Shown here one piece after another: positions 1 through 64,000 of a stretch of 64,000 nucleotides of DNA (position 1 is the stretch's first letter; every line of letters begins with the position of its first letter). Source of the stretch: an uncultured cyanobacterium. Lineage in GTDB: Bacteria > Cyanobacteriota > Cyanobacteriia > Pseudanabaenales > Pseudanabaenaceae. The position numbers were made by a program, and so were the translations under genes. The stretch is from NCBI GenBank assembly GCA_963703315.1, contig OY969811.1:2720001-2784000 (forward strand), given 5' to 3'. Under the pieces are notes generated by a model. That model had not been told where the DNA came from. It did no database searches and worked only from the letters and a program-made list of their open reading frames with translations.

Positions 1-206
1 GCCCAGTCAAAGCCATTACCCAATAGCAAAAATGGTTTATCGCGTCGCCATAAATTCAGTAACCCTGCGATCGCAAAACAGAGTAATCCCATTTGCCATA
101 GCAATACCCAAGGGAAAGACACCATCTGGGTACTGCTATCGGGCAGTAATGTAAATAAGATATAGGCAGCAAAGCCTAACTGGACGATTAACCGACCTGT
201 ACTCAT
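1..206 (-). CDS. 5' part of a membrane protein, probably O-antigen ligase family; runs off the window start
   Basis: Manual translation from ATG at 206: MSTGRLIVQLGFAAYILFTLLPDSSTQMVSFPWVLLWQMGLLCFAIAGLLNLWRRDKPFLLLGNGFDW, open to base 1 and hydrophobic; resembles N-termini of cyanobacterial O-antigen ligase-like proteins (from memory). Confidence 0.55.
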   Translation of the reverse strand, partial: MSTGRLIVQLGFAAYILFTLLPDSSTQMVSFPWVLLWQMGLLCFAIAGLLNLWRRDKPFLLLGNGFDW

Positions 207-304
207 GAAAATAGTTAATAGTTCTGCGATTTAATTTGTTATGGCGCGTCTTTGCAGTGCCATAACAAATCTGGTTCCTTATTTTACTCATCTTTAACCA
301 AATG

Positions 305-419
305 TATAGCTGTAGTCAGTTATGTTAGGACAAAACCAAAACCCAAAAGAGAGTTGCGGCGCTTTGCGCCGCAACTCTCTTTTGGGTTTTATGTCTTAAC
401 TTGCTTGGCTATGGCTATA
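305..419. repeat. Nested palindromic intergenic element (TATAGC...GCTATA ends, GTTAGGACA layer, central GCGGCGC-nnn-GCGCCGC hairpin)
   Basis: Perfect arms aaaacccaaaagagagttgcggcgc / gcgccgcaactctcttttgggtttt at 338-390; related copies elsewhere in the window. Confidence 0.85.
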
Positions 420-525
420 TCAAAAAGATGAGTGACGGTGCTTTGCGGCGCAAAGCACCTTTCTGTGATAGTGCTAAAAACCATAAATAAAGATATTATG
501 GCGATCGCTTATATTGCCGTAGCTT

Positions 526-1692
526 ATGAATGAGGTTCCATCATTTTCTGATTCCAGTAAAAAGCTAGAATTTGAGGCGATTGTGACAGCAATGCTCTCA
601 AGTACTAGTCCAGAGGATCTATTAAAAATTTTTTTAACTAGTTTAGGGGAACATCTAGATGTTAGTCGTGCTGCAATCTATCAGTTTACTAGTCGATCAG
701 AAGGAATTGTTTTAGTCGAAGCGATCGCTCCCGATGTTCAGAGCATTAAAAATCAAAAATATCCAATTAGCTATTTTGGGATCGATGCGCTCCACAACTA
801 TCCTCATAATCGACCGATCATTTTGTCAGATATTGCCCAAATCACTGAGACTTTGATCGTCCATCAACGTTGGCAAAAAGCAGAGGTTAAAGCAATGATC
901 TCTGCACCAATTTTATTTGATTCATTAAATCCAGTTGATCAACTTTGGGGATTAGCCTTTGTGCAGAAATGCGATCGCCCAAAAGAATGGCAACCACAAG
1001 AAGCTGATTTTCTATTCAACTTAACTCAAGTTTTAGGTGGATGTTTACAGTCTTGGGAGTTAAAGTTGCGATCGCCCACAAATCAGAAAATTATTAAAAG
1101 CGAAGTAACGGATCAGGAGGAATTTATTGCTAAAAGAATAGAACTATCTGAGGATTTAGCAGCGATCGCTTCAGTACCACTAGATTTAATTTTAGAAGAT
1201 ATCGCCAGCAAAAGTAACTTTATCCTCTCTGATGATGAAGAGAATGAATTGCTAAATAGAATCTACATCAAGGATAGTGAAGATTCGATTAATCAGGCTA
1301 TTCATCTAGCAATGCAAAGACTGGATCAAAAAGTACAACAGATACCTAGTCCTTATGCTGGTTCTTTGATCGAAGTTGACGATGCTCAAAATATTTATGG
1401 TGTTGATCTAGAATCAAGCACCCTAGAAGATATTCTAGAAAATTGTACTCAAGATCAAGCCCAGTCAAAAGTTGAGTATTTACATCAAAGAGTTGGTGAA
1501 TTAGTCGAAAATTTACAACAAAGACTAGAAGAAATTGCTGTGCTTCAGAGCCAAATTCAGGAGTTAACGCGATCGCAACAAGAATTTCGTCAAATATTGC
1601 TAGATTTACAATCCGAAAACTTAACCCAAAATATTAGAGCAACAGTTGTGGAAATGTATCAATCGCTTTTGTCTAAGGATTCTGCGATTTGA
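526..1692 (+). CDS. GAF domain protein with C-terminal coiled coil
   Basis: 388 aa ORF; LDVSRAAIYQF...VLVEAIAP...LWGL...CDRPKEWQ is a typical cyanobacterial GAF; heptad-rich C-terminus. Confidence 0.8.
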   Translation: MNEVPSFSDSSKKLEFEAIVTAMLSSTSPEDLLKIFLTSLGEHLDVSRAAIYQFTSRSEGIVLVEAIAPDVQSIKNQKYPISYFGIDALHNYPHNRPIILSDIAQITETLIVHQRWQKAEVKAMISAPILFDSLNPVDQLWGLAFVQKCDRPKEWQPQEADFLFNLTQVLGGCLQSWELKLRSPTNQKIIKSEVTDQEEFIAKRIELSEDLAAIASVPLDLILEDIASKSNFILSDDEENELLNRIYIKDSEDSINQAIHLAMQRLDQKVQQIPSPYAGSLIEVDDAQNIYGVDLESSTLEDILENCTQDQAQSKVEYLHQRVGELVENLQQRLEEIAVLQSQIQELTRSQQEFRQILLDLQSENLTQNIRATVVEMYQSLLSKDSAI

Positions 1693-1714
1693 TTTTTGTT
1701 TAAGAAGTAAACTT

Positions 1715-1765
1715 AAAACCAGAGCTTGTGCCGCCCGCGTAGCGGGCGGCACAAGCTCTGGTTTT
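1715..1765. repeat. Palindromic intergenic repeat, probable bidirectional terminator
   Basis: aaaaccagagcttgtgccgcccgc-gta-gcgggcggcacaagctctggtttt between convergent genes. Confidence 0.8.
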
Positions 1766-1782
1766 GTTTTTTAGCTACTTAG

Positions 1783-1980
1783 TTAATCACGAGTTACAAC
1801 AGCTTCTACATGAGCAACTTGCTTTGTCAAATTGGTGCTTGTATCAACTTGGCTTTGTACTGCGGCGATCGCCCAACGTAATGGTTCACCATGTTTTGCT
1901 AGTTCCTGCTCAACGGTTTTCGCGATCGCCTCTTGATTCTCATTAATCTCAATTTCCGCATTAATAAAATGTGTAGTCAT
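1783..1980 (-). CDS. Small conserved cyanobacterial hypothetical protein (65 aa)
   Basis: MTTHFINAEIEI...GEPLRWAIAAV...AHVEAVVT; the upstream extension of the ORF lies in a repeat, so ATG at 1980 is chosen. Confidence 0.7.
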   Translation of the reverse strand: MTTHFINAEIEINENQEAIAKTVEQELAKHGEPLRWAIAAVQSQVDTSTNLTKQVAHVEAVVTRD

Positions 1981-2139
1981 GATGGTTCTGTCCCTATTAA
2001 CAAATATTTTGTTAATAGCTGGGCGTAAACCCCAAAACCTGTGGCACATCTGCGCCACAGGTTTTGGCTTTGGTTTTTAATTATGTCCAGCTACTTAAGT
2101 AGGATTGTATAGCAATCCTATTGCCTTCCCACTAAAAAT

Positions 2140-2290
2140 TAGGACTTACGCAAACCAACCAAGAACTAAAGTTCTTGGCTCAAAGCTAAAGTCAGCTAAA
2201 GCGGACTAAAAAGCGCCCTCCGATCAACCCGTTTCAACGGGTTTAAGCTTTCAGCCCGTAATTTATTACAGGGCTATTGCGTAAGTCCTA
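2140..2290. mobile_element. MITE, 151 bp, TIR TAGGACTTACGCA, copy 1
   Basis: Ends taggacttacgca / tgcgtaagtccta; near-identical second copy at 34038-34187; three internal hairpins. Confidence 0.85.
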
Positions 2291-2344
2291 AAAATAATAG
2301 GTATAGCGTGGCTAAGCCGCACTATACCTATTATTTTTAGTTTA

Positions 2345-4459
2345 TTAAGCAGCAACAGCAACAGGACTATCGAGCTTCTTCAATTGCTGAACTAGTAAGC
2401 TGAGGAATAGACCAACATCAGTAACTACGCCAACGGACTCAACTGACCCACGATCTGAGAGTTTGGTCACCACCGCAGGATTGATATCCACACAAACCAT
2501 CTTCACACCTGCGGGAGTCATGTTACCCACACCGATAGAATGCAGCATGGACGACAGCATCAAAATCATGTCAGCGCCGCGAATTTGTTCACTGTATAGG
2601 CGTTGTGCTTCCAATAAATCCATTACAGTGTCAGGCAAAGGTCCATCATCACGAATGGAACCAGCAAGGACAAAGGGAATATCATTCTTAACACATTCGT
2701 ACATTACACCAGTCTTCACAAAACCAGCTTCAACTGCTTTGTGGATGCTGCCATAGCGACGCACTGAATTAATCACTTTTAGGTGATGGCGATGTCCACC
2801 TTTGACGCTGATACCACGCTTGAGATCGACACCGAGGGAAGTTCCCATTGAAGACTGTTCCATGTCGTGAACGGCGATCGCATTACCACCAAGCATCGAC
2901 TGCACATAGCCTTCACGAATCAAGTAAGCTAAATGAGGCGCACCGCCAGTATGCACAACTACGGGACCACAGGAGACAACTAACTTGCCGCCGCGATCGC
3001 GAATTTGGCGAAGTTCCCATGCGATTTGCTCGACCACGAGTTCGACGCGACGTTCGCTAGATACACCAGCACCCATGAAGGAAAATTCTTCTTTCTTGAC
3101 ATTATCTCGTGCCTCAGGTTTACGCACAGTCCGCACACCATCGTAACCAACTACCACGCGATCGCCAACAACGAGATCACGTAAAAGCTTGCAGGTAGCA
3201 GTTTTGCCATCGGGACTAATGGCGATCGCGGCATCCATACGCTGATTAGTACAACGAATCCACTCGCCATCCACACAGGCATCGGTAGGATAAATTGTGG
3301 ATACATAGAAGTCATCGGGAGCGACTCCATCTTGCAAGACTGGCTCAAGATTGGCAGCACAAGTATCACGATCTTGTAATACTGCACCAATCTCAATCAG
3401 TTCACCCATGATTGTTTCCATGAGGTCATGGGATGGAGCCGAAATCCGAATCCGTGCTAAAGATGTACTTTGTCTCTGCTCACCAAGATTAAACTCTAAT
3501 ACTTGGAAACTACCACCGTTATCGGTTACCAAATCAAGAGCGCGATTAATAATGCCAGAATCAAGCAAATGTCCTGTTAATTCGACAATTCTTGCTTCGA
3601 CTCCACCTAGCTCAATAGCTTGATCGCTTTCTGCGGCAATAGGAACTTCAATGGTTCTTAGAGTTAAGCATTTTGCTGCGCCACCTGCTTTTAGGAACTC
3701 AGTTAAAGGAGTTTCAATTACATTAAAACCCGCATTAGTAATGCGTTGTTTTAAGCGATCGCTGATTTTGTTCATCACCACATTGCGATCGACGTTGACC
3801 GCATTACAGGCAAAATTCACCGCATCGGCTTCTTCAATGGCAATGCGCTTTTCCGCAGGAACCCGCATCTCAATCAAGCGATTAGAATAGGAATCAAAGG
3901 CAGGTGGATAGTAGAGTAAATAGCCGCCTGTTAAAGGACAGAAACAGGTGTCGAGGTGATAAAAGCGATTGTCAATTAAGCGTAGTGAGAGAACTTCAAC
4001 ATCTAACCATTTAGCCAAATAGGGATGGGCATCCAACTCAGAACGGAAGCCATAGCCTGCCCATAGCCAACCGCCACTGCGATCGAATAAAGCGTCACCC
4101 GCACCTTCAAAGGGTAAATCCTTGGGTAGTTCATACACTGTAAAGCCCTTCGACTCAAACCATGCTTTGAAATATGGCTCTTCACCCTGACGTTCTTTGT
4201 GTAAAAAACGGCTCAATACAGCTTTGTCGCCTAATACCAATCCAGCATTAGCAGTAAATACCATGTCTGGCCAGCCCTTTGCAGGTGTCACTAGTTCAAC
4301 ATTGACTAAACCCTTAAGGACTCCATACAGTTTTTGCCATTGCTCGACAGCGCGATCGCGGCTTGATTTGTGAACGTTGCCCTCCATCCAAGGATTGATC
4401 ACATAGTCTACGTCGTAGTGATCGGGGGCGCACATCAGATAATTCAGTTGGGCAGTCAT
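2345..4459 (-). CDS. argZ: Arginine dihydrolase ArgZ/AgrE (amidinotransferase-fold domain plus LOR/ornithine cyclodeaminase-like C-terminal domain)
   Basis: YLMCAPDHYDVDYVINPWM, DMVFTAN, FEGAGD, FYHLDTCF, GGAAKCLTL catalytic motifs followed by a TIGR00300-type C-terminus; start at MTAQLNY. Confidence 0.92.
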   Translation of the reverse strand: MTAQLNYLMCAPDHYDVDYVINPWMEGNVHKSSRDRAVEQWQKLYGVLKGLVNVELVTPAKGWPDMVFTANAGLVLGDKAVLSRFLHKERQGEEPYFKAWFESKGFTVYELPKDLPFEGAGDALFDRSGGWLWAGYGFRSELDAHPYLAKWLDVEVLSLRLIDNRFYHLDTCFCPLTGGYLLYYPPAFDSYSNRLIEMRVPAEKRIAIEEADAVNFACNAVNVDRNVVMNKISDRLKQRITNAGFNVIETPLTEFLKAGGAAKCLTLRTIEVPIAAESDQAIELGGVEARIVELTGHLLDSGIINRALDLVTDNGGSFQVLEFNLGEQRQSTSLARIRISAPSHDLMETIMGELIEIGAVLQDRDTCAANLEPVLQDGVAPDDFYVSTIYPTDACVDGEWIRCTNQRMDAAIAISPDGKTATCKLLRDLVVGDRVVVGYDGVRTVRKPEARDNVKKEEFSFMGAGVSSERRVELVVEQIAWELRQIRDRGGKLVVSCGPVVVHTGGAPHLAYLIREGYVQSMLGGNAIAVHDMEQSSMGTSLGVDLKRGISVKGGHRHHLKVINSVRRYGSIHKAVEAGFVKTGVMYECVKNDIPFVLAGSIRDDGPLPDTVMDLLEAQRLYSEQIRGADMILMLSSMLHSIGVGNMTPAGVKMVCVDINPAVVTKLSDRGSVESVGVVTDVGLFLSLLVQQLKKLDSPVAVAA

Positions 4460-4663
4460 AAATAAGATTAAATAATTAGGAGAGAACGCAAAATTTGGTA
4501 CATCCATACTGGCAGCCACCAAAACTTGCCAAACAATTGTTAAGCTGCCAATCTCTAATCATACCGAATGCTTCATGCTGTAATCCCTTGCAAAAGTTAT
4601 CGTCTCTTGATAATTGTCACTCCTCACTGTTGGGAAATGTCTTAAAAAATTTTCTAAAAACCC

Positions 4664-4692
4664 TTGCAAATATAGATGAATTGGTATAGATT
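4664..4692 (+). promoter_or_regulatory. Sigma70-type promoter driving the riboswitch-like RNA
   Basis: TTGCAA (4664-4669), 17 nt spacer, TAGATT (4687-4692). Confidence 0.5.
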
Positions 4693-4732
4693 ACTAGCAG
4701 ACCCATCCTATTCCCCCCCGTGTGGGTCTAGT

Positions 4733-4835
4733 ATCCCCGAAATGGCAATTACTTCCGAAAGGGGTAAGCGCAAATCAGTAGACCTAGAGCTATCCGCTAC
4801 ACATACGGTATGGTGGCTACTGATGCCGAAGGGAT
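4733..4835 (+). ncRNA. c-di-GMP-I (GEMM) riboswitch aptamer
   Basis: GGCAA-tacttcc-GAAA-ggggta-agc-GCAAA-tcagtag-ACCTAGAG...TATGGT-gg-ctactga-TGCCGAA: P2 with GNRA loop, GCAAA junction, tetraloop-receptor-like CCTAGAG/TATGG, P3 and closing atccc/gggat match the GEMM architecture. Confidence 0.8.
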
Positions 4836-4858
4836 ATTTTGTATTCTTACAACTAAAT

Positions 4859-4894
4859 AAAAAAGAAAGCTCGCATTGCGAGCCTTCTTTTTTT
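4859..4894. terminator. Bidirectional intrinsic terminator (riboswitch RNA and moaA)
   Basis: aaaaaagaaagctcgc-att-gcgagccttcttttttt: hairpin with A-tract and T-tract. Confidence 0.75.
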
Positions 4895-4923
4895 GTAGCA
4901 AAGTTTCGCACAGCGAATCCTTA

Positions 4924-5907
4924 TTAGCCGCCAATTTGTGACATGGTACGAAAATAGCTTTTTTGATCACCTATGCCGCGATCGCGTTCTTTAAAATTAA
5001 TTTCGTCTTTGAGATTTAGCAAATCCCTAACCGCTATCCGTAACTCCGCAAAACTTTTGTCTTGACGCAGTAATGTCTTGAGATTAATTTGTCCAGACTC
5101 ATTTAATAGGCAAGGGCGCAGCAAGCCATCTGCCGATAAACGCATCCGATTACAGCGATCGCAAAAACACTCCGACATTTGACTAATAAACCCTAAAGTC
5201 CCCTTGGCATTAGGAATCTGAAATACATCGGCGGGACCATTACCTTTGCAATTGCTAGCTTGTAAGCCATAGCGATCTCCTATGTGTTGGCGTAGGGTTG
5301 CCGAGTCCACCCAACCTTTATGGGTAAACAAACTGTCATTACCAATTGGCATAAATTCAATAAACCTGATATGCCAACGGCGATCGATGCTGAGGGCAGC
5401 TAAATCTAATATTTCGCGATCGTTTACATCTGGCACAACCACCACATTTAACTTCAGAGGATCAAACCCCACCTCGTAAGCCGCTAAAATTCCCGCCCAT
5501 ACTTTTTCCCAGAGATTACGCCCTGTAATTTGCCGAAACACATCGCGATCGAGGGAGTCAAGACTGATATTAATACGCCGTAAACCTGCCTCGTATAAAG
5601 GCTTTGCTAAATCATCTAGCAAAAAACCATTAGTCGTCATTGATAAATCTGTGACCCCTTGTAAATTGGCGATCGCCTCTACTAAGCTCACCAAATCCCG
5701 CCGCAATAAAGGCTCGCCCCCTGTCAACCGAAACTTTTTAAAACCCAGTGGAATAAATACCTCTTTTAATAGGGTAATTAGTTCGGTATTGGTGAGACTC
5801 TCCTGAGCCTGAATATAATTGACTTCTGAGCCTTCGGGCATACAGTAAGTGCAGCGAAAATTGCAGCGATCGATCAAACTGATGCGAAGGTAGTCAACAG
5901 TATTCAC
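4924..5907 (-). CDS. moaA: GTP 3',8-cyclase MoaA
   Basis: [17 protein letters not shown] radical-SAM motif, C-terminal [14 protein letters not shown] cluster motif, ends MSQIGG. Confidence 0.96.
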
Positions 5908-6077
5908 AGATTTTTTCCCTTATGACGTTCATGGCAGAAAGTGGATTATGTCACCGAGTGGTTACAATCACTTTTCTCAGTTTTAAGTTGTAGCGTAAAG
6001 CACTATAACTAATTTTCTGAGTTTTGATTTGTCCTAGCTATATGATAGAAAAATAATTGATCAAGATGTGTTAAACC

Positions 6078-6998
6078 ATGACCTTACAGTACGCCTATAT
6101 ACGCGGAGCATTTGTCCCTCTCGAAGATGCCACAATTAATGTCCGCACCCATGCATTTCTATATGGTACGGCTGTTTTTGAAGGGATTAAGGCGTATTGG
6201 CTACCTGAAGAAAATCGCCTTGCAGCGTTTCGTCTAAAAGAGCATTATCAACGCTTAATCCAAAGCTGTCGTATTATCGGGCTGCAACCTCCTCTAGATG
6301 TTGACGCAATGATAAACCTGACTACAGAGTTATTACAGCGCAATCAATGCAATTCAGCCACTTATCTGCGTCCGATTATTTACAAATCTGATCTCCGTAT
6401 TGGACCGATTCTCAAAGTTCCCCACACCCACGATGATTTCTGTTTGTTCAGCTTACCGATGGATGGCTACCTCGATACTAACAATGGCATCAAAGTCGGT
6501 GTATCTTCATGGCGACGTTTAGATGACAATGCAATTCCTGCTAGAGCCAAAGTGAATGGTGCTTATGTAAATACGGCTCTTGCAAAAACCGATGGCTATG
6601 CTTCTGGTTTCGATGATGTGATTGTCTTGACCAATGACGGTCATGTTGCAGAAGGAAGCGCGATGAATCTCTTTTTAGTAAGAGATGGAAAACTGATCAC
6701 TAGTTCAGTTACTGACAATATTCTCGAAGGAATCACCCGTAATTCAATTGTTGAGCTAGCCGCAAAAGAATTGGGAGTCGAAACGGTATCTCGCACTATT
6801 GACCGCACTGAGCTATATATTGCTGATGAAGCATTTTTTGTAGGTACTGCTGCTGAAGTTACACCCATTGTGAGTGTCGATCATCGTCCTGTTGGTGATG
6901 GACTAGTTGGAGAAATCACAGGCAAACTCCGTGACTTATACAGCAAAACCGTTCAAGGTCTCTTGCCCGATTATCACCACTGGCTAACTAAAGTCTAA
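6078..6998 (+). CDS. ilvE: Branched-chain amino acid aminotransferase (class IV PLP)
   Basis: HAFLYGTAVFEGIKAY, AKVNGAY, EGSAMNLF, ILEGITR, ADEAFFVGTAAEV. Confidence 0.92.
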   Translation: MTLQYAYIRGAFVPLEDATINVRTHAFLYGTAVFEGIKAYWLPEENRLAAFRLKEHYQRLIQSCRIIGLQPPLDVDAMINLTTELLQRNQCNSATYLRPIIYKSDLRIGPILKVPHTHDDFCLFSLPMDGYLDTNNGIKVGVSSWRRLDDNAIPARAKVNGAYVNTALAKTDGYASGFDDVIVLTNDGHVAEGSAMNLFLVRDGKLITSSVTDNILEGITRNSIVELAAKELGVETVSRTIDRTELYIADEAFFVGTAAEVTPIVSVDHRPVGDGLVGEITGKLRDLYSKTVQGLLPDYHHWLTKV

Positions 6999-7090
6999 TA
7001 CCAAAGCTAAAAATGGCGTTGCCATTTTTAGCTTTGAAAAACCTTACTGGGTTTAGTTTTTAATTGCCAAGAGTTAGTTAGTACAAACAC

Positions 7091-7143
7091 AAAACCAGAA
7101 AGAGAGTTGCAGCGCTCCGCGCCGCAACTCTCTTTCTGGTTTT
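7091..7143. repeat. Palindromic intergenic repeat (same family as 305-419)
   Basis: aaaaccagaaagagagttgcagcgc-tcc-gcgccgcaactctctttctggtttt. Confidence 0.8.
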
Positions 7144-7248
7144 GTATCCTAAGCAAAACTTTTTTTGCTATAACTCATGTTCGTGTTTTGTTCTCTGCTA
7201 ATTACTTGCGGGGAACAAAACCTAGAAATAATTCAGTTTGCAAACATT

Positions 7249-8160
7249 CTACAAACATTTCCATCCCCAATCTTTAATTCGTTCAGTTGCGCGTTCAGCA
7301 TTTAAAGTAGCAAGATAATTGGGTGGTTCCCATGGATGAATTAGATTCTTACTTGGAGATTCAAGTATTGGTCTCCAGAAGCTCTTCCAGATTCGGAATA
7401 TAGTATATCCATTTGATTCTAAAAAATCAGTTAATGGACTGGGGTAACTGTTATGTTCTTCAAATATGATATCGCGAACGTGATGTTTACAAATTAAATT
7501 TCCAGCACCTTGCAAAACTTCTAGTTCATGTCCTTCTACATCAATTTTTAATACCCCTACATTATTTTTTTCTTTTTCTAAAAAGTTGTCTAACCGCTCA
7601 ATGTTAACAACACAAGCCTCCTTACTATTAGCTTGAATATTCACGACTTTTTGACTTGTATCAATAAAGACTTCACCTCTATTTTTAGGTGTTAAATTTA
7701 AAACTCCATTACCAGAGTAATTGGAAAGAGCAATCTGTTGAGGACTAATGTTGTCATATCCTTTAATTTTCCAGCTTTCTATATTAATGGTCAGTTCTTT
7801 ATAAACTTCTGGATTGGGTTCAAAACACCATACTCTACCTGTTTTACCAACTTTTACAGACATAATACTGGTGACATAACCAATATTTGCCCCAATGTCT
7901 ATAGCAGTTTCACCTATTTCAATTAATCTCCAAATTACCTCAGTTAAAACTAAATCATAAATTCCATATATTGAAATTGCTTTTAAAAGAGAGTCATTTG
8001 TAAATATTGGTATTTTTATCGACAATTGCCAAGGTAAAATAATTTCTTGAAACTTATTGGTTGAACTAGAATTTCGTCCAAATAATCTGTGATAGATTTG
8101 CCACGGTCTAAAGATATATTCTGGTCTATTGATGTAGTGCTTTAGATTTTGAATTTTCAT
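7249..8160 (-). CDS. FkbM family methyltransferase
   Basis: IDIGANIG, FEPNP, IALSN, LKIDVEGHELEVLQG motifs; AT-rich. Confidence 0.9.
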   Translation of the reverse strand: MKIQNLKHYINRPEYIFRPWQIYHRLFGRNSSSTNKFQEIILPWQLSIKIPIFTNDSLLKAISIYGIYDLVLTEVIWRLIEIGETAIDIGANIGYVTSIMSVKVGKTGRVWCFEPNPEVYKELTINIESWKIKGYDNISPQQIALSNYSGNGVLNLTPKNRGEVFIDTSQKVVNIQANSKEACVVNIERLDNFLEKEKNNVGVLKIDVEGHELEVLQGAGNLICKHHVRDIIFEEHNSYPSPLTDFLESNGYTIFRIWKSFWRPILESPSKNLIHPWEPPNYLATLNAERATERIKDWGWKCL

Positions 8161-8191
8161 TAATGTGAGTTCGGGTTAAGAAATAGGGTAT

Positions 8192-8281
8192 ATAGCATTT
8201 TTCAAGCAAGCGAGGTATAGAGAATTGGTTCACCGCCTTTGGCGGTAAACCAATTCTCTATACCAGATGCTAAAGCGCTAT
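8192..8281. repeat. TATAGC-ended palindromic element, related to 22720-22813
   Basis: atagcatttttcaagcaagcgagg...ccgcctttggcgg...gcgctat; the reverse complement of the same arm (ctcgcttgcttgaaaagcgctata) is at 22791-22814. Confidence 0.7.
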
Positions 8282-8392
8282 GTTAGTAAATATAAATAAT
8301 GATGGCGTGTAGCGCCATCAATTTTGTAATGAAGCAGATGATTGAGATACACTTGTAGACTGTTATTGATTAAAAATAATAAGCAAAGCTTT

Positions 8393-8524
8393 ATGTCAGA
8401 GGTTGTTCTTTTAAACTCTTTTTTCTGGATTGCCGTACTACTACTAGCACTAGCCACAGGTGGTATCGGTTATCTCACTTATTTAGAATGGCAAGATCGT
8501 CGCCGTCGTGGAGGAAAAAGTTAA
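8393..8524 (+). CDS. Small single-TM cyanobacterial protein (43 aa)
   Basis: [41 protein letters not shown] helix plus a TGG-x-YLT-x-EW-x-DRR pattern recalled from small conserved cyanobacterial proteins. Confidence 0.6.
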
Positions 8525-10172
8525 ACCATTCATACATCCGATCCACTAACCAAGGATTGTGCCAAGCTAGACCGAGATTAATCGTTTCTGCAAAACTAGT
8601 AGGCAAATCTGAGTCGTTGATTGCTATGCAAAATTTAAAACTCGTGACCTGCTCCCACTGTTTTAAATGCTTGAATACCCGTACGATCGCCTGACGATAA
8701 GGATGATTGGGTTGTGAGTACCAATCATCCGAAGTTTCGTTGGAGAGATCAAAGCCTAGATGCACAATTGTCAGCTTCTTAATAGCATTTCCATCGGCAT
8801 TGTCTGGGTCTTGAGTATCAGCATTCGCAAATAAACTGGCAAATTCTGTAGATGTTTCTTCTTGCAACAGCAAATCATTATTTGCAGCCACTTCTCGCAA
8901 TTGATCAAGACATTCAGGAGACTGCTGATCTGTCCAACGAATGCCGAGGGTTACGAGTTTAGTTTTTAAAAGCAAATGTCCAAGTTTTTCGGCTTTGGTT
9001 TCTAAATAGCGAAAATTATGTTCATTGGTTTCGATTAGTAGTGGCAAGCGTCCAACTATTTCGATATCAAAGCCCTTTAGTCCCGCCAGTTTACGAGGAT
9101 TGTTCGTAATCAAGCGCATCTTTTTAATGCCTAGATCATGCAGAATTTGCGCTCCAACCCCGTATGTACGCAGATCTGCGCCAAATCCTAGCTTTTCGTT
9201 AGCTTCAACGGTATCTAAGCCGCCATCTTGGAGGCAATAGGCTTTAATTTTGTTAATTAAGCCAATGCCGCGACCTTCTTGGCGCAAATAGACGACGACA
9301 CCCCAATTAGCAAACTCGATCATTTTCAAGGCACTTTGCAATTGTCCACGACAATCACAACGTAATGATCCTAGAGCATCACCTGTAAGGCATTCAGAAT
9401 GGACACGTACTAAGACTTCATGGTTCGCAAATTCGTTGAGGTTACCTTTGACGATCGCTAGATGTTCAGTATCGTCCAATGTATTGCGATAGGCATAGAC
9501 GCGAAAATCACCAAATAAGGATGGCAACTTGGCGATCGCCTCTCTCTTGACAAAGCGATCGTGCGCCAGACGATAGCTAATTAAGTCAGCAATGCTGATT
9601 AATTTTAGATTATGTAACTTGGCATATTCGATTAGTTCAGGCAGCCTTGCCATCGAGCCGTCATCATTCTGGATTTCGCAGATCACACCTGCGGGATACA
9701 GTCCTGACATTTGCGCCAAGTCTACCGCCGCCTCAGTATGTCCTGCACGCTTGAGTACACCACCATCCTTTGCCCTAAGGGGAAAGACATGACCAGGGCG
9801 ACGAAGATCGTTGGGGCGCGTATGGGGATTAATTGCCGCTTGAATTGTCCGCGATCGATCCTCTGCCGAAATACCTGTGGATGTCCCTTCTACGGCATCA
9901 ATGCTGACCGTGAAGGCAGTTTGTTGACTATCAGTATTGCGATCGACCATCAGTGGTAAATCTAAGGCATCAAGGCGATCGCCTGTCATTGCAAGGCAAA
10001 TTAAGCCCCTTGCCTTGACCGCCATAAAATTCACCATTTCAGGAGTGGCAAATTGGGCTGCACCAATCAGATCGCCTTCATTCTCACGGTTTTCATCATC
10101 GACAACGACAATGAGACGACCAGATTGGAGATCGTTAAGGGCATCGGGAATAGAGTCAAATTGAAATGTCAA
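8475..10172 (-). CDS. ribBA: Bifunctional DHBP synthase / GTP cyclohydrolase II with cyanobacterial C-terminal extension
   Basis: [30 protein letters not shown]...[18 protein letters not shown]. Confidence 0.96.
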
Positions 10173-10365
10173 GGCTTACTATCAGGGATTCAAGCTGTTT
10201 ATATCTATCATATAACAATCTCTATAGAGCTAATACCAAAGCCCAAAATGGCTATGCCATTTTGGGCTTTGGTATTTATAGCTGTTGCCATTTGTATACC
10301 CAAGAAGCGTCACTACTCGTCTTCTGATTTTGTGTCCGAACAAGACTGGTGACCGCTATAGTGAG

Positions 10366-11431
10366 GGCACTGGTCAGTAAATTAGTGATATGAGAAAATA
10401 GAGGCAGAGTAAAGGAAAAAGCTATGGAATGCCCCCACTGCGATAGTCAAAAGATCATCAAAAATGGCAAACATCACCATCAAGACGGCAAAGCCATCCA
10501 AAACTATTTATGCAAAGAATGCGGCAAAAGATTCAGTGAAAGGACAGGAACGCCAATGTCAAGGCTGAGAACACCAGAAAATGTGGTTTCATTAGCACTT
10601 AAGATGAGGAGTGAAGGAATGGGGATTAGAGCCAGTGGAAGAGTTCTAGAAAAATCTCATGTCAGCATCATGAGATGGGAGCAAAAATTGGCAACTCAGT
10701 CACAGCAATGGAGTCCAGATGCCCCAACAGGAGGAGATATAACAGTCGAGGGAGATGAGGTTTACACTCGCGTAGGCGAGAACCTCCCCCCCTCAGAGTC
10801 AAAAGGGTGGACAATCACATTTATTGAGCGTGGGAGTCGCTACTGGATTGAAGCAAAAGCAGGAATGAAAACAACGGACTTATTTAAGCAAGCCATCAAC
10901 ACTGCATGGTCATGGGCAAAAACTAGTCAATACATTCGATGGTTTACCGATGGTGAAAGACGCTACGCTCAACAACTATGGCAAATGGCAAGTGTTTATC
11001 TCAAATCATCGGAAGTCACTCGTGAATATGGACATCGCAAGGTATGGCGCTATGGATTGGAAGTTGCCATGAAAATTAAAGGTTCACAGGGAAAGCGTCG
11101 AGTCGAATGGGTCAAACCTGAGCATCCTTATACTGCCATCAGCGATAAGAGTGACGTTCATGCTAATCATAATGAAGCTAACAACAGTGCTTTGAGAAGA
11201 AGGTGTAGTGCTTTTCGCCGCAGACAAAACCTGTATGCTAAAAATACCGAGGGCTTGCAACGAGCAGTCACGGTACAACGCTTAATTCACAATTGGGTAC
11301 GACCTCATGAGGGTTTGGGCAAGAACAAGACCCCTGCTATGGCAATCGGACTTTTTAATCGTCCCGTTTCTATGCTGGAATTACTATCATTAAGGGGCTT
11401 TCATTACCTCACTAATTAACTGACCAGTGCC
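10366..11431 (+). mobile_element. IS1-family insertion sequence (1066 bp)
   Basis: TIRs ggcactggtcagtaaattagtg / cactaattaactgaccagtgcc flank the transposase; no target-site duplication. Confidence 0.9.
10424..11419 (+). CDS. IS1 family transposase (zinc ribbon, HTH and DDE in one frame)
   Basis: MECPHCDS...KNGK...YLCKECGKRF, EGDEVYT, FTDG, NHNEANNSALRRR, HNWVRPH...TPAMAIGL. Confidence 0.9.
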   Translation: MECPHCDSQKIIKNGKHHHQDGKAIQNYLCKECGKRFSERTGTPMSRLRTPENVVSLALKMRSEGMGIRASGRVLEKSHVSIMRWEQKLATQSQQWSPDAPTGGDITVEGDEVYTRVGENLPPSESKGWTITFIERGSRYWIEAKAGMKTTDLFKQAINTAWSWAKTSQYIRWFTDGERRYAQQLWQMASVYLKSSEVTREYGHRKVWRYGLEVAMKIKGSQGKRRVEWVKPEHPYTAISDKSDVHANHNEANNSALRRRCSAFRRRQNLYAKNTEGLQRAVTVQRLIHNWVRPHEGLGKNKTPAMAIGLFNRPVSMLELLSLRGFHYLTN

Positions 11432-11706
11432 ATCGTTCAATTCGTAAGGATCTAGAACCTCTGATTGAGAAACTAAAATCAGGAGAAGTTCTAGGTGATC
11501 AAATTTCTGGTTTGAATAATCAAGTATTTAAAGTTCGTCTCAAAAATAGCAATATTCAAAAGGGGAAAAGTGCGGGTTATCGGGTTATTTATTATGTGAA
11601 AACTGAAGCCAGTGTGGTTTTGGTAACGATTTATTCTAAGTCCGACACATCAGATATAGAGAATAATGTGATCGAAAAAATTATTAAAGAATTTGTGGAG
11701 GAATAG
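11432..11706 (+). pseudogene. 5'-truncated RelE/HigB-like toxin
   Basis: Frame from the IS end reads RSIRKDLEPLIEKLKSGEVLGDQISGL...KVRLKNSNIQKGKSAGYRVIYY...LVTIYSKSD; N-terminus and antitoxin are absent. Confidence 0.8.
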
Positions 11707-11717
11707 GTATCGTTGAA

Positions 11718-11816
11718 GCGATCGCCTAAAAATCACTCACAGTAATAGCGATCGCCTTTAGAAGATAGATTGTTGATGCGATCGCCTAGAAATCACGACT
11801 CACAGTAATAGCGATC
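11718..11816 (+). repeat. HIP1-bracketed modular repeat A-B-A (copy 1)
   Basis: GCGATCGC-ctaaaaatcactcacagtaata-GCGATCGC-ctttagaagatagattgttgat-GCGATCGC-ctagaaatcacgactcacagtaata-GCGATC. Confidence 0.9.
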
Positions 11817-11871
11817 AAACAATCCGTATTATTTCACTTCGCAAAGCTTTACCTTAACAAACAAAAAAGTT

Positions 11872-12396
11872 ATGAATATTATCCCTCTATTCAATGATAT
11901 AGGTGAAGAAGGCGCTGAGTTTTACTGCCTAGCGTATGCTCCCGTTTGGTATCACCAGACCAAGAAGCCTGCACTTCCATCGGCGTTAGGAATTTACTTT
12001 TGCTCACATAAAGATTTCACGCAATTTAGTCAACACAGCTTCGCAGAGGATGGTCATCGCCTCTCGTATTCGCGAGGCGATGATAAGCGCGATACGCTAG
12101 AGTTTGTATTCTTGTCCGTACTCTTAGAAAGTTCCGTTCACCCTGCCATGTGGAGGTTGTTTCCTCGTGCGAAGATTCCGCACAGTTTTCAGTCAGATAA
12201 GTACGAGCAGGCACGTCGTCAGCTTTGCTGTTTATTGTTTCACTTCCGAAGTCAGGAGATGGTGGCACGACTTACATCTGATTTGCCTAAGCAGCCATTG
12301 ATGACTTGTGACGAGTCCGCCAGACGAGTAGCTTTCGGCGACTTCACAGAAGAGGATAAAGAACTTGAGCAAGCTATCATAGAGGAGAATAATTGA
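11872..12396 (+). CDS. Hypothetical protein (174 aa) between HIP1-bracketed repeats
   Basis: Long ORF with ATG and no internal HIP1; stop abuts the repeat at 12398. Confidence 0.6.
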   Translation: MNIIPLFNDIGEEGAEFYCLAYAPVWYHQTKKPALPSALGIYFCSHKDFTQFSQHSFAEDGHRLSYSRGDDKRDTLEFVFLSVLLESSVHPAMWRLFPRAKIPHSFQSDKYEQARRQLCCLLFHFRSQEMVARLTSDLPKQPLMTCDESARRVAFGDFTEEDKELEQAIIEENN

Positions 12397-12397
12397 T

Positions 12398-12480
12398 GCG
12401 ATCGCCTATAAATCACGGCTCACAGTAATAGCGATCGTCTTCACCAACCCTTTTAACAGATAGAGAATTGAGGCGATCGC
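12398..12480 (+). repeat. HIP1-bracketed repeat (unit A plus degenerate B)
   Basis: GCGATCGC-ctataaatcacggctcacagtaata-GCGATCG...agatagagaattgag-GCGATCGC. Confidence 0.85.
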
Positions 12481-12498
12481 TCAGAAAATTGATATTCG

Positions 12499-13216
12499 CT
12501 AATGAGGATCTTCTCTTGTTTGCAACTTCAACATTTCAGACTGAACATTCATCCCAATAACTAAAGCATCGCTCAGCAGAGAACTATACTGATTAGCTTG
12601 ATTTTGCACTTCTAAAGATTTTAAAGCTATCAAATTTTGCTCAATATTATTGAAAAGATCACGATGGCTACTTAAAAAACGACGATGCTCTCGGAGGATC
12701 TTTTCGGTTGTCAAGCCACAAATGAGGCTATCTCTAGTTAACTCAAGTGCCTGTAGGACATCCTCACGATGATTAAGATTTGCTGATTGATTACCGACAG
12801 ACTTTAAGCGATCGCACAGATCCATCGCTGCAATTACTTGATTATATTTATCGACCTCATCTAACAGATGGGACAAACCAGAACATATTTTTCGCTCTAA
12901 TCCAAGCAACAAGATTCCAACCTGCAAGCAGAATTAATACTAGCAGAAATACAAAAATGGCAAACCCAATCTGCTCTTGACGAGTATTTATGGATTTGCC
13001 AAGAGATTGAAATAGGAGAATGCTAATTGGCAAACTAAAAATCGCAATCAAAAATAAAGCGATCGCCTCACTCACCAAAAAAGGAACTAAGTATTTAGGA
13101 TTATTTAATAGAGAAATTCTATATACGCTGCCTATAAATAAATAGGTGATTTCCCTACCTGTGACCCTTGCTAGATCCTGTTCAGTAATCTGCAAATTCC
13201 TAATATCTGTTTGCAT
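12499..13216 (-). pseudogene. Frameshifted two-TM plus coiled-coil hypothetical protein
   Basis: ORFs 12857-13216 and 12499-12927 join if one base is removed near 12885 (AAT ATG T|TCT GGT TTG TCC CAT gives NMSGLSHLLDEVDKYN). Confidence 0.7.
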
Positions 13217-13237
13217 AATTGTTAGGCAATCTCAGAT

Positions 13238-13954
13238 TTATGTAAAAAACAAGCTTTTAATTGTATTCCATATTGCTAGATAAAAATTGCCTTCACGGGG
13301 ACGAAAAATATCAAATTTAGAACCAAAGGAACCGAAAAATGGTCTCAATGTCCAAGCCATCTGACTACCAACAAAAGCATAGAGTCCCAGCCAGAACTTG
13401 AGTATGGAGATACGAATTTTACGGTTTTTATCAATGGCTGTATCGTCAATAGCTAAGTCTTTATCTGCGATAATAGTTTCAGTTTTTGGTAGTAAAACCT
13501 GATAGAGAAAGTAAACTCCAATAACTCCTGTCAGAGTAAATATGGCAACATTTAACAAAAGGAAAAATGAATAATTGTCGGCTGTAATTAAGAAAAATAG
13601 AGTGACTGGTGCAAAACCAAATAGTAACGTACTAGTAATTGTTACTGCACAAAGCAAAATTGCCGCATACTGGCTAAGTGTAGTTTTTGAGCCGAAATAA
13701 ATATTAAAGAAATAGAGTGCTGGTAAACAAATCGCTAATGTGATTAGAAACAGGAATGGTAGCTTTGCGGCTGAAGAGACGATCTGCATCCAAGAGCTAA
13801 TCGCACCAATTAAACCACCATAAATTGCTAAAAATATAGAGCTACATATTAATAAGCCCACTATTTTGGTGTTAATTTTAACTCCATCATAAATTTCTTT
13901 GATGAACTGATCGCGATCGCTAAGTAAGGCAAGAAGAACCGAGAAAAATGGCAT
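13238..13954 (-). CDS. Multi-pass membrane protein (family often mis-annotated as actin-binding WH2 in cyanobacteria)
   Basis: SAAKLPFLFLITLAICLPALYFFN, FAPVTLFF, YAFVGSQMAWTLRPFFG. Confidence 0.75.
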   Translation of the reverse strand: MPFFSVLLALLSDRDQFIKEIYDGVKINTKIVGLLICSSIFLAIYGGLIGAISSWMQIVSSAAKLPFLFLITLAICLPALYFFNIYFGSKTTLSQYAAILLCAVTITSTLLFGFAPVTLFFLITADNYSFFLLLNVAIFTLTGVIGVYFLYQVLLPKTETIIADKDLAIDDTAIDKNRKIRISILKFWLGLYAFVGSQMAWTLRPFFGSFGSKFDIFRPREGNFYLAIWNTIKSLFFT

Positions 13955-14354
13955 ATGGATTTTAGATAAATTTCAAGATGGGAATGCTGGTAACTCACCT
14001 TACGCGGAACGTTTTAACCTCATAGCATTTCCTAATTAGGGTTTAGGGATTTGCCACTTTCTGGGTTTTATTCCCCCTCTCCTGCAAGGAGAGGATTTAG
14101 GGGAGAGGCTTACAAGGTTATCTGCGTAACATCGGGTAGTAATTTAGTGCAAAAACAGTTTACCTATGGAGTTTTGTAAAATTGTAATAGCAATTTACAT
14201 AATCTTTGCTCCACCGATTTAGACTAAGTAAATAGGCACTGTGTTCCTATATATTTTTTGTGGTGGAACTCATCTAAAGCTATTGACCACATTACAAGGC
14301 GATCGCTATTTGTTAAAAGTAAAGCTGCGATGCCCCCTCAACACCTAAAACATC

Positions 14355-14453
14355 ACGATCGCCTAAAAATCACTCACAGTAATAGCGATCGCCTTTAGAA
14401 GATAGATTGTTGATGCGATCGCCTAGAAATCACGAATCACAGTAATAGCGATC
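14355..14453 (+). repeat. HIP1-bracketed modular repeat A-B-A (copy 2)
   Basis: 14356-14456 matches 11719-11819 with one substitution (gact/gaat). Confidence 0.9.
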
Positions 14454-14649
14454 AAAATACATTTCTCTTCTGAGATTGTAGACCTTGTAGGGTTTGTTAA
14501 TGCAATGTAACGCACCCAAAATTTTATTTTTACACTTATTTAGCTGCTTTATATGACAGTTTATGGAATATTTATCTTTATACAAGTATTTATCCTAATA
14601 ATCTGCAAGATAATACATAGTTAGCAGTTCTCTATTAGAAATCAGAAGG

Positions 14650-15153
14650 ATGGATATGTCTAAAAAATGGAAGGGTCGGGAACAGCCAAATCTTGATCAT
14701 TTGATGTCACTTTTCTCGGATGACACCATTTCTGCATTCATTACTGGGCATCTAGTTATTGAATCTCTTCTTGTACAAATGATCGATCTAAAACTAGAAC
14801 ATCCTGATGAATTTGATACATTTAGTCTTAACTTCCCAGCAAAAACTAATCTGTGTAAGGCATTAGGATTAATTGATTCTGATATGACAAACTTTCTTCT
14901 TGAGATGAACACAATCAGAAATCGTTTTGCTCACAGGCTTGGATACAGCTTTTCCTTTGATGATGCGTTTAGCTTTGCTCAAGCTGCTGCCAAAGGGGGG
15001 ATAGACTTTTCAGATGATTCCATATACATGGATAAGGAGAATTCTGAAGAATGGTATGGCATCAAAGGAATTATTCAGGAAGTTTTTCAAAATACTGCTC
15101 AAGACCTCTCATTCATCATGGAGGAAAATGGTGGTGAATTTCAGTTTGGGTGA
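14650..15153 (+). CDS. Integron-cassette gene, MtlR/HEPN-like protein
   Basis: GHLVIESLL N-terminal helix and RNRFAH (Rx4H) motif; flanked by GTTAGCAGTT (14620-14629) and its reverse complement AACTGCTAAC (15168-15177). Confidence 0.65.
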   Translation: MDMSKKWKGREQPNLDHLMSLFSDDTISAFITGHLVIESLLVQMIDLKLEHPDEFDTFSLNFPAKTNLCKALGLIDSDMTNFLLEMNTIRNRFAHRLGYSFSFDDAFSFAQAAAKGGIDFSDDSIYMDKENSEEWYGIKGIIQEVFQNTAQDLSFIMEENGGEFQFG

Positions 15154-15170
15154 TCGAAATACTACTCAAC

Positions 15171-15246
15171 TGCTAACAATGGTGGTGCAGAAGATTGTTG
15201 GCAAAGTTGTAAAGTTTTTGGCAACCGCTGACCACAAACGTTCAGC
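15171..15246 (+). other. Integron attC recombination site (76 bp)
   Basis: R'' TGCTAAC, 5 nt, L'' TGGT(G)CAG ... L' CTGACCA, 5 nt, R' GTTCAGC; extrahelical G; inner gttggcaaa/tttggcaac stem. Confidence 0.8.
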
Positions 15247-15288
15247 TTCAGCGCACAGCTTTAACGCAAATTAAGTAAACTTTGACGT

Positions 15289-16059
15289 ATGAAACCTCAT
15301 GTATCTTTACTCGACAGAATTGAAATATTAAAGACGCAAAATCCAATTCAGGGAGCTTCGTATTACTGCGTCACATTGCTTGGCACTAAAGAGGGGAAAA
15401 TAAACCGATACTGCCAATCCGAGGTGTGCGGATACACTGATACAAAACCCCGCAGAGAAATTCGAGCAGGATGCTTGGTTGAGCCAACTAAGATGCGTGA
15501 TTTGTTTCAAGTGATTAAAGAACCGTCAGTTCTCGTGAATACATACAGTGACTTGTACGTATTTCTTCTGATTGGCGGTCATGGGATAATTGAGAAAAGT
15601 CTAGGTGAAAAGTACTTCGGTGATTTGTTGGCTGCGGAGGCGACAGTATTCTCCCATACAAAAGGACTTTTGCGGGTTCGTAGTTCGCCAAAAGCAATAA
15701 TTCAACACGCGCCAAGCAAGAAAACCCGAATGATAATCTTGAAACGTGATAATTATCGCTGTAAGGTATGTGGACGTTCACCAGAAAACCACGTTGATAT
15801 TGAATTGCACGTACATCATATACATCCTTGGGGAGAAGGCGGAGTAACTGAAGAAGATAACCTTATTACCCTTTGTAATACCTGTCATGACGGGCTTGAT
15901 CCCCATTTTGAGACAGACTTATTCCCTCTCATTGGTATCCAGCCTTATGTGAATATTATAAAAGCAGACCCTAACTACGTCGTTGGTGTTGTGAATTACC
16001 GTAAAGTATCCGTGAAAGCATATAAAACACTCGCCGAAAAAATGCCGCCACGCTCGTAA
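15289..16059 (+). CDS. HNH endonuclease with N-terminal extension (cassette gene)
   Basis: ILKRDNYRCKVCG...LHVHHIHPW...GG...NLITLCNTCH. Confidence 0.85.
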   Translation: MKPHVSLLDRIEILKTQNPIQGASYYCVTLLGTKEGKINRYCQSEVCGYTDTKPRREIRAGCLVEPTKMRDLFQVIKEPSVLVNTYSDLYVFLLIGGHGIIEKSLGEKYFGDLLAAEATVFSHTKGLLRVRSSPKAIIQHAPSKKTRMIILKRDNYRCKVCGRSPENHVDIELHVHHIHPWGEGGVTEEDNLITLCNTCHDGLDPHFETDLFPLIGIQPYVNIIKADPNYVVGVVNYRKVSVKAYKTLAEKMPPRS

Positions 16060-16192
16060 ACAGTTCGATCGCCGATCTTGTAGTTAATGAAGTGCAACGC
16101 ACCTTATTTTTGTTCGTATTGACACTGACTTGAACACAGTTACAATTTTTTAGCTAGACTACTGAGTAATAACTTTCAATCTAGGCGCAGCC

Positions 16193-16405
16193 ATGCTAGA
16201 CACATCAACACTTGAGCAACGCTTGATAACCCTTGAACAAGTAGTTTTCGATCTTCAAAATAAATTTGAAAGTAAGCCTAGCTCCGACAATTGGCTTGAT
16301 AGACTCATAGGTTCCATCTCTGATGACTCAGCTTTTCTTGAAGCTCTAGAATATGGACGTGCATTTCGGCTGTCTGATAAACCTATTGACGACACTGACA
16401 AATAA
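16193..16405 (+). CDS. Putative antitoxin (70 aa)
   Basis: LEQRLITLEQ...W...GS...FLEALEYGR pattern; directly upstream of a PIN toxin remnant. Confidence 0.6.
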   Translation: MLDTSTLEQRLITLEQVVFDLQNKFESKPSSDNWLDRLIGSISDDSAFLEALEYGRAFRLSDKPIDDTDK

Positions 16406-16407
16406 TC

Positions 16408-16560
16408 GTGAAATAGATGCGAAGTCAAAAAGTTCGTGTGTCTACAATGGACTTGAGAATTGCCGCGATCGCCATTTCTAACAACTTGGTATTACTTACC
16501 CGAAATACTGGAGACTTCAGTAAAGTTCCGAGTTTAGTAACCGAAGATTGGACAGTGTAG
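16408..16560 (+). pseudogene. VapC/PIN toxin with large internal deletion
   Basis: GTG AAA TAG is followed by RSQKVRVSTMDLRIAAIAISNNLVLLTRNTGDFSKVPSLVTEDWTV, the C-terminal third of a PIN domain. Confidence 0.8.
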
Positions 16561-16666
16561 CGCTGAAGGGCTTCCTTACAGTTAGCAAATAGATAGATCA
16601 TTGAGGCGATCGTAAGATATCTCAAAGCTATAATGTGAGGTAGCAAAAGATCTTCAGGTTAGGGGT

Positions 16667-17017
16667 ATGACTACAGTATCAATCTTGCCAATATCTAGTG
16701 TTAGCGGTGAAAAATCCTATCGGGCGATCGCAGGAGATAAGCAGTGGGTTGGTAAAACTGCGGGGCAAGCTCTAGATGGATTAACTGCTCAGTTAGGTGA
16801 AGCTGATTTCAGTGCGCTGATCGTTATCAACAGTTTTCATCCAGATCTATTTTTTAGCGCCGATCAACAAAAACGGTTATCGGAGTTAATGAATTTATGG
16901 CGAGTAGCACGCGATCGGGGAGAAACATTACTACTGGAACAACAAGCAGAGCTAGATAATTTAGTTGATGCTGAACTAAGGGCAGCAACTGCACGAACAA
17001 CCGCCTTAATGCAGTAA
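16667..17017 (+). CDS. Hypothetical protein, likely partner of the downstream HNH gene
   Basis: 116 aa ORF, GKTAGQALD...QQKRLSELM...ELDNLVDAEL; 8 nt before the HNH start. Confidence 0.65.
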   Translation: MTTVSILPISSVSGEKSYRAIAGDKQWVGKTAGQALDGLTAQLGEADFSALIVINSFHPDLFFSADQQKRLSELMNLWRVARDRGETLLLEQQAELDNLVDAELRAATARTTALMQ

Positions 17018-17025
17018 CTAAGTAT

Positions 17026-17241
17026 ATGAATCCCTATTACAGTGCGATCGCAGAACGTGCTAATCATCGTTGTGAATACTGCCATGCCCCAGAATTGGTT
17101 TTTAACTTCCCTTTTGAGGTTGAACATATCATCCCTCTCTCCCAGCAAGGGACAAATGACGAGTCGAATCTAGCTCTTGCCTGTCGATCCTGCAATCTTC
17201 GTAAAGGCACTCGTATTAGCGGCATTGATGCGATCGCCTAA
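17026..17241 (+). pseudogene. HNH endonuclease truncated at a HIP1-bracketed repeat
   Basis: RANHRCEYC...EVEHIIP...NLALACRSCNLRKG, then GID-AIA-stop supplied by the repeat at 17230; this family usually continues well beyond GID (recalled). Confidence 0.7.
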
Positions 17242-17298
17242 AACTCATGCCTTACAGTAATAGCGATCGCCTTGAGGAGATAGATTGTTAATGCGATT
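17230..17298 (+). repeat. HIP1-bracketed repeat A-B
   Basis: GCGATCGC-ctaaaactcatgccttacagtaata-GCGATCGC-cttgaggagatagattgttaat-GCGAT. Confidence 0.85.
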
Positions 17299-17350
17299 AC
17301 CAAAGTAATTAAGCCATAATTGCATTACAAACCTAATTTATCTGGCTCGA

Positions 17351-17881
17351 ATGTATATGAAAAATGAGAAGATCAAAGCAATACAAAATATCTTTAGTTC
17401 TAGACTCGACACGTTGAGCCATCTCTTAACAGTAGCAGAGAGCCATTTCGGAACCGATGTAGAGCCTATATTGCAGCGCCGTATAGCTCCCGATATGTTT
17501 CCCTTCGGTACACAAATTGTATTTACTTGCAATCAGCCCCGCAACTTTGCCTTGTGGTGCTTAGGACAGGCGGCGAATAACTTACCTCCCGACGTAGCAT
17601 CCCTAGATGAGGCGCGTACTCATATTTCATCTACAAAGGAACTGTTAGCAAGTATCAATGTTAGCGATACTATGCTTGCAGAGATCAAGCGGATTGAACT
17701 TGGAGAAGGTCTATACCTCGAACTATCTGGACTCTCATACGTGGATGATTTTCTGATGCCAAACTTTTACTTCCATTTGACCACAGCCTACGACATCCTG
17801 CGTATGGAAGGAGTACCCATAGGTAAGCACGATTTCATGATGCATTTGATACCTTTTGTAAAGCATCAAGGTAATTCATAA
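17351..17881 (+). CDS. DUF1993 family protein
   Basis: RIAPDMFPFGTQI, PNFYFHLTTAYDILRMEGVPIGKHDF. Confidence 0.9.
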   Translation: MYMKNEKIKAIQNIFSSRLDTLSHLLTVAESHFGTDVEPILQRRIAPDMFPFGTQIVFTCNQPRNFALWCLGQAANNLPPDVASLDEARTHISSTKELLASINVSDTMLAEIKRIELGEGLYLELSGLSYVDDFLMPNFYFHLTTAYDILRMEGVPIGKHDFMMHLIPFVKHQGNS

Positions 17882-17894
17882 CATGGAGTAAAAA

Positions 17895-18377
17895 ATGTCA
17901 TTATCTGAACCAATTAGCATTCAGCAGCTTTTCGCCAATGACTTGGCACTTATGGAAGAATTATTAACTGTCTTTGGTGAAGCTTTTGAAGAAGTTGATA
18001 CCTATAGCTCATCTCGTCCAAATGGTGCTTATCTCCAGCGTTTACTAGGTCGCGATTATTTCATTGCACTTGCAGCGTTAAAAAATGGATCGGTGGTTGG
18101 AGGTCTAGCCGCATACGAACTCCAGAAGTTTGAGCAAGAACGGAGTGAAATTTATATTTATGATCTAGCTGTTGCCGCCGCACATCGACGGCAAGGCATT
18201 GCCACGGCATTAATTCAAGAATTAAAGAAGATTGCTGTAGCGCGAGGAGCTTACGTTGTTTTTGTGCAGGCTGACATTGGAGATGACCCTGCGATCGCAC
18301 TTTATACAAAGCTTGGTGTGCGTGAAGATGTGCTTCATTTTGACATTGCTGTTGACGATAATAGCGATCGCCTTTAG
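17895..18377 (+). CDS. AAC(3)-I family aminoglycoside N-acetyltransferase (GNAT)
   Basis: [27 protein letters not shown]...HRRQGIAT...[28 protein letters not shown] closely follows AAC(3)-I; the last codons and stop come from the HIP1 repeat. Confidence 0.9.
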
Positions 18378-18401
18378 GAGATAGATTGTTGAGGCGATCG
18401 C
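18364..18401 (+). repeat. HIP1-bracketed unit B
   Basis: GCGATCGC-ctttaggagatagattgttgag-GCGATCGC. Confidence 0.85.
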
Positions 18402-18513
18402 GCTTGAATTAAAGTAGAATTTGCGGCAAATTTTTCCTCAATCAAATAATTAAACTGCAAGTGCTTTACAACTCCAAGCAATGTGTCTCTACGACCATTA
18501 AAATTCGCCTGTT

Positions 18514-18957
18514 TCAAATCTTCTGCTCACCTCGTTCAAGTTTGTTTTTCTGCAATTGATTTGGTTGTCTAGACCGATTTTTGCCAGCAATACGGAGAAG
18601 ACGAAGAAATTTTGGACATTCAAAATGGTTTGGCGCTTTGCAAACTGCCGCGTGACGAAGCCCATCACGCATTGAGGTCAGTTCCTTTATTTTCTTATCC
18701 AACTCCTCTGCTTTAGCTGAAAGCAGTGCAACATTAATTTCAACACCTTCAGGGGTAAACATTTCCGCGATCTCATCCAGAGAGAAACCAGCATTTCGTC
18801 CCAAAGCAATTAAAGCCAGCCGATCTATAACATCATCACTGAATTGACGACGTAGACCACTTCGACCATTGGACTGAATCAGCCCCTTCTCTTCGTAAAA
18901 GCGTAGCGTTGAGGCAGGCAACCCTGATGCCTTTGCAACTTCAGATATATCCATCAT
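18514..18957 (-). CDS. MerR family transcriptional regulator
   Basis: MDISEVAKASGLPASTLRFYEEKGLI HTH; C-terminal HAAVCKAPNHFECPKF. Confidence 0.9.
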   Translation of the reverse strand: MMDISEVAKASGLPASTLRFYEEKGLIQSNGRSGLRRQFSDDVIDRLALIALGRNAGFSLDEIAEMFTPEGVEINVALLSAKAEELDKKIKELTSMRDGLRHAAVCKAPNHFECPKFLRLLRIAGKNRSRQPNQLQKNKLERGEQKI

Positions 18958-18976
18958 GTCACTTTGCAATTAACAC

Positions 18977-19007
18977 TTGACTTCAAGTTAACTTGAACTT
19001 GTATTGT
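18977..19007 (+). promoter_or_regulatory. MerR-type promoter/operator of the TSUP gene
   Basis: -35 TTGACT, 19-nt spacer, -10 TATTGT; perfect dyad TTCAAGTTAACTTGAA at 18982-18997. Confidence 0.85.
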
Positions 19008-19039
19008 AGCCTCATACAAGATTTTATGAGCTAAAAACT

Positions 19040-19849
19040 ATGCTAAATATTGAATGGATATTGTTATACATCGCGTTGGGCGGCTTTGTTGGTTTTATGG
19101 GAGGCTTGCTCGGTGTTGGTGGTGGTGGAATCTTAGTTCCTCTCCTAGCATCAATTCTTGTTTACCAAGGTATCGGTGGAGATGAAGTAGTCCATTTGTC
19201 CTTGGGAACATCATTGATGTGCATGATCATTTCTTCCATCGCAAGTACTCGCGCACATTCATCTCGAAAAGCTGTAGTGTGGAAAGTCGTTGGCGGAATG
19301 GCTCCTGGAATTATTCTCGGCGCTCTCCTAACTACCCAAGTTGCGGCAACCCTCAAATCAGCTTACATTGCGCTTTTTATGGCACTTTTCATGGTGCTTG
19401 TAGCAGTGCAAATGTTTGTTAATTGGAAACCGAAACCTAGCTTGAAGCCAATTACATTTCGCGGATTACTGACAGTTGGAGTTGCGATCGGCTCGGTATC
19501 AGCACTAGCCGCAGTGGGCGGCGGTTTTCTCACAGTTACCTACTTGAGCTATAAGAATATCGTCATGAAAAGAGCAGTTGGCACTTCAGCCGCAATTGGA
19601 CTTCCGATCGCTATTTCAGGAACGATTGGTTACATGATTAGCGGCTGGTCTAAGACATTGAGCGCTCCCTATACTATTGGATTCATTTACTTACCAGCAT
19701 TTTTGGCAATATCGATTGCCAGTTCTATTGCTGCTCCTTATGGCGCTCGCTGCTCACATCGTTTACCTGAGGCTTATTTAAAAAAGATATTTGCAGTTAT
19801 CTCACTCATCTTAAGCTTAACGATGCTACGCTCATTTGTTAAATTTTGA
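19040..19849 (+). CDS. TSUP (TauE/SafE) family transporter
   Basis: GFMGGLLGVGGGGILVP, GTSL, AVGTSAAIG; about 8 TM helices. Confidence 0.88.
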   Translation: MLNIEWILLYIALGGFVGFMGGLLGVGGGGILVPLLASILVYQGIGGDEVVHLSLGTSLMCMIISSIASTRAHSSRKAVVWKVVGGMAPGIILGALLTTQVAATLKSAYIALFMALFMVLVAVQMFVNWKPKPSLKPITFRGLLTVGVAIGSVSALAAVGGGFLTVTYLSYKNIVMKRAVGTSAAIGLPIAISGTIGYMISGWSKTLSAPYTIGFIYLPAFLAISIASSIAAPYGARCSHRLPEAYLKKIFAVISLILSLTMLRSFVKF

Positions 19850-19863
19850 ACTAGAAGTATCGC

Positions 19864-20505
19864 CTAAATACTCAAATCACCAATATAAGACCCAATTTGC
19901 TTAAGTCCTTGCAAAACCTGAACACGTTCCATTGTGTTTTCGAGTAATCGATAAGTATGCGATCGCGTATATTGAGGGATATTTTGGTGGCGATCGCACT
20001 TCAAAAACAATACTTCTCTTCCATTTGTAACCATTCCATAGCAACTTGACTGTAAATTAGGAGCGCTCAACAAATAAGTAAGTGCTTGGGGAATTCCTGC
20101 CGTAACGTCTAACCTTGCAGGTTTTGATTCAATTACCAAAATCCAAAAGCTATCTTGGATTACCAAAATATCAATTCGACCTTGAACTGCCATAGCATTA
20201 GATTCATCCGCAACTTCGATATTAGTACTTACTTCTGCTTTTACCAAAAAAGGAAATTGATAGAAACCCGCCAAATCTAGCAATGGTGATATAACCACAA
20301 GCTTAACAATTTCTTCGAGGGGTGGTTCCTCTTGACTGAGATAGGTATAGTTGCGAGTGAGGCGATCTAGTCCTTGTAGTTCCGCCTCGGTTAGAGTCGG
20401 CGCATTATTTAACCATTCATCAAAAAAGCGATCGCTAGAGTTGAGTCTCAAGCCAAAGGTTTGACGGAGATTGCCAAGGGTAAGGCTACTAGCATTTGTA
20501 ATCAC
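19864..20505 (-). CDS. HsdR N-terminal-like PD-(D/E)xK restriction-endonuclease-fold protein
   Basis: VVISPLLDLAGFY, QGRIDILV...VIESK, GIPQALTY, GMVTNG. Confidence 0.8.
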   Translation of the reverse strand: MITNASSLTLGNLRQTFGLRLNSSDRFFDEWLNNAPTLTEAELQGLDRLTRNYTYLSQEEPPLEEIVKLVVISPLLDLAGFYQFPFLVKAEVSTNIEVADESNAMAVQGRIDILVIQDSFWILVIESKPARLDVTAGIPQALTYLLSAPNLQSSCYGMVTNGREVLFLKCDRHQNIPQYTRSHTYRLLENTMERVQVLQGLKQIGSYIGDLSI

Positions 20506-20589
20506 GGTTAAATCCTTTAAGTAATTACATGAAGTTTAGAAGTCTAGGCATTTGATCTAGGCGCTAATACCTAATATACGATAAAAATT

Positions 20590-20630
20590 GCGATCGCCTA
20601 ATAATCACGACTCACAGTAATAGCGATCGC
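20590..20630 (+). repeat. HIP1-bracketed unit A
   Basis: GCGATCGC-ctaataatcacgactcacagtaata-GCGATCGC. Confidence 0.88.
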
Positions 20631-20722
20631 TTTATATTTGCTAAATGATGATTGAATGAAATATGAATAACCTAACCCCGCAGTCTTCTTTAACTCGATT
20701 AAATTTTTGTTAGCCTTTATCT

Positions 20723-21181
20723 ATGGAAACAACTCCTAAAAACATCAACCTCGAACCAGAACTAGCCCTAGCTCTTGATTTAGACTTGGTGCGTCAACAG
20801 CTAGCAACTCGCGCCCAAAATCTGGCGATTCCCCAAATCGAAAAACATTTATTTCTATGTGCTGACCAAACCAAACCCCTCTGCTGCCAAAAGGAAGTGG
20901 GATTGCAAGCATGGGACTATCTAAAACGACGCATCAAGGAACTCAACTTAGAAGCAAAAATCTTTCGGACTAAGACTAACTGCTTGCGTGTATGCGATCG
21001 CGGACCGATTTTATTAGTCTATCCAGATGGTGTTTGGTATCATTCGGCAACCACAGAGATTTTAGAAAGGATACTCCAAGAGCATATTATTGGTGGCAAC
21101 ATCGTTATAGATTACGCCTTTGTCTCACCCCAAAAGGGTTCCTCGACTTCGGCGGGAAACCCATCCTGTAAAACGCAATAA
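20723..21181 (+). CDS. Thioredoxin-like [2Fe-2S] ferredoxin
   Basis: [14 protein letters not shown]...[25 protein letters not shown]. Confidence 0.88.
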
Positions 21182-21296
21182 GATACAGCGCTTTGCGCTA
21201 AATTAAAATACAAAGAAATTTTTGAAAGCGCGGCAGAGCCGCGCTTTCAAAAATTTCTTTGGACTACTTCAAGCCTCAACAGCCTGTAGCTATATC

Positions 21297-22652
21297 TTAT
21301 TGCGAGAGTGAAACTTTGCGAGAGTCGAATAACTGAAGTACGGCACTTTTAATCATTGACATCACATGGGGATCACAGCTTGCAATTAGCTCTTCGCGGG
21401 GCAGGTTGCCTTTAAAAAACTCTTTGGAAAGTCTGAGCATTCTTTGCATTTCAGGAAATCCAAGAGATTTCACCATAAAGGTTGCCACAGGAGAATTCCG
21501 CACATCGTAGCTAGAATCAACGCTTCGTCCCTTATCTAATAATTCTAATACTTCCGCTTCGATAGGCGTTGACGGCTGGTGTGGCACTTCAATTTGTGGC
21601 AAGAACTGTTCTAAGCCATCTACGGGATTATCTGATGGTAATTCCCCCATCATTGTTGAGAGTGAAATATCACGTCCAATGCGTAATGATAGTGCTTCTA
21701 GAATGGCGATCGAGGTTAACTTTGTACCTAAGTACAGTCTTGACACTTCCAGATTGTGATTAGTTTGGGCAAGTAGCTTGTAATAGTTTTTTTGATCAGG
21801 TTCATCACGATAACGTCGGAAAACGATTTCAGGCGAAAGGAAGTTCATAAAGCTTTCCATTTTTTGCATGGAAACTCGATAACCATGCACACTATAGGAA
21901 TTAGAATTTTTAAGATCGTGATTTGTTTCAGGAATTAAATTCCAAGTATTGTTGAGAAAAAGCGATGAATTTGGACTAGCAAAGTTTTTTACATCGCGGT
22001 TAGATAGGCGGACGGCTCTCTTGACGATTTCAGCAATATCTTGATCACCCCAGCCAAATTGAAATACTTCATTGGCATTAACTAAACGACCAAATAGGAG
22101 ATCAGAACAAGTTAGACCAGAATCTAGCTGCGGACGAAATGGAATAGTCGCTTCAATACAAGCTGTAATCTCGGCAAGCTTGTTGAGAGGCAACATATTT
22201 TCTAGGACTTTGATCGCAATGATGGCACTCAGAAATTCATTTTGCCCAGACATCGGTAATAAGGGCTGTCCATGCTCAAAGCCAAATAGCATCGATACCA
22301 TTTTGAAAATGATATCTTCTTGCAGTTCAGGGGCTTCGAGAATTACCAGTTGCTCACGGTCTTCTTTGATGTAGGGAGAAATGTAGCGACTGATATTGAC
22401 ACTAATACCTTGATCAACCTGTACATACACCAGATCATGAAATATTGCTGATATGACTTCGATCGCGTCTCCCCCTTCACCCACCTCAAAAATATGGTTG
22501 GGTGTGTGAAACGATCGCCAAGGACCAGTCATCGTTTGAATGATCAAATTGGAGATTTTAGTCAACTGTTCTTGGTCAACATGACCTTGCAAGTCGGCGA
22601 TCGCTTGCGTGAGGCGGTCTAGACATTTCTGTTTATCCGTTGCAGTACTCAT
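21297..22652 (-). CDS. Conserved hypothetical protein with HD-like N-terminus
   Basis: RSFHTPNH...AIFHDLVY motif; 451 aa from MSTATDK. Confidence 0.7.
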   Translation of the reverse strand: MSTATDKQKCLDRLTQAIADLQGHVDQEQLTKISNLIIQTMTGPWRSFHTPNHIFEVGEGGDAIEVISAIFHDLVYVQVDQGISVNISRYISPYIKEDREQLVILEAPELQEDIIFKMVSMLFGFEHGQPLLPMSGQNEFLSAIIAIKVLENMLPLNKLAEITACIEATIPFRPQLDSGLTCSDLLFGRLVNANEVFQFGWGDQDIAEIVKRAVRLSNRDVKNFASPNSSLFLNNTWNLIPETNHDLKNSNSYSVHGYRVSMQKMESFMNFLSPEIVFRRYRDEPDQKNYYKLLAQTNHNLEVSRLYLGTKLTSIAILEALSLRIGRDISLSTMMGELPSDNPVDGLEQFLPQIEVPHQPSTPIEAEVLELLDKGRSVDSSYDVRNSPVATFMVKSLGFPEMQRMLRLSKEFFKGNLPREELIASCDPHVMSMIKSAVLQLFDSRKVSLSQ

Positions 22653-22719
22653 CCAATCATCTCCACATTTAACTTCTTCGTATTTACAGCAGCGTTTCTC
22701 CACTCATTTCAACCACAAC

Positions 22720-22814
22720 TATAGCGTTTCACAGCTTAGTGAAGTACGGGATTGTTTCCCCGCCTTCGGCGGGGAAACAATCCTCTGTATCTCGCTTGCT
22801 TGAAAAGCGCTATA
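22720..22814. repeat. TATAGC-ended palindromic element
   Basis: tatagcgttt...ggattgtttccccgcc-ttc-ggcggggaaacaatcc...aaagcgctata. Confidence 0.8.
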
Positions 22815-23014
22815 TGCTAGTAATGATCTAGATAAATTGTGGTAATTGTTTAATGGCTTGACATTATTTGGGTGATTTTTATTAAATCGTAAAGTTTTAA
22901 AGACTCTGTATTGCATGAAACTTAAACTGACCTGTGTGTTTAACTAATGAGATTTGCTGTTTTAGCTCGGATGGGGATCTGATCAGGATAGTTAGCTCTT
23001 TACACTGCACATTC

Positions 23015-23491
23015 TTACATATTAATGGGATTCTCTGAAGATGCCAGAAAGTCTAATATGATCTGACGATGGCTGGGGGCAAGTGGACGATCCTGTAATA
23101 TGCGACGGGAATAGTGACTACCTTGGATAATCTCTTGCGGTGAAAGCAAATCCATGTCGCATCCTTCATTGAGTTCGAGCATATTTAGCCCTACATCTAA
23201 ACAACCATAAAATACATATCTAATTACTTGATCTCCTAAATAGCTGCGAAAAAATCTAATTTCTTGAGGAATATACCCGATTTCTTCTTGAAGTTCTCGG
23301 AGCATACCCATCTCAGGTTTTTCATTTATTTCTAGATGTCCGCCAAACATTGTCCAAACCCCCGGATGTACGATAGTTGGGATGTCATCACGCAGTTGCA
23401 TCAAAAATTGGTTTTGATGCTGCAAAATGGCGATCGCTACTGATCGGATAGTCTCTTCAGCGTTAACCACATCTAGCTCGTTATCCATCAT
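23015..23491 (-). CDS. NUDIX hydrolase
   Basis: LMQLRDD...FGGHLE...RELQEEIG Nudix box. Confidence 0.9.
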   Translation of the reverse strand: MMDNELDVVNAEETIRSVAIAILQHQNQFLMQLRDDIPTIVHPGVWTMFGGHLEINEKPEMGMLRELQEEIGYIPQEIRFFRSYLGDQVIRYVFYGCLDVGLNMLELNEGCDMDLLSPQEIIQGSHYSRRILQDRPLAPSHRQIILDFLASSENPINM

Positions 23492-23590
23492 TAATTAAGT
23501 TGGAGATTATGTAAATCGTAAGTTTGGCTTGAAATATATTAGTACTTACGCAAAGTAAAAAGGCTCAATATAGCAATACTTGGTTAAGTT

Positions 23591-23641
23591 AGCCCAAAAG
23601 ATTAATAGCGGCGCGAAGCGCCGCTATTAATCTTTTGGGCT
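23591..23641. repeat. Palindromic repeat (GCGGCGC core family)
   Basis: agcccaaaagattaatagcggcgc-gaa-gcgccgctattaatcttttgggct. Confidence 0.85.
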
Positions 23642-23769
23642 TTATGGAGGCATTTGCGCCGCAAATCTCCAGATGTCATTAATGTTGAGTTTGCGATTAG
23701 CTTTATACAAACTTAGAGTGCGATCGCTGTTACCATCAGTGATAATTTCTGGAAAGGAGTAAGCATTCG

Positions 23770-24732
23770 ATGTCCGCAGTCAATCAGCAAGAAGTTTTGG
23801 CAAGCTTTAAGGTTTTGGTAAGCATGGCAAAAGCCGACGGCAAATTGCTCGAAGAAGAGTTTGCCAGTCTCGCCGATACTTTTGAAGAAATTCATCTGCC
23901 TGAAGGTATGACCGTCGATAGCCTGTTGAATGAAGATGAGCAACCAATCGACACATTACTTTCACAAATTACCAGTGATATCGCACAGGAGATGGTTTAT
24001 CAGTCTGCCTACGCGATGGCAAATATCGATGGAGAGTGTAGTTCCGAAGAAAAAGAACTGTTAGACAAAATTGGGACAACTTTTACCAGTTCAAAACTTT
24101 GGGGCAAACAAGAATGGCTAGAAACCCTAGAGCGCCGTTCTACAAAATCAGCGATCGCTGCACAAATCAGTCAAATTGATGATCCTGAGAAACGGGCGAT
24201 GGAGGTCGAAAATGCGATCACCGATGCTTGTTTTCTTAATGCAGTTTTAGGCGCATTCCCGATCCCCGGAATTGCGATCGCCTTTGATATGTTGATCTAC
24301 TGGAATCAACTCGATCTCGCCCAAACCATTGGTCAAAGCTGGGGCTACGATCGCGACAATGAAAATCTTCGCAAAGCCTTATTTGGAAGCTTAGGGATCA
24401 CAGGAACCCGCATTGCTGTTAGCAATTTAGCCAAGCTCGTTCCTGTCTTTGGCATGGTAGTCGGCGCGACTACTGCTTATGCAAGTACATGGGCGCTAGG
24501 CAAAGTTGCTAATGAATACTTTGCCTCAGGTGGCGAGATGGATGCTTTTAGCTTACGTCAAGCCTTTAAGCAAGCGAAGAAAGAGGGTGAAGCCTTGTAT
24601 AAAACCAAAGCTGATGAAATTGCTGAGAAGAAAAAAGCGATCGAGCCTCAAGTGCAACTGCTCAATGAGGAACTGAAAGCTGGCAGTATTACGCCTGAAG
24701 AATATCAGGAAAAATTGAAAAATCTACTTTAA
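23770..24732 (+). CDS. TerB-like plus DUF697/YcjF-like domain protein
   Basis: MAKADGKLLEEE and AMANIDGECSSEEKELL (TerB-like), then LGAFPIPG...KLVPVFGMVVGATTAYASTWALGKVA. Confidence 0.75.
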   Translation: MSAVNQQEVLASFKVLVSMAKADGKLLEEEFASLADTFEEIHLPEGMTVDSLLNEDEQPIDTLLSQITSDIAQEMVYQSAYAMANIDGECSSEEKELLDKIGTTFTSSKLWGKQEWLETLERRSTKSAIAAQISQIDDPEKRAMEVENAITDACFLNAVLGAFPIPGIAIAFDMLIYWNQLDLAQTIGQSWGYDRDNENLRKALFGSLGITGTRIAVSNLAKLVPVFGMVVGATTAYASTWALGKVANEYFASGGEMDAFSLRQAFKQAKKEGEALYKTKADEIAEKKKAIEPQVQLLNEELKAGSITPEEYQEKLKNLL

Positions 24733-24767
24733 AAAAGAGAGGACGCATAGCGTCCTCTCTTTTTTTT
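24732..24767. terminator. Bidirectional terminator
   Basis: aaaaagagaggacgc-ata-gcgtcctctcttttttt between convergent genes. Confidence 0.8.
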
Positions 24768-25209
24768 AGAAACCACCAACCCGAATACCTGCGCCTAAAA
24801 CTACGAATAAGACAGCTAGACTGGTCACTCCCACAATGTGATAAGCCAAAGAGTTTAAAGTCTCTTTAGTGAGATTAGGAATAATGAAAAATCGCGCATG
24901 AATTGCTAAGGCGATCGTTCCTAATAGGAGTAATAGTTTGATGCCGATATAAGTGGAGAGATAGGAATCAAATGCTAGAAAACTCTCGAAATTAGGAAAA
25001 TAAGTCCATGTGAGCCATAGCCCTGTGATCACCTGTAATAGCAGGGCTGCGAGTCCAAATCCTTCAAAATGTTCTTCAAATTGATGAATGCGATCAGGAT
25101 CGCGATGTTTGAGAGCTTGAGGTAAAACGGTTGCTGCTAGTACCAGATGCCCACCTGTCCAGACAGTGGCTCCTAAAATATGCAAAACAACTAAGATTTT
25201 AAATAACAT
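24766..25209 (-). CDS. CopD-like membrane protein
   Basis: LHILGATVWTGGHLVLA, QVITGLWL, KLLLL...ALAIHARF. Confidence 0.75.
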   Translation of the reverse strand: MLFKILVVLHILGATVWTGGHLVLAATVLPQALKHRDPDRIHQFEEHFEGFGLAALLLQVITGLWLTWTYFPNFESFLAFDSYLSTYIGIKLLLLLGTIALAIHARFFIIPNLTKETLNSLAYHIVGVTSLAVLFVVLGAGIRVGGF

Positions 25210-25368
25210 GGGGTTATGTCAAGATTTGTTGACTTATGGTTATAGAATTGGCGATCACTTTAAGATTTGGTAAAAATAGATACAAAAATAATTGCATTTT
25301 TATAAGTCTACTTTGGATTTTGACAAAGGGCGATTGATTTCACCAACTTGCATCAAGAGGCGAAAGCT

Positions 25369-25614
25369 ATGAATACAGCGATTGATTGGGATGAAGTATT
25401 TGAATATCCACCCAGAACCATCGTAGAACTCAAAGCAAAGCCAGATGTTTTATACGAGATTGATTGGTATGAGGCGATGATGGTTCCACCGATCTGGTTA
25501 GTGGGCGATCCGCGTCCTCGCTATCCCCACGAATTGCGAATCGTGTCGCGCCTAAAATTACAACTTTGTGATTTAACATTTTGTGATTTAGCGGCGCAAC
25601 CTGCCTTGGTTTAG
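25369..25614 (+). CDS. Conserved cyanobacterial hypothetical protein
   Basis: MNTAIDWDEVFEY...YEAMMVPPIWLVGDPRPRYPHEL. Confidence 0.65.
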   Translation: MNTAIDWDEVFEYPPRTIVELKAKPDVLYEIDWYEAMMVPPIWLVGDPRPRYPHELRIVSRLKLQLCDLTFCDLAAQPALV

Positions 25615-25628
25615 GTTTCAGAAATATA

Positions 25629-25669
25629 GCGATCGCCTAAAAATCAAGACTCAAAGTAATAGCGATCGC
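25629..25669 (+). repeat. HIP1-bracketed unit A
   Basis: GCGATCGC-ctaaaaatcaagactcaaagtaata-GCGATCGC. Confidence 0.85.
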
Positions 25670-25760
25670 CAAAGTCGCACCACCGCTAATATCTCCTACC
25701 TTCCCAAAGTTGAAGTAGGGTCTTGGATATAGAATGTATTTAGTGCTACAGCCTATAGCT

Positions 25761-26018
25761 ATGACTATTAAAGAACAAATTATTCAAGAACTTGATCGCA
25801 TCCCTGAGTCTTATCTGGAGAAAGTGCTTAGTTTTTTGTATTGTTTAGAAACTCCATCGACTCATGATGTTGAGCAGTTAAGCAAGGCGGAAGCAATTAT
25901 CCAAAATGGATTAAATACTGCGCTATCCAAGCCAAAGCGATCGTCATTGGAAATCTGGGCAGAATTTGCATCTATTCGCAATAGAATTTCTGAAAGTATT
26001 GTTGATATGATCGCCTAG
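25761..26018 (+). CDS. Antitoxin-like (DUF2281-type) protein ending inside a repeat
   Basis: MTIKEQIIQELDRIPESYLEKVLSFL; last codons IVDMIA-stop are encoded by the repeat. Confidence 0.55.
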   Translation: MTIKEQIIQELDRIPESYLEKVLSFLYCLETPSTHDVEQLSKAEAIIQNGLNTALSKPKRSSLEIWAEFASIRNRISESIVDMIA

Positions 26019-26077
26019 AAATTACGACTCAAAGTACAAGCGATCGCCTTTAAGAAATAGATTGTTGATGCGATCGT
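25998..26077 (+). repeat. HIP1-bracketed repeat (B tail)-A-B
   Basis: attgttgat-atGATCGC-ctagaaattacgactcaaagtacaa-GCGATCGC-ctttaagaaatagattgttgat-GCGATCG. Confidence 0.85.
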
Positions 26078-26197
26078 GGGTTGTTGATGTTTGAGTTGGA
26101 GGCGATCAATTTTTGATAAGTTGTTTCAGGCGATCTCTATCAAGCCTATTATTGACAAGTGCGTTACTATTATATTAATTGCTCTAGGTAATTGATT

Positions 26198-26674
26198 ATG
26201 AAATGGGAAGAAGTTTGTGAGAATAAACAGCTACAAGATTTACCATTCAAAATTGAATTAAACAAGTGGGGGCAAATCGTAATGAGTCCAGTCAAAATCA
26301 AGCATTCTTTTCACCAAGGAAGACTCCAGCGTTTATTGGAGTCTTTGTTGAGTAATGGGGAAGTGATGCCAGAATGTGCGATCGACACAACAGACGGTGT
26401 TAAAGTTGCTGATGTTGTCTGGTGTTCTGCGGAAAGATTTGACAAAATTCAGGATGAAGTTTCAGCATCTATTGCCCCAGAAATTTGTATAGAAGTTAAA
26501 TCTATTGGGAATACTTTGGGTGAAATGGAATTCAAGAAAAAGTTGTATTTTGAAGCCCAAGCGCTTGAGGTATGGCTATGTGATGAAAAAGGTAAAATAA
26601 GATTTTATAATGAGCAAGGGGAATTAGAGCAATCTTTGTTAGTCCCTGATTTCCCGAAGCAAATTAAACGATAA
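26198..26674 (+). CDS. Uma2 family endonuclease
   Basis: KIELNKWGQIVMSP...H, VADVVW, APEICIEVKS, YFEAQALEVW. Confidence 0.9.
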   Translation: MKWEEVCENKQLQDLPFKIELNKWGQIVMSPVKIKHSFHQGRLQRLLESLLSNGEVMPECAIDTTDGVKVADVVWCSAERFDKIQDEVSASIAPEICIEVKSIGNTLGEMEFKKKLYFEAQALEVWLCDEKGKIRFYNEQGELEQSLLVPDFPKQIKR

Positions 26675-26723
26675 ATTATATTGCTTGTGTTTTAGTTGAT
26701 CGCCTATTCTCTCAAACAAAACA

Positions 26724-26795
26724 GCGATCGCCTTGAGAAGATTGATTGTTAATGCGATCGCCTAAAAATCATAACTCACAGTATATAGCGATCGC
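26724..26795 (+). repeat. HIP1-bracketed repeat B-A
   Basis: GCGATCGC-cttgagaagattgattgttaat-GCGATCGC-ctaaaaatcataactcacagtatata-GCGATCGC. Confidence 0.85.
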
Positions 26796-26934
26796 ATTGT
26801 CTATATGGAAGATGGTAAATTGATGCCAAATGTTGAAGCTTGTCATTAGAGCGATTGCGATAGCCTACATTAAACTCTTTAGAAAATGAATTGTTGAGGC
26901 GATCGCGAAGTCAAGAAGTTGATAGGCGATCAGG

Positions 26935-27018
26935 GTATAACAAATCATTGAAGCAAGCCAACAGCTATGATTTAGGCAAACTAAAAATGTCTACTCCTGT
27001 TCAATTTAGCCGTTAAGC
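26935..27018 (+). other. Integron attC site (84 bp) upstream of the LysE cassette
   Basis: R'' GTATAAC, 5 nt, L'' ATTGAA(G)C ... L' GTTCAAT, 6 nt, R' GTTAAGC. Confidence 0.7.
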
Positions 27019-27031
27019 TTTAGGAATACAT

Positions 27032-27649
27032 ATGAGCTTTTTCGATGCATCAGCACTGTTTGTAATCATGGTAACGCTCGCCATGATTCCTAGTACGAGT
27101 GTTGCCTTGGTGATTACACGCTCAGCCACATTAGGCTTTTCAAATGGGGCTGCCGTCTCAATGGGCATTGTACTAGGGGATTTGATTTTCGTATCGTCGG
27201 CAATTTTTGGACTAACGGCTCTGTCGGAACTGATGGGAACCTTCTTTTTAGTAATTAGATACGCTGCTGGCGTTTACCTTATTTGGTTTGGTGTAACCTT
27301 GATCAGAAGTAGAGCGAAAGCGTACTCTCTTCAATCCTATAGCGCTCGGGGCGGAATCGTTGCTAGTTTTTTTGCGGGTCTTTTTGTAACACTTGGTGAT
27401 GTTAAGGCTATATTTTTCTATGCGAGTTTATTTCCAGCATTTGTAGAATTATCGGCACTCAAAACACTAGACATTTTTGTGATTCTATTTGTAACTACAA
27501 TCACAGTTGGTGGTGTCAAGTTGACCTACGCCTTGATCGCCAAGAAAGTGGTGATTATGAGCAAAGGACTAGCAATTGAAAAAGAAGCTAAGTTGGCATC
27601 AGGTGCTCTTATGGTTGGCACTGGAACTTATCTCATTGCAAAAGTTTAA
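27032..27649 (+). CDS. LysE family translocator (integron cassette gene)
   Basis: PSTSVALVITRS...G...GIVLGD, YAAGVYLIWFG, GLFVTLGDVKAIFFY; stop TAA lies in AAAGTTTAAC, the near-complement of the cassette start GTTAAGCTTT. Confidence 0.88.
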   Translation: MSFFDASALFVIMVTLAMIPSTSVALVITRSATLGFSNGAAVSMGIVLGDLIFVSSAIFGLTALSELMGTFFLVIRYAAGVYLIWFGVTLIRSRAKAYSLQSYSARGGIVASFFAGLFVTLGDVKAIFFYASLFPAFVELSALKTLDIFVILFVTTITVGGVKLTYALIAKKVVIMSKGLAIEKEAKLASGALMVGTGTYLIAKV

Positions 27650-27821
27650 CAAAGCATTGTAACGGACAAGCCTCTGAATGCGTCATTATACTGAAACTAT
27701 ACGACCGTTAAGGGTGTCTGTTTCTAGTCGAGATTAGGTAAGCAAAAATGGTTGGCTTTGTTGTTGAGTACAGAGTAGTTATCTGCGATCACCAAGCATA
27801 AGTAATTGATAAGTGATCGCA

Positions 27822-27909
27822 GCATAACAAAACATTGGAGCGGATAGAAGCGTGATATTTTGGTGTTGAGTTGAAGGCGATCTATTGTCGCTCAATTCAG
27901 CCGTTATGC
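27822..27909 (+). other. Integron attC site (88 bp)
   Basis: R'' GCATAAC, 5 nt, L'' ATTG(G)AGC ... L' GCTCAAT, 6 nt, R' GTTATGC; R boxes perfectly complementary (AGCATAAC/GTTATGCT). Confidence 0.8.
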
Positions 27910-28027
27910 TCAATCGCGAAGTCCGTAAGTGAATGGTTTCTAGCCAAGATTGAGCAAGCAAATATCACCGACTTCGATGTTCAGTTCCGAGAAGTTATCG
28001 GCGATCGCAAAAACAAATAATTATTTA

Positions 28028-28068
28028 ACGATCGCCTAGAAATCATAACTCACAGTAATAGCGATCGC
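28028..28068 (+). repeat. HIP1-bracketed unit A (last copy)
   Basis: aCGATCGC-ctagaaatcataactcacagtaata-GCGATCGC. Confidence 0.85.
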
Positions 28069-28078
28069 TTAATTCTAA

Positions 28079-28801
28079 TTAGCTTTGATTTGCTTTGACT
28101 TTCTCTAGAGCGATCGCCTTAGGAAACAGCACATTGTTTTCCTTGTGAATATGTTGGTGCATATCTTGCTCAAAGTTTAGCAAACCATCAAGCATGGCGC
28201 GATAGGTGTTACAAGCCCAGTCAGGGGCAGTGTAATTATCCGTGAGTTGACGCAATTGACCGAGGGCAATGCCAGCTTCATCATGCTCAAATTCCATTTG
28301 ATGTACAGGATTAGCGATCGTGCCGCAATGGAAAGATGGAACTGTGGCGCTAGATTCTAACTGACGGATCATCGGGAATAAAATCTTTTCTTCCTTCTGT
28401 AAATGTGTTTCTAATTCTTGAGATACAGCGAGAAATATATCTTTGATTTGGTGGAGGCGTGGTTCCTTCTCACCATGTACCGCCGCGACTTTGGTTACCA
28501 TCTTCTCCAAGCGAGGTAGCTCAGTATGCAGATAAGCATGGTGAGTATATTCGATGTGATCAGCTAGTTCGGTGAGGGATAAATTCGCGACGGTTATCTC
28601 AGGATCTTCAGTTGAATTAGCGATCGCCTCTAGTTGGATGAGAAATGTCTGCGGATCAATACCTTGCTTGCGACAGGCTTCATCAATTGTTTTCTTGCCG
28701 CCACAACAATAGTCAACTTTGGCTTGTTCAAACAATCGAGAAAGAGAAGGGCGATCGCGCACAATTTCGCCGACGGTATCGCTGATTTGAAAAGTTGCCA
28801 T
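28079..28801 (-). CDS. ric: Iron-sulfur cluster repair di-iron protein (RIC/ScdA/YtfE)
   Basis: DYCCGG, HHAYL, HLQKEEKILFP, EHDEAG, HIHKENNVLFP hemerythrin motifs. Confidence 0.93.
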   Translation of the reverse strand: MATFQISDTVGEIVRDRPSLSRLFEQAKVDYCCGGKKTIDEACRKQGIDPQTFLIQLEAIANSTEDPEITVANLSLTELADHIEYTHHAYLHTELPRLEKMVTKVAAVHGEKEPRLHQIKDIFLAVSQELETHLQKEEKILFPMIRQLESSATVPSFHCGTIANPVHQMEFEHDEAGIALGQLRQLTDNYTAPDWACNTYRAMLDGLLNFEQDMHQHIHKENNVLFPKAIALEKVKANQS

Positions 28802-28864
28802 ATATTTAGTTTCCTGTTTGTTCTACTTCGAGAGTGCGGCTTTGCCGCGCTTTCGAGAAAATAA

Positions 28865-29239
28865 TTAGCCGTTCAAGACATCTTTCTTATGTTGAGGAGC
28901 CGCCGCTACTGCCGCCACCTCTCCCAAAAGATCATCAGGTACGCCCATTTCTTTGAGGGTGAGCATCAAATCCTCGGCAACCGCATCAAAGTGATCGCTG
29001 TTTAAACCTTGATGTGCCACTAGATCCTTGTGAGCTTCACGCATCTGCGCCCCACTATATTTGTCAGTACCACCAAAGGCATAGGTGAGAAAAGCTTTTT
29101 GGTGCATTCGTTGCTTTTGCATATCGGTATTCTCAAAAAAGTGTTTGATGCGATCGTCCTGCAACACTCTTTCATAGAAGCGATCGACCGCGATATCAAA
29201 CGCTTCAGCACCACCAAGTTTTTCAAATAATGTTGTCAT
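28865..29239 (-). CDS. glbN: Group 1 truncated hemoglobin (cyanoglobin)
   Basis: LFEKLGG...FYERVLQDDRIKHFF...HQKAFLTYAFGGTDKY...MREAHKDL...HFDAVAEDL...HKKDVLN, near-identical in layout to Synechocystis GlbN including the three His. Confidence 0.93.
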   Translation of the reverse strand: MTTLFEKLGGAEAFDIAVDRFYERVLQDDRIKHFFENTDMQKQRMHQKAFLTYAFGGTDKYSGAQMREAHKDLVAHQGLNSDHFDAVAEDLMLTLKEMGVPDDLLGEVAAVAAAPQHKKDVLNG

Positions 29240-29302
29240 GGGATTTCTTTTTTTCTACTTATCTACTGCTGACAGCATAAAAGAAGATCAGGGGATTAGT
29301 CT

Positions 29303-29316
29303 TTGACTTAAGTCAA
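29303..29316. promoter_or_regulatory. Fnr/Dnr-type operator between divergent glbN-ric and the Crp/Fnr gene
   Basis: Perfect palindrome TTGAC-TTAA-GTCAA (TTGA-N6-TCAA). Confidence 0.75.
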
Positions 29317-29337
29317 GAACAACCTTAAAATATTCTT

Positions 29338-29422
29338 ATATAGCTGTCGCCAGTCTTGTTAGGACATAAACCCCAAAAGATGAATGGCGGCGCTTCGCGC
29401 CGCCATTCATCTTTTGGGGTTT
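29338..29422. repeat. Palindromic repeat (GCGGCGC core family) just upstream of the Crp/Fnr start
   Basis: tatagctgtcgccagtcttgttaggacat-aaaccccaaaagatgaatggcggcgc-ttc-gcgccgccattcatcttttggggttt. Confidence 0.85.
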
Positions 29423-29429
29423 GAGGCAA

Positions 29430-30110
29430 ATGTTAAATAGATTCGCCTTGAGTGAATGGTTACAAAGCATTCTAATCTTTCAGGGATCATCGGCAGAGCA
29501 GCTAGTTCCTTTAGCTCAGATTGCCCATCTGCAAACCTTCAAAAAAGATGAGACAATCTTCCATCAAGGTAATGAAGCAACAGGATTTTTTGTTGTCCAA
29601 ACTGGACGTGTCAAGGTAATTAAGACAGCATCTAATGGAAAAGAACATATTCTACATTTATTAAATAGATGTGATTACTTTGCCGAAGTTGCCACCTTTG
29701 ATGGCAAGGCTTTTCCAGCTTCAGCGATCGCACTAGAAGATACAGAATTAATCTTTTTCCCTCGGTTAGCTTTTCTAGATCTACTCCATCAAGATCCTGC
29801 GATCGCGATTAGTATGCTGACAAGTTTGGCAACCCGATCGCGTAAATTGGCGCAGATGGTGGAAGATCTCTCGTTTAAAGAAGTGCCACAGAGATTAGCG
29901 GCTTATTTACTGGATTTAAGCGATCGCGCTAATGGTGATCAAGTTATCCATCTAGATGTTACCAAAACTCAACTAGCTTCTATTTTAGGGACAATTTCGG
30001 CAACCCTCTCTAGAGCATTCTTGCATCTCAGCGATGAGGGATTAATTGCCATTCATGGTTCACATATTGAATTATTGGATCGCGATCGCTTGCAAGATTT
30101 AAGCGATTGA
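29430..30110 (+). CDS. Crp/Fnr family transcriptional regulator
   Basis: IFHQGNEATGFFVVQTGRVKV cNMP-fold; QRLAAYL; TKTQLASILGTISATLSR HTH. Confidence 0.92.
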   Translation: MLNRFALSEWLQSILIFQGSSAEQLVPLAQIAHLQTFKKDETIFHQGNEATGFFVVQTGRVKVIKTASNGKEHILHLLNRCDYFAEVATFDGKAFPASAIALEDTELIFFPRLAFLDLLHQDPAIAISMLTSLATRSRKLAQMVEDLSFKEVPQRLAAYLLDLSDRANGDQVIHLDVTKTQLASILGTISATLSRAFLHLSDEGLIAIHGSHIELLDRDRLQDLSD

Positions 30111-30276
30111 TTCCAGAATAAGAGTCCCAAGAGCATGATCAATATATTTATATCTTTTTCGTTTTTATGGGAGGGATGATGAAACACTCCTCCGTAAACA
30201 AAAAAACTGTGGCGCACGCTGCGCGTGCGCCACAGTTTTTGGCTCTAGTTTTTAATTATGCCCAGCTAATTAGTAG

Positions 30277-31449
30277 CTAGTATTTAGGAACCGAAGGATC
30301 GATCTGATCGCTCCATGCATTGATACCGCCCTGTACATTGATCCCATCAATGCCAGCTTGCTTGAGAATGCCCAGAGCCTTCATCGATCGCCCACCCATT
30401 TTGCAATGCGCGATCAGTTTATGCCCATTGAGCAACGACTTGACCTTTTCCACACCATTACCATTTTCGATTTCTGGTAAAGGCACTAGCACTGTATTGG
30501 GGATTCTGCCAATTTCCCATTCATTAGGGTTACGCACATCGATGATCACATAGTCCGATGCACCAGCATCAATGATCTCTTTGAGTTCTTTAACGGTAAT
30601 TTCGGCGATCGCCTTTTGTGCTTCCATTTCGGTTTCTTTTTGTTGAGGAATACCACAGAACTGCTGATAATCAATCAATTCGGTGATGACGGGACGCACT
30701 GGATTGGGACGCAGCTTGAGTTCGCGGAAGGTCATCTTCAAGGCATCGTAAAGCAACAAACGTCCACTCAGAGTATTGCCTTGTCCCAGAATGATTTTCA
30801 CGGTTTCTGTAGCTTGGATCACCCCAATGATTCCCGGCAAAATCCCTAAAACGCCGCCTTCAGCGCAGGAAGGAACTAGCCCAGGTGGTGGTGGCTCTGG
30901 GTAAAGATCGCGATAGTTAGGACCACCTTCATAATTGAAGACGGTAGCCTGTCCTTCAAAGCGGAAGATGGAGCCGTAGACGTTAGGCTTATTGAGTAAG
31001 ACACAGGCATCATTGACCAGATAGCGTGTGGGGAAGTTATCCGTACCATCCACAACAATGTCATAGGGAGCCATGATCTCTAGAGCATTGGCTGAGGATA
31101 GATGCGTGTTGTACAGATCAATTTGGCAATAGGGATTGATCTCCAAGATCCGCGCTTTAGCAGACTCGATCTTGGGTTTACCAACAGTACTAGTGCCATG
31201 AATGATTTGACGTTGCAGGTTGGAGGTATCCACCACATCGAAGTCCACGATACCGATGCGTCCGACACCTGCGGCGGCGAGGTATAACAACAAGGGCGCA
31301 CCCAAGCCACCCGTACCGATACACAGTACGCTAGCAGCCTTGAGGCGTTTTTGTCCTTCTACGCCAACCTCAGGCAAGATCAGGTGACGTGAGTAGCGCT
31401 CATAGTCATCTTGAGTGAGTTGAATCGAATTTGGGTCTGGGTTGAGCAT
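30277..31449 (-). CDS. moeB: Molybdopterin-synthase adenylyltransferase MoeB with C-terminal rhodanese domain
   Basis: RYSRHLILPEVG, GTGGLG, DFDVVDTSNLQRQ, DGTDNF, PSCAEGGV, DVRNPNEW, HCKMGGRS. Confidence 0.95.
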   Translation of the reverse strand: MLNPDPNSIQLTQDDYERYSRHLILPEVGVEGQKRLKAASVLCIGTGGLGAPLLLYLAAAGVGRIGIVDFDVVDTSNLQRQIIHGTSTVGKPKIESAKARILEINPYCQIDLYNTHLSSANALEIMAPYDIVVDGTDNFPTRYLVNDACVLLNKPNVYGSIFRFEGQATVFNYEGGPNYRDLYPEPPPPGLVPSCAEGGVLGILPGIIGVIQATETVKIILGQGNTLSGRLLLYDALKMTFRELKLRPNPVRPVITELIDYQQFCGIPQQKETEMEAQKAIAEITVKELKEIIDAGASDYVIIDVRNPNEWEIGRIPNTVLVPLPEIENGNGVEKVKSLLNGHKLIAHCKMGGRSMKALGILKQAGIDGINVQGGINAWSDQIDPSVPKY

Positions 31450-31610
31450 GATTAAATAAATCGCACTTGGATGACAAAGGCAATCTTAATTAGCGATCGC
31501 CTTTGCTGATTTGTGACGTGTTTTTGTATTTCTATTGTAGTTTCCTAGTTTACGCTTTAGTGCGATGTTGTATGTTGGTTGCAGTTGGCTTAACTGCCAT
31601 AACTACGATA

Positions 31611-31702
31611 TATAGCTGTCACCATTTACACTAAGTCCAAAAAGCGAGTGGCGGCGCTTCGCGCCACCACTCGCTTTTTGGGTTAAGACTGGCAACAGCT
31701 AT
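31611..31702. repeat. TATAGC-ended palindromic element (GCGGCGC core family)
   Basis: tatagctgtcacca...ccaaaaagcgagtggcggcgc-ttc-gcgccaccactcgctttttgg...tggcaacagctata. Confidence 0.8.
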
Positions 31703-31834
31703 AAAATTTACAAAAGTTTAGATTTTCAATCATTGCTAAGTAACTTCTCCGCAAGCTGTTCTGCCTGATACACGGACGGAACAGCTTGCGGGTTTTATAC
31801 TTAAATTAGAGTGTGACTAAATCCACGCAGTACT

Positions 31835-32098
31835 ATGGAGCTTATGGACACCCCTTACATTTACTACATTCCCATCTACCCTGACGATGATAATTGCGAA
31901 ACTCTAATGCACCTATTCATCGGTCAGCCTGGTTTAGATAACGAAATTCTCAGCTTACTGGAAACTCTGGATGATCGCGAACATTCAGGTGAAGCGGTTG
32001 ACTATGTTCATGAGCTAGAAAACAAGTTTGACTTAAAGCGAGTTTCCGTGAGATTTTTGCCGAGAAAACGCGATCGCGCCGTGCCAATCATGACTTAA
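31835..32098 (+). CDS. Hypothetical protein (87 aa)
   Basis: ATG-started ORF in otherwise intergenic space; no recognised motif. Confidence 0.5.
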   Translation: MELMDTPYIYYIPIYPDDDNCETLMHLFIGQPGLDNEILSLLETLDDREHSGEAVDYVHELENKFDLKRVSVRFLPRKRDRAVPIMT

Positions 32099-32298
32099 AG
32101 AACACACAGAATCAAGAACCCGATTTTTTGTGGCGTGGCTTCGCCACAAAAAATTGGGTTCTTATCACACCCTAAACAAAAAAGTCGTGCGAAGCGCGAC
32201 TTTTTTGTTTAGGGTGTGATATCCCCACTTCGGTTAATTTCTGTAAAGTTGACCAAGCTTGTAAAATTAGAATAGATGTAAGTAAGCAGAGCAATAAA

Positions 32299-32622
32299 AT
32301 GGCATTTTTTGATTCTGAAATTGTTCAACATGAAGCTCGTAATCTATTCCAAGATTATCAAGCTCTGACTCAGCTTGGCGGTAGTTATGGCAAGTTCGAT
32401 CGCGAAGGCAAAATTCTCTTCATTGAAAAAATGGAAGAGATGATGGATCGTTATAAAATTTTTATGAAGCGCTTTGAACTTTCTGATGATTTCATGGCGC
32501 AAATGACTTTGAAGCAATTGGAAAGTCAGTTAGGTAATTTTGGGATCACACCGCAGCAAATGTTTGATCAGATGAATATGACTTTAGAAAGAATGAAATC
32601 TGAACTTGAACTGCATAATTAA
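32299..32622 (+). CDS. DUF1825 family protein
   Basis: MAFFDSEIVQ...YGKFDREGK...FMKRFELSDDF...TPQQMFDQM. Confidence 0.9.
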   Translation: MAFFDSEIVQHEARNLFQDYQALTQLGGSYGKFDREGKILFIEKMEEMMDRYKIFMKRFELSDDFMAQMTLKQLESQLGNFGITPQQMFDQMNMTLERMKSELELHN

Positions 32623-32640
32623 TTAGCTGTTAGCTATTGG

Positions 32641-33363
32641 CTATTGGCTTTTAAATTGGGGACGGGCAATAACGATGACACCACATACCTTAATGCTGCT
32701 GGCGGTAAAAGTGGCGATCGCTTCGCGGATAGTTGCACCAGTCGTATAAATATCATCAAATAGAATCACGTCTTGATGATTAAATTGGCGATTTGATGGA
32801 ACTGTAAAAGCCCTAGACAAATTCTGCTCACGCTCTTGTTTACTTTTTGTTTGCATTTGCGCCTTAGTGTCTTTAACTCTTTGCAATAATTTGGGGTGGC
32901 ATGGCATAGCAGTCAAGTCACAAAATCTACGGGCGAGTATTTCTGCTTGGTTAAATCCTCGTGATTTTAATTTGTTGTCATGGAGGGGAATGGGAACTAC
33001 GGCTATTTTCTTGAAGTTGGGGATTTGCATACTTGGCGATCGCTTCCACGTGTCGGCAATTTTTTTAGCGATCGCTTCCATAATTTCAGGATGATTTTCA
33101 TATTTGCAAGCGGCAATCGCCCGTTTCAATGCGCCATCATAAATCCCCCAACTATAAAGGGGAATCTCTGGGGCAATGGGATCATCTTTTTGTAAGAATT
33201 CTGGTGATTGATAAGCAGTAATTTGGCGATCGCAATCTTTGCATAAGATTCCATCCGCAGGACGCTTACATAATGGACAATTTGCTTGCCAAAGAGAATC
33301 TTTAGCAATATTTGCGATGCGATCAATTTTCAAACTGCTACCAATCGATTTGAGCCATTCCAT
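32641..33363 (-). CDS. comF: ComF family competence/phosphoribosyltransferase-like protein
   Basis: CPLC...LCKDC zinc finger, VPIPLH...RGFNQA, LFDDIYTTGAT. Confidence 0.88.
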   Translation of the reverse strand: MEWLKSIGSSLKIDRIANIAKDSLWQANCPLCKRPADGILCKDCDRQITAYQSPEFLQKDDPIAPEIPLYSWGIYDGALKRAIAACKYENHPEIMEAIAKKIADTWKRSPSMQIPNFKKIAVVPIPLHDNKLKSRGFNQAEILARRFCDLTAMPCHPKLLQRVKDTKAQMQTKSKQEREQNLSRAFTVPSNRQFNHQDVILFDDIYTTGATIREAIATFTASSIKVCGVIVIARPQFKSQ

Positions 33364-33369
33364 AGCTGC

Positions 33370-33792
33370 TTAAATATTACTGATTGCAAAAAAATTTTCA
33401 ACAGTGACGATAGGACAAGAAAAGCTGTCTGACAGACAAAGTAAATCGCGATCGCCTGTCACCAAATAGTCGGCACGACCAACAACGGCTAAAAATAAAA
33501 AAGGTTCATCAAAAGGATCTCGACATTCAGGAATTGGTGGCAATTGAGAAGGCATCAATACAGTGTCGCAATGAGGCAAATAGTCTGACAATAAATTCTC
33601 CTGCTCAGCTTTTGTGAGTTTGAATTTGGGATAAGCCAGCACTCGAATTAGCTCAGTAATTGTTGCTTTAGACGCTAAAGGGATAAACCTATTACTCTGC
33701 CATGCTAGCCGTAGCCGTGCAGTGTTGCCACCAAAAACTAAGGCTGACAACACCAAATTAGTATCTATCACCACTCGGAAATTATCGGTCAT
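33370..33792 (-). CDS. PIN-domain toxin
   Basis: RVVIDTNLVLSAL, CRDPFDEPFL, ADYLVTGDRDLL; start overlaps the antitoxin stop. Confidence 0.9.
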   Translation of the reverse strand: MTDNFRVVIDTNLVLSALVFGGNTARLRLAWQSNRFIPLASKATITELIRVLAYPKFKLTKAEQENLLSDYLPHCDTVLMPSQLPPIPECRDPFDEPFLFLAVVGRADYLVTGDRDLLCLSDSFSCPIVTVENFFAISNI

Positions 33793-34010
33793 TACTTCCT
33801 TGCCCAAGTTACGGCATCAGCAATGTCCTGTTCAGTCAAATTCAAAGCAGCTAATTTAGCCCTCACTGCATCCGTATTTTGTATTTTTACAGGTGTAAGG
33901 ATAATCTGTCCCTCCACAACCTTTACATCAAAATATTTTGTATCTCCAATTTCCTTTTTGATGCTTTTAGGAAGTGTAAGCTGATTTTTAGAGGTTAACT
34001 TAGCAAGCAT
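33792..34010 (-). CDS. AbrB/MazE family antitoxin
   Basis: MLAKLTSKNQLTLPKSI...GQIILTPV. Confidence 0.88.
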   Translation of the reverse strand: MLAKLTSKNQLTLPKSIKKEIGDTKYFDVKVVEGQIILTPVKIQNTDAVRAKLAALNLTEQDIADAVTWARK

Positions 34011-34037
34011 AATAAACTTCCTGAATTTTTAATATGA

Positions 34038-34187
34038 TAGGACTTACGCAAACTAACCAAGAACTCAAGTTCTTGGCTGAAAGCTAAAGTCAGCTAAAGC
34101 AGACTAAAACACTCCTATGATCAACCCGTTTCAACGGGTTTAAGCTTTTAGCCCGTAATTTATTACAGGGCTGTTGCGTAAGTCCTA
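34038..34187. mobile_element. MITE, 150 bp, TIR TAGGACTTACGCA, copy 2
   Basis: Near-identical to 2140-2290; lies about 28 bp upstream of the antitoxin start codon. Confidence 0.85.
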
Positions 34188-34287
34188 TATGAAATATAAG
34201 ATTTCTTTGATTTATTATACTCTCGCTACATTCTTCATGTTCATCAAAAACCTAAAAGAGAGTTGCGGCGCAACTCTCTTTTAGGTT

Positions 34288-36171
34288 TTATTCAACAGTG
34301 ACAGATTTCGCAAGATTACGAGGTTGATCGACATCTAAACCTCGATGGGCTGCCACATGATAGGACAGTAATTGCAAGGGAATCACCGTGAGAATTGGCG
34401 AGAAAATCTCATCAACTACGGGAATCGGCAGAATGTAGTCAAATACCTCATGGGCGGCGGGATCATCTAAAGGCGCAACCCCAATCAATTTTGCATCTCT
34501 AGCTTTTGCCTCTTGAGAATTAGAAAGAACCTTCTCATAGACACTACCGGGGGTAGCGATCGCCACTACAGGCACATCTTCATCCAGTAAAGCGATCGGT
34601 CCATGCTTCATCTCACCTGCGGGATAGCCTTCTGCATGAATGTAGCTAATTTCCTTGAGCTTGAGCGCACCTTCGAGGGCGATCGGGAAGTTGATGCCAC
34701 GACCTAAGAAAATAAAATCCTTAGTATGGGTAAATTGACGCGAAAGCTCCTCAATATAACGTTCTTGACTTTCGAGAATTCGTTCCATATAGGCGGGAAG
34801 TTGACGTAATCCTTCAATTAGTTCTTGGACTCTCTCTTCTGTTAATGTACCTTTATCAATACCAAATTCTAAAGCTAATAAATAGAACATTAGTAATTGA
34901 GCCACAAAGGTTTTCGTTGCGGCTACCCCAATTTCAATCCCTGCTTGAGTATCGATAACTGCATCCGAAATTCGTCCAATGGAACTTTCCACGCGATTGG
35001 TAATACCGAGACAGCGATCGCCTCTTGATTTGGCAAGTTCCAAAGCTGCCAATGTATCAGCAGTTTCACCCGATTGGGTCACGCCGATTACTAGAGTATT
35101 CTTCAAAGAAGGTGGTGGTGAATAGCGATATTCTGAAGCATACTGCACGCTAGTGGGAACGCCTGCAATCTGCTCTAGTAGATATTTCCCCACTAAAGAG
35201 GCGTGCCAACTGGTTCCACAGGCAAGAATCTCTACCCGTTCAATGGAATTGATAAATCCCGTAGGCAGCCCTAACTGAATTTGATTGGCTTCACTAATAT
35301 AACTAGCTAGCCCTGCGCGAAATACTCCTGGTTGCTCATAGATTTCCTTGAGCATATAGTGTTTGAAGCCTTGCTTCTCCACCATTGTCGGATTCCAATT
35401 CAGGGTTTGGGGCGCACGACGGAGGCGATCGCCTTTAGCATTATAAACTTGCACAGTTTCTCTAGTCAGTCTGGCAATTTCACCATTCTCTAAAGGAATC
35501 ACCGTGCGGGTATAGGCAACTAGGGCAGGGGTATCAGAAGCGCAGAAGTTTTCATCTTTGCCAATGCCAATTACGAGGGGCGCTTGCTGACGCACGACAA
35601 TCAATTCATCTGGATAGTCCGCATGAATAACAGCGATCGCATAAGCTCCTTGTAACTTGCCGACTGTTAGCCTGACTGCTTCAAATAGAACGGTCGGCGA
35701 ATTGTCGGGAATAATATTGCCTAGTTTTTCCAATTGCGTCAAAAATTCGGCAATCAGATGGGGAATGACTTCGGTATCGGTTTCACTGACAAAAACATGA
35801 CCGAGTGCTTTTAACTCAGTTCGCAGTAGATGATAGTTCTCGATGATACCATTTTGGACAACGGCAAGATTTCCCATCGTATTGGTATGGGGATGGGCAT
35901 TATGTTCTTCAGGTTTTCCATGAGTTGCCCAGCGTGTATGACCAATGCCGATCGGTGCTGCGGGAGCCGTATCGGCATTTAATTTTTCTTCAAGTTGAAT
36001 CAGCTTGCCCTTGGCTCTAACCCGATGCAAACCGCGATCGGCTGGGCGATCAAGTAAAGGAATTGTGGCAACGCCTGCTGAGTCATAGCCGCGATATTCG
36101 AGCTTGCGTAGTCCTGAAATCAAAACTTCATTTGCTGAGCGATGTCCAATATAGCCAACAATTCCACACAT
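34288..36171 (-). CDS. glmS: Glutamine-fructose-6-phosphate transaminase
   Basis: MCGIVG, LEYRGYDSAG, HTRWATHG, SQSGET-like motif, QPRNLAKSVTVE. Confidence 0.97.
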   Translation of the reverse strand: MCGIVGYIGHRSANEVLISGLRKLEYRGYDSAGVATIPLLDRPADRGLHRVRAKGKLIQLEEKLNADTAPAAPIGIGHTRWATHGKPEEHNAHPHTNTMGNLAVVQNGIIENYHLLRTELKALGHVFVSETDTEVIPHLIAEFLTQLEKLGNIIPDNSPTVLFEAVRLTVGKLQGAYAIAVIHADYPDELIVVRQQAPLVIGIGKDENFCASDTPALVAYTRTVIPLENGEIARLTRETVQVYNAKGDRLRRAPQTLNWNPTMVEKQGFKHYMLKEIYEQPGVFRAGLASYISEANQIQLGLPTGFINSIERVEILACGTSWHASLVGKYLLEQIAGVPTSVQYASEYRYSPPPSLKNTLVIGVTQSGETADTLAALELAKSRGDRCLGITNRVESSIGRISDAVIDTQAGIEIGVAATKTFVAQLLMFYLLALEFGIDKGTLTEERVQELIEGLRQLPAYMERILESQERYIEELSRQFTHTKDFIFLGRGINFPIALEGALKLKEISYIHAEGYPAGEMKHGPIALLDEDVPVVAIATPGSVYEKVLSNSQEAKARDAKLIGVAPLDDPAAHEVFDYILPIPVVDEIFSPILTVIPLQLLSYHVAAHRGLDVDQPRNLAKSVTVE

Positions 36172-36201
36172 AATATCAAGTTCCTTAGCCAGTTTAGTTT
36201 T

Positions 36202-38247
36202 TTAATTACGAAGATCGGCGATCGCACTGAGGGCAACATTAGCGATCGCCTGATCGGTCGCCTTGGGCAAATGGTAATACTTGCCACCACCTGCGGCAGC
36301 GAGTTCCTTCGCAAAGCCCGTCGATACAAATTTATTTTCCGTATCAATTACCAACAATCCCATATTCAAGGCGCGAATCTTGCGACAAATATCGATTAAT
36401 TCACCTTTGATATCGGGCTTATTGTCAGGATCGATCGGTTCACCTTGCGATCGCGCTAATGGTACATTTCCTCGTCCATCGGTAATTGCCACAATGGTTA
36501 CAGAACCGACATCACCCGACTGTCTAGCATTCAAGCCCACCCGCACTGCCTGAGTTAACCCATGTGCCAGAGGTGAACCACCACCGCAGGGCATGGTATC
36601 CAAACGCCGCCTTGCTGCCTCAATGGAACGGGTGGGGGGCAATAATACATCCGCCTTTTCACCTCGGAAGGGAATTAGAGAAATCTGGTCACGGTTTTGA
36701 TAGCTATCGGTGAGCATCCGTAAAGCCGCACCCTTAGCTGACTGCATCCGATTTAATGCCATTGAGCCAGAAGCATCCACTAAGAAAATGGTTAATGCTC
36801 CCGCCTTACGCGCTAACTTCTTCGCTCTAACATCAGTACTCTCAACGATGACTTTGCGATGGGGTTGGCGCAATCTTCTCGCCTTTTGATAGGGAGCCGA
36901 AGCGCGGAGGGTGGCATCGACAGCAATGCGATCGCTCTTTCCTTGAGGTAAAACTGGCTTAATATAACGTCCACGTTCTTGGGAATAGATCACATTGCGT
37001 GTTCCCGATCGCCCTTGCTTTTGCATCGACTGCGCGAAAAATAGCACTTCAGGATCGAGAATTACCCCTTCAGGATCGAAGATAAACTCTTCAGGAATTT
37101 CAGGAGATTCATCTTCCTGCTCTTGATCCTGTTCCTGATCCTCTTGATTATCCTCCTGCTCCTGTTCACCATCATCATTGGGCGGCGGCGGTGGGGCTTG
37201 CTGTTGCTGCTGTTCAGGTGGTTGTTGCTGTTGTTCTGGAGAAAGAGGCGATCGCGGCACAATTACTAATTCCACCGCTTGACGCAAATCATCGGCATTA
37301 ACTTGAGTGCGACTTTCTAAAGCCGCCGCCGCCTTCGCTACGCGCACCGCAAATAACTCGGCACGATGTCCTTGCACACCACCACGTACTGCTTCCGCGA
37401 TTAAGTACTGCATCTGCGCTCTGGAAATGGTCACATCATTCAGCCATTCCCGCGCCAAAATAATTTGGGTTCGCAAATCATCGACATCGGCATCATAGCC
37501 ACGCAAAAAGGCTTCTGGAGAATTGGCATAATCCAACACCATATCCACAGCTTCCACCCGTTGATCGAGGGAGAGAACTCCATCGGCGGAGAGATTAACG
37601 GCAATCCGATCCATTAAATGCTGGCTCAGTGCGCCTTCCTCTGGATTGTAAGTGGCAATCAGTAAAGGTTGACAAGGGTGTTGATAGCTAATTCCTTCAC
37701 GTTCGACTTGGTTATAACCTGTGGAGAGAACCGAAAGCAGTAAATTAGAAATCTGTGGATCGAGTAGATTAATTTCGTCAATGTAGAGAACGCCACGATG
37801 CGCTTCTGCTAATAACCCCGGTTGAAATATAGTCTGACCTTCACGCACCGAACGGCTCACATCTACCGAACCAATTAACCGATCTTCAGTAATTCCCAAG
37901 GGAATTTGGATAAACGGCGCAGGAATGACTTTTGTTTGAACTTCACTAGGATCTTTATCCTGCATTGCCTTGACCAGCACATCGTCCCATGTGTCGGGTT
38001 TAGTCGGATCGCAATTACTTAGGGATTCGACAGCGACTTCGATCGGTGGCAGCAAAGCGTGAATACCACGCGCAAGGACGGATTTAGCTGTGCCGCGTCT
38101 ACCTGCGAGGGCAATCCCCCCGATCGCAGGATCGATCGCTGCTAGCAGTAAAGCGGTTTTAATCGCTTCTTGACCGACCACAGCCGCAAGGGGAAAGGTG
38201 ATCGGGGTGTAAGAGATGTTTGTGGTTAGGGGCAGCGAAGATACCAT
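36202..38247 (-). CDS. chlD: Magnesium chelatase subunit D
   Basis: AAA+ ([16 protein letters not shown]), Pro/acidic linker, v[19 protein letters not shown]. Confidence 0.96.
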
Positions 38248-38533
38248 GCGATCGGGTTATTAGGTTGGAAAATGTAAAAATTTTAAGAAATGAAATTTTA
38301 AGCTTCGGGTTGATTATAGCGTTTACTTGATTTGCATGAGAAGAAAAGTTGACACGGAGTAGCGATCGCGCCCCTGTTGTTTAGCTTGATAGAGATCATT
38401 ATCGGTCGATATTATAGGCGAATCGCTAGGTTTATCTAAGTATTATGAGCAAATGACTAATTGACTAAACCTGTTAAGCTATGTCAATTAGAAGCTATAA
38501 ATCTCCATTAAAATCTCCATTAAAATTTTAGCA

Positions 38534-38589
38534 GTTTAGGTATAGCGGTTTAGGTATATCGGTTTAGGTATATCGGTTTAGGTGTAGCA
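38534..38589 (+). repeat. Four tandem 14-bp repeats abutting the kinase start
   Basis: gtttaggtatagcg / gtttaggtatatcg / gtttaggtatatcg / gtttaggtgtagca, then GTG start at 38590. Confidence 0.85.
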
Positions 38590-40959
38590 GTGAAAAATCA
38601 AGTATCTATCTTAGTTGTTGATGATGAAGCTGATAATTTTGATGTGATTGACAACCTACTAGGCGATCAAGACTATCAATTGCATTATGCAGCCAGTGGG
38701 GAATCCGCGATCGCTTGCCTTGACTTATTTGAACCAGATTTAATATTGCTAGATGTGATGATGCCCGCCATGGATGGCATTGAGGTTTGTAGAAGGATCA
38801 AAGCTTTGCCTGAATGGAGTTTTGTGCCGATTGTGATGGTGACGGCGCTCAATACTAAAGAAGATTTAGCTAAATGTCTGGAAGCAGGTGCTAATGACTT
38901 CATCAGCAAGCCTCTAAACTCGTTAGAATTCCGAGCTAGGGTGCGATCGATGCTCCGCATTCAAGATCAACACCAGAAACTAGAAAGAGCTTATGCCCTA
39001 ATTCACGCGCAACTAGAAGCCAGTTTAGAAGGGGTCATTGCTGCTGACGAGGAAGGTAAATTAGTCGCCTATAACCAAAAAATGTGCGAGATCTGGGGAA
39101 CTGATCCCGTTACTATCAATCCTAGTGATGAAAAATTACCACTACTGCCACTATTAGAAGAAGCCAATTTTCCGCAAGTAATCACCGAAGTTCTCGAAAA
39201 CACTTACGACTCAACCGATAAAACTACCTATGGTGAAATCGTCCATAACCATCTCACCTACGAATATTTTAGTAGCTCTGTCATGTCTCCTAGTGGCAAG
39301 TTTTTGGGGTTTGTGTGGCGATTTCGAGATGTTAGCGATCGCAAGCAATACGAAGCAACGCTAAAAGAATCGAAAGAAATAGCAGAATCTGCCTTGAAAG
39401 TTAAGTCTGATTTCTTAGCGATGATGAGTCATGAGATCCGCACTCCAATTAATGGCGTACTCGGCATGACCGAGCTACTATCCACCACCACACTCGATCT
39501 CGAACAAAGTAAATTTGTGCAGTCGATCCAAACCAGTGGCGAAATTCTATTGAAAGTAATTAACGATATTCTCGATTTTTCTAAATTAGAATCTCAAAAA
39601 TTATTATTGGAGAACTTACCAGTTGATTTGCACGACATGATCACTGATACTTGCTCACTGCTCAAAAATCAGGCTGAAGCCAAAGGAATTGAAATCAACT
39701 GCCAAATCGATGAAAAAACGCCATCCTATATTCTTGGTGATCCAATTAGGCTAAGACAAATCCTGCTTAACCTAGCTAATAATGCTGTCAAATTTACCAG
39801 TGTTGGCGCAGTCAATCTATCTGTATCACCACAGCTAGACCCACAGCTAGAGCAAGACAACAAATTATCACTACTTTTTGCAGTCAAGGATTCAGGAATT
39901 GGACTCCTCCCTGAACAGATCCAAAAGCTATTTCAATCATTTACTCAAGCCTCGATTTCCACAGCTCGTAATTATGGCGGCACAGGACTAGGCTTAGTGA
40001 TTTGTCAAAAACTAGTGCAGATGATGGGAGGAAAGATTTGGGCAGAAAGTACTTACAATCAAGGTTCTACTTTTTCGTTTGTCATCCCTGTCACCGTAAC
40101 TGACGAAGCGCCATCAACAGTTAATCCAATTATCAACAGGGATAACTCGAACTATGCCAAGTCGCCGATAAAATTAGCCGAAAAATTACCATTAAATCTA
40201 TTAATTGCCGAAGATAACGTAATTAACCAAGAGCTAATGTTGGCGATGTTTGGTAAAATGGGCTATACGCCAGTGATAGCCAATGATGGGATTGATGCTC
40301 TTAACGCCCTCAGAGCCAATAGTTTTGACATTGTATTTCTAGATGTGCAAATGCCGCGCATGAATGGACTAGAAACTGCGGGGCATATTGTAAATGAATG
40401 GGCGGAAATATCGACTAATCCTGTGCGTCCTAAGTTGATTGCCCTAACCGCTAATGCCATGCAAGGCGATCGCGAATTGTGTTTAGCCGCAGGTATGGAC
40501 GATTACATCAGTAAGCCCGTCTCCTTCGACACTTTAACCAGAATCATTGAGCGCTGGGGCAACATTGATCAGCCATCAACAGGTCAAAACATATCCGCAG
40601 ATACATCAACCATCGAATTTGACGATCAAGCCCTCTTAGAAATTGAAAATATATCGACAACCTTACCAAAACGGATGATTAATATATTTATCAATGAAGA
40701 ATGTCGATCGCTAGTCCCTAAACTGCATCAAGCAATATTAGATAACGATGCTCCGCAAGTGGAATACTTAGCACATACCTTAAAAGGTAGTAGTCGGACG
40801 CTTGGAGCTAAGGCTTTGTCAGCAACTTGTTTAGAATTGGAAATTGCAGGTAATAAAGGGCAGTTAGAAGAAGCCGATCGCCTAATGCAAAATATTGATC
40901 GCCTCTTACCCACAGTGATTACTCACCTAGAAAATTACCTTGCTAATCAAAAATCATAG
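38590..40959 (+). CDS. Hybrid sensor histidine kinase REC-PAS-HisKA-HATPase-REC-Hpt
   Basis: LLDVMMP, FLAMMSHEIRTP, NAVKFT, GGTGLGL, FLDVQMP, AHTLKGSS. Confidence 0.93.
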   Translation: MKNQVSILVVDDEADNFDVIDNLLGDQDYQLHYAASGESAIACLDLFEPDLILLDVMMPAMDGIEVCRRIKALPEWSFVPIVMVTALNTKEDLAKCLEAGANDFISKPLNSLEFRARVRSMLRIQDQHQKLERAYALIHAQLEASLEGVIAADEEGKLVAYNQKMCEIWGTDPVTINPSDEKLPLLPLLEEANFPQVITEVLENTYDSTDKTTYGEIVHNHLTYEYFSSSVMSPSGKFLGFVWRFRDVSDRKQYEATLKESKEIAESALKVKSDFLAMMSHEIRTPINGVLGMTELLSTTTLDLEQSKFVQSIQTSGEILLKVINDILDFSKLESQKLLLENLPVDLHDMITDTCSLLKNQAEAKGIEINCQIDEKTPSYILGDPIRLRQILLNLANNAVKFTSVGAVNLSVSPQLDPQLEQDNKLSLLFAVKDSGIGLLPEQIQKLFQSFTQASISTARNYGGTGLGLVICQKLVQMMGGKIWAESTYNQGSTFSFVIPVTVTDEAPSTVNPIINRDNSNYAKSPIKLAEKLPLNLLIAEDNVINQELMLAMFGKMGYTPVIANDGIDALNALRANSFDIVFLDVQMPRMNGLETAGHIVNEWAEISTNPVRPKLIALTANAMQGDRELCLAAGMDDYISKPVSFDTLTRIIERWGNIDQPSTGQNISADTSTIEFDDQALLEIENISTTLPKRMINIFINEECRSLVPKLHQAILDNDAPQVEYLAHTLKGSSRTLGAKALSATCLELEIAGNKGQLEEADRLMQNIDRLLPTVITHLENYLANQKS

Positions 40960-40962
40960 ACC

Positions 40963-42711
40963 ATGAATACTGCATCTATTTTAGTTGTTGACGACGAACC
41001 AAATAATTTTGACGTAATTGATATATTTCTATGCTCTGGTGAAGAATCAGATCAACAAACTGAAGATTATCAATTACATTATGCGGCTAGTGGCAAAACA
41101 GCGATCGCGTCTCTAGAAAACTGTCAGCCTGATTTGATCTTGCTAGATGTAATGATGCCCGAAATGGATGGCATTGAGACCTGTAAGAGAATTAAGATGA
41201 TGCCTAAATGGAGTGCTGTGCCAATTATCATGGTGACTGCTCTAACATCAAAAAATGATTTGGCAAAATGTCTAGAGACTGGAGCCGACGACTTTATCAG
41301 TAAACCAGTTAGCCGCTTAGAGCTAATCTCTAGAGTGCGATCGATGCTGCGGATCTACGATCAATATAAGCAATTAGCCAACTTCAACGCTAAGTTAGAA
41401 TCCATGGTGCAGCAACGCACCTCTCAATTACAAAGTATGCTCTTAGAAGATTCGCTCACCAAATTACCGAGTCGGGTTTTATTGCTGCAAGTCCTAACAG
41501 AACGCTTACAAGCAGAAAATTCATCCCTAGCCCTGATTTACCTAGACTGCGATCAGTTCAAATTGGTCAATGGCTCCTTTGGTCATGCGGTTGGCAATCA
41601 ATTACTAGTTGCGATCGCCAATCGTTTACAGCAACATCTTCGCTCTGGCGATTTACTCGCAAGAATGGGCGAAGACGAGTTTTGCTTCTTAGTTGATCAT
41701 GTTGAAAATGAATCAGACGTTACCGCATTCCGCGAAGAAATTATTAATAGCTTTTCTAAACCATTTCTAGTGTCAAATTGCGAGATCTATATCTCCGTAT
41801 GTATGGGAATTGCTCTGAGTAAAAATAGCAATTGCCAAGCCGAAGAACTTTTACAAGATGCTGATACAGCTATGTATCAAGCAAAATTGCGAGGCAAAGA
41901 TAGTCATCAAGTCTTTGATCGGCAAATGCACAATCTTATGTTAAATCGGCTGACCCTAGAAAATGATCTTACAAGGGGGCTAGAGCAGCAAGAATTTATT
42001 CTCTATTACCAACCAATCATTGATTTGGGAACCGAAAAGCTAGCAGGTTTTGAAGCATTGATCCGTTGGCAACATCCCGATCGCGGTATGGTTTCGCCCG
42101 CCGAATTTATCCCTTCAATGGAAACTACAGGATTAATTGTGCCTGTGGGTATGGTGGTGTTTCAGCAAGCCTGCGAACAATTGCGGATTTGGCAGCAACA
42201 GGGCTGGACAGACATCACCGTGAGCGTGAATCTCTCTGTGCGACAGTTCTCTTGCCCGACCTTACTCGCTGATATCGATCACATTCTTGCGGAAACTCAA
42301 GTAGATCCAACTAAGCTGAAGCTAGAAATTACCGAAAGTGCGATCATGGACAATGCCGAATCGGCGATCGCAATTACCAAAGAGTTGCGATCGCGCCAAA
42401 TCCAAATCAGCATTGATGATTTTGGGACAGGTTACTCTTCGCTCGGTTATCTCCATCGCTTTCCCGTAGACAATCTCAAAATTGATCGCTCCTTTGTCAT
42501 CCAAATCCAATCAGAGAGTCTTAACTACCATGTTATCGATACAATTATTTCTCTCAGCAATCAACTCAAATTAGATGTAATTGCAGAAGGTATTGAAACC
42601 GAAGAACAGCTTAAATGGTTACAAAAAATGGGCTGTAAATACGGACAGGGTTATCTATTCAATAAACCGCTACCGATCGCCGAAGTCGAAAGAATATACA
42701 TTAAGAAGTAA
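40963..42711 (+). CDS. Response regulator REC-GGDEF(degenerate)-EAL, probable c-di-GMP phosphodiesterase
   Basis: GEDEF in place of GGDEF; intact EALIRW, LEITE, DDFGTGYSS, KIDRSF, AEGIE. Confidence 0.9.
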   Translation: MNTASILVVDDEPNNFDVIDIFLCSGEESDQQTEDYQLHYAASGKTAIASLENCQPDLILLDVMMPEMDGIETCKRIKMMPKWSAVPIIMVTALTSKNDLAKCLETGADDFISKPVSRLELISRVRSMLRIYDQYKQLANFNAKLESMVQQRTSQLQSMLLEDSLTKLPSRVLLLQVLTERLQAENSSLALIYLDCDQFKLVNGSFGHAVGNQLLVAIANRLQQHLRSGDLLARMGEDEFCFLVDHVENESDVTAFREEIINSFSKPFLVSNCEIYISVCMGIALSKNSNCQAEELLQDADTAMYQAKLRGKDSHQVFDRQMHNLMLNRLTLENDLTRGLEQQEFILYYQPIIDLGTEKLAGFEALIRWQHPDRGMVSPAEFIPSMETTGLIVPVGMVVFQQACEQLRIWQQQGWTDITVSVNLSVRQFSCPTLLADIDHILAETQVDPTKLKLEITESAIMDNAESAIAITKELRSRQIQISIDDFGTGYSSLGYLHRFPVDNLKIDRSFVIQIQSESLNYHVIDTIISLSNQLKLDVIAEGIETEEQLKWLQKMGCKYGQGYLFNKPLPIAEVERIYIKK

Positions 42712-42745
42712 ATCAAAAGGTGTTACGAAGTAACACTTTCAAGTT

Positions 42746-45700
42746 TCACTGCCCTCGCAATAGTTCTTGAATAGAATTAGATAGATTTCGCAAGCGCACA
42801 GGCTTGGTTATGTACTTGTTAGCTCCTGCCTCTATACATTTTTCGTGATCGCCAGTCATTGCTAAAGCCGTCAGTGCAATAATCGGAATCTCAACCAATT
42901 CAGGATCAAGGCGAATTTGTTTAATTGCTTCCATCCCATCCATAACTGGCATCTGGATATCCATCAAAATCAAGTCGGGATGCTCCGCTTTGGCAAGATC
43001 GATCGCTTCTTGTCCATCAGTTGCCGATAAAATGCGGTAGCCCTTAGCTGTGAGGTAACTGGTGAATGTCGCAATATTAGCCTCGTTATCTTCTGCTAGC
43101 AAAATTAAGGGTGAAATTAGTCCTTCAGTTTGGCTTTGACCTATCTGAGACTGTCCTGACAAGTCCTGCTCAGTTTTTTCTTCGATTGCTGGGGAGTCGA
43201 TATGAATGGGAAGATTAATCGCAAAGCAACTACCGATTCCCAACTCACTTGTCAGTTCTACGTTTCCTCCATGAAGTTCGACAAACTTTCTGACTAAAGC
43301 CAAACCTAATCCCGTGCCATTATATTGACGGTTCAGCGCACTATCGATTTGGATAAAGGGCTGGAACAGTTTCTGTATGTTCTCTGCCGAGATGCCTATT
43401 CCCGTATCAATCACGGCTATCTTTATGTAATTTAGAGGCGTTAGATTAGTTGGACTACTTTCAATTTGAACTTGCGATACTTCTAAAGTGATTGTTCCTC
43501 CTTCTAGAGTGAATTTAACAGCATTATTGAGCAGATTGATTAAGACTTGTCGAATCCGCCTTTCATCTAGCATTATTTCTGGCAAATACTTAGGAATTCT
43601 ATGTATTAATTGAATTCGCTTGGTTAATGCTTGCTGCTTGATAAATGCTAAGCTCGACTTACAGAGACTGTCGAGATCTGTCGCTGTTATCTCTAGCGTG
43701 ACTTGTCCAGACTCAATTTTGGCAACATCGAGAATGTCATTAATCAATGCTAAAAGATGCGTACTGCTACTCTCAATGATTTGCAATGCTTTAAGCTGGC
43801 GCTCATTAATACTGCCAAATACTTCATCCTGTAGAACTTCATTCATTCCCAAAATCGAATTGAGCGGTGTCCGCAGTTCATGGCTCATATTGGCGAGAAA
43901 TTCGTCTTTGAGCTTAGTGGCACGGAGCAGTTCATCGTTAATTTTTTGGAGTTGCGCTTCAGCTTGTTTGCGATCGCTAATATCGCGAATAAAAAAGACT
44001 GCTTCGTCATTTCCACAGGGAGCAACACGCACTTCTTCATAGGTTAGATTTCCCCTAAGCACAATTTGCTGTTCATAAATTTGTAAAACTTGGGTAGTAA
44101 GAGCTTGCTGAAGGTGAAAAAAGTGAAGTTCTGCAATGTAAGAGGGCATAACTTCGTGAATGTTTTTACCAATTACGTGCTTCGGATCGATTAGATTTTT
44201 ATCTTGGGGTGACACCAAAAAATCCACATATTTACCTTGGCGATTAATTCGGAAAACGATATCTGGCAAAGCCAAGAGTGTGGCGCGAGCGCGTTCTTCA
44301 CTACGCTGTAAAGCTCTTTGCATGGTAAAGCGATCGCTAATATCCATCGCAATACCAAACAATCGCGTGCCTTGACTAACGGCATCCCAGACCGCTTCGG
44401 CTTTAATAAAAATATAGCCGTCGGAACCGTCAGCGCGAATAATTTGAATATCAACCTCAAAGTCTTTTTGATGCTGAATTGCATGTTCATTTAATAACTT
44501 CAGACAATCTCGATCATGGACGGCAATGTATTGAAAGAACTCTTCGTATGTTGGTGCGGGACGATTAGGATCAAGCCCAAAAATCTTGAAGATTTCTTCT
44601 GACCAAGTAAATTTGAGGGTAAGAGCATCTAGCTCCCAACTACCAAGATGGGCGATTTGTTGCGCTTCTCGCAGACGAGATTCACTTTGCTGTAATGCCT
44701 CAGTGCGTTGTTGCACGCGATCTTCTAGTTCTCGATTTATCTGCTCTAGGGTTTGATTAGCCTGTTCGCGCTCGATCGCAATTTTGACGATATTGGCGGC
44801 AAGGGCAATTACTTCTAGCTCTTGTATCTGTGGATTGTGGATCTTTTTGTGATAGACAGCAATGGTAGCGAGAACTAGACCATTGCTAGCGATCGCAGGA
44901 AATGACCAACATGCTTGCAGATCGTGAGCCAAGGCTAATTCTTTAAAATCTTGCCAAAGTGGGTCGGTAGCAATATCAGAAACAACCACAGGCTCTTTGC
45001 GAAAAGCTGCTGTTCCGCAGCAGCCAAGACCTTCGCCAATGGAGAGTGTCTTGAGCGCCTGATTGTAAGCTTCGGGTAAATTGGGAGCTGCATTAAGATA
45101 GAGTTTGTTTTTGTGATGATCGCACAGTGAAATAGAACATATTGCGCCCTCAATTTGCGATTCTATAGAAAGCACTAAAGCCCCAAGAATATTGACTAGA
45201 GGCTCCCCCTTGGCGATGCGTCTCATGATCGAATTTTGCATCTCTACTCGCAATTCAGCTTGTTTGCGATCAGTAATGTCTAAATGCGTACCGATCATCC
45301 GTATCGGTTTATCTGCTTCCCATTCAACCACACTTCCCTGAGTCAATATCCAAACCCAAGCACCAGACTTGTGGCGCATCCGTACTTCGCATTCATAATG
45401 ACTAATTTCTTTGCGGAAGTTCCTTTCTAGCGCTAAATTAACCATCTCTAAATCTTCTGGACAAACATACATTTCCCAAGTTTCAATACTAATCGGTTCT
45501 AACTCTGCGATCGTATAACCAATTATTTCTGCCCACCGCTCATTGACAATTAAAATTCCTGTCTGAACTAACCAGTCCCACAGTCCGATCCCTAAACCTT
45601 CTATCGCCATTTGCGAGCGTTCTTTGACTCGATCCAGCTCAACTTTTGCGCGTTGCCGCTCTGAGCGAATTTGCACTTCGCGAATCTCTCGGCGGACTGT

Positions 45701-46045
45701 TTCGGGCAGGCGAGATAAGTTTCCTTTCATGAGGTAGTCATGAGCGCCTGCCTTCATGATTTCGACAGCCGCACTCTCGCCAATCTTGCCAGAAACGACA
45801 ATAAAAGGGATGTCAGGAGCTATTTGCCGAGCGATCTGGAGCGCCGCAGATGCATCAAATTTAGGTAAGTGATAATCAGAAATAATCACATCCCAAGCAA
45901 ATCCAGATAAAGCACTGTGCAGTTCTTCCGCCGTTTCTACTCTTTCTAAAACGGCATCAAACCCACCGCGACGCAGTTCTCGCAGAACTAAAATTGAGTC
46001 GTCCTCTGAATCTTCAATATTTAAAACTTTTAGGCTATCGGTCAT
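42746..46045 (-). CDS. Hybrid histidine kinase REC-PAS-GAF-PAS-PAS-HisKA-HATPase-REC
   Basis: [40 protein letters not shown]. Confidence 0.92.
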
Positions 46046-46470
46046 AGTTTGCGAACCCTAGGATTTAATTCATTAATGACCGCCCAATAAAGCCCCAGTT
46101 GACTCACTGCCTCAGTGAACTTGTCAATTTCCACAGGCTTTCGCACATAGCTATTTGCCCCCAGATTATAGCTCTCAATAATATCACTCTCTTCACTGGA
46201 GGAGGTAAGTACAACCACAGGTAATAGTTTTGTGCGTTCATTAGCGCGAATCTGTCTTAATACTTCTAGTCCATCGACTTTCGGGAGCTTTAAATCTAGT
46301 AAAACGACACTTGGTAGAGGATTGGCATTTAAAACAATTGTTAAGGCTTCCTCCCCATTACGAGCAACAAGAATTTCGTTGGCAATATTGCCTCGGCGCA
46401 AAGCTCGAAGCGTCAATCTTTCATCGTCAGGGTTATCTTCAACTAAGAGAATTGGAGGTAGAGAAGTCAT
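46042..46470 (-). CDS. Single-domain response regulator (Rcp1/CheY-like)
   Basis: [33 protein letters not shown]. Confidence 0.92.
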
Positions 46471-48872
46471 TATTTAAGCTCCTGTGATGATGAATTAGGT
46501 AAGGTAAAGTAAATGGTTGCGCCTTTTTCGACGGCTCCTTCCGCCCAGACTGTGCCACCATGTCGATGAATTGCCCGTTGCACGGTGGCAAGCCCAATGC
46601 CAGTTCCTGCAAATTCATTAGTATTATGTAGGCGTTGAAAAACCCCAAAAAGCATCTTGGCATAGTTCATGTCAAAACCTGCTCCATTATCTCGCACAAA
46701 ATAAGTGAATTGTTCATCATCTTGTTGACTTTCTGAGGCATTCATACCAAATTCAATCAGAGCAGTGGGATGATGACTGGTAAATTTCCAAGCATTTTGG
46801 ATTAAGTTGCTAATCACCACTCGCATGAGGGTGGAATCGGCTGAGACCCAAACGTTAGGGGCGATCGCAGTTTCTACCTGTCTTTCTGGGTCTGTTGTTT
46901 GTAGTTCATCTAGCTGTTCTTGCACTAATATACTGAGGTTCACCTTCCGATATTCGATATCAGAGCGAGACACGCGGGATAAGCTTAGTAAGTCATCAAT
47001 CAACGTCCCCATCCGAGCTACATTTCTCCGAATTCGATCGAAGTAATCTTTAGCATCGGCATCAAATTTGTCGCCATAGTCTTCGAGTAAGGCTTGGCTA
47101 AAACCATCGATCGCTCGTAATGGCGATCGCAAATCGTGGGAAACCGAGTAAGCAAAAGCCTCTAGTTCAAGATTAGAGGCGGATAACTGGGCGGAGGTTT
47201 CCCTGAGCTTGGCTTCGGCTCGTTTCTGATTGGTGTTATCAATGTTTATTCCAATCATTCGGATTGCTTCACCCTGAGCATCACGCTGTACCAATGCATA
47301 AGCTCTGATAAAGCGAATCGTGCCATCGGGATGAATCACTCGAAATTCGGGGTCGTAGTCTTTTTCGCCTGTTAAAGCTTTTTGAATGGCGGTTTCGGCA
47401 ATGAGGCGATCTTCGGGATGCAGGCTACTCGCCCAAGCATCATAGACGCTTGTAAACCGATCTGGAGTAATGCCATAGAGTTCGTACATGCGATCGTCCC
47501 AAGTGAGAATATTCTCGGTGACGTTCCAATCCCAGATACCAATATTTCCAGATTTGACGGCTAAGGTCAGGCGATCGGAGAGGTCTTGTAATTCTGCTTC
47601 AGCTTGCTTGCGATCGGTAATATCTAGAACTGTACCGATCAGTTTCGCAAATTGATTTTTAGCATCCACAATTGGTTCTCCCCTTGCTAAGAAGTAACCG
47701 AATGAGCCATCACAGCGATAGAATCGAACCTCAAGGTCATAGGATTGGATAGTAGCAATAGCTGTCTGTACTACTTGCTGATGATGGGCGCGATCGTCAG
47801 GATGGATCTGCTCTTGGAGTTCATCAAAACTAGGAGTTCCCATTGCGGGATCGCGACCAAAGATGTGAAATACCTCATCCGACCAAATAACCTGTTCAGC
47901 ATATGGATCGAACTCCCAACTGCCCAATTTAGCAATGCGCTGTGCAGTTTTTAGGTGAATATCGCTCTTCCGCAACTTTTCTTCAGATAGCTTGCGATCG
48001 CTAATATCTTGGGCGACACCTAAAAAGCCAATAATTTGTTGATCGACATCCTTCAGAGCTGTAACAGATAGCAACACAGGAAACCGAGAACCATCTTTGC
48101 GTATGTAAGTCCATTCATCTTCACTAGCAATACCTAGACGAGCTTTGGCGACAAAAACCTCAAAGCCGACAGGAATATCTCGATCAAGTTCAACAGAAAG
48201 TATGGCTGCCTTATCAATTATTTCCTGAGGCTCATGAATAATTGCTGGCGAGACTTTACCAATTACTTCACTAGCACTATAGCCAAGCATTCTCTCAGAT
48301 GCATTATTAAAGGTCTGAATTACGCCATTTAAATCGGTGGTAATAAATGCATAATCAGCACCATCAAGAATAGCTTTTTGCAAATTATTAACTTGCCAAA
48401 GCGCTTGGGTACGTTCTTCGACCTTGGCTTCTAGCTGTTGATTTAGTTGCTGTAGAGCAGCCTCGGATTGTTTGCGATCGCTAATATCTGTAATCGTGCC
48501 GATATAGCCAATAATTTCGCCTGTCTCATTTCGTTCTGACACCGCCTGTCCATACGCCCAAGTAATTTCCCCTGCTTGATTTTGAAGCCGATACTCAAGT
48601 TGGAATGGACGTTTTTCTTGAATAGCGGCATTCCACTCCATCGCCACAAGATCGCGATCGCTGGGATGAATACCATTTATCCAGCCAAGCCCTGCTGCCT
48701 CCTCAGGCGTAAGTCCCGAAATTTGACACCAGCGATCGTTCACATAGAGGCAGTTACCAAGAACGTCAGTACGATAAATTCCTACAGGTGCAGATCTGAT
48801 CAGCGAGATAAGCGTTTGTTCGCTTGCCGACATCAAGTCATTTGCGGAGAAGCTATTTTCAGGGGTAGACAT
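46470..48872 (-). CDS. Multi-PAS sensor histidine kinase
   Basis: Four PAS/PAC modules, [25 protein letters not shown]...GTGIGLA. Confidence 0.92.
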
Positions 48873-49054
48873 AATATTGTGTAATCCAAAAAATACAGGC
48901 AAAAGTCAGGAATTATTTCTTATTTTACCCCCTACACCTTTAACCATTTGAAAAATTTTGAGAATTATTTGAAAAATTTTTATGTTAAATTCTGTCTTCC
49001 TGTCGAACATCATGCTGTGGCTTTAGCTTTATGTCATGAATTGGTTGGTGATAT

Positions 49055-49135
49055 CTATAACATCTTGAGAATAATTGCAGCCAGATCCTTCAATTTCATA
49101 GGTTTACTTAAATATGCATTTGCCCCTGCTTCTAA
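49055..49135 (-). pseudogene. Detached C-terminal 26 codons of the kinase at 50436-53969
   Basis: LEAGANAYLSKPMKLKDLAAIILKML-stop continues ...AMTGDRDRC in frame across the IS. Confidence 0.9.
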
Positions 49136-49145
49136 GCAGCGATCG

Positions 49146-50438
49146 TAGGGCAACCGCACACGTTTCTTAACAAACTAGCGAACATTTCTTAACGAGGAAA
49201 AAAGGGAGAAACGGGAGAATTGAGGATATTTAGAAAGATAAGTCCAAAATGCTAGCAACAGTCAGTCCCGTCGGATTAATCGAAACCCACTTTGGGAACT
49301 TGCAAGATCCCAGAGCAGCACACAGTATCCTGCATAAGCTACTCGACATATTGATAATCACGATTTGTGCAGTGATCTGTGGAGCCGATAACTTCGTAGC
49401 AATCGCCGAATATGGCAAAGAGAAAGAAGAATGGTTAAAGACATTTTTGGAATTAGCAAACGGCATACCGTCAGTAGATACATTCGAGAGATTATTTGCG
49501 AGACTGAAGCCAGAAGCATTGCAAAAAAGCTTTATTAGCTGGATGGAAGCAGTCCATGAATCCACCGACGGAGAATTGATAAACATAGATGGCAAAACCC
49601 TGAGAGGAGCAAAGGAAGCAGGAAATTCGCGTAGTCTGATTCATATGGTGAGTGTGTGGTCAGCATCACAACATTTGGTATTGGGACAGCAAAAAGTGGA
49701 CGAGAAATCCAATGAAATAACAGCGATTCCATCATTGCTAAAAATGTTAGCGATACGAGGTTGTGTGGTGAGCATAGATGCAATGGGATGTCAGACCGAA
49801 ATCGCGAAAACAATCATCGAAGAGGGAGCAGATTATGTGTTAGCACTGAAAGGCAATCAAGGTAATCTCCATAAAGATGTGCGTGAACTATTTACCTCTG
49901 CACGAGAACAGAACTTCAAAAATATTGAACATCAGTTCTATGAAACGGTTGAGAAAGGACATGGGCGCATTGAAACTCGTCGCTATTGGACAATGGGTAA
50001 TACCGAATACTTAATCGGTGCAGAGAAATGGATAGGTTTGAAAAGTATTGGTATGGTTGAATCAGAGCGCATTATAAATGGAATTATTTCTACTGAGCAG
50101 CGATACTATCTGCTTAGTCTTGAGAGTGATGTCCACAGATTTTCCCAATCTGTCAGAAATCACTGGAGTATTGAAAATCAACTACATTGGATTCTTGATG
50201 TTGGTTTTGGTGAAGATGCTTCGCAATCCTGCCGAGGCTATATTGCCGAAAACTTGGCTGTTATACGTCATATCAGTTTAAATTTGTTGTCAAGAGATAA
50301 AAACAGTAAGGTCGGTGTCAAGACAAAACGTCTTAAAGCTGGCTGGAACAACAACTATCTTAAGGATATCCTGAGTACCTTAAACATAGTCGCTGTCTAA
50401 ATCTCGTTAATTGTTAAGAAACGTGTGCGGTTGCCCTA
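49146..50438 (+). mobile_element. ISAs1 family insertion sequence (1293 bp) with 10-bp TSD GCAGCGATCG
   Basis: TIRs tagggcaaccgcacacgtttcttaacaa / ttgttaagaaacgtgtgcggttgcccta; TSD at 49136-49145 and 50439-50448. Confidence 0.95.
49249..50400 (+). CDS. ISAs1 family transposase
   Basis: LQDPR, GIPSVDTF, IDGKTLRG, KSNEITAIP, IDAMGCQ, KGNQ, HGRIETR, RNHWSIENQLHWILDV. Confidence 0.95.
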   Translation: MLATVSPVGLIETHFGNLQDPRAAHSILHKLLDILIITICAVICGADNFVAIAEYGKEKEEWLKTFLELANGIPSVDTFERLFARLKPEALQKSFISWMEAVHESTDGELINIDGKTLRGAKEAGNSRSLIHMVSVWSASQHLVLGQQKVDEKSNEITAIPSLLKMLAIRGCVVSIDAMGCQTEIAKTIIEEGADYVLALKGNQGNLHKDVRELFTSAREQNFKNIEHQFYETVEKGHGRIETRRYWTMGNTEYLIGAEKWIGLKSIGMVESERIINGIISTEQRYYLLSLESDVHRFSQSVRNHWSIENQLHWILDVGFGEDASQSCRGYIAENLAVIRHISLNLLSRDKNSKVGVKTKRLKAGWNNNYLKDILSTLNIVAV

Positions 50439-53400
50439 GCAGCGATCGCGATCGCCTGTCATCGCCAGAGCCGTAAGTGCAATAATCGGAATATTTGCCG
50501 TTTCTGGATTAGCTCGAATTAGTTTGATTGCCGTCAAACCATCCATTTCAGGCATTTGAATATCCATCAATATAATATCTGGCTTTAAAGCGATCGCCAT
50601 ATCCACAGCTATTTTCCCATTAGACGCGGTACTTACTTGATAACTCCTACCTTCTAAATAACTACGGGTGGTTTCCACATTGGCAGTATTATCGTCAGCA
50701 ATAAGAATTGTATAAGGGGTATCTCTATTGCCTGAGTGTTCTGAAGGTTCAGATATCGCAGATTGTAGGTCTATTGGATGATTAGTAGATGAATTAGTTT
50801 GGTATGGAATCCTAATCATAAATTTGCTGCCTTTGTTGAATTCACTTTCAAGCCCAACTGAGCCTCCATGCATTTCCACGATCTTTTTCACCAAAGATAA
50901 ACCTAGCCCAGTACCTCCGTACTTACGATTGAGAGCGCTATCGATTTGGACAAAGTTTTGAAAGAGCTTATCGATATCTTCTGATTTAATACCAATGCCT
51001 GTATCGATTACGAGAAAATCAATATAAACTTTGTTCTCTCCCTCTTCACCAGCAATTTCAGTCAGTTTGACTTCCAAAGTGACATTCCCGCCATCGGGTG
51101 TGAACTTTACAGCATTTGTGAGTAGATTGATTAATGCTTGACGCATCCGTAATTCATCAACTTGAATATAAGCAAATTGAGTTTGTTTGACGCGATCGGG
51201 AATATTGAAAATTAGTTGAATATTCTTTTTATGAGCTAGTTGTTTTATAAAAACAAAACTATCACTACAGAGTCTCTCTATCCCTGTGTTTTCAATATGT
51301 AATTCCAATTTTCCAGATTCTATTTTAGCAAGATCGAGAATATCCGTGATCAGTGCTAATAAATGCTGACCGCCAGATTCAATAGTATTAACTGCTTTTT
51401 TTTGTCGATCGCTTAATTCTCCCAAAATGCCATCTTGCAAAACCTCTGACATTCCCAAAATTGCATTTAGAGGCGTGCGTAATTCATGGCTCATATTGGC
51501 AAGAAACTCGTCCTTGAGTCGGGTTGCTCTAGCTAGTTCAATATTTGCGAGAGCTAGGCTGTCATTATTTTTTTCTAGTTGTATTTCGATTTGTTTGCGC
51601 TCTTCCAGTTCTAATTGAGCTTGATGATATAAATCGGCTTGTTGAATGGCGATCGCTAGTTGTGAAGCAATCTGAGTTGCTAAATCGATCTCAATCTGTT
51701 GCCATTGACGAGGGTGAGAACATTGATTGATGCATAGCAATCCCCATAGGGTTTCACCTTTTAAGCCTTGGAATATGGGAACTACCAGTTCGGCACGGAC
51801 TTGAAAATGCTGGAGAATCGCTAGATGTGAGTCTGGTAGCGCAGATGCGTTGATATCGGAAATATGCTCTATTTTGCCAGATTGGTAATAAGGGGCAAAC
51901 TTAGGGCCGCAGTCATTCTTAATTGACTCTTCATACATACTGATTGAGCATTCCCTCATTTCTTCAGCAACAAACACACCATCACTAAGATTGGATTCGG
52001 GATCGAAACAGAAAATACTCACTCGTTCGACCTTGAGTAATTGTTGCAGTTCTGAGACTACGGTATTAAAAATAATTGGCAACTCAATGGATTCGCGGAT
52101 ACGTTGGGTTATTTCTCGTAAAGACTTCTCCCATTCGGCTCGTCTAACGATCTCGGCTTCTGCTTTTTTGAGATCAGTGATATCAATGGCGATCGCAACT
52201 ACAACATCATCATCGCTATGATCCTCAATGATCGCGCCACTCAGCAATACAGGAACTCGACTCCCATCCTTCCGAATATATTCCTTTTGATAGGGCCTGG
52301 TAAAACCGAATTCATGTAATTCCTGTATGGCAGTCTCATCAAGATGCTGAAACTCAGACGGAGTAATCTCATCCCAACGCAATAAGCCATTTTCCATATC
52401 TTCAGGAGTATAGCCAATCATCTGCAAAAAACGACTGTTGGCGCTGAGTATTTTCCCAGTTAATGTCGCGATTAAAGTTCCTGCGGCATCGGACTCAAAT
52501 AAGCGGCGGAACCGATGCTCACTGTTCTTAAGTTCGGTAGTGCGTTGTTCGACCCGAAATTCTAATTCGTGATTTAGCTGGTTTAGGGCATATTCGGCTT
52601 GTTCTTTTTCATATAGTTCGATTTGCAACTGATGATAGAGAGAGGCTTGGGAAATGGCGATCGCCAACTGATTGCTGACCTGATGAAAAAACTCTATTTC
52701 CCAATCCTGCCAATGGTGTTCGGTATGATGATGGGCAACTAGTAAACCCCAGAGGCTATTTTCATTCTTGAGAACTGGCGCAACTAATTTTGCTTTGACA
52801 CCCAAACTATGCATAAATTCATTAAGACAGGGAGCCATTTCATAATTATCGCAATTATCGACATGATGCACTTTGCCTTCGATATAGATTTGGTAGGTCT
52901 CGCGAGGAAATACTTCCGAAGAGAATACAGTGCCTAAGACTTTATCTAAATTTTCATTTACCGATTCCGCAACGGCTTTCCCTGTGCCATCGTCAAATAT
53001 TTGATAGGCTAAAACTCGGTCAATGCCCAAAATTCGCATTAATTCTTGAACTGTCGTATCTAGTATTTGAGAGAGATCTAGAGACTGGCGAATATTGAGC
53101 GTTAATTCAGACACCATTCTCTCTCGTTCGATCTGCTGGAGCAACTCTAATTCTGCTTGCTTGTGGAGCGTAATATCTTCTTTGACAGCTACATAATGGG
53201 TTATTTTACCATCACCATCTTTAATTGACGAAATTGAAGCCTGTTCCCAATAGAATTCGCCATTACGTTTTTTATTATGGAATTCTCCATGCCATTCAAG
53301 TCCATTGGAGAGCAGTTTCCACATATGGGCATATTCTTGAGGATGGGTTTCGCCTGATTTAAGGATACGCGGATTTTGACCGATTACATCTTCTGATGTA

Positions 53401-53969
53401 TAACCTGTTACTTCCTCAAATTTAGGATTTACATATTCAATATCCCCTTGCACATTTGTAATTATAATCGAGGCAGGGCTTTGTTCTGACACCTTAGACA
53501 GGATTCTAATTTGCGCTTCTGCTGCTTCCCGTTGAGCGATTTCTGCTTGAAGTTTTTGGTTTTGTTCAGCTAGGTCTTGACTGAGGTAACGCAGTTGTAA
53601 ATGCAACTCTAATCTAGCAATTAGTTCTTCTTCTTGAAATGGTTTGGTAATATAGTCTACTGCACCAAATTTAAGCCCTTTAACCTTATCGGCAGTACTG
53701 GCGAGCGCCGTCATAAAAATGATGGGAATATCACGAGTAACTTCAGACTGCTTAAGTCGTTGACAAGTTTCAAATCCATCAATTTCGGGCATGAGAATAT
53801 CTAGCAAGATCAGATCGGGCAGAGATTTGGTGATTTTTTGAATTCCACTCAGTCCATCCATCGCCACTAAAGTTTTATAGCCAAATGATTTTAAAGTCTC
53901 AGATAGAACCTTAACATTTGAGGAATTATCATCAATGATAAAAATGACTGGTGGCGTTTGAGATGACAT
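50436..53969 (-). CDS. Hybrid histidine kinase REC-PAS-GAF-PAS-GAF-HisKA-HATPase-REC, C-terminal receiver interrupted by ISAs1
   Basis: LLDILMP, GQNPRILKSG PAS, two GAFs, [14 protein letters not shown]; the stop is supplied by the IS end. Confidence 0.9.
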   Translation of the reverse strand: MSSQTPPVIFIIDDNSSNVKVLSETLKSFGYKTLVAMDGLSGIQKITKSLPDLILLDILMPEIDGFETCQRLKQSEVTRDIPIIFMTALASTADKVKGLKFGAVDYITKPFQEEELIARLELHLQLRYLSQDLAEQNQKLQAEIAQREAAEAQIRILSKVSEQSPASIIITNVQGDIEYVNPKFEEVTGYTSEDVIGQNPRILKSGETHPQEYAHMWKLLSNGLEWHGEFHNKKRNGEFYWEQASISSIKDGDGKITHYVAVKEDITLHKQAELELLQQIERERMVSELTLNIRQSLDLSQILDTTVQELMRILGIDRVLAYQIFDDGTGKAVAESVNENLDKVLGTVFSSEVFPRETYQIYIEGKVHHVDNCDNYEMAPCLNEFMHSLGVKAKLVAPVLKNENSLWGLLVAHHHTEHHWQDWEIEFFHQVSNQLAIAISQASLYHQLQIELYEKEQAEYALNQLNHELEFRVEQRTTELKNSEHRFRRLFESDAAGTLIATLTGKILSANSRFLQMIGYTPEDMENGLLRWDEITPSEFQHLDETAIQELHEFGFTRPYQKEYIRKDGSRVPVLLSGAIIEDHSDDDVVVAIAIDITDLKKAEAEIVRRAEWEKSLREITQRIRESIELPIIFNTVVSELQQLLKVERVSIFCFDPESNLSDGVFVAEEMRECSISMYEESIKNDCGPKFAPYYQSGKIEHISDINASALPDSHLAILQHFQVRAELVVPIFQGLKGETLWGLLCINQCSHPRQWQQIEIDLATQIASQLAIAIQQADLYHQAQLELEERKQIEIQLEKNNDSLALANIELARATRLKDEFLANMSHELRTPLNAILGMSEVLQDGILGELSDRQKKAVNTIESGGQHLLALITDILDLAKIESGKLELHIENTGIERLCSDSFVFIKQLAHKKNIQLIFNIPDRVKQTQFAYIQVDELRMRQALINLLTNAVKFTPDGGNVTLEVKLTEIAGEEGENKVYIDFLVIDTGIGIKSEDIDKLFQNFVQIDSALNRKYGGTGLGLSLVKKIVEMHGGSVGLESEFNKGSKFMIRIPYQTNSSTNHPIDLQSAISEPSEHSGNRDTPYTILIADDNTANVETTRSYLEGRSYQVSTASNGKIAVDMAIALKPDIILMDIQMPEMDGLTAIKLIRANPETANIPIIALTALAMTGDRDRC

Positions 53970-54009
53970 ATTATTCGCGCTCTTGGTGTGTTGGGGGAAT
54001 GGAGAAATA

Positions 54010-57000
54010 TTACGGTTCCTTAGAAGAACGATCGCTTGTTATGTCCTGTAACAATTGTAGAATAGCCTGTTCATCAAAAGCCTGAGCTAAGGCTAGTAAT
54101 TTATTGGCAAAACCTTGATATTGCGGATCAAGTTGACTAATTCTCCGAGATTCTTGCTCGATCGCACTAAAATCACCAACATCCAAAGCCTTGAAAATTC
54201 CTTCTAATTCAGATGCTTCTGGCATAACTAGGCGATCGCTGCCATTCGTCACAGATTTTATTGGTGGCAATGAATCCTCATAGATCCAAATTAGTTGGAG
54301 ATGTTCTTGCAACTTATTCAAGAGAATAGTCGAATCAATTGGTTTTGCTAAAAAATCATTGCAACCAGCCATATTACTTCTGATTTTTTCCGCTTCTAGG
54401 ACGCTTGCCGAGAGAGAAAGAATCGGGATCTGTTGAAATTCAGGCATCATTCTTAACCTGCGGGTCATTTCAAAGCCGTCAAGTTCAGGCATCACCAAAT
54501 CAGTAATGATCAAATCTACGGCATTTGTTTGCGCCATTGATATACCACTATTGCCATTATCCGCTTCTAGCACTGTAAAGCCTATGGGTTCTAGTAAATG
54601 TTTGATTACAACTCGATTGACCCAGCGATCGTCAACTGCCAAGATTGTCAACCTTCGACCTTTATAGCCTGTAATCTTTCCGTAATTTTCGCTGTTGGAA
54701 TTGCTATTGCTAATTTGAGAATCAATAGCTTCGGCTTTAGGTAGTTCTAAGTCAAACCAAAAGCGACTACCTTGATTTAGCTCACTTTCAACTTGTAACT
54801 TGCCACCCAGCATGGCTACTAATCTTTGAGAGATCGCTAATCCTAAACCAGTACCTTCGGGACGATTATTGCGATCGCCTACCTGTTCAAAGGGTAGAAA
54901 TATCTTTTCGAGATTTTCAACAGAAATACCCTTGCCAGTATCAGCAATCATGAAACGTATTTTCGGTGAAAGTTGATCTGCCAAAGGTTTATCTAATGGC
55001 GCTAAATCGACATTGAGCGCAACATGACCACTATCGGTAAATTTGATCGCATTGCCTAAAAGATTGAGCAAGATTTGACGTAACCTTTGCTCGTCTGTAA
55101 TTACATGTTCGGGAATGCGATCGGAAAATTCATACAAAAACGAGATTCCTTTCTCTTTAGCCTTGACCTGACAGATCAGCGCAACTCCTATTAACAGATT
55201 TGGTAAGGAAATTACTTTTGGGAACAGCTCTAGTTTTTTCGCCTCAATTTTTGATAAGTCCAAAATCTCAGCGATCAAATCTAGTAAATGCGATCCACAT
55301 TGCTGAATTACATTAACGCCGTCAATTTGTTTGGCGGTTGCATCTGGATCGCGTTGCAAAATTTGAGCATAGCCCAAGATGCCATTGAGAGGTGTTCGCA
55401 ATTCATGGCTCATGCTTGCCAAAAAATCACTTTTAGCTTGGTTCGCAGCTTCCGCTTGTTCTTTAGCTTTGGCAAGGGCTATCTCGTTAGCTTTGCGATC
55501 GGTAATATCTGCTGCCATCGAAATGATCGTCTTTCTGCCATCAGCAATGCGTCCTAATGGGGCAGAAGCAAAACTCCAAATTAGCTTAGAGCCATCTTTT
55601 GTTGTGACCTCAATTTCACCTTCATCGCGTTTATCTGTGATTGTATAGATATCTTGAACGATCTCTTGAACATGTTCTACAGATAAATGATTCTGGCTAT
55701 AGGCTTTAGCGATCCAATCGCCAATAGTAGGGATGTCTTCAATACTATAGCCAGTGAGTTCTGTCCAAACTTGATTGATTTGTAACACTTGACCATCTTC
55801 AGCGTGGAAAATAATTGGGAATGGAGCATTTGTAATGGCTAGGCTCAGTCTTTCTTCGCTATTTTTGAGAGCCAATTCGGAAGCTTTGCGATCAGTGATA
55901 TCCATTGCTATTGAAATAACGGTACGTCTACCATCGACAATCCGTCCTAAAGGAGCAGAAGCAAAATCCCATATTCTTTTAGAGCCGTCTTTTGCTGTGA
56001 TTTCATATTCACCTTCTTTGCGCTTTTCATTCATAGCGTAGAGAGTGGTGATGTAGTCTTGGACGACAGATTTTTGAATACCATAGGCTCTTAAAGTCCA
56101 GTCTTCTATCGTGGGAATATCTTCAATACTATAGCCACTAAACTCAGTCCAAGCCTCGTTGATTTGTAATATCTGTCCACCTTCAGCGTGAACAATGATC
56201 GGAAAAGGCGCGGAAAAGATGGTTTTACGCATTCTCTCTTCACTTTCTTGGAGGGCTAACTCGATCTGTTTTTGTTCGGTGACATCCATTGCCATTCCAA
56301 TGAGCAACTGTTTGTCATCGCTAATATCTGAGAGCATGGCTGAGTCAAATCTCCAAATGCGCGGCGATCCATCGGCAGCAATAACTTCAATTTCCTTCGT
56401 TTCTAGGCTGTTTCTATTGCTACGCTCCAAGTTACAGGCTAAGGTCTTGAGGTCTAGTAATTTTTCCTCACAGAATCGATCTGTCCATGCGGTTATTTCT
56501 CTAATGTCGCGATCGGCATATCCTGATTGATCGATCCAAGCGCGATTTATTTGGATGGGCTTGAGATTACTTGAATATAGAATGATCGGAAATGGTGCAT
56601 TCACCAACGCCAAGCGAAACCTCTCCTCACTTTGGAGCAAGGTTAATTCTACTTGTTTACGGAGTTTTTCCGATTCATTAAGGCGGAGTGCTAAACAGAC
56701 ATCTTCCGTTAACTCTATTAGTAACTTCTCGACATCATCACTAAAAAAACCTATTTCAGAAGAACAGAATGATAGTACACCGACCACTTGACGATCAAAA
56801 GATAAAGGAAATACCCCATTAGATTGAATGTTATGTTTTTGAGCGATCGCTTGCCATGTCGATGTGGGAGGAACGCTTGTCAAATCATTGGTTATAATAA
56901 TGCGATTTTCTCTAATCGCCCTACTATAAGGACTGAGACTAGTCTCTGAGTTAGGATCGATTAAAATTTGAATTTCTTGGGTATAGGAGATTTCCTTACC

Positions 57001-58641
57001 TGCTGAGGCTACTACTTCTAGCATTTGCGTTTGATGATTTGGCATACCCACCCAAGCCAGTTGAAATCCGCCATAGTCGATCGCAATTTGACAGATTGCG
57101 GGTAATAGCTGCTGAGGATCTTGAATCCGAACGATCGCTTCATTCGCCTTACTTAAAAATGTATAGAGTTTGGTGGAGCGTTCAAGTTGATATTGGATCT
57201 TGAGCAAATTGGTCAAGTCTTGAACGAATATGAAAAAACATCCATTATTTTTTTTTGCAAAATAAGAAGCACCAAGTTGCACGTCAATAATATCGCCATT
57301 CTTATGTTTCCATTTTTGCTGTAAGCGCTGTTTTTTCATGGCGAGGATATTGGCGACAAATTCTTCAGGCTGAAAGTCCTCACCGACCACCAAATCAAAA
57401 ATAGTCAAAGACAATAATTCATCGGTACTGTAACCTGCGATCTCCTCAAACGACTTATTTACTTCGATAAATTTACCATCGCGATCGATCATGGCATAGC
57501 CATCAATGGAAGTCTCAATCGCCGTGGCATAACGCGAGGCATTCTCGGCAACGATCTCGACACGTTCTAATTCAGCTTTTTGATTCAAGGCTATTAGCGC
57601 GATTTGCCCAGATTTTCTAACTTGGTAAGTGGTATACAGCAATATCCCGATGAGCAAGATCGTCAGACTGCTAATCGTAATTAGTAACCTTTGTAAGGGC
57701 TCATTTGCCTCACTGCTATCAATTTTTGAGATCATCACCCAATTTGTGTTTGGGACTTTGATTGCAGTTGCTAGTACTAGTTTATTACGATAGTCAAAGC
57801 CCTCTAGGATGAGTGGAGATATAGGCGATCTAAGCGCCTGCGCTGCAAAAAGTTGGGGATAATCTAGCGGTAAAGTAAATTCTAAATCAGGATCTTTTCG
57901 ATGGCGGAGAGGGGTGAGAAATCTGACAATGTCTTTTTCTTGACGTACTAACTGAGTTTCGGCAGAGTGACTTGATGTCGGCGAAAAGGCTAATAGCGGA
58001 AATAAATAATTATTTGGATCGGCTTCTAGATACACTGCTCCCACTAATACTTTTTGGTTCTTGTCATAGACTGGGGATAATATGCCATATACGGCTTTTT
58101 TACCTTTACTTGTCTCAATCAAAGCGAGATCGATGAGTTGTGGTTCGACGAAAATATTAGGAGTAGATTGGAGCTTTTGTTGAAAGGTAATGGCAACTTC
58201 TGCGGGTAAGTCTGAATCTTCTGAGGAATTCCCAACAGCTTTGCCTTCACGATTTAGCAAAACAATTCTCTGATAGCCATACTCTGATTTTGTGGCGATG
58301 ACCGCAGGTGCTAGGGTGGCGGCAATAGCTTTGGAGGCTGCATCTTGATTAGGGTTGTCACTGGCTTCGATGGTCAATCTCACCGATGGTCTAGCCGCAA
58401 AAATTCCCGCATCACCTTTACGCTCTCTCAGCCATTTTTCGATATGATTCGCTTTTAATTGGGCGATCGCTAACAAATTTTCTTCAGTATTTTGTTGTAT
58501 CTGCGCCCCAAACCACTGGAAAGCCCAGAAACCACCGCCTAGTATTCCTGCTAAAGCGATCGCTAAACCAATAAACAAACTTTGGCTATCTGAACGCTTG
58601 GGTTGAATAATTTGCTTGTCTTTAAGTAATTCTTGTAGCAT
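54010..58641 (-). CDS. Membrane hybrid histidine kinase (TM-Cache-like-TM-PAS-GAF-3xPAS-HisKA-HATPase-REC)
   Basis: Two TM helices, repeated APFPII...QIN..W...GYS.EDIPTI modules, [21 protein letters not shown]. Confidence 0.9.
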
Positions 58642-58655
58642 TCTCTCACCGAATC

Positions 58656-58728
58656 CTTTTTCTAGTAATATCTTTTTCTAGTAATATCTTTTTCTAGTAA
58701 TATCTTTTTCTAGTAATATCTTTTTCTA
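58656..58728. repeat. Tandem 16-bp repeat (4.5 copies) over the DGC stop codon
   Basis: ctttttctagtaatat x4 plus ctttttcta. Confidence 0.9.
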
Positions 58729-60442
58729 CTTCTACGGTTGTTATGTAGCGATCGCGCCCTTGCTGCTTGGCTTGATAGAGAGCAGCATCGGTCATCTTAA
58801 TTAAGCCATCAACAAATAGATCGGCTGTAGGAATTAGGCAACTAATTCCCATGCTGACAGTAACAACATCACTAACTTTTGAATCTTGATGAGGAATGCA
58901 CAAGTCGCGGATCGCTTGTTGGATTGACTCAGCTACCATAATTGCACCATCTACATTGGTATTCGGCAGAACCACGACAAACTCCTCGCCGCCATAACGC
59001 GCAAATAGATCGGCTGGGCGTTTTAGTTGTTTTGCCGCAGTCTGAGCAACTTGAATCAAGCAAGTATCACCAGCTTGATGACCGTAGAAGTCGTTGTAAA
59101 ATTTAAAATAATCGATATCTAAAAGAATTAGCGATAAATATGCTTTTTCTCGCAATAACCTTTGCCATTCTATTTGGATTGTTTCGTCAAACCTGCGGCG
59201 GTTGGCGACTTGGGTTAAGCCATCGGTCAAGGCGATCGCCCGTTGATATTCTGCTTGCTGTTTGAGGATCTGTTGCGCTTGGTATTGTTCAGTCATATCC
59301 CCAAAAGAAGCTACGGCTGCATAGGGATGCTCTTGCTCGGGATGGAACAAGGGTTGAGAATTAATCGAGATCCAAGTGGTTGGCAAATCTTTGCGGCAAA
59401 TACCCATGATTACATTGGACTGACGCTCTCCAGTTTTAAGGGTGACTAAGGCAGGATGGGTTTCCGCAGGAAAATCTGAACCATCTTCGTGAATTGTCCG
59501 CCAATCAATATCAATTGAAGTCTTTCCCATCAGTTGATCGGCAGTTAATCCTAAAATCTTTTCGGCACTCTGATTACAGGAAATAATTTTGCCATCGGCT
59601 TGATGGAAAACCACGCCTTCGGCAAGACTAGCAATTACAGAACGGTTACGTTCTTCACTAGATTGAAGTTCCAGTTCTGCTCGTTTTAATGACGTGATAT
59701 TCCGAATTATGCCAACTCGGACTCGTTTATTCCTGTTTTTTATAACCGACTCTGTTAACATTCCATAGAAAGTTTGACAATAGGGAATTTCTACAGTTAT
59801 TTCAATTTCTGTGTCACAAATTGTTCCTTTGCAAGGATCAAACCTCATTCGTTGCGTTAGTTGTGGGCTTCCTAAAATATCAATCGCGCAAGCCGTAACA
59901 TTTTTGATTCCAATACCAAACAGTTCTCGTAGAGAGTCATTGACAAATAGTAATTTTCCATCCATTTCGGCGATATAAATGCTATCTTTAACGCTCTGGA
60001 TGGCACGGGTTAGTAATTCAAGCTCATCTTCCGCTTGCTTACGAGAGAGTGCTCTATCAACGGTGGCGGGTAAAACTTTGAGATAGTTGCGATCGGGATC
60101 TTTAATTAAATAGTCATAGGCTCCTTCTCCCATTAGCCTTGCGGCGGTCTCTTCATCACCACTGCCTGTAGAGATAATGAAGGGACAGTTTTGAGATTTT
60201 AAAACAGCAAATAGCTCGCTACAGACTCCATCACCGAGGTTGTAATCGAGAATTGCAATTTCAAAAGTTTGGGTAAGGAGAATTTTTTTGGCTTCGGTGA
60301 GTGAGCTAGCGATCGTGTAGTCGTAGGATAAGTCTAACTTTTTGACGGTGCGATTAAAGGCAAGGCGATCGATTTGATCGTCTTCCACGAACAAAATCTT
60401 AATCATGGGTAACTGAGATTCAGGATTCTTAGCTGTCGTCAT
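58694..60442 (-). CDS. Diguanylate cyclase REC-PAS-PAS-GGDEF
   Basis: DGLTQVANRR, DIDYFKFYND, RPAD I-site, RYGGEEF. Confidence 0.93.
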   Translation of the reverse strand: MTTAKNPESQLPMIKILFVEDDQIDRLAFNRTVKKLDLSYDYTIASSLTEAKKILLTQTFEIAILDYNLGDGVCSELFAVLKSQNCPFIISTGSGDEETAARLMGEGAYDYLIKDPDRNYLKVLPATVDRALSRKQAEDELELLTRAIQSVKDSIYIAEMDGKLLFVNDSLRELFGIGIKNVTACAIDILGSPQLTQRMRFDPCKGTICDTEIEITVEIPYCQTFYGMLTESVIKNRNKRVRVGIIRNITSLKRAELELQSSEERNRSVIASLAEGVVFHQADGKIISCNQSAEKILGLTADQLMGKTSIDIDWRTIHEDGSDFPAETHPALVTLKTGERQSNVIMGICRKDLPTTWISINSQPLFHPEQEHPYAAVASFGDMTEQYQAQQILKQQAEYQRAIALTDGLTQVANRRRFDETIQIEWQRLLREKAYLSLILLDIDYFKFYNDFYGHQAGDTCLIQVAQTAAKQLKRPADLFARYGGEEFVVVLPNTNVDGAIMVAESIQQAIRDLCIPHQDSKVSDVVTVSMGISCLIPTADLFVDGLIKMTDAALYQAKQQGRDRYITTVEVEKDITRKRYY

Positions 60443-60480
60443 TTAGTTTTGAGCGATTAGATATTATTTTAAGGAGCAGA

Positions 60481-60903
60481 TCAATTCATTAAATCGGGAA
60501 TCTCACTTAAACACCAATATTGATAAACAATCAGTAATTTTTCCACAAAATCAGGATAAGTTAGGGGCTTGATAATATAACCCGCAACACTTAGCTGGAA
60601 ACTGGCAAGCCGATCCTGTTCCTCTTGCGATGTGGTCAATACCACGACAGGAATTTTGCACAAATCGACATCGGCTTTGATAATTTTCAGAAACTCCAAC
60701 CCATTCATGCGTGGCATATTTAAATCTAATAGAATTAGCAATGGTTTAGGATTGGCTAGATCGCGTAAAAATTCTAGGGCGGATTCTCCATTGTTTCTAA
60801 TATGAAGAGGATTAGTCGCCTTAATGTCTTTTAAAGCGCGTTTGAGGGTCATCACATCTAATTGATCATCTTCTACGAGTAGAATTGGGTCAAAGCTTCT
60901 CAT
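60481..60903 (-). CDS. Single-domain response regulator
   Basis: LLVEDD, LLDLNMPRMNG, LTTS, YIIKP. Confidence 0.92.
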   Translation of the reverse strand: MRSFDPILLVEDDQLDVMTLKRALKDIKATNPLHIRNNGESALEFLRDLANPKPLLILLDLNMPRMNGLEFLKIIKADVDLCKIPVVVLTTSQEEQDRLASFQLSVAGYIIKPLTYPDFVEKLLIVYQYWCLSEIPDLMN

Positions 60904-62021
60904 GATTGAACCTCAGTCATATCTGCGATTATAGGTAACGTAAAGTAAAAAGTACTACCCTGATTAATTTCTGATTTTACCCAGATTTTACCACCATACA
61001 TTTCGACAATCTTCTTAGCGATCGCCAATCCCACCCCAGTACTTTCGGATTGATCGCGAGGTACAAGGGTTTGAAAGATCTGAAAGATTTTATCAAAATG
61101 TCGCTCTTCTATCCCAACTCCTGTATCACTGACATAAAATTCCCAAAATCCATTTTTTTCACTATGTCCGATGTGAATCTCGCCATCTGGTTTATCGATA
61201 TATTTGATCGCATTGCTCAGCAAATTTTGAAATAACTGGTGCATTCGCGTTTTTTCGGCAATTAGCTTTGGCAATTCAGTATCGATCGCAATCTTAATAC
61301 CTTTGGGCGGCGCGATCGCATCAATCACATCACGGACTAATGCTTGCAGATCGACTCCTGTTTTCTCCTCTTTAACACGACCGACACGGGAATATTGCAG
61401 CACCCCATCGATCAGATCGCTCATTCGCCGCACCCGTCCACCCATGAGATTCAACATCTCTTTGCCTTCATCATCAAGGCGATCGCCATAGTCATTTAGC
61501 ACCCAGTCAGAGAGGGATGCAATGCCCCGCAAGGGCGCTTTGAGATCGTGAGAAACAATATAGGCAAAGTCTTTGAGTTCTTGATTAACGGCTGCTAGTT
61601 CGGCAACTAATTGCAATTGCCGATTTTCAGAGCGTTTGCGCTCGATCGCATGGATAATTGAACGCTCTAATAACGTGGCACTTAAGAATCTGCCCTTGAC
61701 TAAATAATCCGATGCACCAGATTTCATGGCTTTTTGATCGATTTCACTATCACCTAGCCCTGTCAATAAAATGATCGGCTTATTACAGCCCATAGCGATC
61801 GCTTCTTCTAAAAGTTCTAAGCCATTGCCCTTGCCAAGTCGAAAGTCTAAGAGATATACATCATGCTGATTTTTACCAATCTCAATTAATCCATCATCGT
61901 AGTTATCGACCCAATTTAATTTAAAAGATAACTGCTCGGCTTCGTCCAAAAAATCACGAGTCACAATATAGTCATCTTCGTCATCATCGATAAGTAGAAC
62001 TTTACAGATATCTACGGTCAT
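60900..62021 (-). CDS. REC-HisKA-HATPase hybrid kinase
   Basis: LLDFRLG, FAYIVSHDLKAPLR, NAIKY, STGVGLA. Confidence 0.92.
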   Translation of the reverse strand: MTVDICKVLLIDDDEDDYIVTRDFLDEAEQLSFKLNWVDNYDDGLIEIGKNQHDVYLLDFRLGKGNGLELLEEAIAMGCNKPIILLTGLGDSEIDQKAMKSGASDYLVKGRFLSATLLERSIIHAIERKRSENRQLQLVAELAAVNQELKDFAYIVSHDLKAPLRGIASLSDWVLNDYGDRLDDEGKEMLNLMGGRVRRMSDLIDGVLQYSRVGRVKEEKTGVDLQALVRDVIDAIAPPKGIKIAIDTELPKLIAEKTRMHQLFQNLLSNAIKYIDKPDGEIHIGHSEKNGFWEFYVSDTGVGIEERHFDKIFQIFQTLVPRDQSESTGVGLAIAKKIVEMYGGKIWVKSEINQGSTFYFTLPIIADMTEVQS

Positions 62022-62282
62022 GGAGGGAAAACATTAAAAAATTAGAAAAAAACAGCAATGCGGTTTATTAAGTGCAAACAATGAATTAATTCAATTTATT
62101 TGAAGTATTAAATAGCAGGCATCATTAGAACTGTTACCTATTTTAACAAGAAACGTAACGCCCCTATCTACTTAGCTATTTACAAAAAATATCAAGATTT
62201 TAAAAAATCGTATCTAAAAAATTAGATAAATTCATTTCTTTTCGTATTTCATAAATGGCTAAAACAAATCCTCAACAAATTT

Positions 62283-63266
62283 ATGAGTGTAATTACTAAT
62301 AATCTAAAATATGTAATGCTGAGCCTGTTGGGGGTGATTGTGGCGATCGCCTTGACTAATTGCACTCCCCAAACAGCCATACCATTACGCATTGGGGCAA
62401 ATCTTTGGACGGGATATGAGACTTTATATCTAGCACGAGACTTGGGCTACTATAACGACAAACCGATCCGTTTAGTTGATTATCCTTCAGGAACAGAAGA
62501 AGTCCGCGCCTATCGCAATAAAGAAATTGAAGGAGCAGGACTATCAATCGATCAAGCCTTAGTCCTTGCTGCGACTCAAGAAAATATTCGGATTGTCGCA
62601 ATTATGGATGTGTCCAATGGCGGTGATGTGATTTTAGGTAAGCCAGAATTCACCGACATGAAAGCCCTCAAAGGTAAGCGGGTGGGTGTGGAAGCAACTT
62701 CTCTCGGCGCTTTCTTCATTGCCCGTGCTTTGGAAAAGAATGACATGACCACCAAGGATATTCAGATCGTATCTTTGGAATTGACAGAACATGAACGTGC
62801 TTACAAGGAAGGGAAAGTAGATGCGGTGGTTACTTTTGGTCCTGCGCGAACCAATCTATTAGCGGCTGGCGCAAAACTGTTATTTGATAGTAGTCAGATT
62901 CCTGGGGAAATTGTGGATACATTGGCGGTAAGTACAGAGGCGATCGCTAACTCTCCCGAAACAATTCAAGCCTTAGTGAATGGTCGATTTCGCGCCCTAG
63001 ACTATTTCGAGAAAAACCCTCAAGATGCCGCAGTACGAATGGCAAAGCGAACCAAGGTCAGCCCTGAGCAAATCCTCAATGCTTTTAAAGGACTCAGTCA
63101 ACCAAATTTACAAGAAAATCAGAAATTGCTTGATAAAAGCGATCCATCTCTGATCAATGGCATGACCAAACTAGTAAAAATTATGGTTGACAACAAATTA
63201 CTACCCAAAACCATTGATCCTGCTAGTATTCTAGATGATCGCTTTATTAAGAACGCTAAGATTTAA
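62283..63266 (+). CDS. NitT/TauT (SsuA-like) ABC-type substrate-binding lipoprotein
   Basis: Signal/lipobox ALTNC, WTGYETLYLA, DVSNGGD, LKGKRVG, FDSSQIPGEIVD. Confidence 0.88.
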   Translation: MSVITNNLKYVMLSLLGVIVAIALTNCTPQTAIPLRIGANLWTGYETLYLARDLGYYNDKPIRLVDYPSGTEEVRAYRNKEIEGAGLSIDQALVLAATQENIRIVAIMDVSNGGDVILGKPEFTDMKALKGKRVGVEATSLGAFFIARALEKNDMTTKDIQIVSLELTEHERAYKEGKVDAVVTFGPARTNLLAAGAKLLFDSSQIPGEIVDTLAVSTEAIANSPETIQALVNGRFRALDYFEKNPQDAAVRMAKRTKVSPEQILNAFKGLSQPNLQENQKLLDKSDPSLINGMTKLVKIMVDNKLLPKTIDPASILDDRFIKNAKI

Positions 63267-63277
63267 GTATTTGCCCA

Positions 63278-64000
63278 ATGGTTTCCATGAAAAGATTGTC
63301 AGGTTTTCCGATCTCCTTAAGAATTTCAATTCCTGCGATTTTAATTTTTTGTGGGGGATTATTGGGCTTGACTTCTTTTAATCAGGAAATTAATGAGGCT
63401 TATCAAAAGACAGAAATTAACACCAAAAATTATGTCCAAATTTCCGCAGGACAGACCTCTAGAATCTTAGATTATTTATATCGGCGCACCAATATTGAAG
63501 AAGCTGAAATCACAATTATTAGTCAACTCGGCAGCGATCCCAATCTTAATTTGGTGATGTTAATTGACGATCGCGATATTGTACATCTCTCCAATCGTTA
63601 TGAATTGCGCGATGAACCAATTACTAAAACGGCAGGTGCGCCCTATGTCGAAAAATTTGGAGCGGTACGCAAAAATCTATCGGGAGATGTGCTGATATCG
63701 GCGGATCGGTCAAAACTAATTGCGATGTATCCGATTATTTTGCCAGTGCCGCGCAATGAGCTTCAGTCTTCAAAAGTGGGAGTTTTATTCTTTGAATATG
63801 ACTTAACCCGCGCTAAACAGATTGCTTTTAATGATGCTTTAAAGCGATCGCTCTTTTTTAGTGGCAGTTTAGCGATCTTCTGCATAGGGATTTGGGTTTT
63901 CTTTGAACTCACACTGACAAGGCGAGCCTCGCGTTTAGTGGCGGCAAGTAATAGCCTTGCAGAAGGAAAACTAGACAAACGCGCTGGACTAACAGGCTCA
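63278..64000 (+). CDS. 5' part of a membrane sensor (TM-periplasmic-TM-HAMP); runs off the window end
   Basis: Manual translation MVSMKRLSGFPISLRISIPAILIFCGGLLGL...SLFFSGSLAIFCIGIWVFFELTLTRRASRLVAASNSLAEGKLDKRAGL (HAMP start). Confidence 0.8.
   Translation, partial: MVSMKRLSGFPISLRISIPAILIFCGGLLGLTSFNQEINEAYQKTEINTKNYVQISAGQTSRILDYLYRRTNIEEAEITIISQLGSDPNLNLVMLIDDRDIVHLSNRYELRDEPITKTAGAPYVEKFGAVRKNLSGDVLISADRSKLIAMYPIILPVPRNELQSSKVGVLFFEYDLTRAKQIAFNDALKRSLFFSGSLAIFCIGIWVFFELTLTRRASRLVAASNSLAEGKLDKRAGLTGS

What the first reader, a model, noticed from the sequence alone, without database searches (positions are those of the whole stretch)
11718..28068. Array of accessory genes punctuated by co-oriented HIP1-bracketed modular repeats: candidate HIP1-based gene capture/shuffling system
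Seen: about 10 repeat blocks (11718, 12398, 14355, 17230, 18364, 20590, 25629, 25998, 26724, 28028). Each is built from two units, A = CTA(A/G)AAATCAC(GA)CTCACAGTAATA and B = CTT(T/G)AG(A/G)AGATAGATTGTT(G/A)A(T/G), always delimited by GCGATCGC and chained as A, B, AB, BA or ABA. All are on the same strand, all lie between small accessory genes, and I saw none outside 11.7-28.1 kb. The intervening cargo is cassette-like (HEPN-like, HNH, TA parts, DUF1993, AAC(3)-I, MerR/TSUP, Uma2, LysE), and several of these genes lack HIP1, unlike the host genes. Established: HIP1 is over-represented in cyanobacteria with unclear function, and small dispersed repeats that sit only inside HIP1 (SDR5 type) are known from Nostoc. 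Inference: these units act as standard joints through which foreign DNA is added, swapped or deleted by recombination at HIP1, an integron-like platform with no dedicated integrase seen in this window.
Basis: partly seen in the sequence, partly recalled or inferred. Interest (0 to 1): 0.85.

Follow-up and report, generated by a model that had tools for sequence, protein, structure and literature searches.

The report
Palindrome-jointed gene cassette arrays in cyanobacteria
Short repeats built around a common cyanobacterial DNA palindrome mark the joints where accessory genes are added, removed and reordered in these bacteria, like an integron but with no integrase of its own, which gives this long-unexplained palindrome a testable role.

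Summary
Real, and wider than the window. Ten blocks plus one partial block are made of two units (A, B) between HIP1 octamers, all in one direction. The units occur across the genus, in arrays that keep one polarity (31 of 32 regions) and alternate strictly (A-B 63, B-A 58, A-A 2, B-B 0). Identical block-bounded cargo appears with other neighbours, or in swapped order, in other genomes. At the copD-ric site four relatives have one plain HIP1, while this genome holds a 2.4-kb array and another genome holds different cargo. Cargo includes toxin-antitoxin modules, stress genes and integron pieces (orphan attI, attC, gene-less cassettes) cut at HIP1. No linked recombinase was found; this genome lacks IntI. 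Most likely mechanism (inferred, 0.55): host recombination at HIP1-rich micro-homology joints, fed by DNA uptake. Corrections: half of the right-hand HIP1 borders are imperfect, a 5-kb stretch of genus-wide genes lies inside, and copies occur elsewhere in the genome. The scan noted this kind of joint before, in this genome (e1-5267858) and another (e1-5290353). Not an integron; not shown to be SDR5.

The parts
11718..11818 (+). Block ABA (first A is the 3-bp shorter variant)
   Evidence: 99% identical over 101 nt to 14356-14456
12398..12480 (+). Block A followed by a degenerate long-B unit and a further HIP1
14355..14455 (+). Block ABA
14530..14626 (+). Orphan attI-like site without intI; presumed crossover at 14620/14621; only copy found in this genome
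   Evidence: aligned with intI-upstream regions of relatives; what follows the site differs among 30 loci; one match in G000
14650..16059 (+). Two genes behind attI: 167 aa (weak DUF4145) and 256 aa HNH; attC-like hairpin between them at about 15174-15253 seen by eye only
   Evidence: the hairpin was not found by the attC model
16193..17241 (+). Small ORF modules ending in a 71-aa HNH ORF whose stop codon lies inside the next block
   Evidence: 16582-17228 recurs at 98% next to a block in G063
17230..17299 (+). Block AB
17351..18377 (+). DUF1993 gene and AAC(3)-I acetyltransferase gene; the latter ends inside block B
   Evidence: AAC(3)-I recurs in three other arrays with other neighbours
18364..18401 (+). 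Block B
18514..20505 (.). MerR + TauE module and HsdR_N-like module; the latter travels separately, its border being a degenerate HIP1 near 19859
20590..20630 (+). Block A
20631..25628 (.). Genus-wide genes (ferredoxin-like, 468 aa, NUDIX, TerB/EcsC-like, CopD-like); not typical cargo
   Evidence: matches in 46 of 47 relatives, as two separate groups
25629..28068 (+). Complete insert at the copD-ric HIP1 site, bounded by A at both ends
   Evidence: single HIP1 at this place in G009, G013, G020, G044; other cargo in G002
25629..25669 (+). Block A (left border of the insert)
26007..26077 (+). Block AB, holding the stop codon of the 94-aa ORF
26192..26674 (+). Uma2-family gene flanked by HIP1 units of another dialect
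26724..26795 (+). Block BA
26877..26906 (+). Partial B joined to the integron-derived piece
   Evidence: E 4e-4
26899..28035 (+). Integron-derived piece from HIP1 to HIP1: end of a gene-less cassette, attC (26935-27018), LysE gene (27032-27649), gene-less cassette, attC (27822-27909), gene-less cassette cut at its second HIP1
28028..28068 (+). Block A (right border)

Best explanation
A and B are non-coding spacer units that, chained between HIP1 sites with a 63-bp A+B period, form standard polar joints of gene-cassette arrays across this cyanobacterial genus (Pseudanabaena, judged from named plasmid matches). SHOWN by comparison: cargo is gained, lost and reordered at these joints, and an array can occupy what is one plain HIP1 in relatives. 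INFERRED: (1) an array is seeded by a rare micro-homology crossover centred on a chromosomal HIP1; (2) once A/B is in place, the host's general recombination machinery, stimulated by HIP1, pairs A with A and B with B on DNA taken up from kin or carried on plasmids, so cargo flanked by blocks is inserted, deleted or swapped and the (AB)n chains grow and shrink, always in one direction; (3) new genes enter as HIP1-cut pieces of other accessory DNA, including true integrons of the genus, whose gene-less cassettes carry HIP1 sites, and TA arrays that use other unit dialects.
For: Polarity: 31 of 32 regions uniform, 159 of 161 adjacent blocks agree; 141 A, 89 B, 26 long-B all in one direction; A-B 63, B-A 58, A-A 2, B-B 0. 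Shared cargo: 6 of 49 spacer matches run from block to block in both arrays, with other neighbours; two cassettes are in swapped order in G020 and G023. Empty and filled sites; an insert of 2.6 kb in G019 stands where G020 has one ABA block, with AB on both sides. Second orthologous switch right after A. Gene-less cassettes end at their second HIP1 and go on into A or B in 9 of 46 aligned copies and in the window. 11 of 12 attC hits and 6 of 6 nearby attI sites share the blocks' polarity. B shares a 12-mer with the gene-less cassette (2 of 1000 shuffles). ComEC and C5 methylases are present. Units lie on plasmids. Passages of 10.1101/2024.09.10.611283 report that HIP1 in homology arms raises integration up to 7-fold, and over 100-fold when methylated.
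Against: No event was seen in progress; no excised circle in the contigs of the likely source sample (contigs drop rare forms). Homology of 30-130 bp at about 80% identity between copies is short for RecA-type exchange. Of 45 homology ends not at a block in both arrays only 9 lie within 10 nt of an exact HIP1 (background 4.4%), and 27 are not near even a two-mismatch site (rows not independent). One array (G063) has mixed polarity. The ric tree needs 3 changes for the filled state, but its well-supported branches do not exclude one origin, so repeated insertion is not proven. Regions were chosen around repeat hits. Competence and methylase specificity are not tested.
Confidence: 0.55

Rival explanations
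1. A dedicated, still unknown site-specific system (recombinase, or nuclease plus ligase) cuts at HIP1 and reads A/B as polarity or accessory sites, acting in trans.
For: Insert borders fall exactly at HIP1, with the octamer at both ends. The same 636-bp cassette is followed directly after HIP1 by long-B in two genomes and by A in a third. A and B are no more alike within than between genomes (0.81 vs 0.80). HIP1 spacing of 33 + 30 = 63 bp equals six helical turns (arithmetic). Passages of PMC4390886 cite site-specific recombination at HIP1 and precise SDR5 insertion.
Against: No recombinase among 120 of 341 array protein clusters scanned; own tyrosine-recombinase hits and the Y1 transposase lie far away, no resolvase; the units form no hairpin beyond HIP1 pairing. 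PMC13756078 reports that no HIP1-specific complex was found by EMSA.
Confidence: 0.22
2. A and B are selfish or passive small dispersed repeats (SDR5-like) that insert into HIP1 and pile up in accessory islands; the cargo moves by other means and the repeats only travel with it.
For: Solo units exist (C1:1990933, 2619860, 2923861). Many homology ends are not at HIP1. A stretch of genus-wide genes lies inside the window's array.
Against: Does not explain one polarity over up to 57 kb, block-to-block cargo in new order, or A at both ends of inserts at a site that is one HIP1 in relatives; no solo A was found at the copD-ric site in the 7 genomes with that flank.
Confidence: 0.15
3. The arrays are decayed integrons (CALIN) worked by IntI in trans, the blocks being relics of attC or of gene-less cassettes.
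For: attI, attC and gene-less cassettes lie in the arrays with the same polarity; IntI is over the cut-off in 23 of 48 genus genomes; B resembles the gene-less cassette.
Against: Blocks score nothing with the attC model; 12 attC hits in 43 sources that hold well over 150 blocks; no A/B unit in 15 intI neighbourhoods; array-rich G005, G008, G013, G023 have no IntI match; A has no likeness to gene-less cassettes.
Confidence: 0.08

Closest known systems
Integrons and CALIN arrays (Cury et al. 2016, PMC4889954; passages read)
   Same: Polar arrays of small accessory genes, often ending at the joint; cassette order differs between strains; attI, attC and integron-type cargo are present.
   Different: The joints are not attC hairpins; no intI in cis or in this genome; cargo is often several genes in either direction (161 with, 76 against); arrays sit at many loci and on plasmids.
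SDR5 of heterocystous cyanobacteria (Elhai et al. 2008; paper not held; known here only from passages in PMC5861425, PMC4390886, PMC13756078)
   Same: Short unit tied to HIP1; empty sites are one HIP1.
   Different: SDR5 is described as one 21-nt module limited to Nostocaceae; here two units of 25 and 22 nt alternate in polar chains that bound gene cargo. Sequence likeness to SDR5 was not tested.
pdif / dif modules of Acinetobacter (search listing only)
   Same: Host-encoded recombination acting on standard sites that bound TA and resistance modules, with module shuffling.
   Different: Those sites are XerC/XerD binding sites and the enzyme is known; no such enzyme is linked here.
HIP1-stimulated transformation and HIP1-bounded deletion (10.1101/2024.09.10.611283 passages; smtB deletion as told in PMC13756078)
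   Same: HIP1 as a hotspot of recombination and DNA uptake.
   Different: Those concern single HIP1 sites; neither describes natural arrays of cassettes with dedicated spacer units.
REP/BIME mosaics (recalled, no call)
   Same: Intergenic chains of alternating short units.
   Different: A and B are not hairpins; the one Y1 transposase of this genome is far from the arrays.

Membership tests
Integron | intI gene next to attI and the array | tested here: not met
   TIGR02249 best 32 bits against a cut-off of 265 in this genome; no A/B near 15 intI loci
Integron | attI site | tested here: met
   Orphan attI-like site at 14530-14626, inside one spacer
Integron / CALIN | Cassette joints are attC sites | tested here: not met
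   attC model finds two sites in the window, neither at a block
CALIN | At least two attC sites without nearby intI | tested here: met
   True only for the sub-piece 26935-27909; the array as a whole is not one
SDR5 | Unit sits in or at HIP1, empty allele is plain HIP1 | tested here: met
   For whole inserts at copD-ric; no solo-unit/empty pair was found
SDR5 | 21-nt SDR5 sequence | not testable with these tools
   Source paper not held; unit cores are 25 and 22 nt
pdif modules | XerC/XerD sites and linked Xer recombination | tested here: inconclusive
   No dif consensus was tested; tyrosine-recombinase hits in two distant genes only
REP/BIME with RAYT | Hairpin units beside an HUH transposase | tested here: not met
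   Fold shows mainly HIP1-HIP1 pairing; Y1_Tnp at C1:349 kb
CRISPR array or known RNA family | Rfam match, regular short unique spacers | tested here: not met
   0 Rfam matches in 11000-29000; spacers 278-18056 bp

The most novel reading that the evidence does not exclude
HIP1 is the crossover core of a phylum-wide, integrase-free gene-capture system: an unknown host protein joins DNA at methylated HIP1, and lineage- or locus-specific spacer dialects (A/B here, others at TA arrays) give polarity and addressing, so that cyanobacteria run several parallel cassette arrays that also absorb the output of true integrons.
Probability: 0.25. Interest if true: 0.92.

Novelty: new variant of a known kind. 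Interest (0 to 1): 0.72.

Why it matters
The function of HIP1 has been open for three decades (PMC13756078). These arrays give natural, base-precise empty and filled alleles and a defined 63-bp substrate, so the idea that HIP1 serves gene exchange can be tested directly. If the joints are active, bloom and biofilm cyanobacteria have a route, invisible to integron finders, to collect defence, stress and resistance-type genes, and the blocks might serve as short landing pads for strain engineering.

Tried and rejected
Coding role: stops in all six frames of the longest chain. Structured RNA or hairpin: no Rfam hit. Promoters: 25 sites against 42 expected, one overlapping a block. Phage origin: 0 exact matches of unit A in viral contigs. 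My first attC scan by simple rules gave mostly noise and was replaced by a covariance model from 22 attC sites of intI loci. The TetR-integrase fusion at C1:4367585-4368832 lies beside HIP1 units of another dialect but scores under the Pfam cut-off and seems to lack catalytic residues (by eye); not pursued. 221 of 341 protein clusters from the arrays were not scanned with Pfam. Reverse transcriptase and IS110 families were not searched. Runs X2, X3, X10 hold only short related pieces; their joints are not used as evidence. Elhai 2008 could not be read. Paper searches that found no description of such arrays; the library lacks most subscription papers.
Full report
OBSERVATION. The ten blocks are in the sequence as described, all on the + strand, with one start 9 bp off and two weaker units missed. 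Unit A has a 25-nt core and unit B a 22-nt core; with one HIP1 each they give periods of 33 and 30 bp. Profiles of the units find 14 A and 13 B hits in the 4.57-Mb genome, of which 11 and 7 lie in the window's 16.4 kb. Borders are often imperfect: 7 of 10 left and 5 of 10 right octamers are exact. Contigs of run X1, possibly the source sample, cross five blocks without a differing letter. The stretch 20631-25628 is not cassette-like; its genes match in 46 of 47 relatives.

DISTRIBUTION. The first block matches in 24 of 24 genomes of the genus (some weakly) and 0 of 16 from other families. A pattern for unit A is found in 18 of 20 genus genomes, 1 of 6 other genomes of the family and 7 of 274 genomes of other families; the reversed control finds none. 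Named matches are plasmids of Pseudanabaena and Planktothrix, hence the genus name used here. No exact match in viral contigs.

GRAMMAR. In 32 regions fetched from relatives around hits, 31 have one polarity; 189 of 193 blocks follow the majority and 159 of 161 neighbouring blocks agree. Among 328 intergenic HIP1-to-HIP1 intervals, 141 A, 89 B and 26 long-B units all point one way; A is followed by B 63 times, B by A 58 times, A by A twice, B by B never. Chains reach 11 units. ORFs inside arrays run with the blocks 161 times and against them 76 times; in the window three ORFs take their stop codon from a block and two end within 11 bp of one.

CARGO MOVES. Of 49 matches among 99 spacers, 6 run from block to block in both arrays, among them a 636-bp toxin-antitoxin-type cassette in three genomes with other neighbours and a 1.7-kb cassette at two places of one genome; two cassettes stand in opposite order in G020 and G023. 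Of 74 ends of the stronger matches, 29 are at a block in both arrays, 30 in one, 15 in neither; of the 45 not at a block in both, 9 lie within 10 nt of an exact HIP1 (4.4% for random intergenic places) and 27 are near no HIP1-like site (rows overlap). So the joints explain many but not all ends.

EMPTY AND FILLED SITES. Seven of 48 genomes have the flank left of 25629. G009, G013, G020 and G044 have one plain HIP1 followed by the ric flank; G042 lacks the octamer; this genome holds 2440 bp and G002 holds 1403 bp of different cargo, each with A at both ends and HIP1 as both borders. G007 has an array with yet other cargo before the same right flank. On a ric tree of 12 rows the filled state needs 3 changes and no bootstrap tree gives one, but the starred branches do not exclude one origin. 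Further indels: 3.0 kb in G013 against one near-HIP1 in G005; 2.6 kb in G019 against one ABA block in G020; 1.7 kb in G008 against one A in G024. At C1:1990933 the left flank is shared with G009 and G046, and the sequence changes right after A.

INTEGRON PIECES. IntI is over the cut-off in 23 of 48 genus genomes but absent here, and none of 15 intI neighbourhoods holds A or B. Yet 14530-14626 aligns with the region upstream of intI and is the only such copy in this genome; of 30 loci returned, 5 are beside intI, 6 (the window included) have A/B within 1.5 kb, all in the same direction, and the sequence after the presumed crossover differs from locus to locus. An attC model from 22 intI-linked sites gives 12 hits in 43 sources, all in array regions, 11 in the blocks' direction and one at the polarity switch of G063; two are in the window. 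The genus's integrons carry gene-less cassettes with two HIP1-like sites just before attC; in 9 of 46 aligned copies, and in the window, the cassette stops at the second site and runs on into A or B. The piece 26899-28035 begins and ends at such sites. B shares a 12-mer with one type of gene-less cassette (2 of 1000 shuffles), A shares nothing.

ENZYME. None linked. Tyrosine-recombinase hits lie in two distant genes, no resolvase, one distant Y1 transposase. Pfam on 120 of 341 protein clusters from the arrays and their flanks shows regulators, oxidoreductases, methyl- and acetyltransferases, transporters, TA parts and two DDE transposases, no recombinase. ComEC and three full C5 methylases are present, specificity unknown.

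MECHANISM. A palindromic octamer alone would allow A-A, B-B and inverted units; their near absence says that pairing extends into the spacers or that a protein reads them. I favour host recombination on short HIP1-rich homology (0.55): rare seeding at a chromosomal HIP1, then frequent exchange between blocks on incoming DNA. This rests on the comparisons above and on reported stimulation of integration by HIP1 in homology arms (10.1101/2024.09.10.611283, passages). A dedicated HIP1 system (0.22), passive repeats (0.15) and a decayed integron (0.08) remain. All steps of mechanism are inferred; only the pattern of gain, loss and reordering is shown.

KNOWN SYSTEMS AND NOVELTY. It works like an integron or a pdif-module array but fails the integron tests (no intI, joints not attC). 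SDR5 is the nearest repeat; I saw it only through passages of PMC5861425, PMC4390886 and the first sixth of PMC13756078. I also read passages of PMC4889954 and PMC5101192; pdif and gene-less cassette papers were seen as listings only. Searches showed no description of such arrays; subscription papers and the supplements of the preprint were out of reach. My reading was written down before the look-up. Earlier notes of this scan reach the same idea for the B-bounded cassette at 974-976 kb of this genome (e1-5267858; I confirmed the two B units and the genus-wide spread) and for another cyanobacterium (e1-5290353, not checked); these are not independent evidence.

VERDICT. Observation confirmed; interpretation supported in substance; enzyme unknown. 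New variant of a known kind (cassette arrays with standard joints). Interest 0.72; most novel reading 0.25 likely, 0.92 if true.

Noticed in passing
G000:C1 61.3-62.8k, 443.0-445.3k, 1370.2-1372.2k, 2189.7-2193.4k, 2252.6-2254.0k, 3670.9-3672.7k, 4510.1-4521.5k: Other arrays of small toxin-antitoxin-like gene pairs, each punctuated by co-oriented HIP1-bracketed units of its own dialect. At 443k, likeness to relatives mostly ends at the first HIP1 after the flanking gene, and G042 has one short chain and the same right flank without the three modules.
   Followed up: partly
L113, L117, L123, L126, L131: Orphan attI sites keep the start of intI and break off at a HIP1 (read by eye); 25 of 30 attI loci have no intI within 1.5 kb.
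   Followed up: partly
L073 (G045 integron): Many copies of a gene-less cassette of about 217 bp with two HIP1-like sites just before attC; function unknown.
   Followed up: partly
L101-L102 (G063): The one array with mixed polarity, as after an internal inversion; one switch lies beside an IS1-like end rather than at a block (by eye).
   Followed up: partly
G000:C1:976090-976180: The 3' end of an aac(3)-I gene joined to unit B, a leftover of the same cassette as window 17895-18401.
   Followed up: no
window 10424-11419: IS1-family transposase directly before a RelE cassette that lacks its 5' part.
   Followed up: no
window 14483-14520 and 16075-16105: REP-like palindromic remnants at both ends of the attI piece; the same type precedes attI in G002.
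   Followed up: no
L147 (G325), L148 (G280), L221: Unit A, also as small co-oriented arrays, in 7 of 274 genomes of other families and on Planktothrix plasmids.
   Followed up: partly
window 58656-58735: Tandem 16-bp repeat, about five copies, between two large signalling genes.
   Followed up: no

Follow-up and report, generated by a model that had tools for sequence, protein, structure and literature searches.

Integron remnants without an integrase gene among HIP1-bounded repeats in a cyanobacterial chromosome

What becomes of an integron once its integrase gene (intI) is gone, and what part might HIP1 repeats play in the fate of its cassettes? HIP1 is an eight-letter palindrome common in cyanobacteria, and to our knowledge its function has stayed open for thirty years. 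Integron attC sites and HIP1 repeats are interleaved in a 64,000-nucleotide stretch from an uncultured member of the Pseudanabaenaceae (GCA_963703315.1, contig OY969811.1), which we call the window and whose positions we use. An initial annotation had described 14620..27909 as one CALIN-like stretch. We found that this span resolves into two islands, A and B, with about 5 kb of core genes between them:

20723..25614, mixed strands: conserved chromosomal genes (2Fe-2S ferredoxin, 468-aa gene, NUDIX, EcsC-like, CopD, 88-aa gene), from family matches and comparison with relatives

These genes are not cassette cargo. The relevant passages of Cury et al. 2016 (PMC4889954) define a CALIN as at least two attC sites within 4 kb with no intI nearby, name intI loss and rearrangement among its origins, and report integrons in Cyanobacteria. 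Island B (25629-28068), with its lysE cassette and ORF-less cassettes, is a true CALIN: attC sites at 26935, 27644 and 27822 all lie inside 1 kb, and intI is absent nearby. The site at 15171 falls outside this cluster, 11.7 kb off and with conserved genes between. Island A contains an attI site, two cassettes, and units of former cassette or toxin-antitoxin origin. It is an attI with cassettes from which intI has gone, not a CALIN, and the earlier description holds for the right-hand cluster only. CALINs are already known in cyanobacteria, and that of island B is itself ordinary. The passages of Ghaly et al. 2021 (PMC8352920) that concern us present a cyanobacteria-specific attC model, so chromosomal attC sites were already known in the phylum; these passages are silent on HIP1 and ORF-less cassettes.

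The three attC-like sites of the initial annotation (15171-15246, 26935-27018 and 27822-27909) are indeed present on the plus strand, with R and L boxes, 5-6-nt spacers and an extrahelical base. We scored them with a genus covariance model trained on 33 attC sites of relatives, the window sites being left out; covariation is seen in these 33 (94.8% paired, 7 pairs with two-sided changes).

14621..15240, plus strand: cassette 1, a 167-aa HEPN/MtlR-like gene (14650-15153) with an RNRFAH motif
15171..15246, plus strand: attC 1, of foreign type with a weak fold; L box 7/7, 15.2 bits (E 0.1) at 15168-15258
26880..27018, plus strand: 3′ end of an ORF-less cassette with attC 2 (26935-27018); alignment, 41.7 bits (E 2.1e-8) at 26931-27030
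27013..27692, plus strand: lysE cassette (gene 27032-27649; PF01810) with a short mutated attC (27644-27692), 18.9 bits
27686..27909, plus strand: ORF-less cassette with attC 3 (27822-27909), the best-preserved site; 68.2 bits (E 4.5e-15) at 27818-27921
27904..28068, plus strand: second ORF-less cassette, its attC replaced by module A at the last HIP1 site, from alignment and the junction

Two checks had been proposed for these sites. The covariance model is significant for attC 2 and attC 3 and weak for attC 1, which has independent support: a matching metagenome contig runs to 15239 and ends at the crossover base. In bottom-strand folding, R-box pair probability is 0.93 at site 3, 0.37 at site 2 and 0.03 at site 1 (0.11-0.99 for six sites of relatives' arrays), and the free-folding energies of the three are no better than those of shuffles (z -0.94, -0.27 and -0.80). 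A pairing heuristic gave 5 matches in the window and 0-4 across 10 shuffles, so it is weak evidence by itself. The sequence from 27644 onward, previously called a partial site, proved to be a short but complete attC, some 50 nt long and point-mutated at positions including the G of R′.

Complementarity between the start core and the cassette's own R″ was confirmed, at 10 of 10 positions for the HEPN-like gene and 9 of 10 for lysE, and the lysE stop codon does lie in R″. That these are IntI-type cassettes is further supported by relatives of the cargo: a homologue of the AAC(3)-I gene of island A is immediately followed by an attC in G083 (44 bits), and a 66% identical homologue of cassette 1 in a Bacteroidota MAG has an attC-like hairpin behind it, judged by eye. 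The attC sites and the two cassettes are real. The Atlas neighbours of the cassette 1 protein are MtlR/DUF4145 at 0.94, and cassette 1 has no match among the plasmids searched. The lysE gene has no close congener, the only matches being 48-50% in 3 of 47. The attC 3 cassette is about 73% identical to a 143-nt ORF-less cassette. ORF-less cassettes are described in part of a review as non-coding with a normal attC (PMC8876359); unlike those, the ones here have two HIP1-type sites at the 3′ end, and the 143-nt cassette is present 29 times in one array of G063.

The left edge of the array proved to be an attI site:

14355..14455, plus strand: HIP1-bounded module cluster directly upstream of attI, from repeat mapping and comparison
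14482..14517, plus strand: GTAG hairpin fused to the left end of attI, with 28 look-alikes in the genome; presumably REP-like
14518..14622, plus strand: orphan attI, type 1 of the genus, with crossover G/TT at 14620/14621, from homology to sites beside intI

The supposed partial attC at 14569-14626 is this attI, so the statement that there is no attI in 64 kb was wrong. The site matches that upstream of intI in G022 at 77.6% over 107 bp and is also homologous to sites upstream of intI in G066, G067 and G063. Homologues occur in 27 of 47 congeners, with matches ending at the crossover. The attI is joined to the first cassette at G/TT, as in a complete integron. The module cluster occupies the place of the intI 5′ region in intact integrons, and the arrangement of hairpin and attI is repeated in G002 and G061. 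Since the unit of module, hairpin and attI is found at unrelated loci of relatives, we dropped as unneeded the idea that attI shifted from island B to island A by a single module A crossover. No sigma-70-type match to a Pc promoter was seen upstream of attI in 14330-14660.

As the initial annotation stated, no intI lies in the window. The genome also lacks one, the best TIGR02249 match scoring 32 bits against a cut-off of 265 in a search of the one-contig assembly, of which plasmids are not part. We thus find no support for a chromosomally encoded integrase that works in trans; a 41-codon 5′ intI remnant at 1.81 Mb is all that we found. We rejected a former intI beside radA in the window, the gene at 8475-10172 being ribBA. 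An intI match above the cut-off occurs in 17 of 36 congeners, and orphan attI sites are present in several copies per genome across the genus. No trace of intI lies within 1.5 kb of 13 of the 19 attI loci, and a module lies within that distance of only 4 of the 19.

The remainder of island A consists of gene units and HIP1-bounded modules:

11710..11817, plus strand: HIP1-bounded module cluster behind the 3′ piece of relE, from repeat mapping
12393..12480, plus strand: HIP1-bounded modules closing a 174-aa gene unit, from repeat mapping
15241..16065, plus strand: cassette 2, an HNH gene (15289-16059; PF01844)
16066..16570, plus strand: VapBC-type unit, vapC internally deleted, from family matches
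16606..17297, plus strand: 116-aa gene and an HNH gene truncated at module A, followed by modules A and B, from family matches and junctions
17351..18401, plus strand: DUF1993 gene (PF09351) and AAC(3)-I family acetyltransferase gene (NF033083, 239 bits, cut-off 200)
18514..19849, no single strand: MerR regulator and divergent TauE exporter unit, from family matches
19864..20630, no single strand: minus-strand HSDR_N-like gene unit, with module A as the end of island A, from family matches and junctions

The attC of cassette 2 was lost at a HIP1-like site. Full-length homologues of the VapBC unit are found inside an attC array in G063 and between modules in G062 and G026. The DUF1993 and AAC(3)-I genes are former attC cassettes, with an R″-like remnant at 17876-17882. 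Module B is joined to the AAC(3)-I gene at a HIP1 in its 3′ end; module B starts at this HIP1 in 8 of 20 readable loci, and another common continuation does so in 4. The end of the MerR/TauE unit is fused to a piece of ORF-less cassette in three metagenome runs.

Island B has these further parts:

25629..28068, plus strand: island B, 2.4 kb, inserted in one HIP1 octamer, from filled and empty alleles
25734..26018, plus strand: 94-aa antitoxin-like gene, from comparison with relatives
26192..26674, plus strand: Uma2 family gene between modules (PF05685)
26788..26858, plus strand: captured HIP1-to-HIP1 fragment, the 3′ end of a chromosomal ABC-ATPase gene, from native and moved copies

HIP1 stands at either end of the island, with module A just inside each. 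At the same site, upstream of ric, one empty HIP1 between the same flanks is found in 4 of 11 relatives (G009, G013, G020 and G062), and different module-bounded cargo ending at that octamer in another 2 (G002 and G007). The three filled alleles share their right end and may go back to one ancestral insertion. Metagenome contigs from two runs skip 25626-28066 and have no intact HIP1 at the site; uncovered stretches in metagenome runs were excluded from evidence. The antitoxin-like gene is without the partner gene that relatives carry. The ABC-ATPase gene, which we take to be DevA-like, has its 3′ fragment in native context in G019, G026 and G005; the copies in G007, G025 and G023, and a second one in G019, follow a module or a different HIP1.

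The modules are HIP1-bounded and 30-33 bp long, with interiors of 25 nt (A) and 22 nt (B). These 16 kb hold 14 of the genome's 20 copies. The background frequency of HIP1 is 1 in 557 bp. As noted earlier, the attC sites and HIP1 repeats are co-oriented: every site and module is on one strand. In a set of 26 loci from 12 genomes, which was picked for module clusters and oriented by modules, all 274 modules share a strand and none lies on the opposite one; at locus L145 of G033 modules lie on both strands. None of 48 inter-module homologous pairs is inverted, and 10 have both ends in common, so unit borders are often ragged. At the HNH (17222) and antitoxin (26000) junctions, the module is joined at 4-5 bp of microhomology, and relatives are without HIP1 there. 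Module number has a median of 9 in genomes without an intI match and 11 in those with one, showing no association (p 0.85). Neither attC nor the ORF-less cassette is supported as the source of modules A and C (shuffle p 0.19-1.0); only module B matches the ORF-less cassette, over 12 bp (p 0.003, among 12 comparisons).

We think it reasonably probable that the islands are integron remnants without intI, embedded in and moved by a genus-wide, HIP1-jointed gene-swapping system. The course is as follows. IntI-type integrons at varied loci of the genus captured cassettes, including a common HIP1-bearing ORF-less cassette, and this stage left attI, cassette 1, the lysE cassette and attC 2 and 3 here. 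Comparison with relatives shows that intI was then lost and many attC sites deleted. Short HIP1-to-HIP1 intervals (modules A, B and others) make up co-oriented joints between gene units, an outcome visible in the sequence; the order of the units, orphan attI sites and cassette runs between such joints varies. A first insertion may have occurred by HIP1-centred recombination with 11-14 bp of flanking identity, and later exchange by homologous recombination between module runs of 30-130 bp; both would use host recombination functions, probably natural transformation too, and no IntI. Exchange between direct repeats would keep the observed polarity. We infer both the enzyme of HIP1-centred exchange and its present activity; no enzyme was seen, nor any circular intermediate, the metagenome data examined being assembled contigs. 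The earlier proposal that array pieces are fixed via HIP1 is supported by the filled and empty alleles at one octamer and by the genus-wide module arrays, which suggest that genes can be swapped by a second route, at HIP1 sites. A more far-reaching version, which we hold tentatively and with somewhat less than even confidence, is that Pseudanabaena has an integrase-free second cassette system: HIP1-bounded joints, partly from the ORF-less cassette, would take over dead arrays, and toxin-antitoxin, defence and resistance units as well as attI would be inserted at single HIP1s and exchanged between genomes.

Passive decay could also be envisaged, with dead integron arrays and insertion hotspots in which modules are selfish SDR5-like repeats that spread through such neutral DNA, cause occasional deletions and provide no exchange route. 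Modules coincide with truncations or deletions in several genes, attC sites are mutated and borders are ragged, and SDR5 itself is described, in the parts of PMC4390886 and PMC13756078 that treat it, as a module inserted in HIP1 without known function. Nevertheless, the same gene units recur between modules across genomes, in varying order but always with one polarity. Modules are also present on plasmids and upstream of attI, a single HIP1 holds an entire island, and a core-gene fragment has moved as a module does. We regard decay alone as unlikely. Strict polarity, gene-sized spacing and the conservation of module A in 40 of 48 genomes of the genus, to which it is almost confined, would suit a dedicated recombinase or transposase that recognises module A or B, comparable to IntI-attC or XerCD-pdif. 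However, an ORF listing without a family scan revealed no recombinase gene beside 20 mapped arrays, the genome's only tyrosine-recombinase loci, two in number, and its single Y1 transposase locus all lie away from the islands, and junctions differ among modules and HIP1 copies; such an enzyme seems quite improbable. The explanation to which we give least credence is that IntI, supplied in trans by a plasmid or visiting integron, still builds the arrays via attI, attC and secondary sites with HIP1 repeats as bystanders. Both attI and attC 3 look fit for use, many congeners carry IntI, an attI homologue is present on two Nostoc plasmids, and the assembly is without plasmids. Yet the chromosome has no IntI, modules are unrelated to attC by local alignment, the island border is HIP1 and not a GTT core, genes between modules point both ways, and the 12 loci that follow full or long intI genes hold no module.

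The favoured reading, a HIP1-jointed system carrying integron remnants, has partial parallels. Island B resembles the CALINs in the cited passages of PMC4889954 as an attC cluster without nearby intI, but here attI survives, orphan attI sites are several per genome, and HIP1 modules bound the arrays and replace attC. SDR5, the small dispersed repeat of Elhai et al. 2008 as described in passages of PMC4390886 and PMC13756078, is a 21-nt, HIP1-flanked module in a HIP1 site of heterocystous cyanobacteria. Modules A and B are likewise short with HIP1 on both sides, but differ in length, being also nearly genus-confined and bounding gene cargo in polarised arrays. Passages in PMC4390886, PMC13756078 and 10.1101/2024.09.10.611283 report HIP1-linked excision, site-specific recombination and better transformation. 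PMC13756078 and PMC4390886 also cite an smtB deletion flanked by HIP1 and plasmid recombination linked to HIP1, again with borders at HIP1; those are single laboratory events, whereas here filled and empty alleles occur in nature and gene units recur. The joints described here are direct repeats built on HIP1. By contrast, the pdif modules of Acinetobacter plasmids, which are also short sites bounding shuffled toxin-antitoxin and resistance modules, are XerC/XerD dyads in alternating orientation.

In the literature searched, subscription papers and supplements aside, we found no paper on HIP1-jointed cassette arrays or Pseudanabaena integrons, and a HIP1 takeover of decayed integrons was not found in print. 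The link of HIP1 modules to integron decay and the empty HIP1 allele are new here. If correct, the more far-reaching version would give HIP1 a natural, locus-level role in gene transfer. Even without intI and attC, cassettes such as the AAC(3)-I family gene may remain mobile, an integron fate that our searches did not find, and such cassettes would escape attC-based tools. The natural alleles (the 2.4-kb island in one octamer, the moved HIP1-to-HIP1 fragments and the module arrays) are exact substrates for tests of HIP1 recombination.

At the left end of island A lies an insertion sequence:

10365..11432, plus strand: IS1-family element (NF033558, 75.7 bits, under the cut-off of 100)

This element is a breakpoint of a 110-kb inversion, by which a relE gene was split; its target duplications are swapped with those of a copy at genome position 2,619,449.

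The initial annotation treated 14620..27909 as a single span, but the region in fact comprises two islands split by conserved genes (20723-25614), which occur in relatives without such inserts.

10365 (IS) to 20630: island A, with the orphan attI and cassette 1 (HEPN/MtlR-like gene)
17895-18377: AAC(3)-I family acetyltransferase gene, above the NCBIfam cut-off
HIP1 at 25629 to HIP1 at 28061-28068: island B, with the lysE cassette

Two IS1-family copies, 99.9% identical, lie at 10365-11432 and at genome positions 2,618,383-2,619,449. Because their target duplications are swapped, they mark a 110-kb inversion, which split a relE gene. The gene left at 2.62 Mb by the inversion immediately precedes the ferredoxin gene at 8/10 relatives' loci, and we therefore infer that island A was once a single insertion between these two genes. 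The genome is one contig of 4.57 Mb (42% G+C), and its genus is taken as Pseudanabaena, based partly on module matches (see below) in named Pseudanabaena plasmids. Gross assembly error is unlikely in the region, since contigs of a metagenome run cover most of it with 0-1 differences per piece; this run is possibly the source of the DNA, and the contigs are not independent support.

The three attC-like sites of the initial annotation are present as described. We gathered attC sites of relatives' arrays by a pairing heuristic and aligned 33, in whose L stems 94.8% of cells are paired and 7 pairs have two-sided changes, a covariation figure biased in favour by the choice of sites for pairing. With a covariance model built from these 33, sites in the window score 68.2, 41.7, 18.9 and 15.2 bits (next match 10 bits), and the model has matches in 48/48 genomes of the genus. 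The attC at 15171 fits this model poorly and folds badly, but a metagenome contig tracks cassette 1 as far as base 15239 and ends at the crossover. Of two homologues of the cassette 1 gene, one, from a Bacteroidota MAG, has what by eye is an attC-like hairpin behind it. The site at 27644, after lysE, is attC-like as proposed, although short and mutated it is complete rather than partial. Directly 3′ of the attC behind lysE is an ORF-less cassette of a family whose 3′ end is formed by two HIP1-type sites; in the relative G063 the cassette has 143 nt, and 29 near-identical copies stand in one array. Loci L057 and L058 of G063 (~40 kb) hold a large cassette array in which this cassette stands singly or in runs among gene cassettes, and the genome has 71 attC matches. 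Island B falls within the definition of a CALIN in PMC4889954, whereas the site at 15171 lies outside a CALIN.

The supposed partial attC at 14569-14626 proved to be an attI, which matches sequence upstream of intI in a relative (G022) and ends before the G/TT in the tail common to every attI seen in the genus. The attI, cassettes and attC are of integron origin. The lack of intI reported for the window extends to the whole genome, which encodes no IntI: with the IntI of two congeners, the sole tblastn match is a 5′ remnant of 41 codons at 1.81 Mb, and intI has been lost. Matches to IntI at E 1e-30 occur in 22/36 genomes of the genus, and 17/36 reach the cut-off. The window attI has homologues in 27/47 congeners, up to 6 per genome; within 1.5 kb of 19 such loci, intI is full at 3, partial at 1, a short 5′ remnant at 2 and lacking at 13. 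Two more attI remnants (1.81 and 3.78 Mb) in the studied genome (G000) are of another type, a fourth attI is possibly present near 152 kb, and there are two further attC sites elsewhere.

G000 1,811,469-1,811,732: attI with the 41-codon intI remnant
G000 3,777,320-3,778,310: attI and one cassette, its attC cut by a GTAG hairpin
G000 ~151,500-152,600: probable attI, cassette, broken attC and ORF-less remnant
G000 653,033-653,137: solo attC 3′ of a two-gene unit

The gene behind the remnants at ~151,500-152,600 is presumably uvrB. Given the many attI loci without intI and the further attI and attC remnants, integron decay is common in the genus and in this genome. Loci L007-L013 of the genus reveal two types of attI and IntI, of which one has a longer N-terminus. 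Because the integrons there adjoin different core genes, they look mobile. Two Nostoc plasmids (H17 and H18) carry 82% matches to the type-1 attI, the type in the window.

HIP1, an octamer palindrome common in cyanobacteria, occurs 8189 times in the genome (one per 557 bp), and HIP1-bounded repeats joint the gene units. Between the HIP1 copies, module A has 25 nt and module B 22 nt. Within 11753-28035 are 14/20 of the genome's module copies (15/23 with one more mismatch allowed), all on the + strand like attI and attC. Module A is found in 40/48 genomes of the genus, with single matches in 2/188 other cyanobacteria sampled; related repeats occur on Pseudanabaena and Planktothrix plasmids. Relatives' module arrays carry one or two genes per interval, in either direction, often toxin-antitoxin pairs by our reading of ORF starts, and in several, orphan attI sites are directly behind modules. 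Five units of the window recur in these arrays, and units are shared in different orders. In 26 loci of 12 genomes, picked for module clusters and oriented by modules, 274 modules are on one strand and 0 on the other; among 48 homologous segment pairs between modules there, 0 are inverted, 10 have both ends in common and 7 families recur. One later locus has modules in both orientations.

Insertions also have borders at HIP1. Upstream of ric, the flanks that here enclose island B surround a single HIP1 in 4/11 relatives. In 2/11, different module-bounded cargo ends at the same octamer: attI and a cassette in G002, and an attC cassette in G007. A further 2/11 lack an insert and have an altered site, and 3/11 have other neighbours. 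Contigs from two metagenome runs skip island B, and their HIP1 is not intact. AAC(3)-I homologues occur in 26/71 genomes of the family, mostly adjoining HIP1 modules. At the 3′ end of this gene, module B begins at HIP1 in 8/20 readable loci and 4 continue with a shared different sequence (6/26 loci have no readable junction); a homologue in a neighbouring genus has attC directly behind it. Positions 26788-26858 (70 bp) hold the 3′ end of a chromosomal ABC-ATPase gene, severed from the rest at a HIP1-like site within the gene; three genomes have this stretch in its native gene, and in four it stands behind modules or other HIP1. In the ORF-less cassette at 28028, as in several relatives, attC is replaced by module A after the last HIP1-type site. 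Two window junctions are at short microhomologies where relatives lack HIP1, which counts against a strict HIP1 rule.

First insertions were probably made by HIP1-centred short-homology recombination, and later steps were probably exchanges between module runs, carried out by host functions, perhaps during transformation. IntI could instead act in trans, as the initial annotation allowed; module numbers are similar in genomes with and without intI, and none of 12 loci had a module 3′ of a full or long intI gene. A dedicated recombinase might also join the units, and candidates in the genome are few. Passive decay with selfish repeats is a further rival to recombination at HIP1.

CALINs, cyanobacterial attC sites, ORF-less cassettes and SDR5 already appear in PMC4889954, PMC8352920, PMC8876359 and 10.1101/2025.06.18.660453, and the finding as initially stated is an ordinary CALIN with an orphan attI. 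What is new is the setting, in which HIP1 joints have taken over decayed integrons and one site has exact filled and empty forms; this makes a function for HIP1 testable. Our literature search, confined to texts outside supplements, found no account of HIP1-jointed gene arrays or of a link to integrons.

GTAG hairpins lie at the left end of attI (14482-14517), before the VapBC unit (16074-16105) and within the broken attC at 3.78 Mb, and could contribute to array decay as a second agent. Palindromic intergenic repeats of two other families, of which the genus holds many copies, occur at 21184-21290 and 22720-22815, and an intergenic 16-bp tandem repeat lies at 58656-58735.
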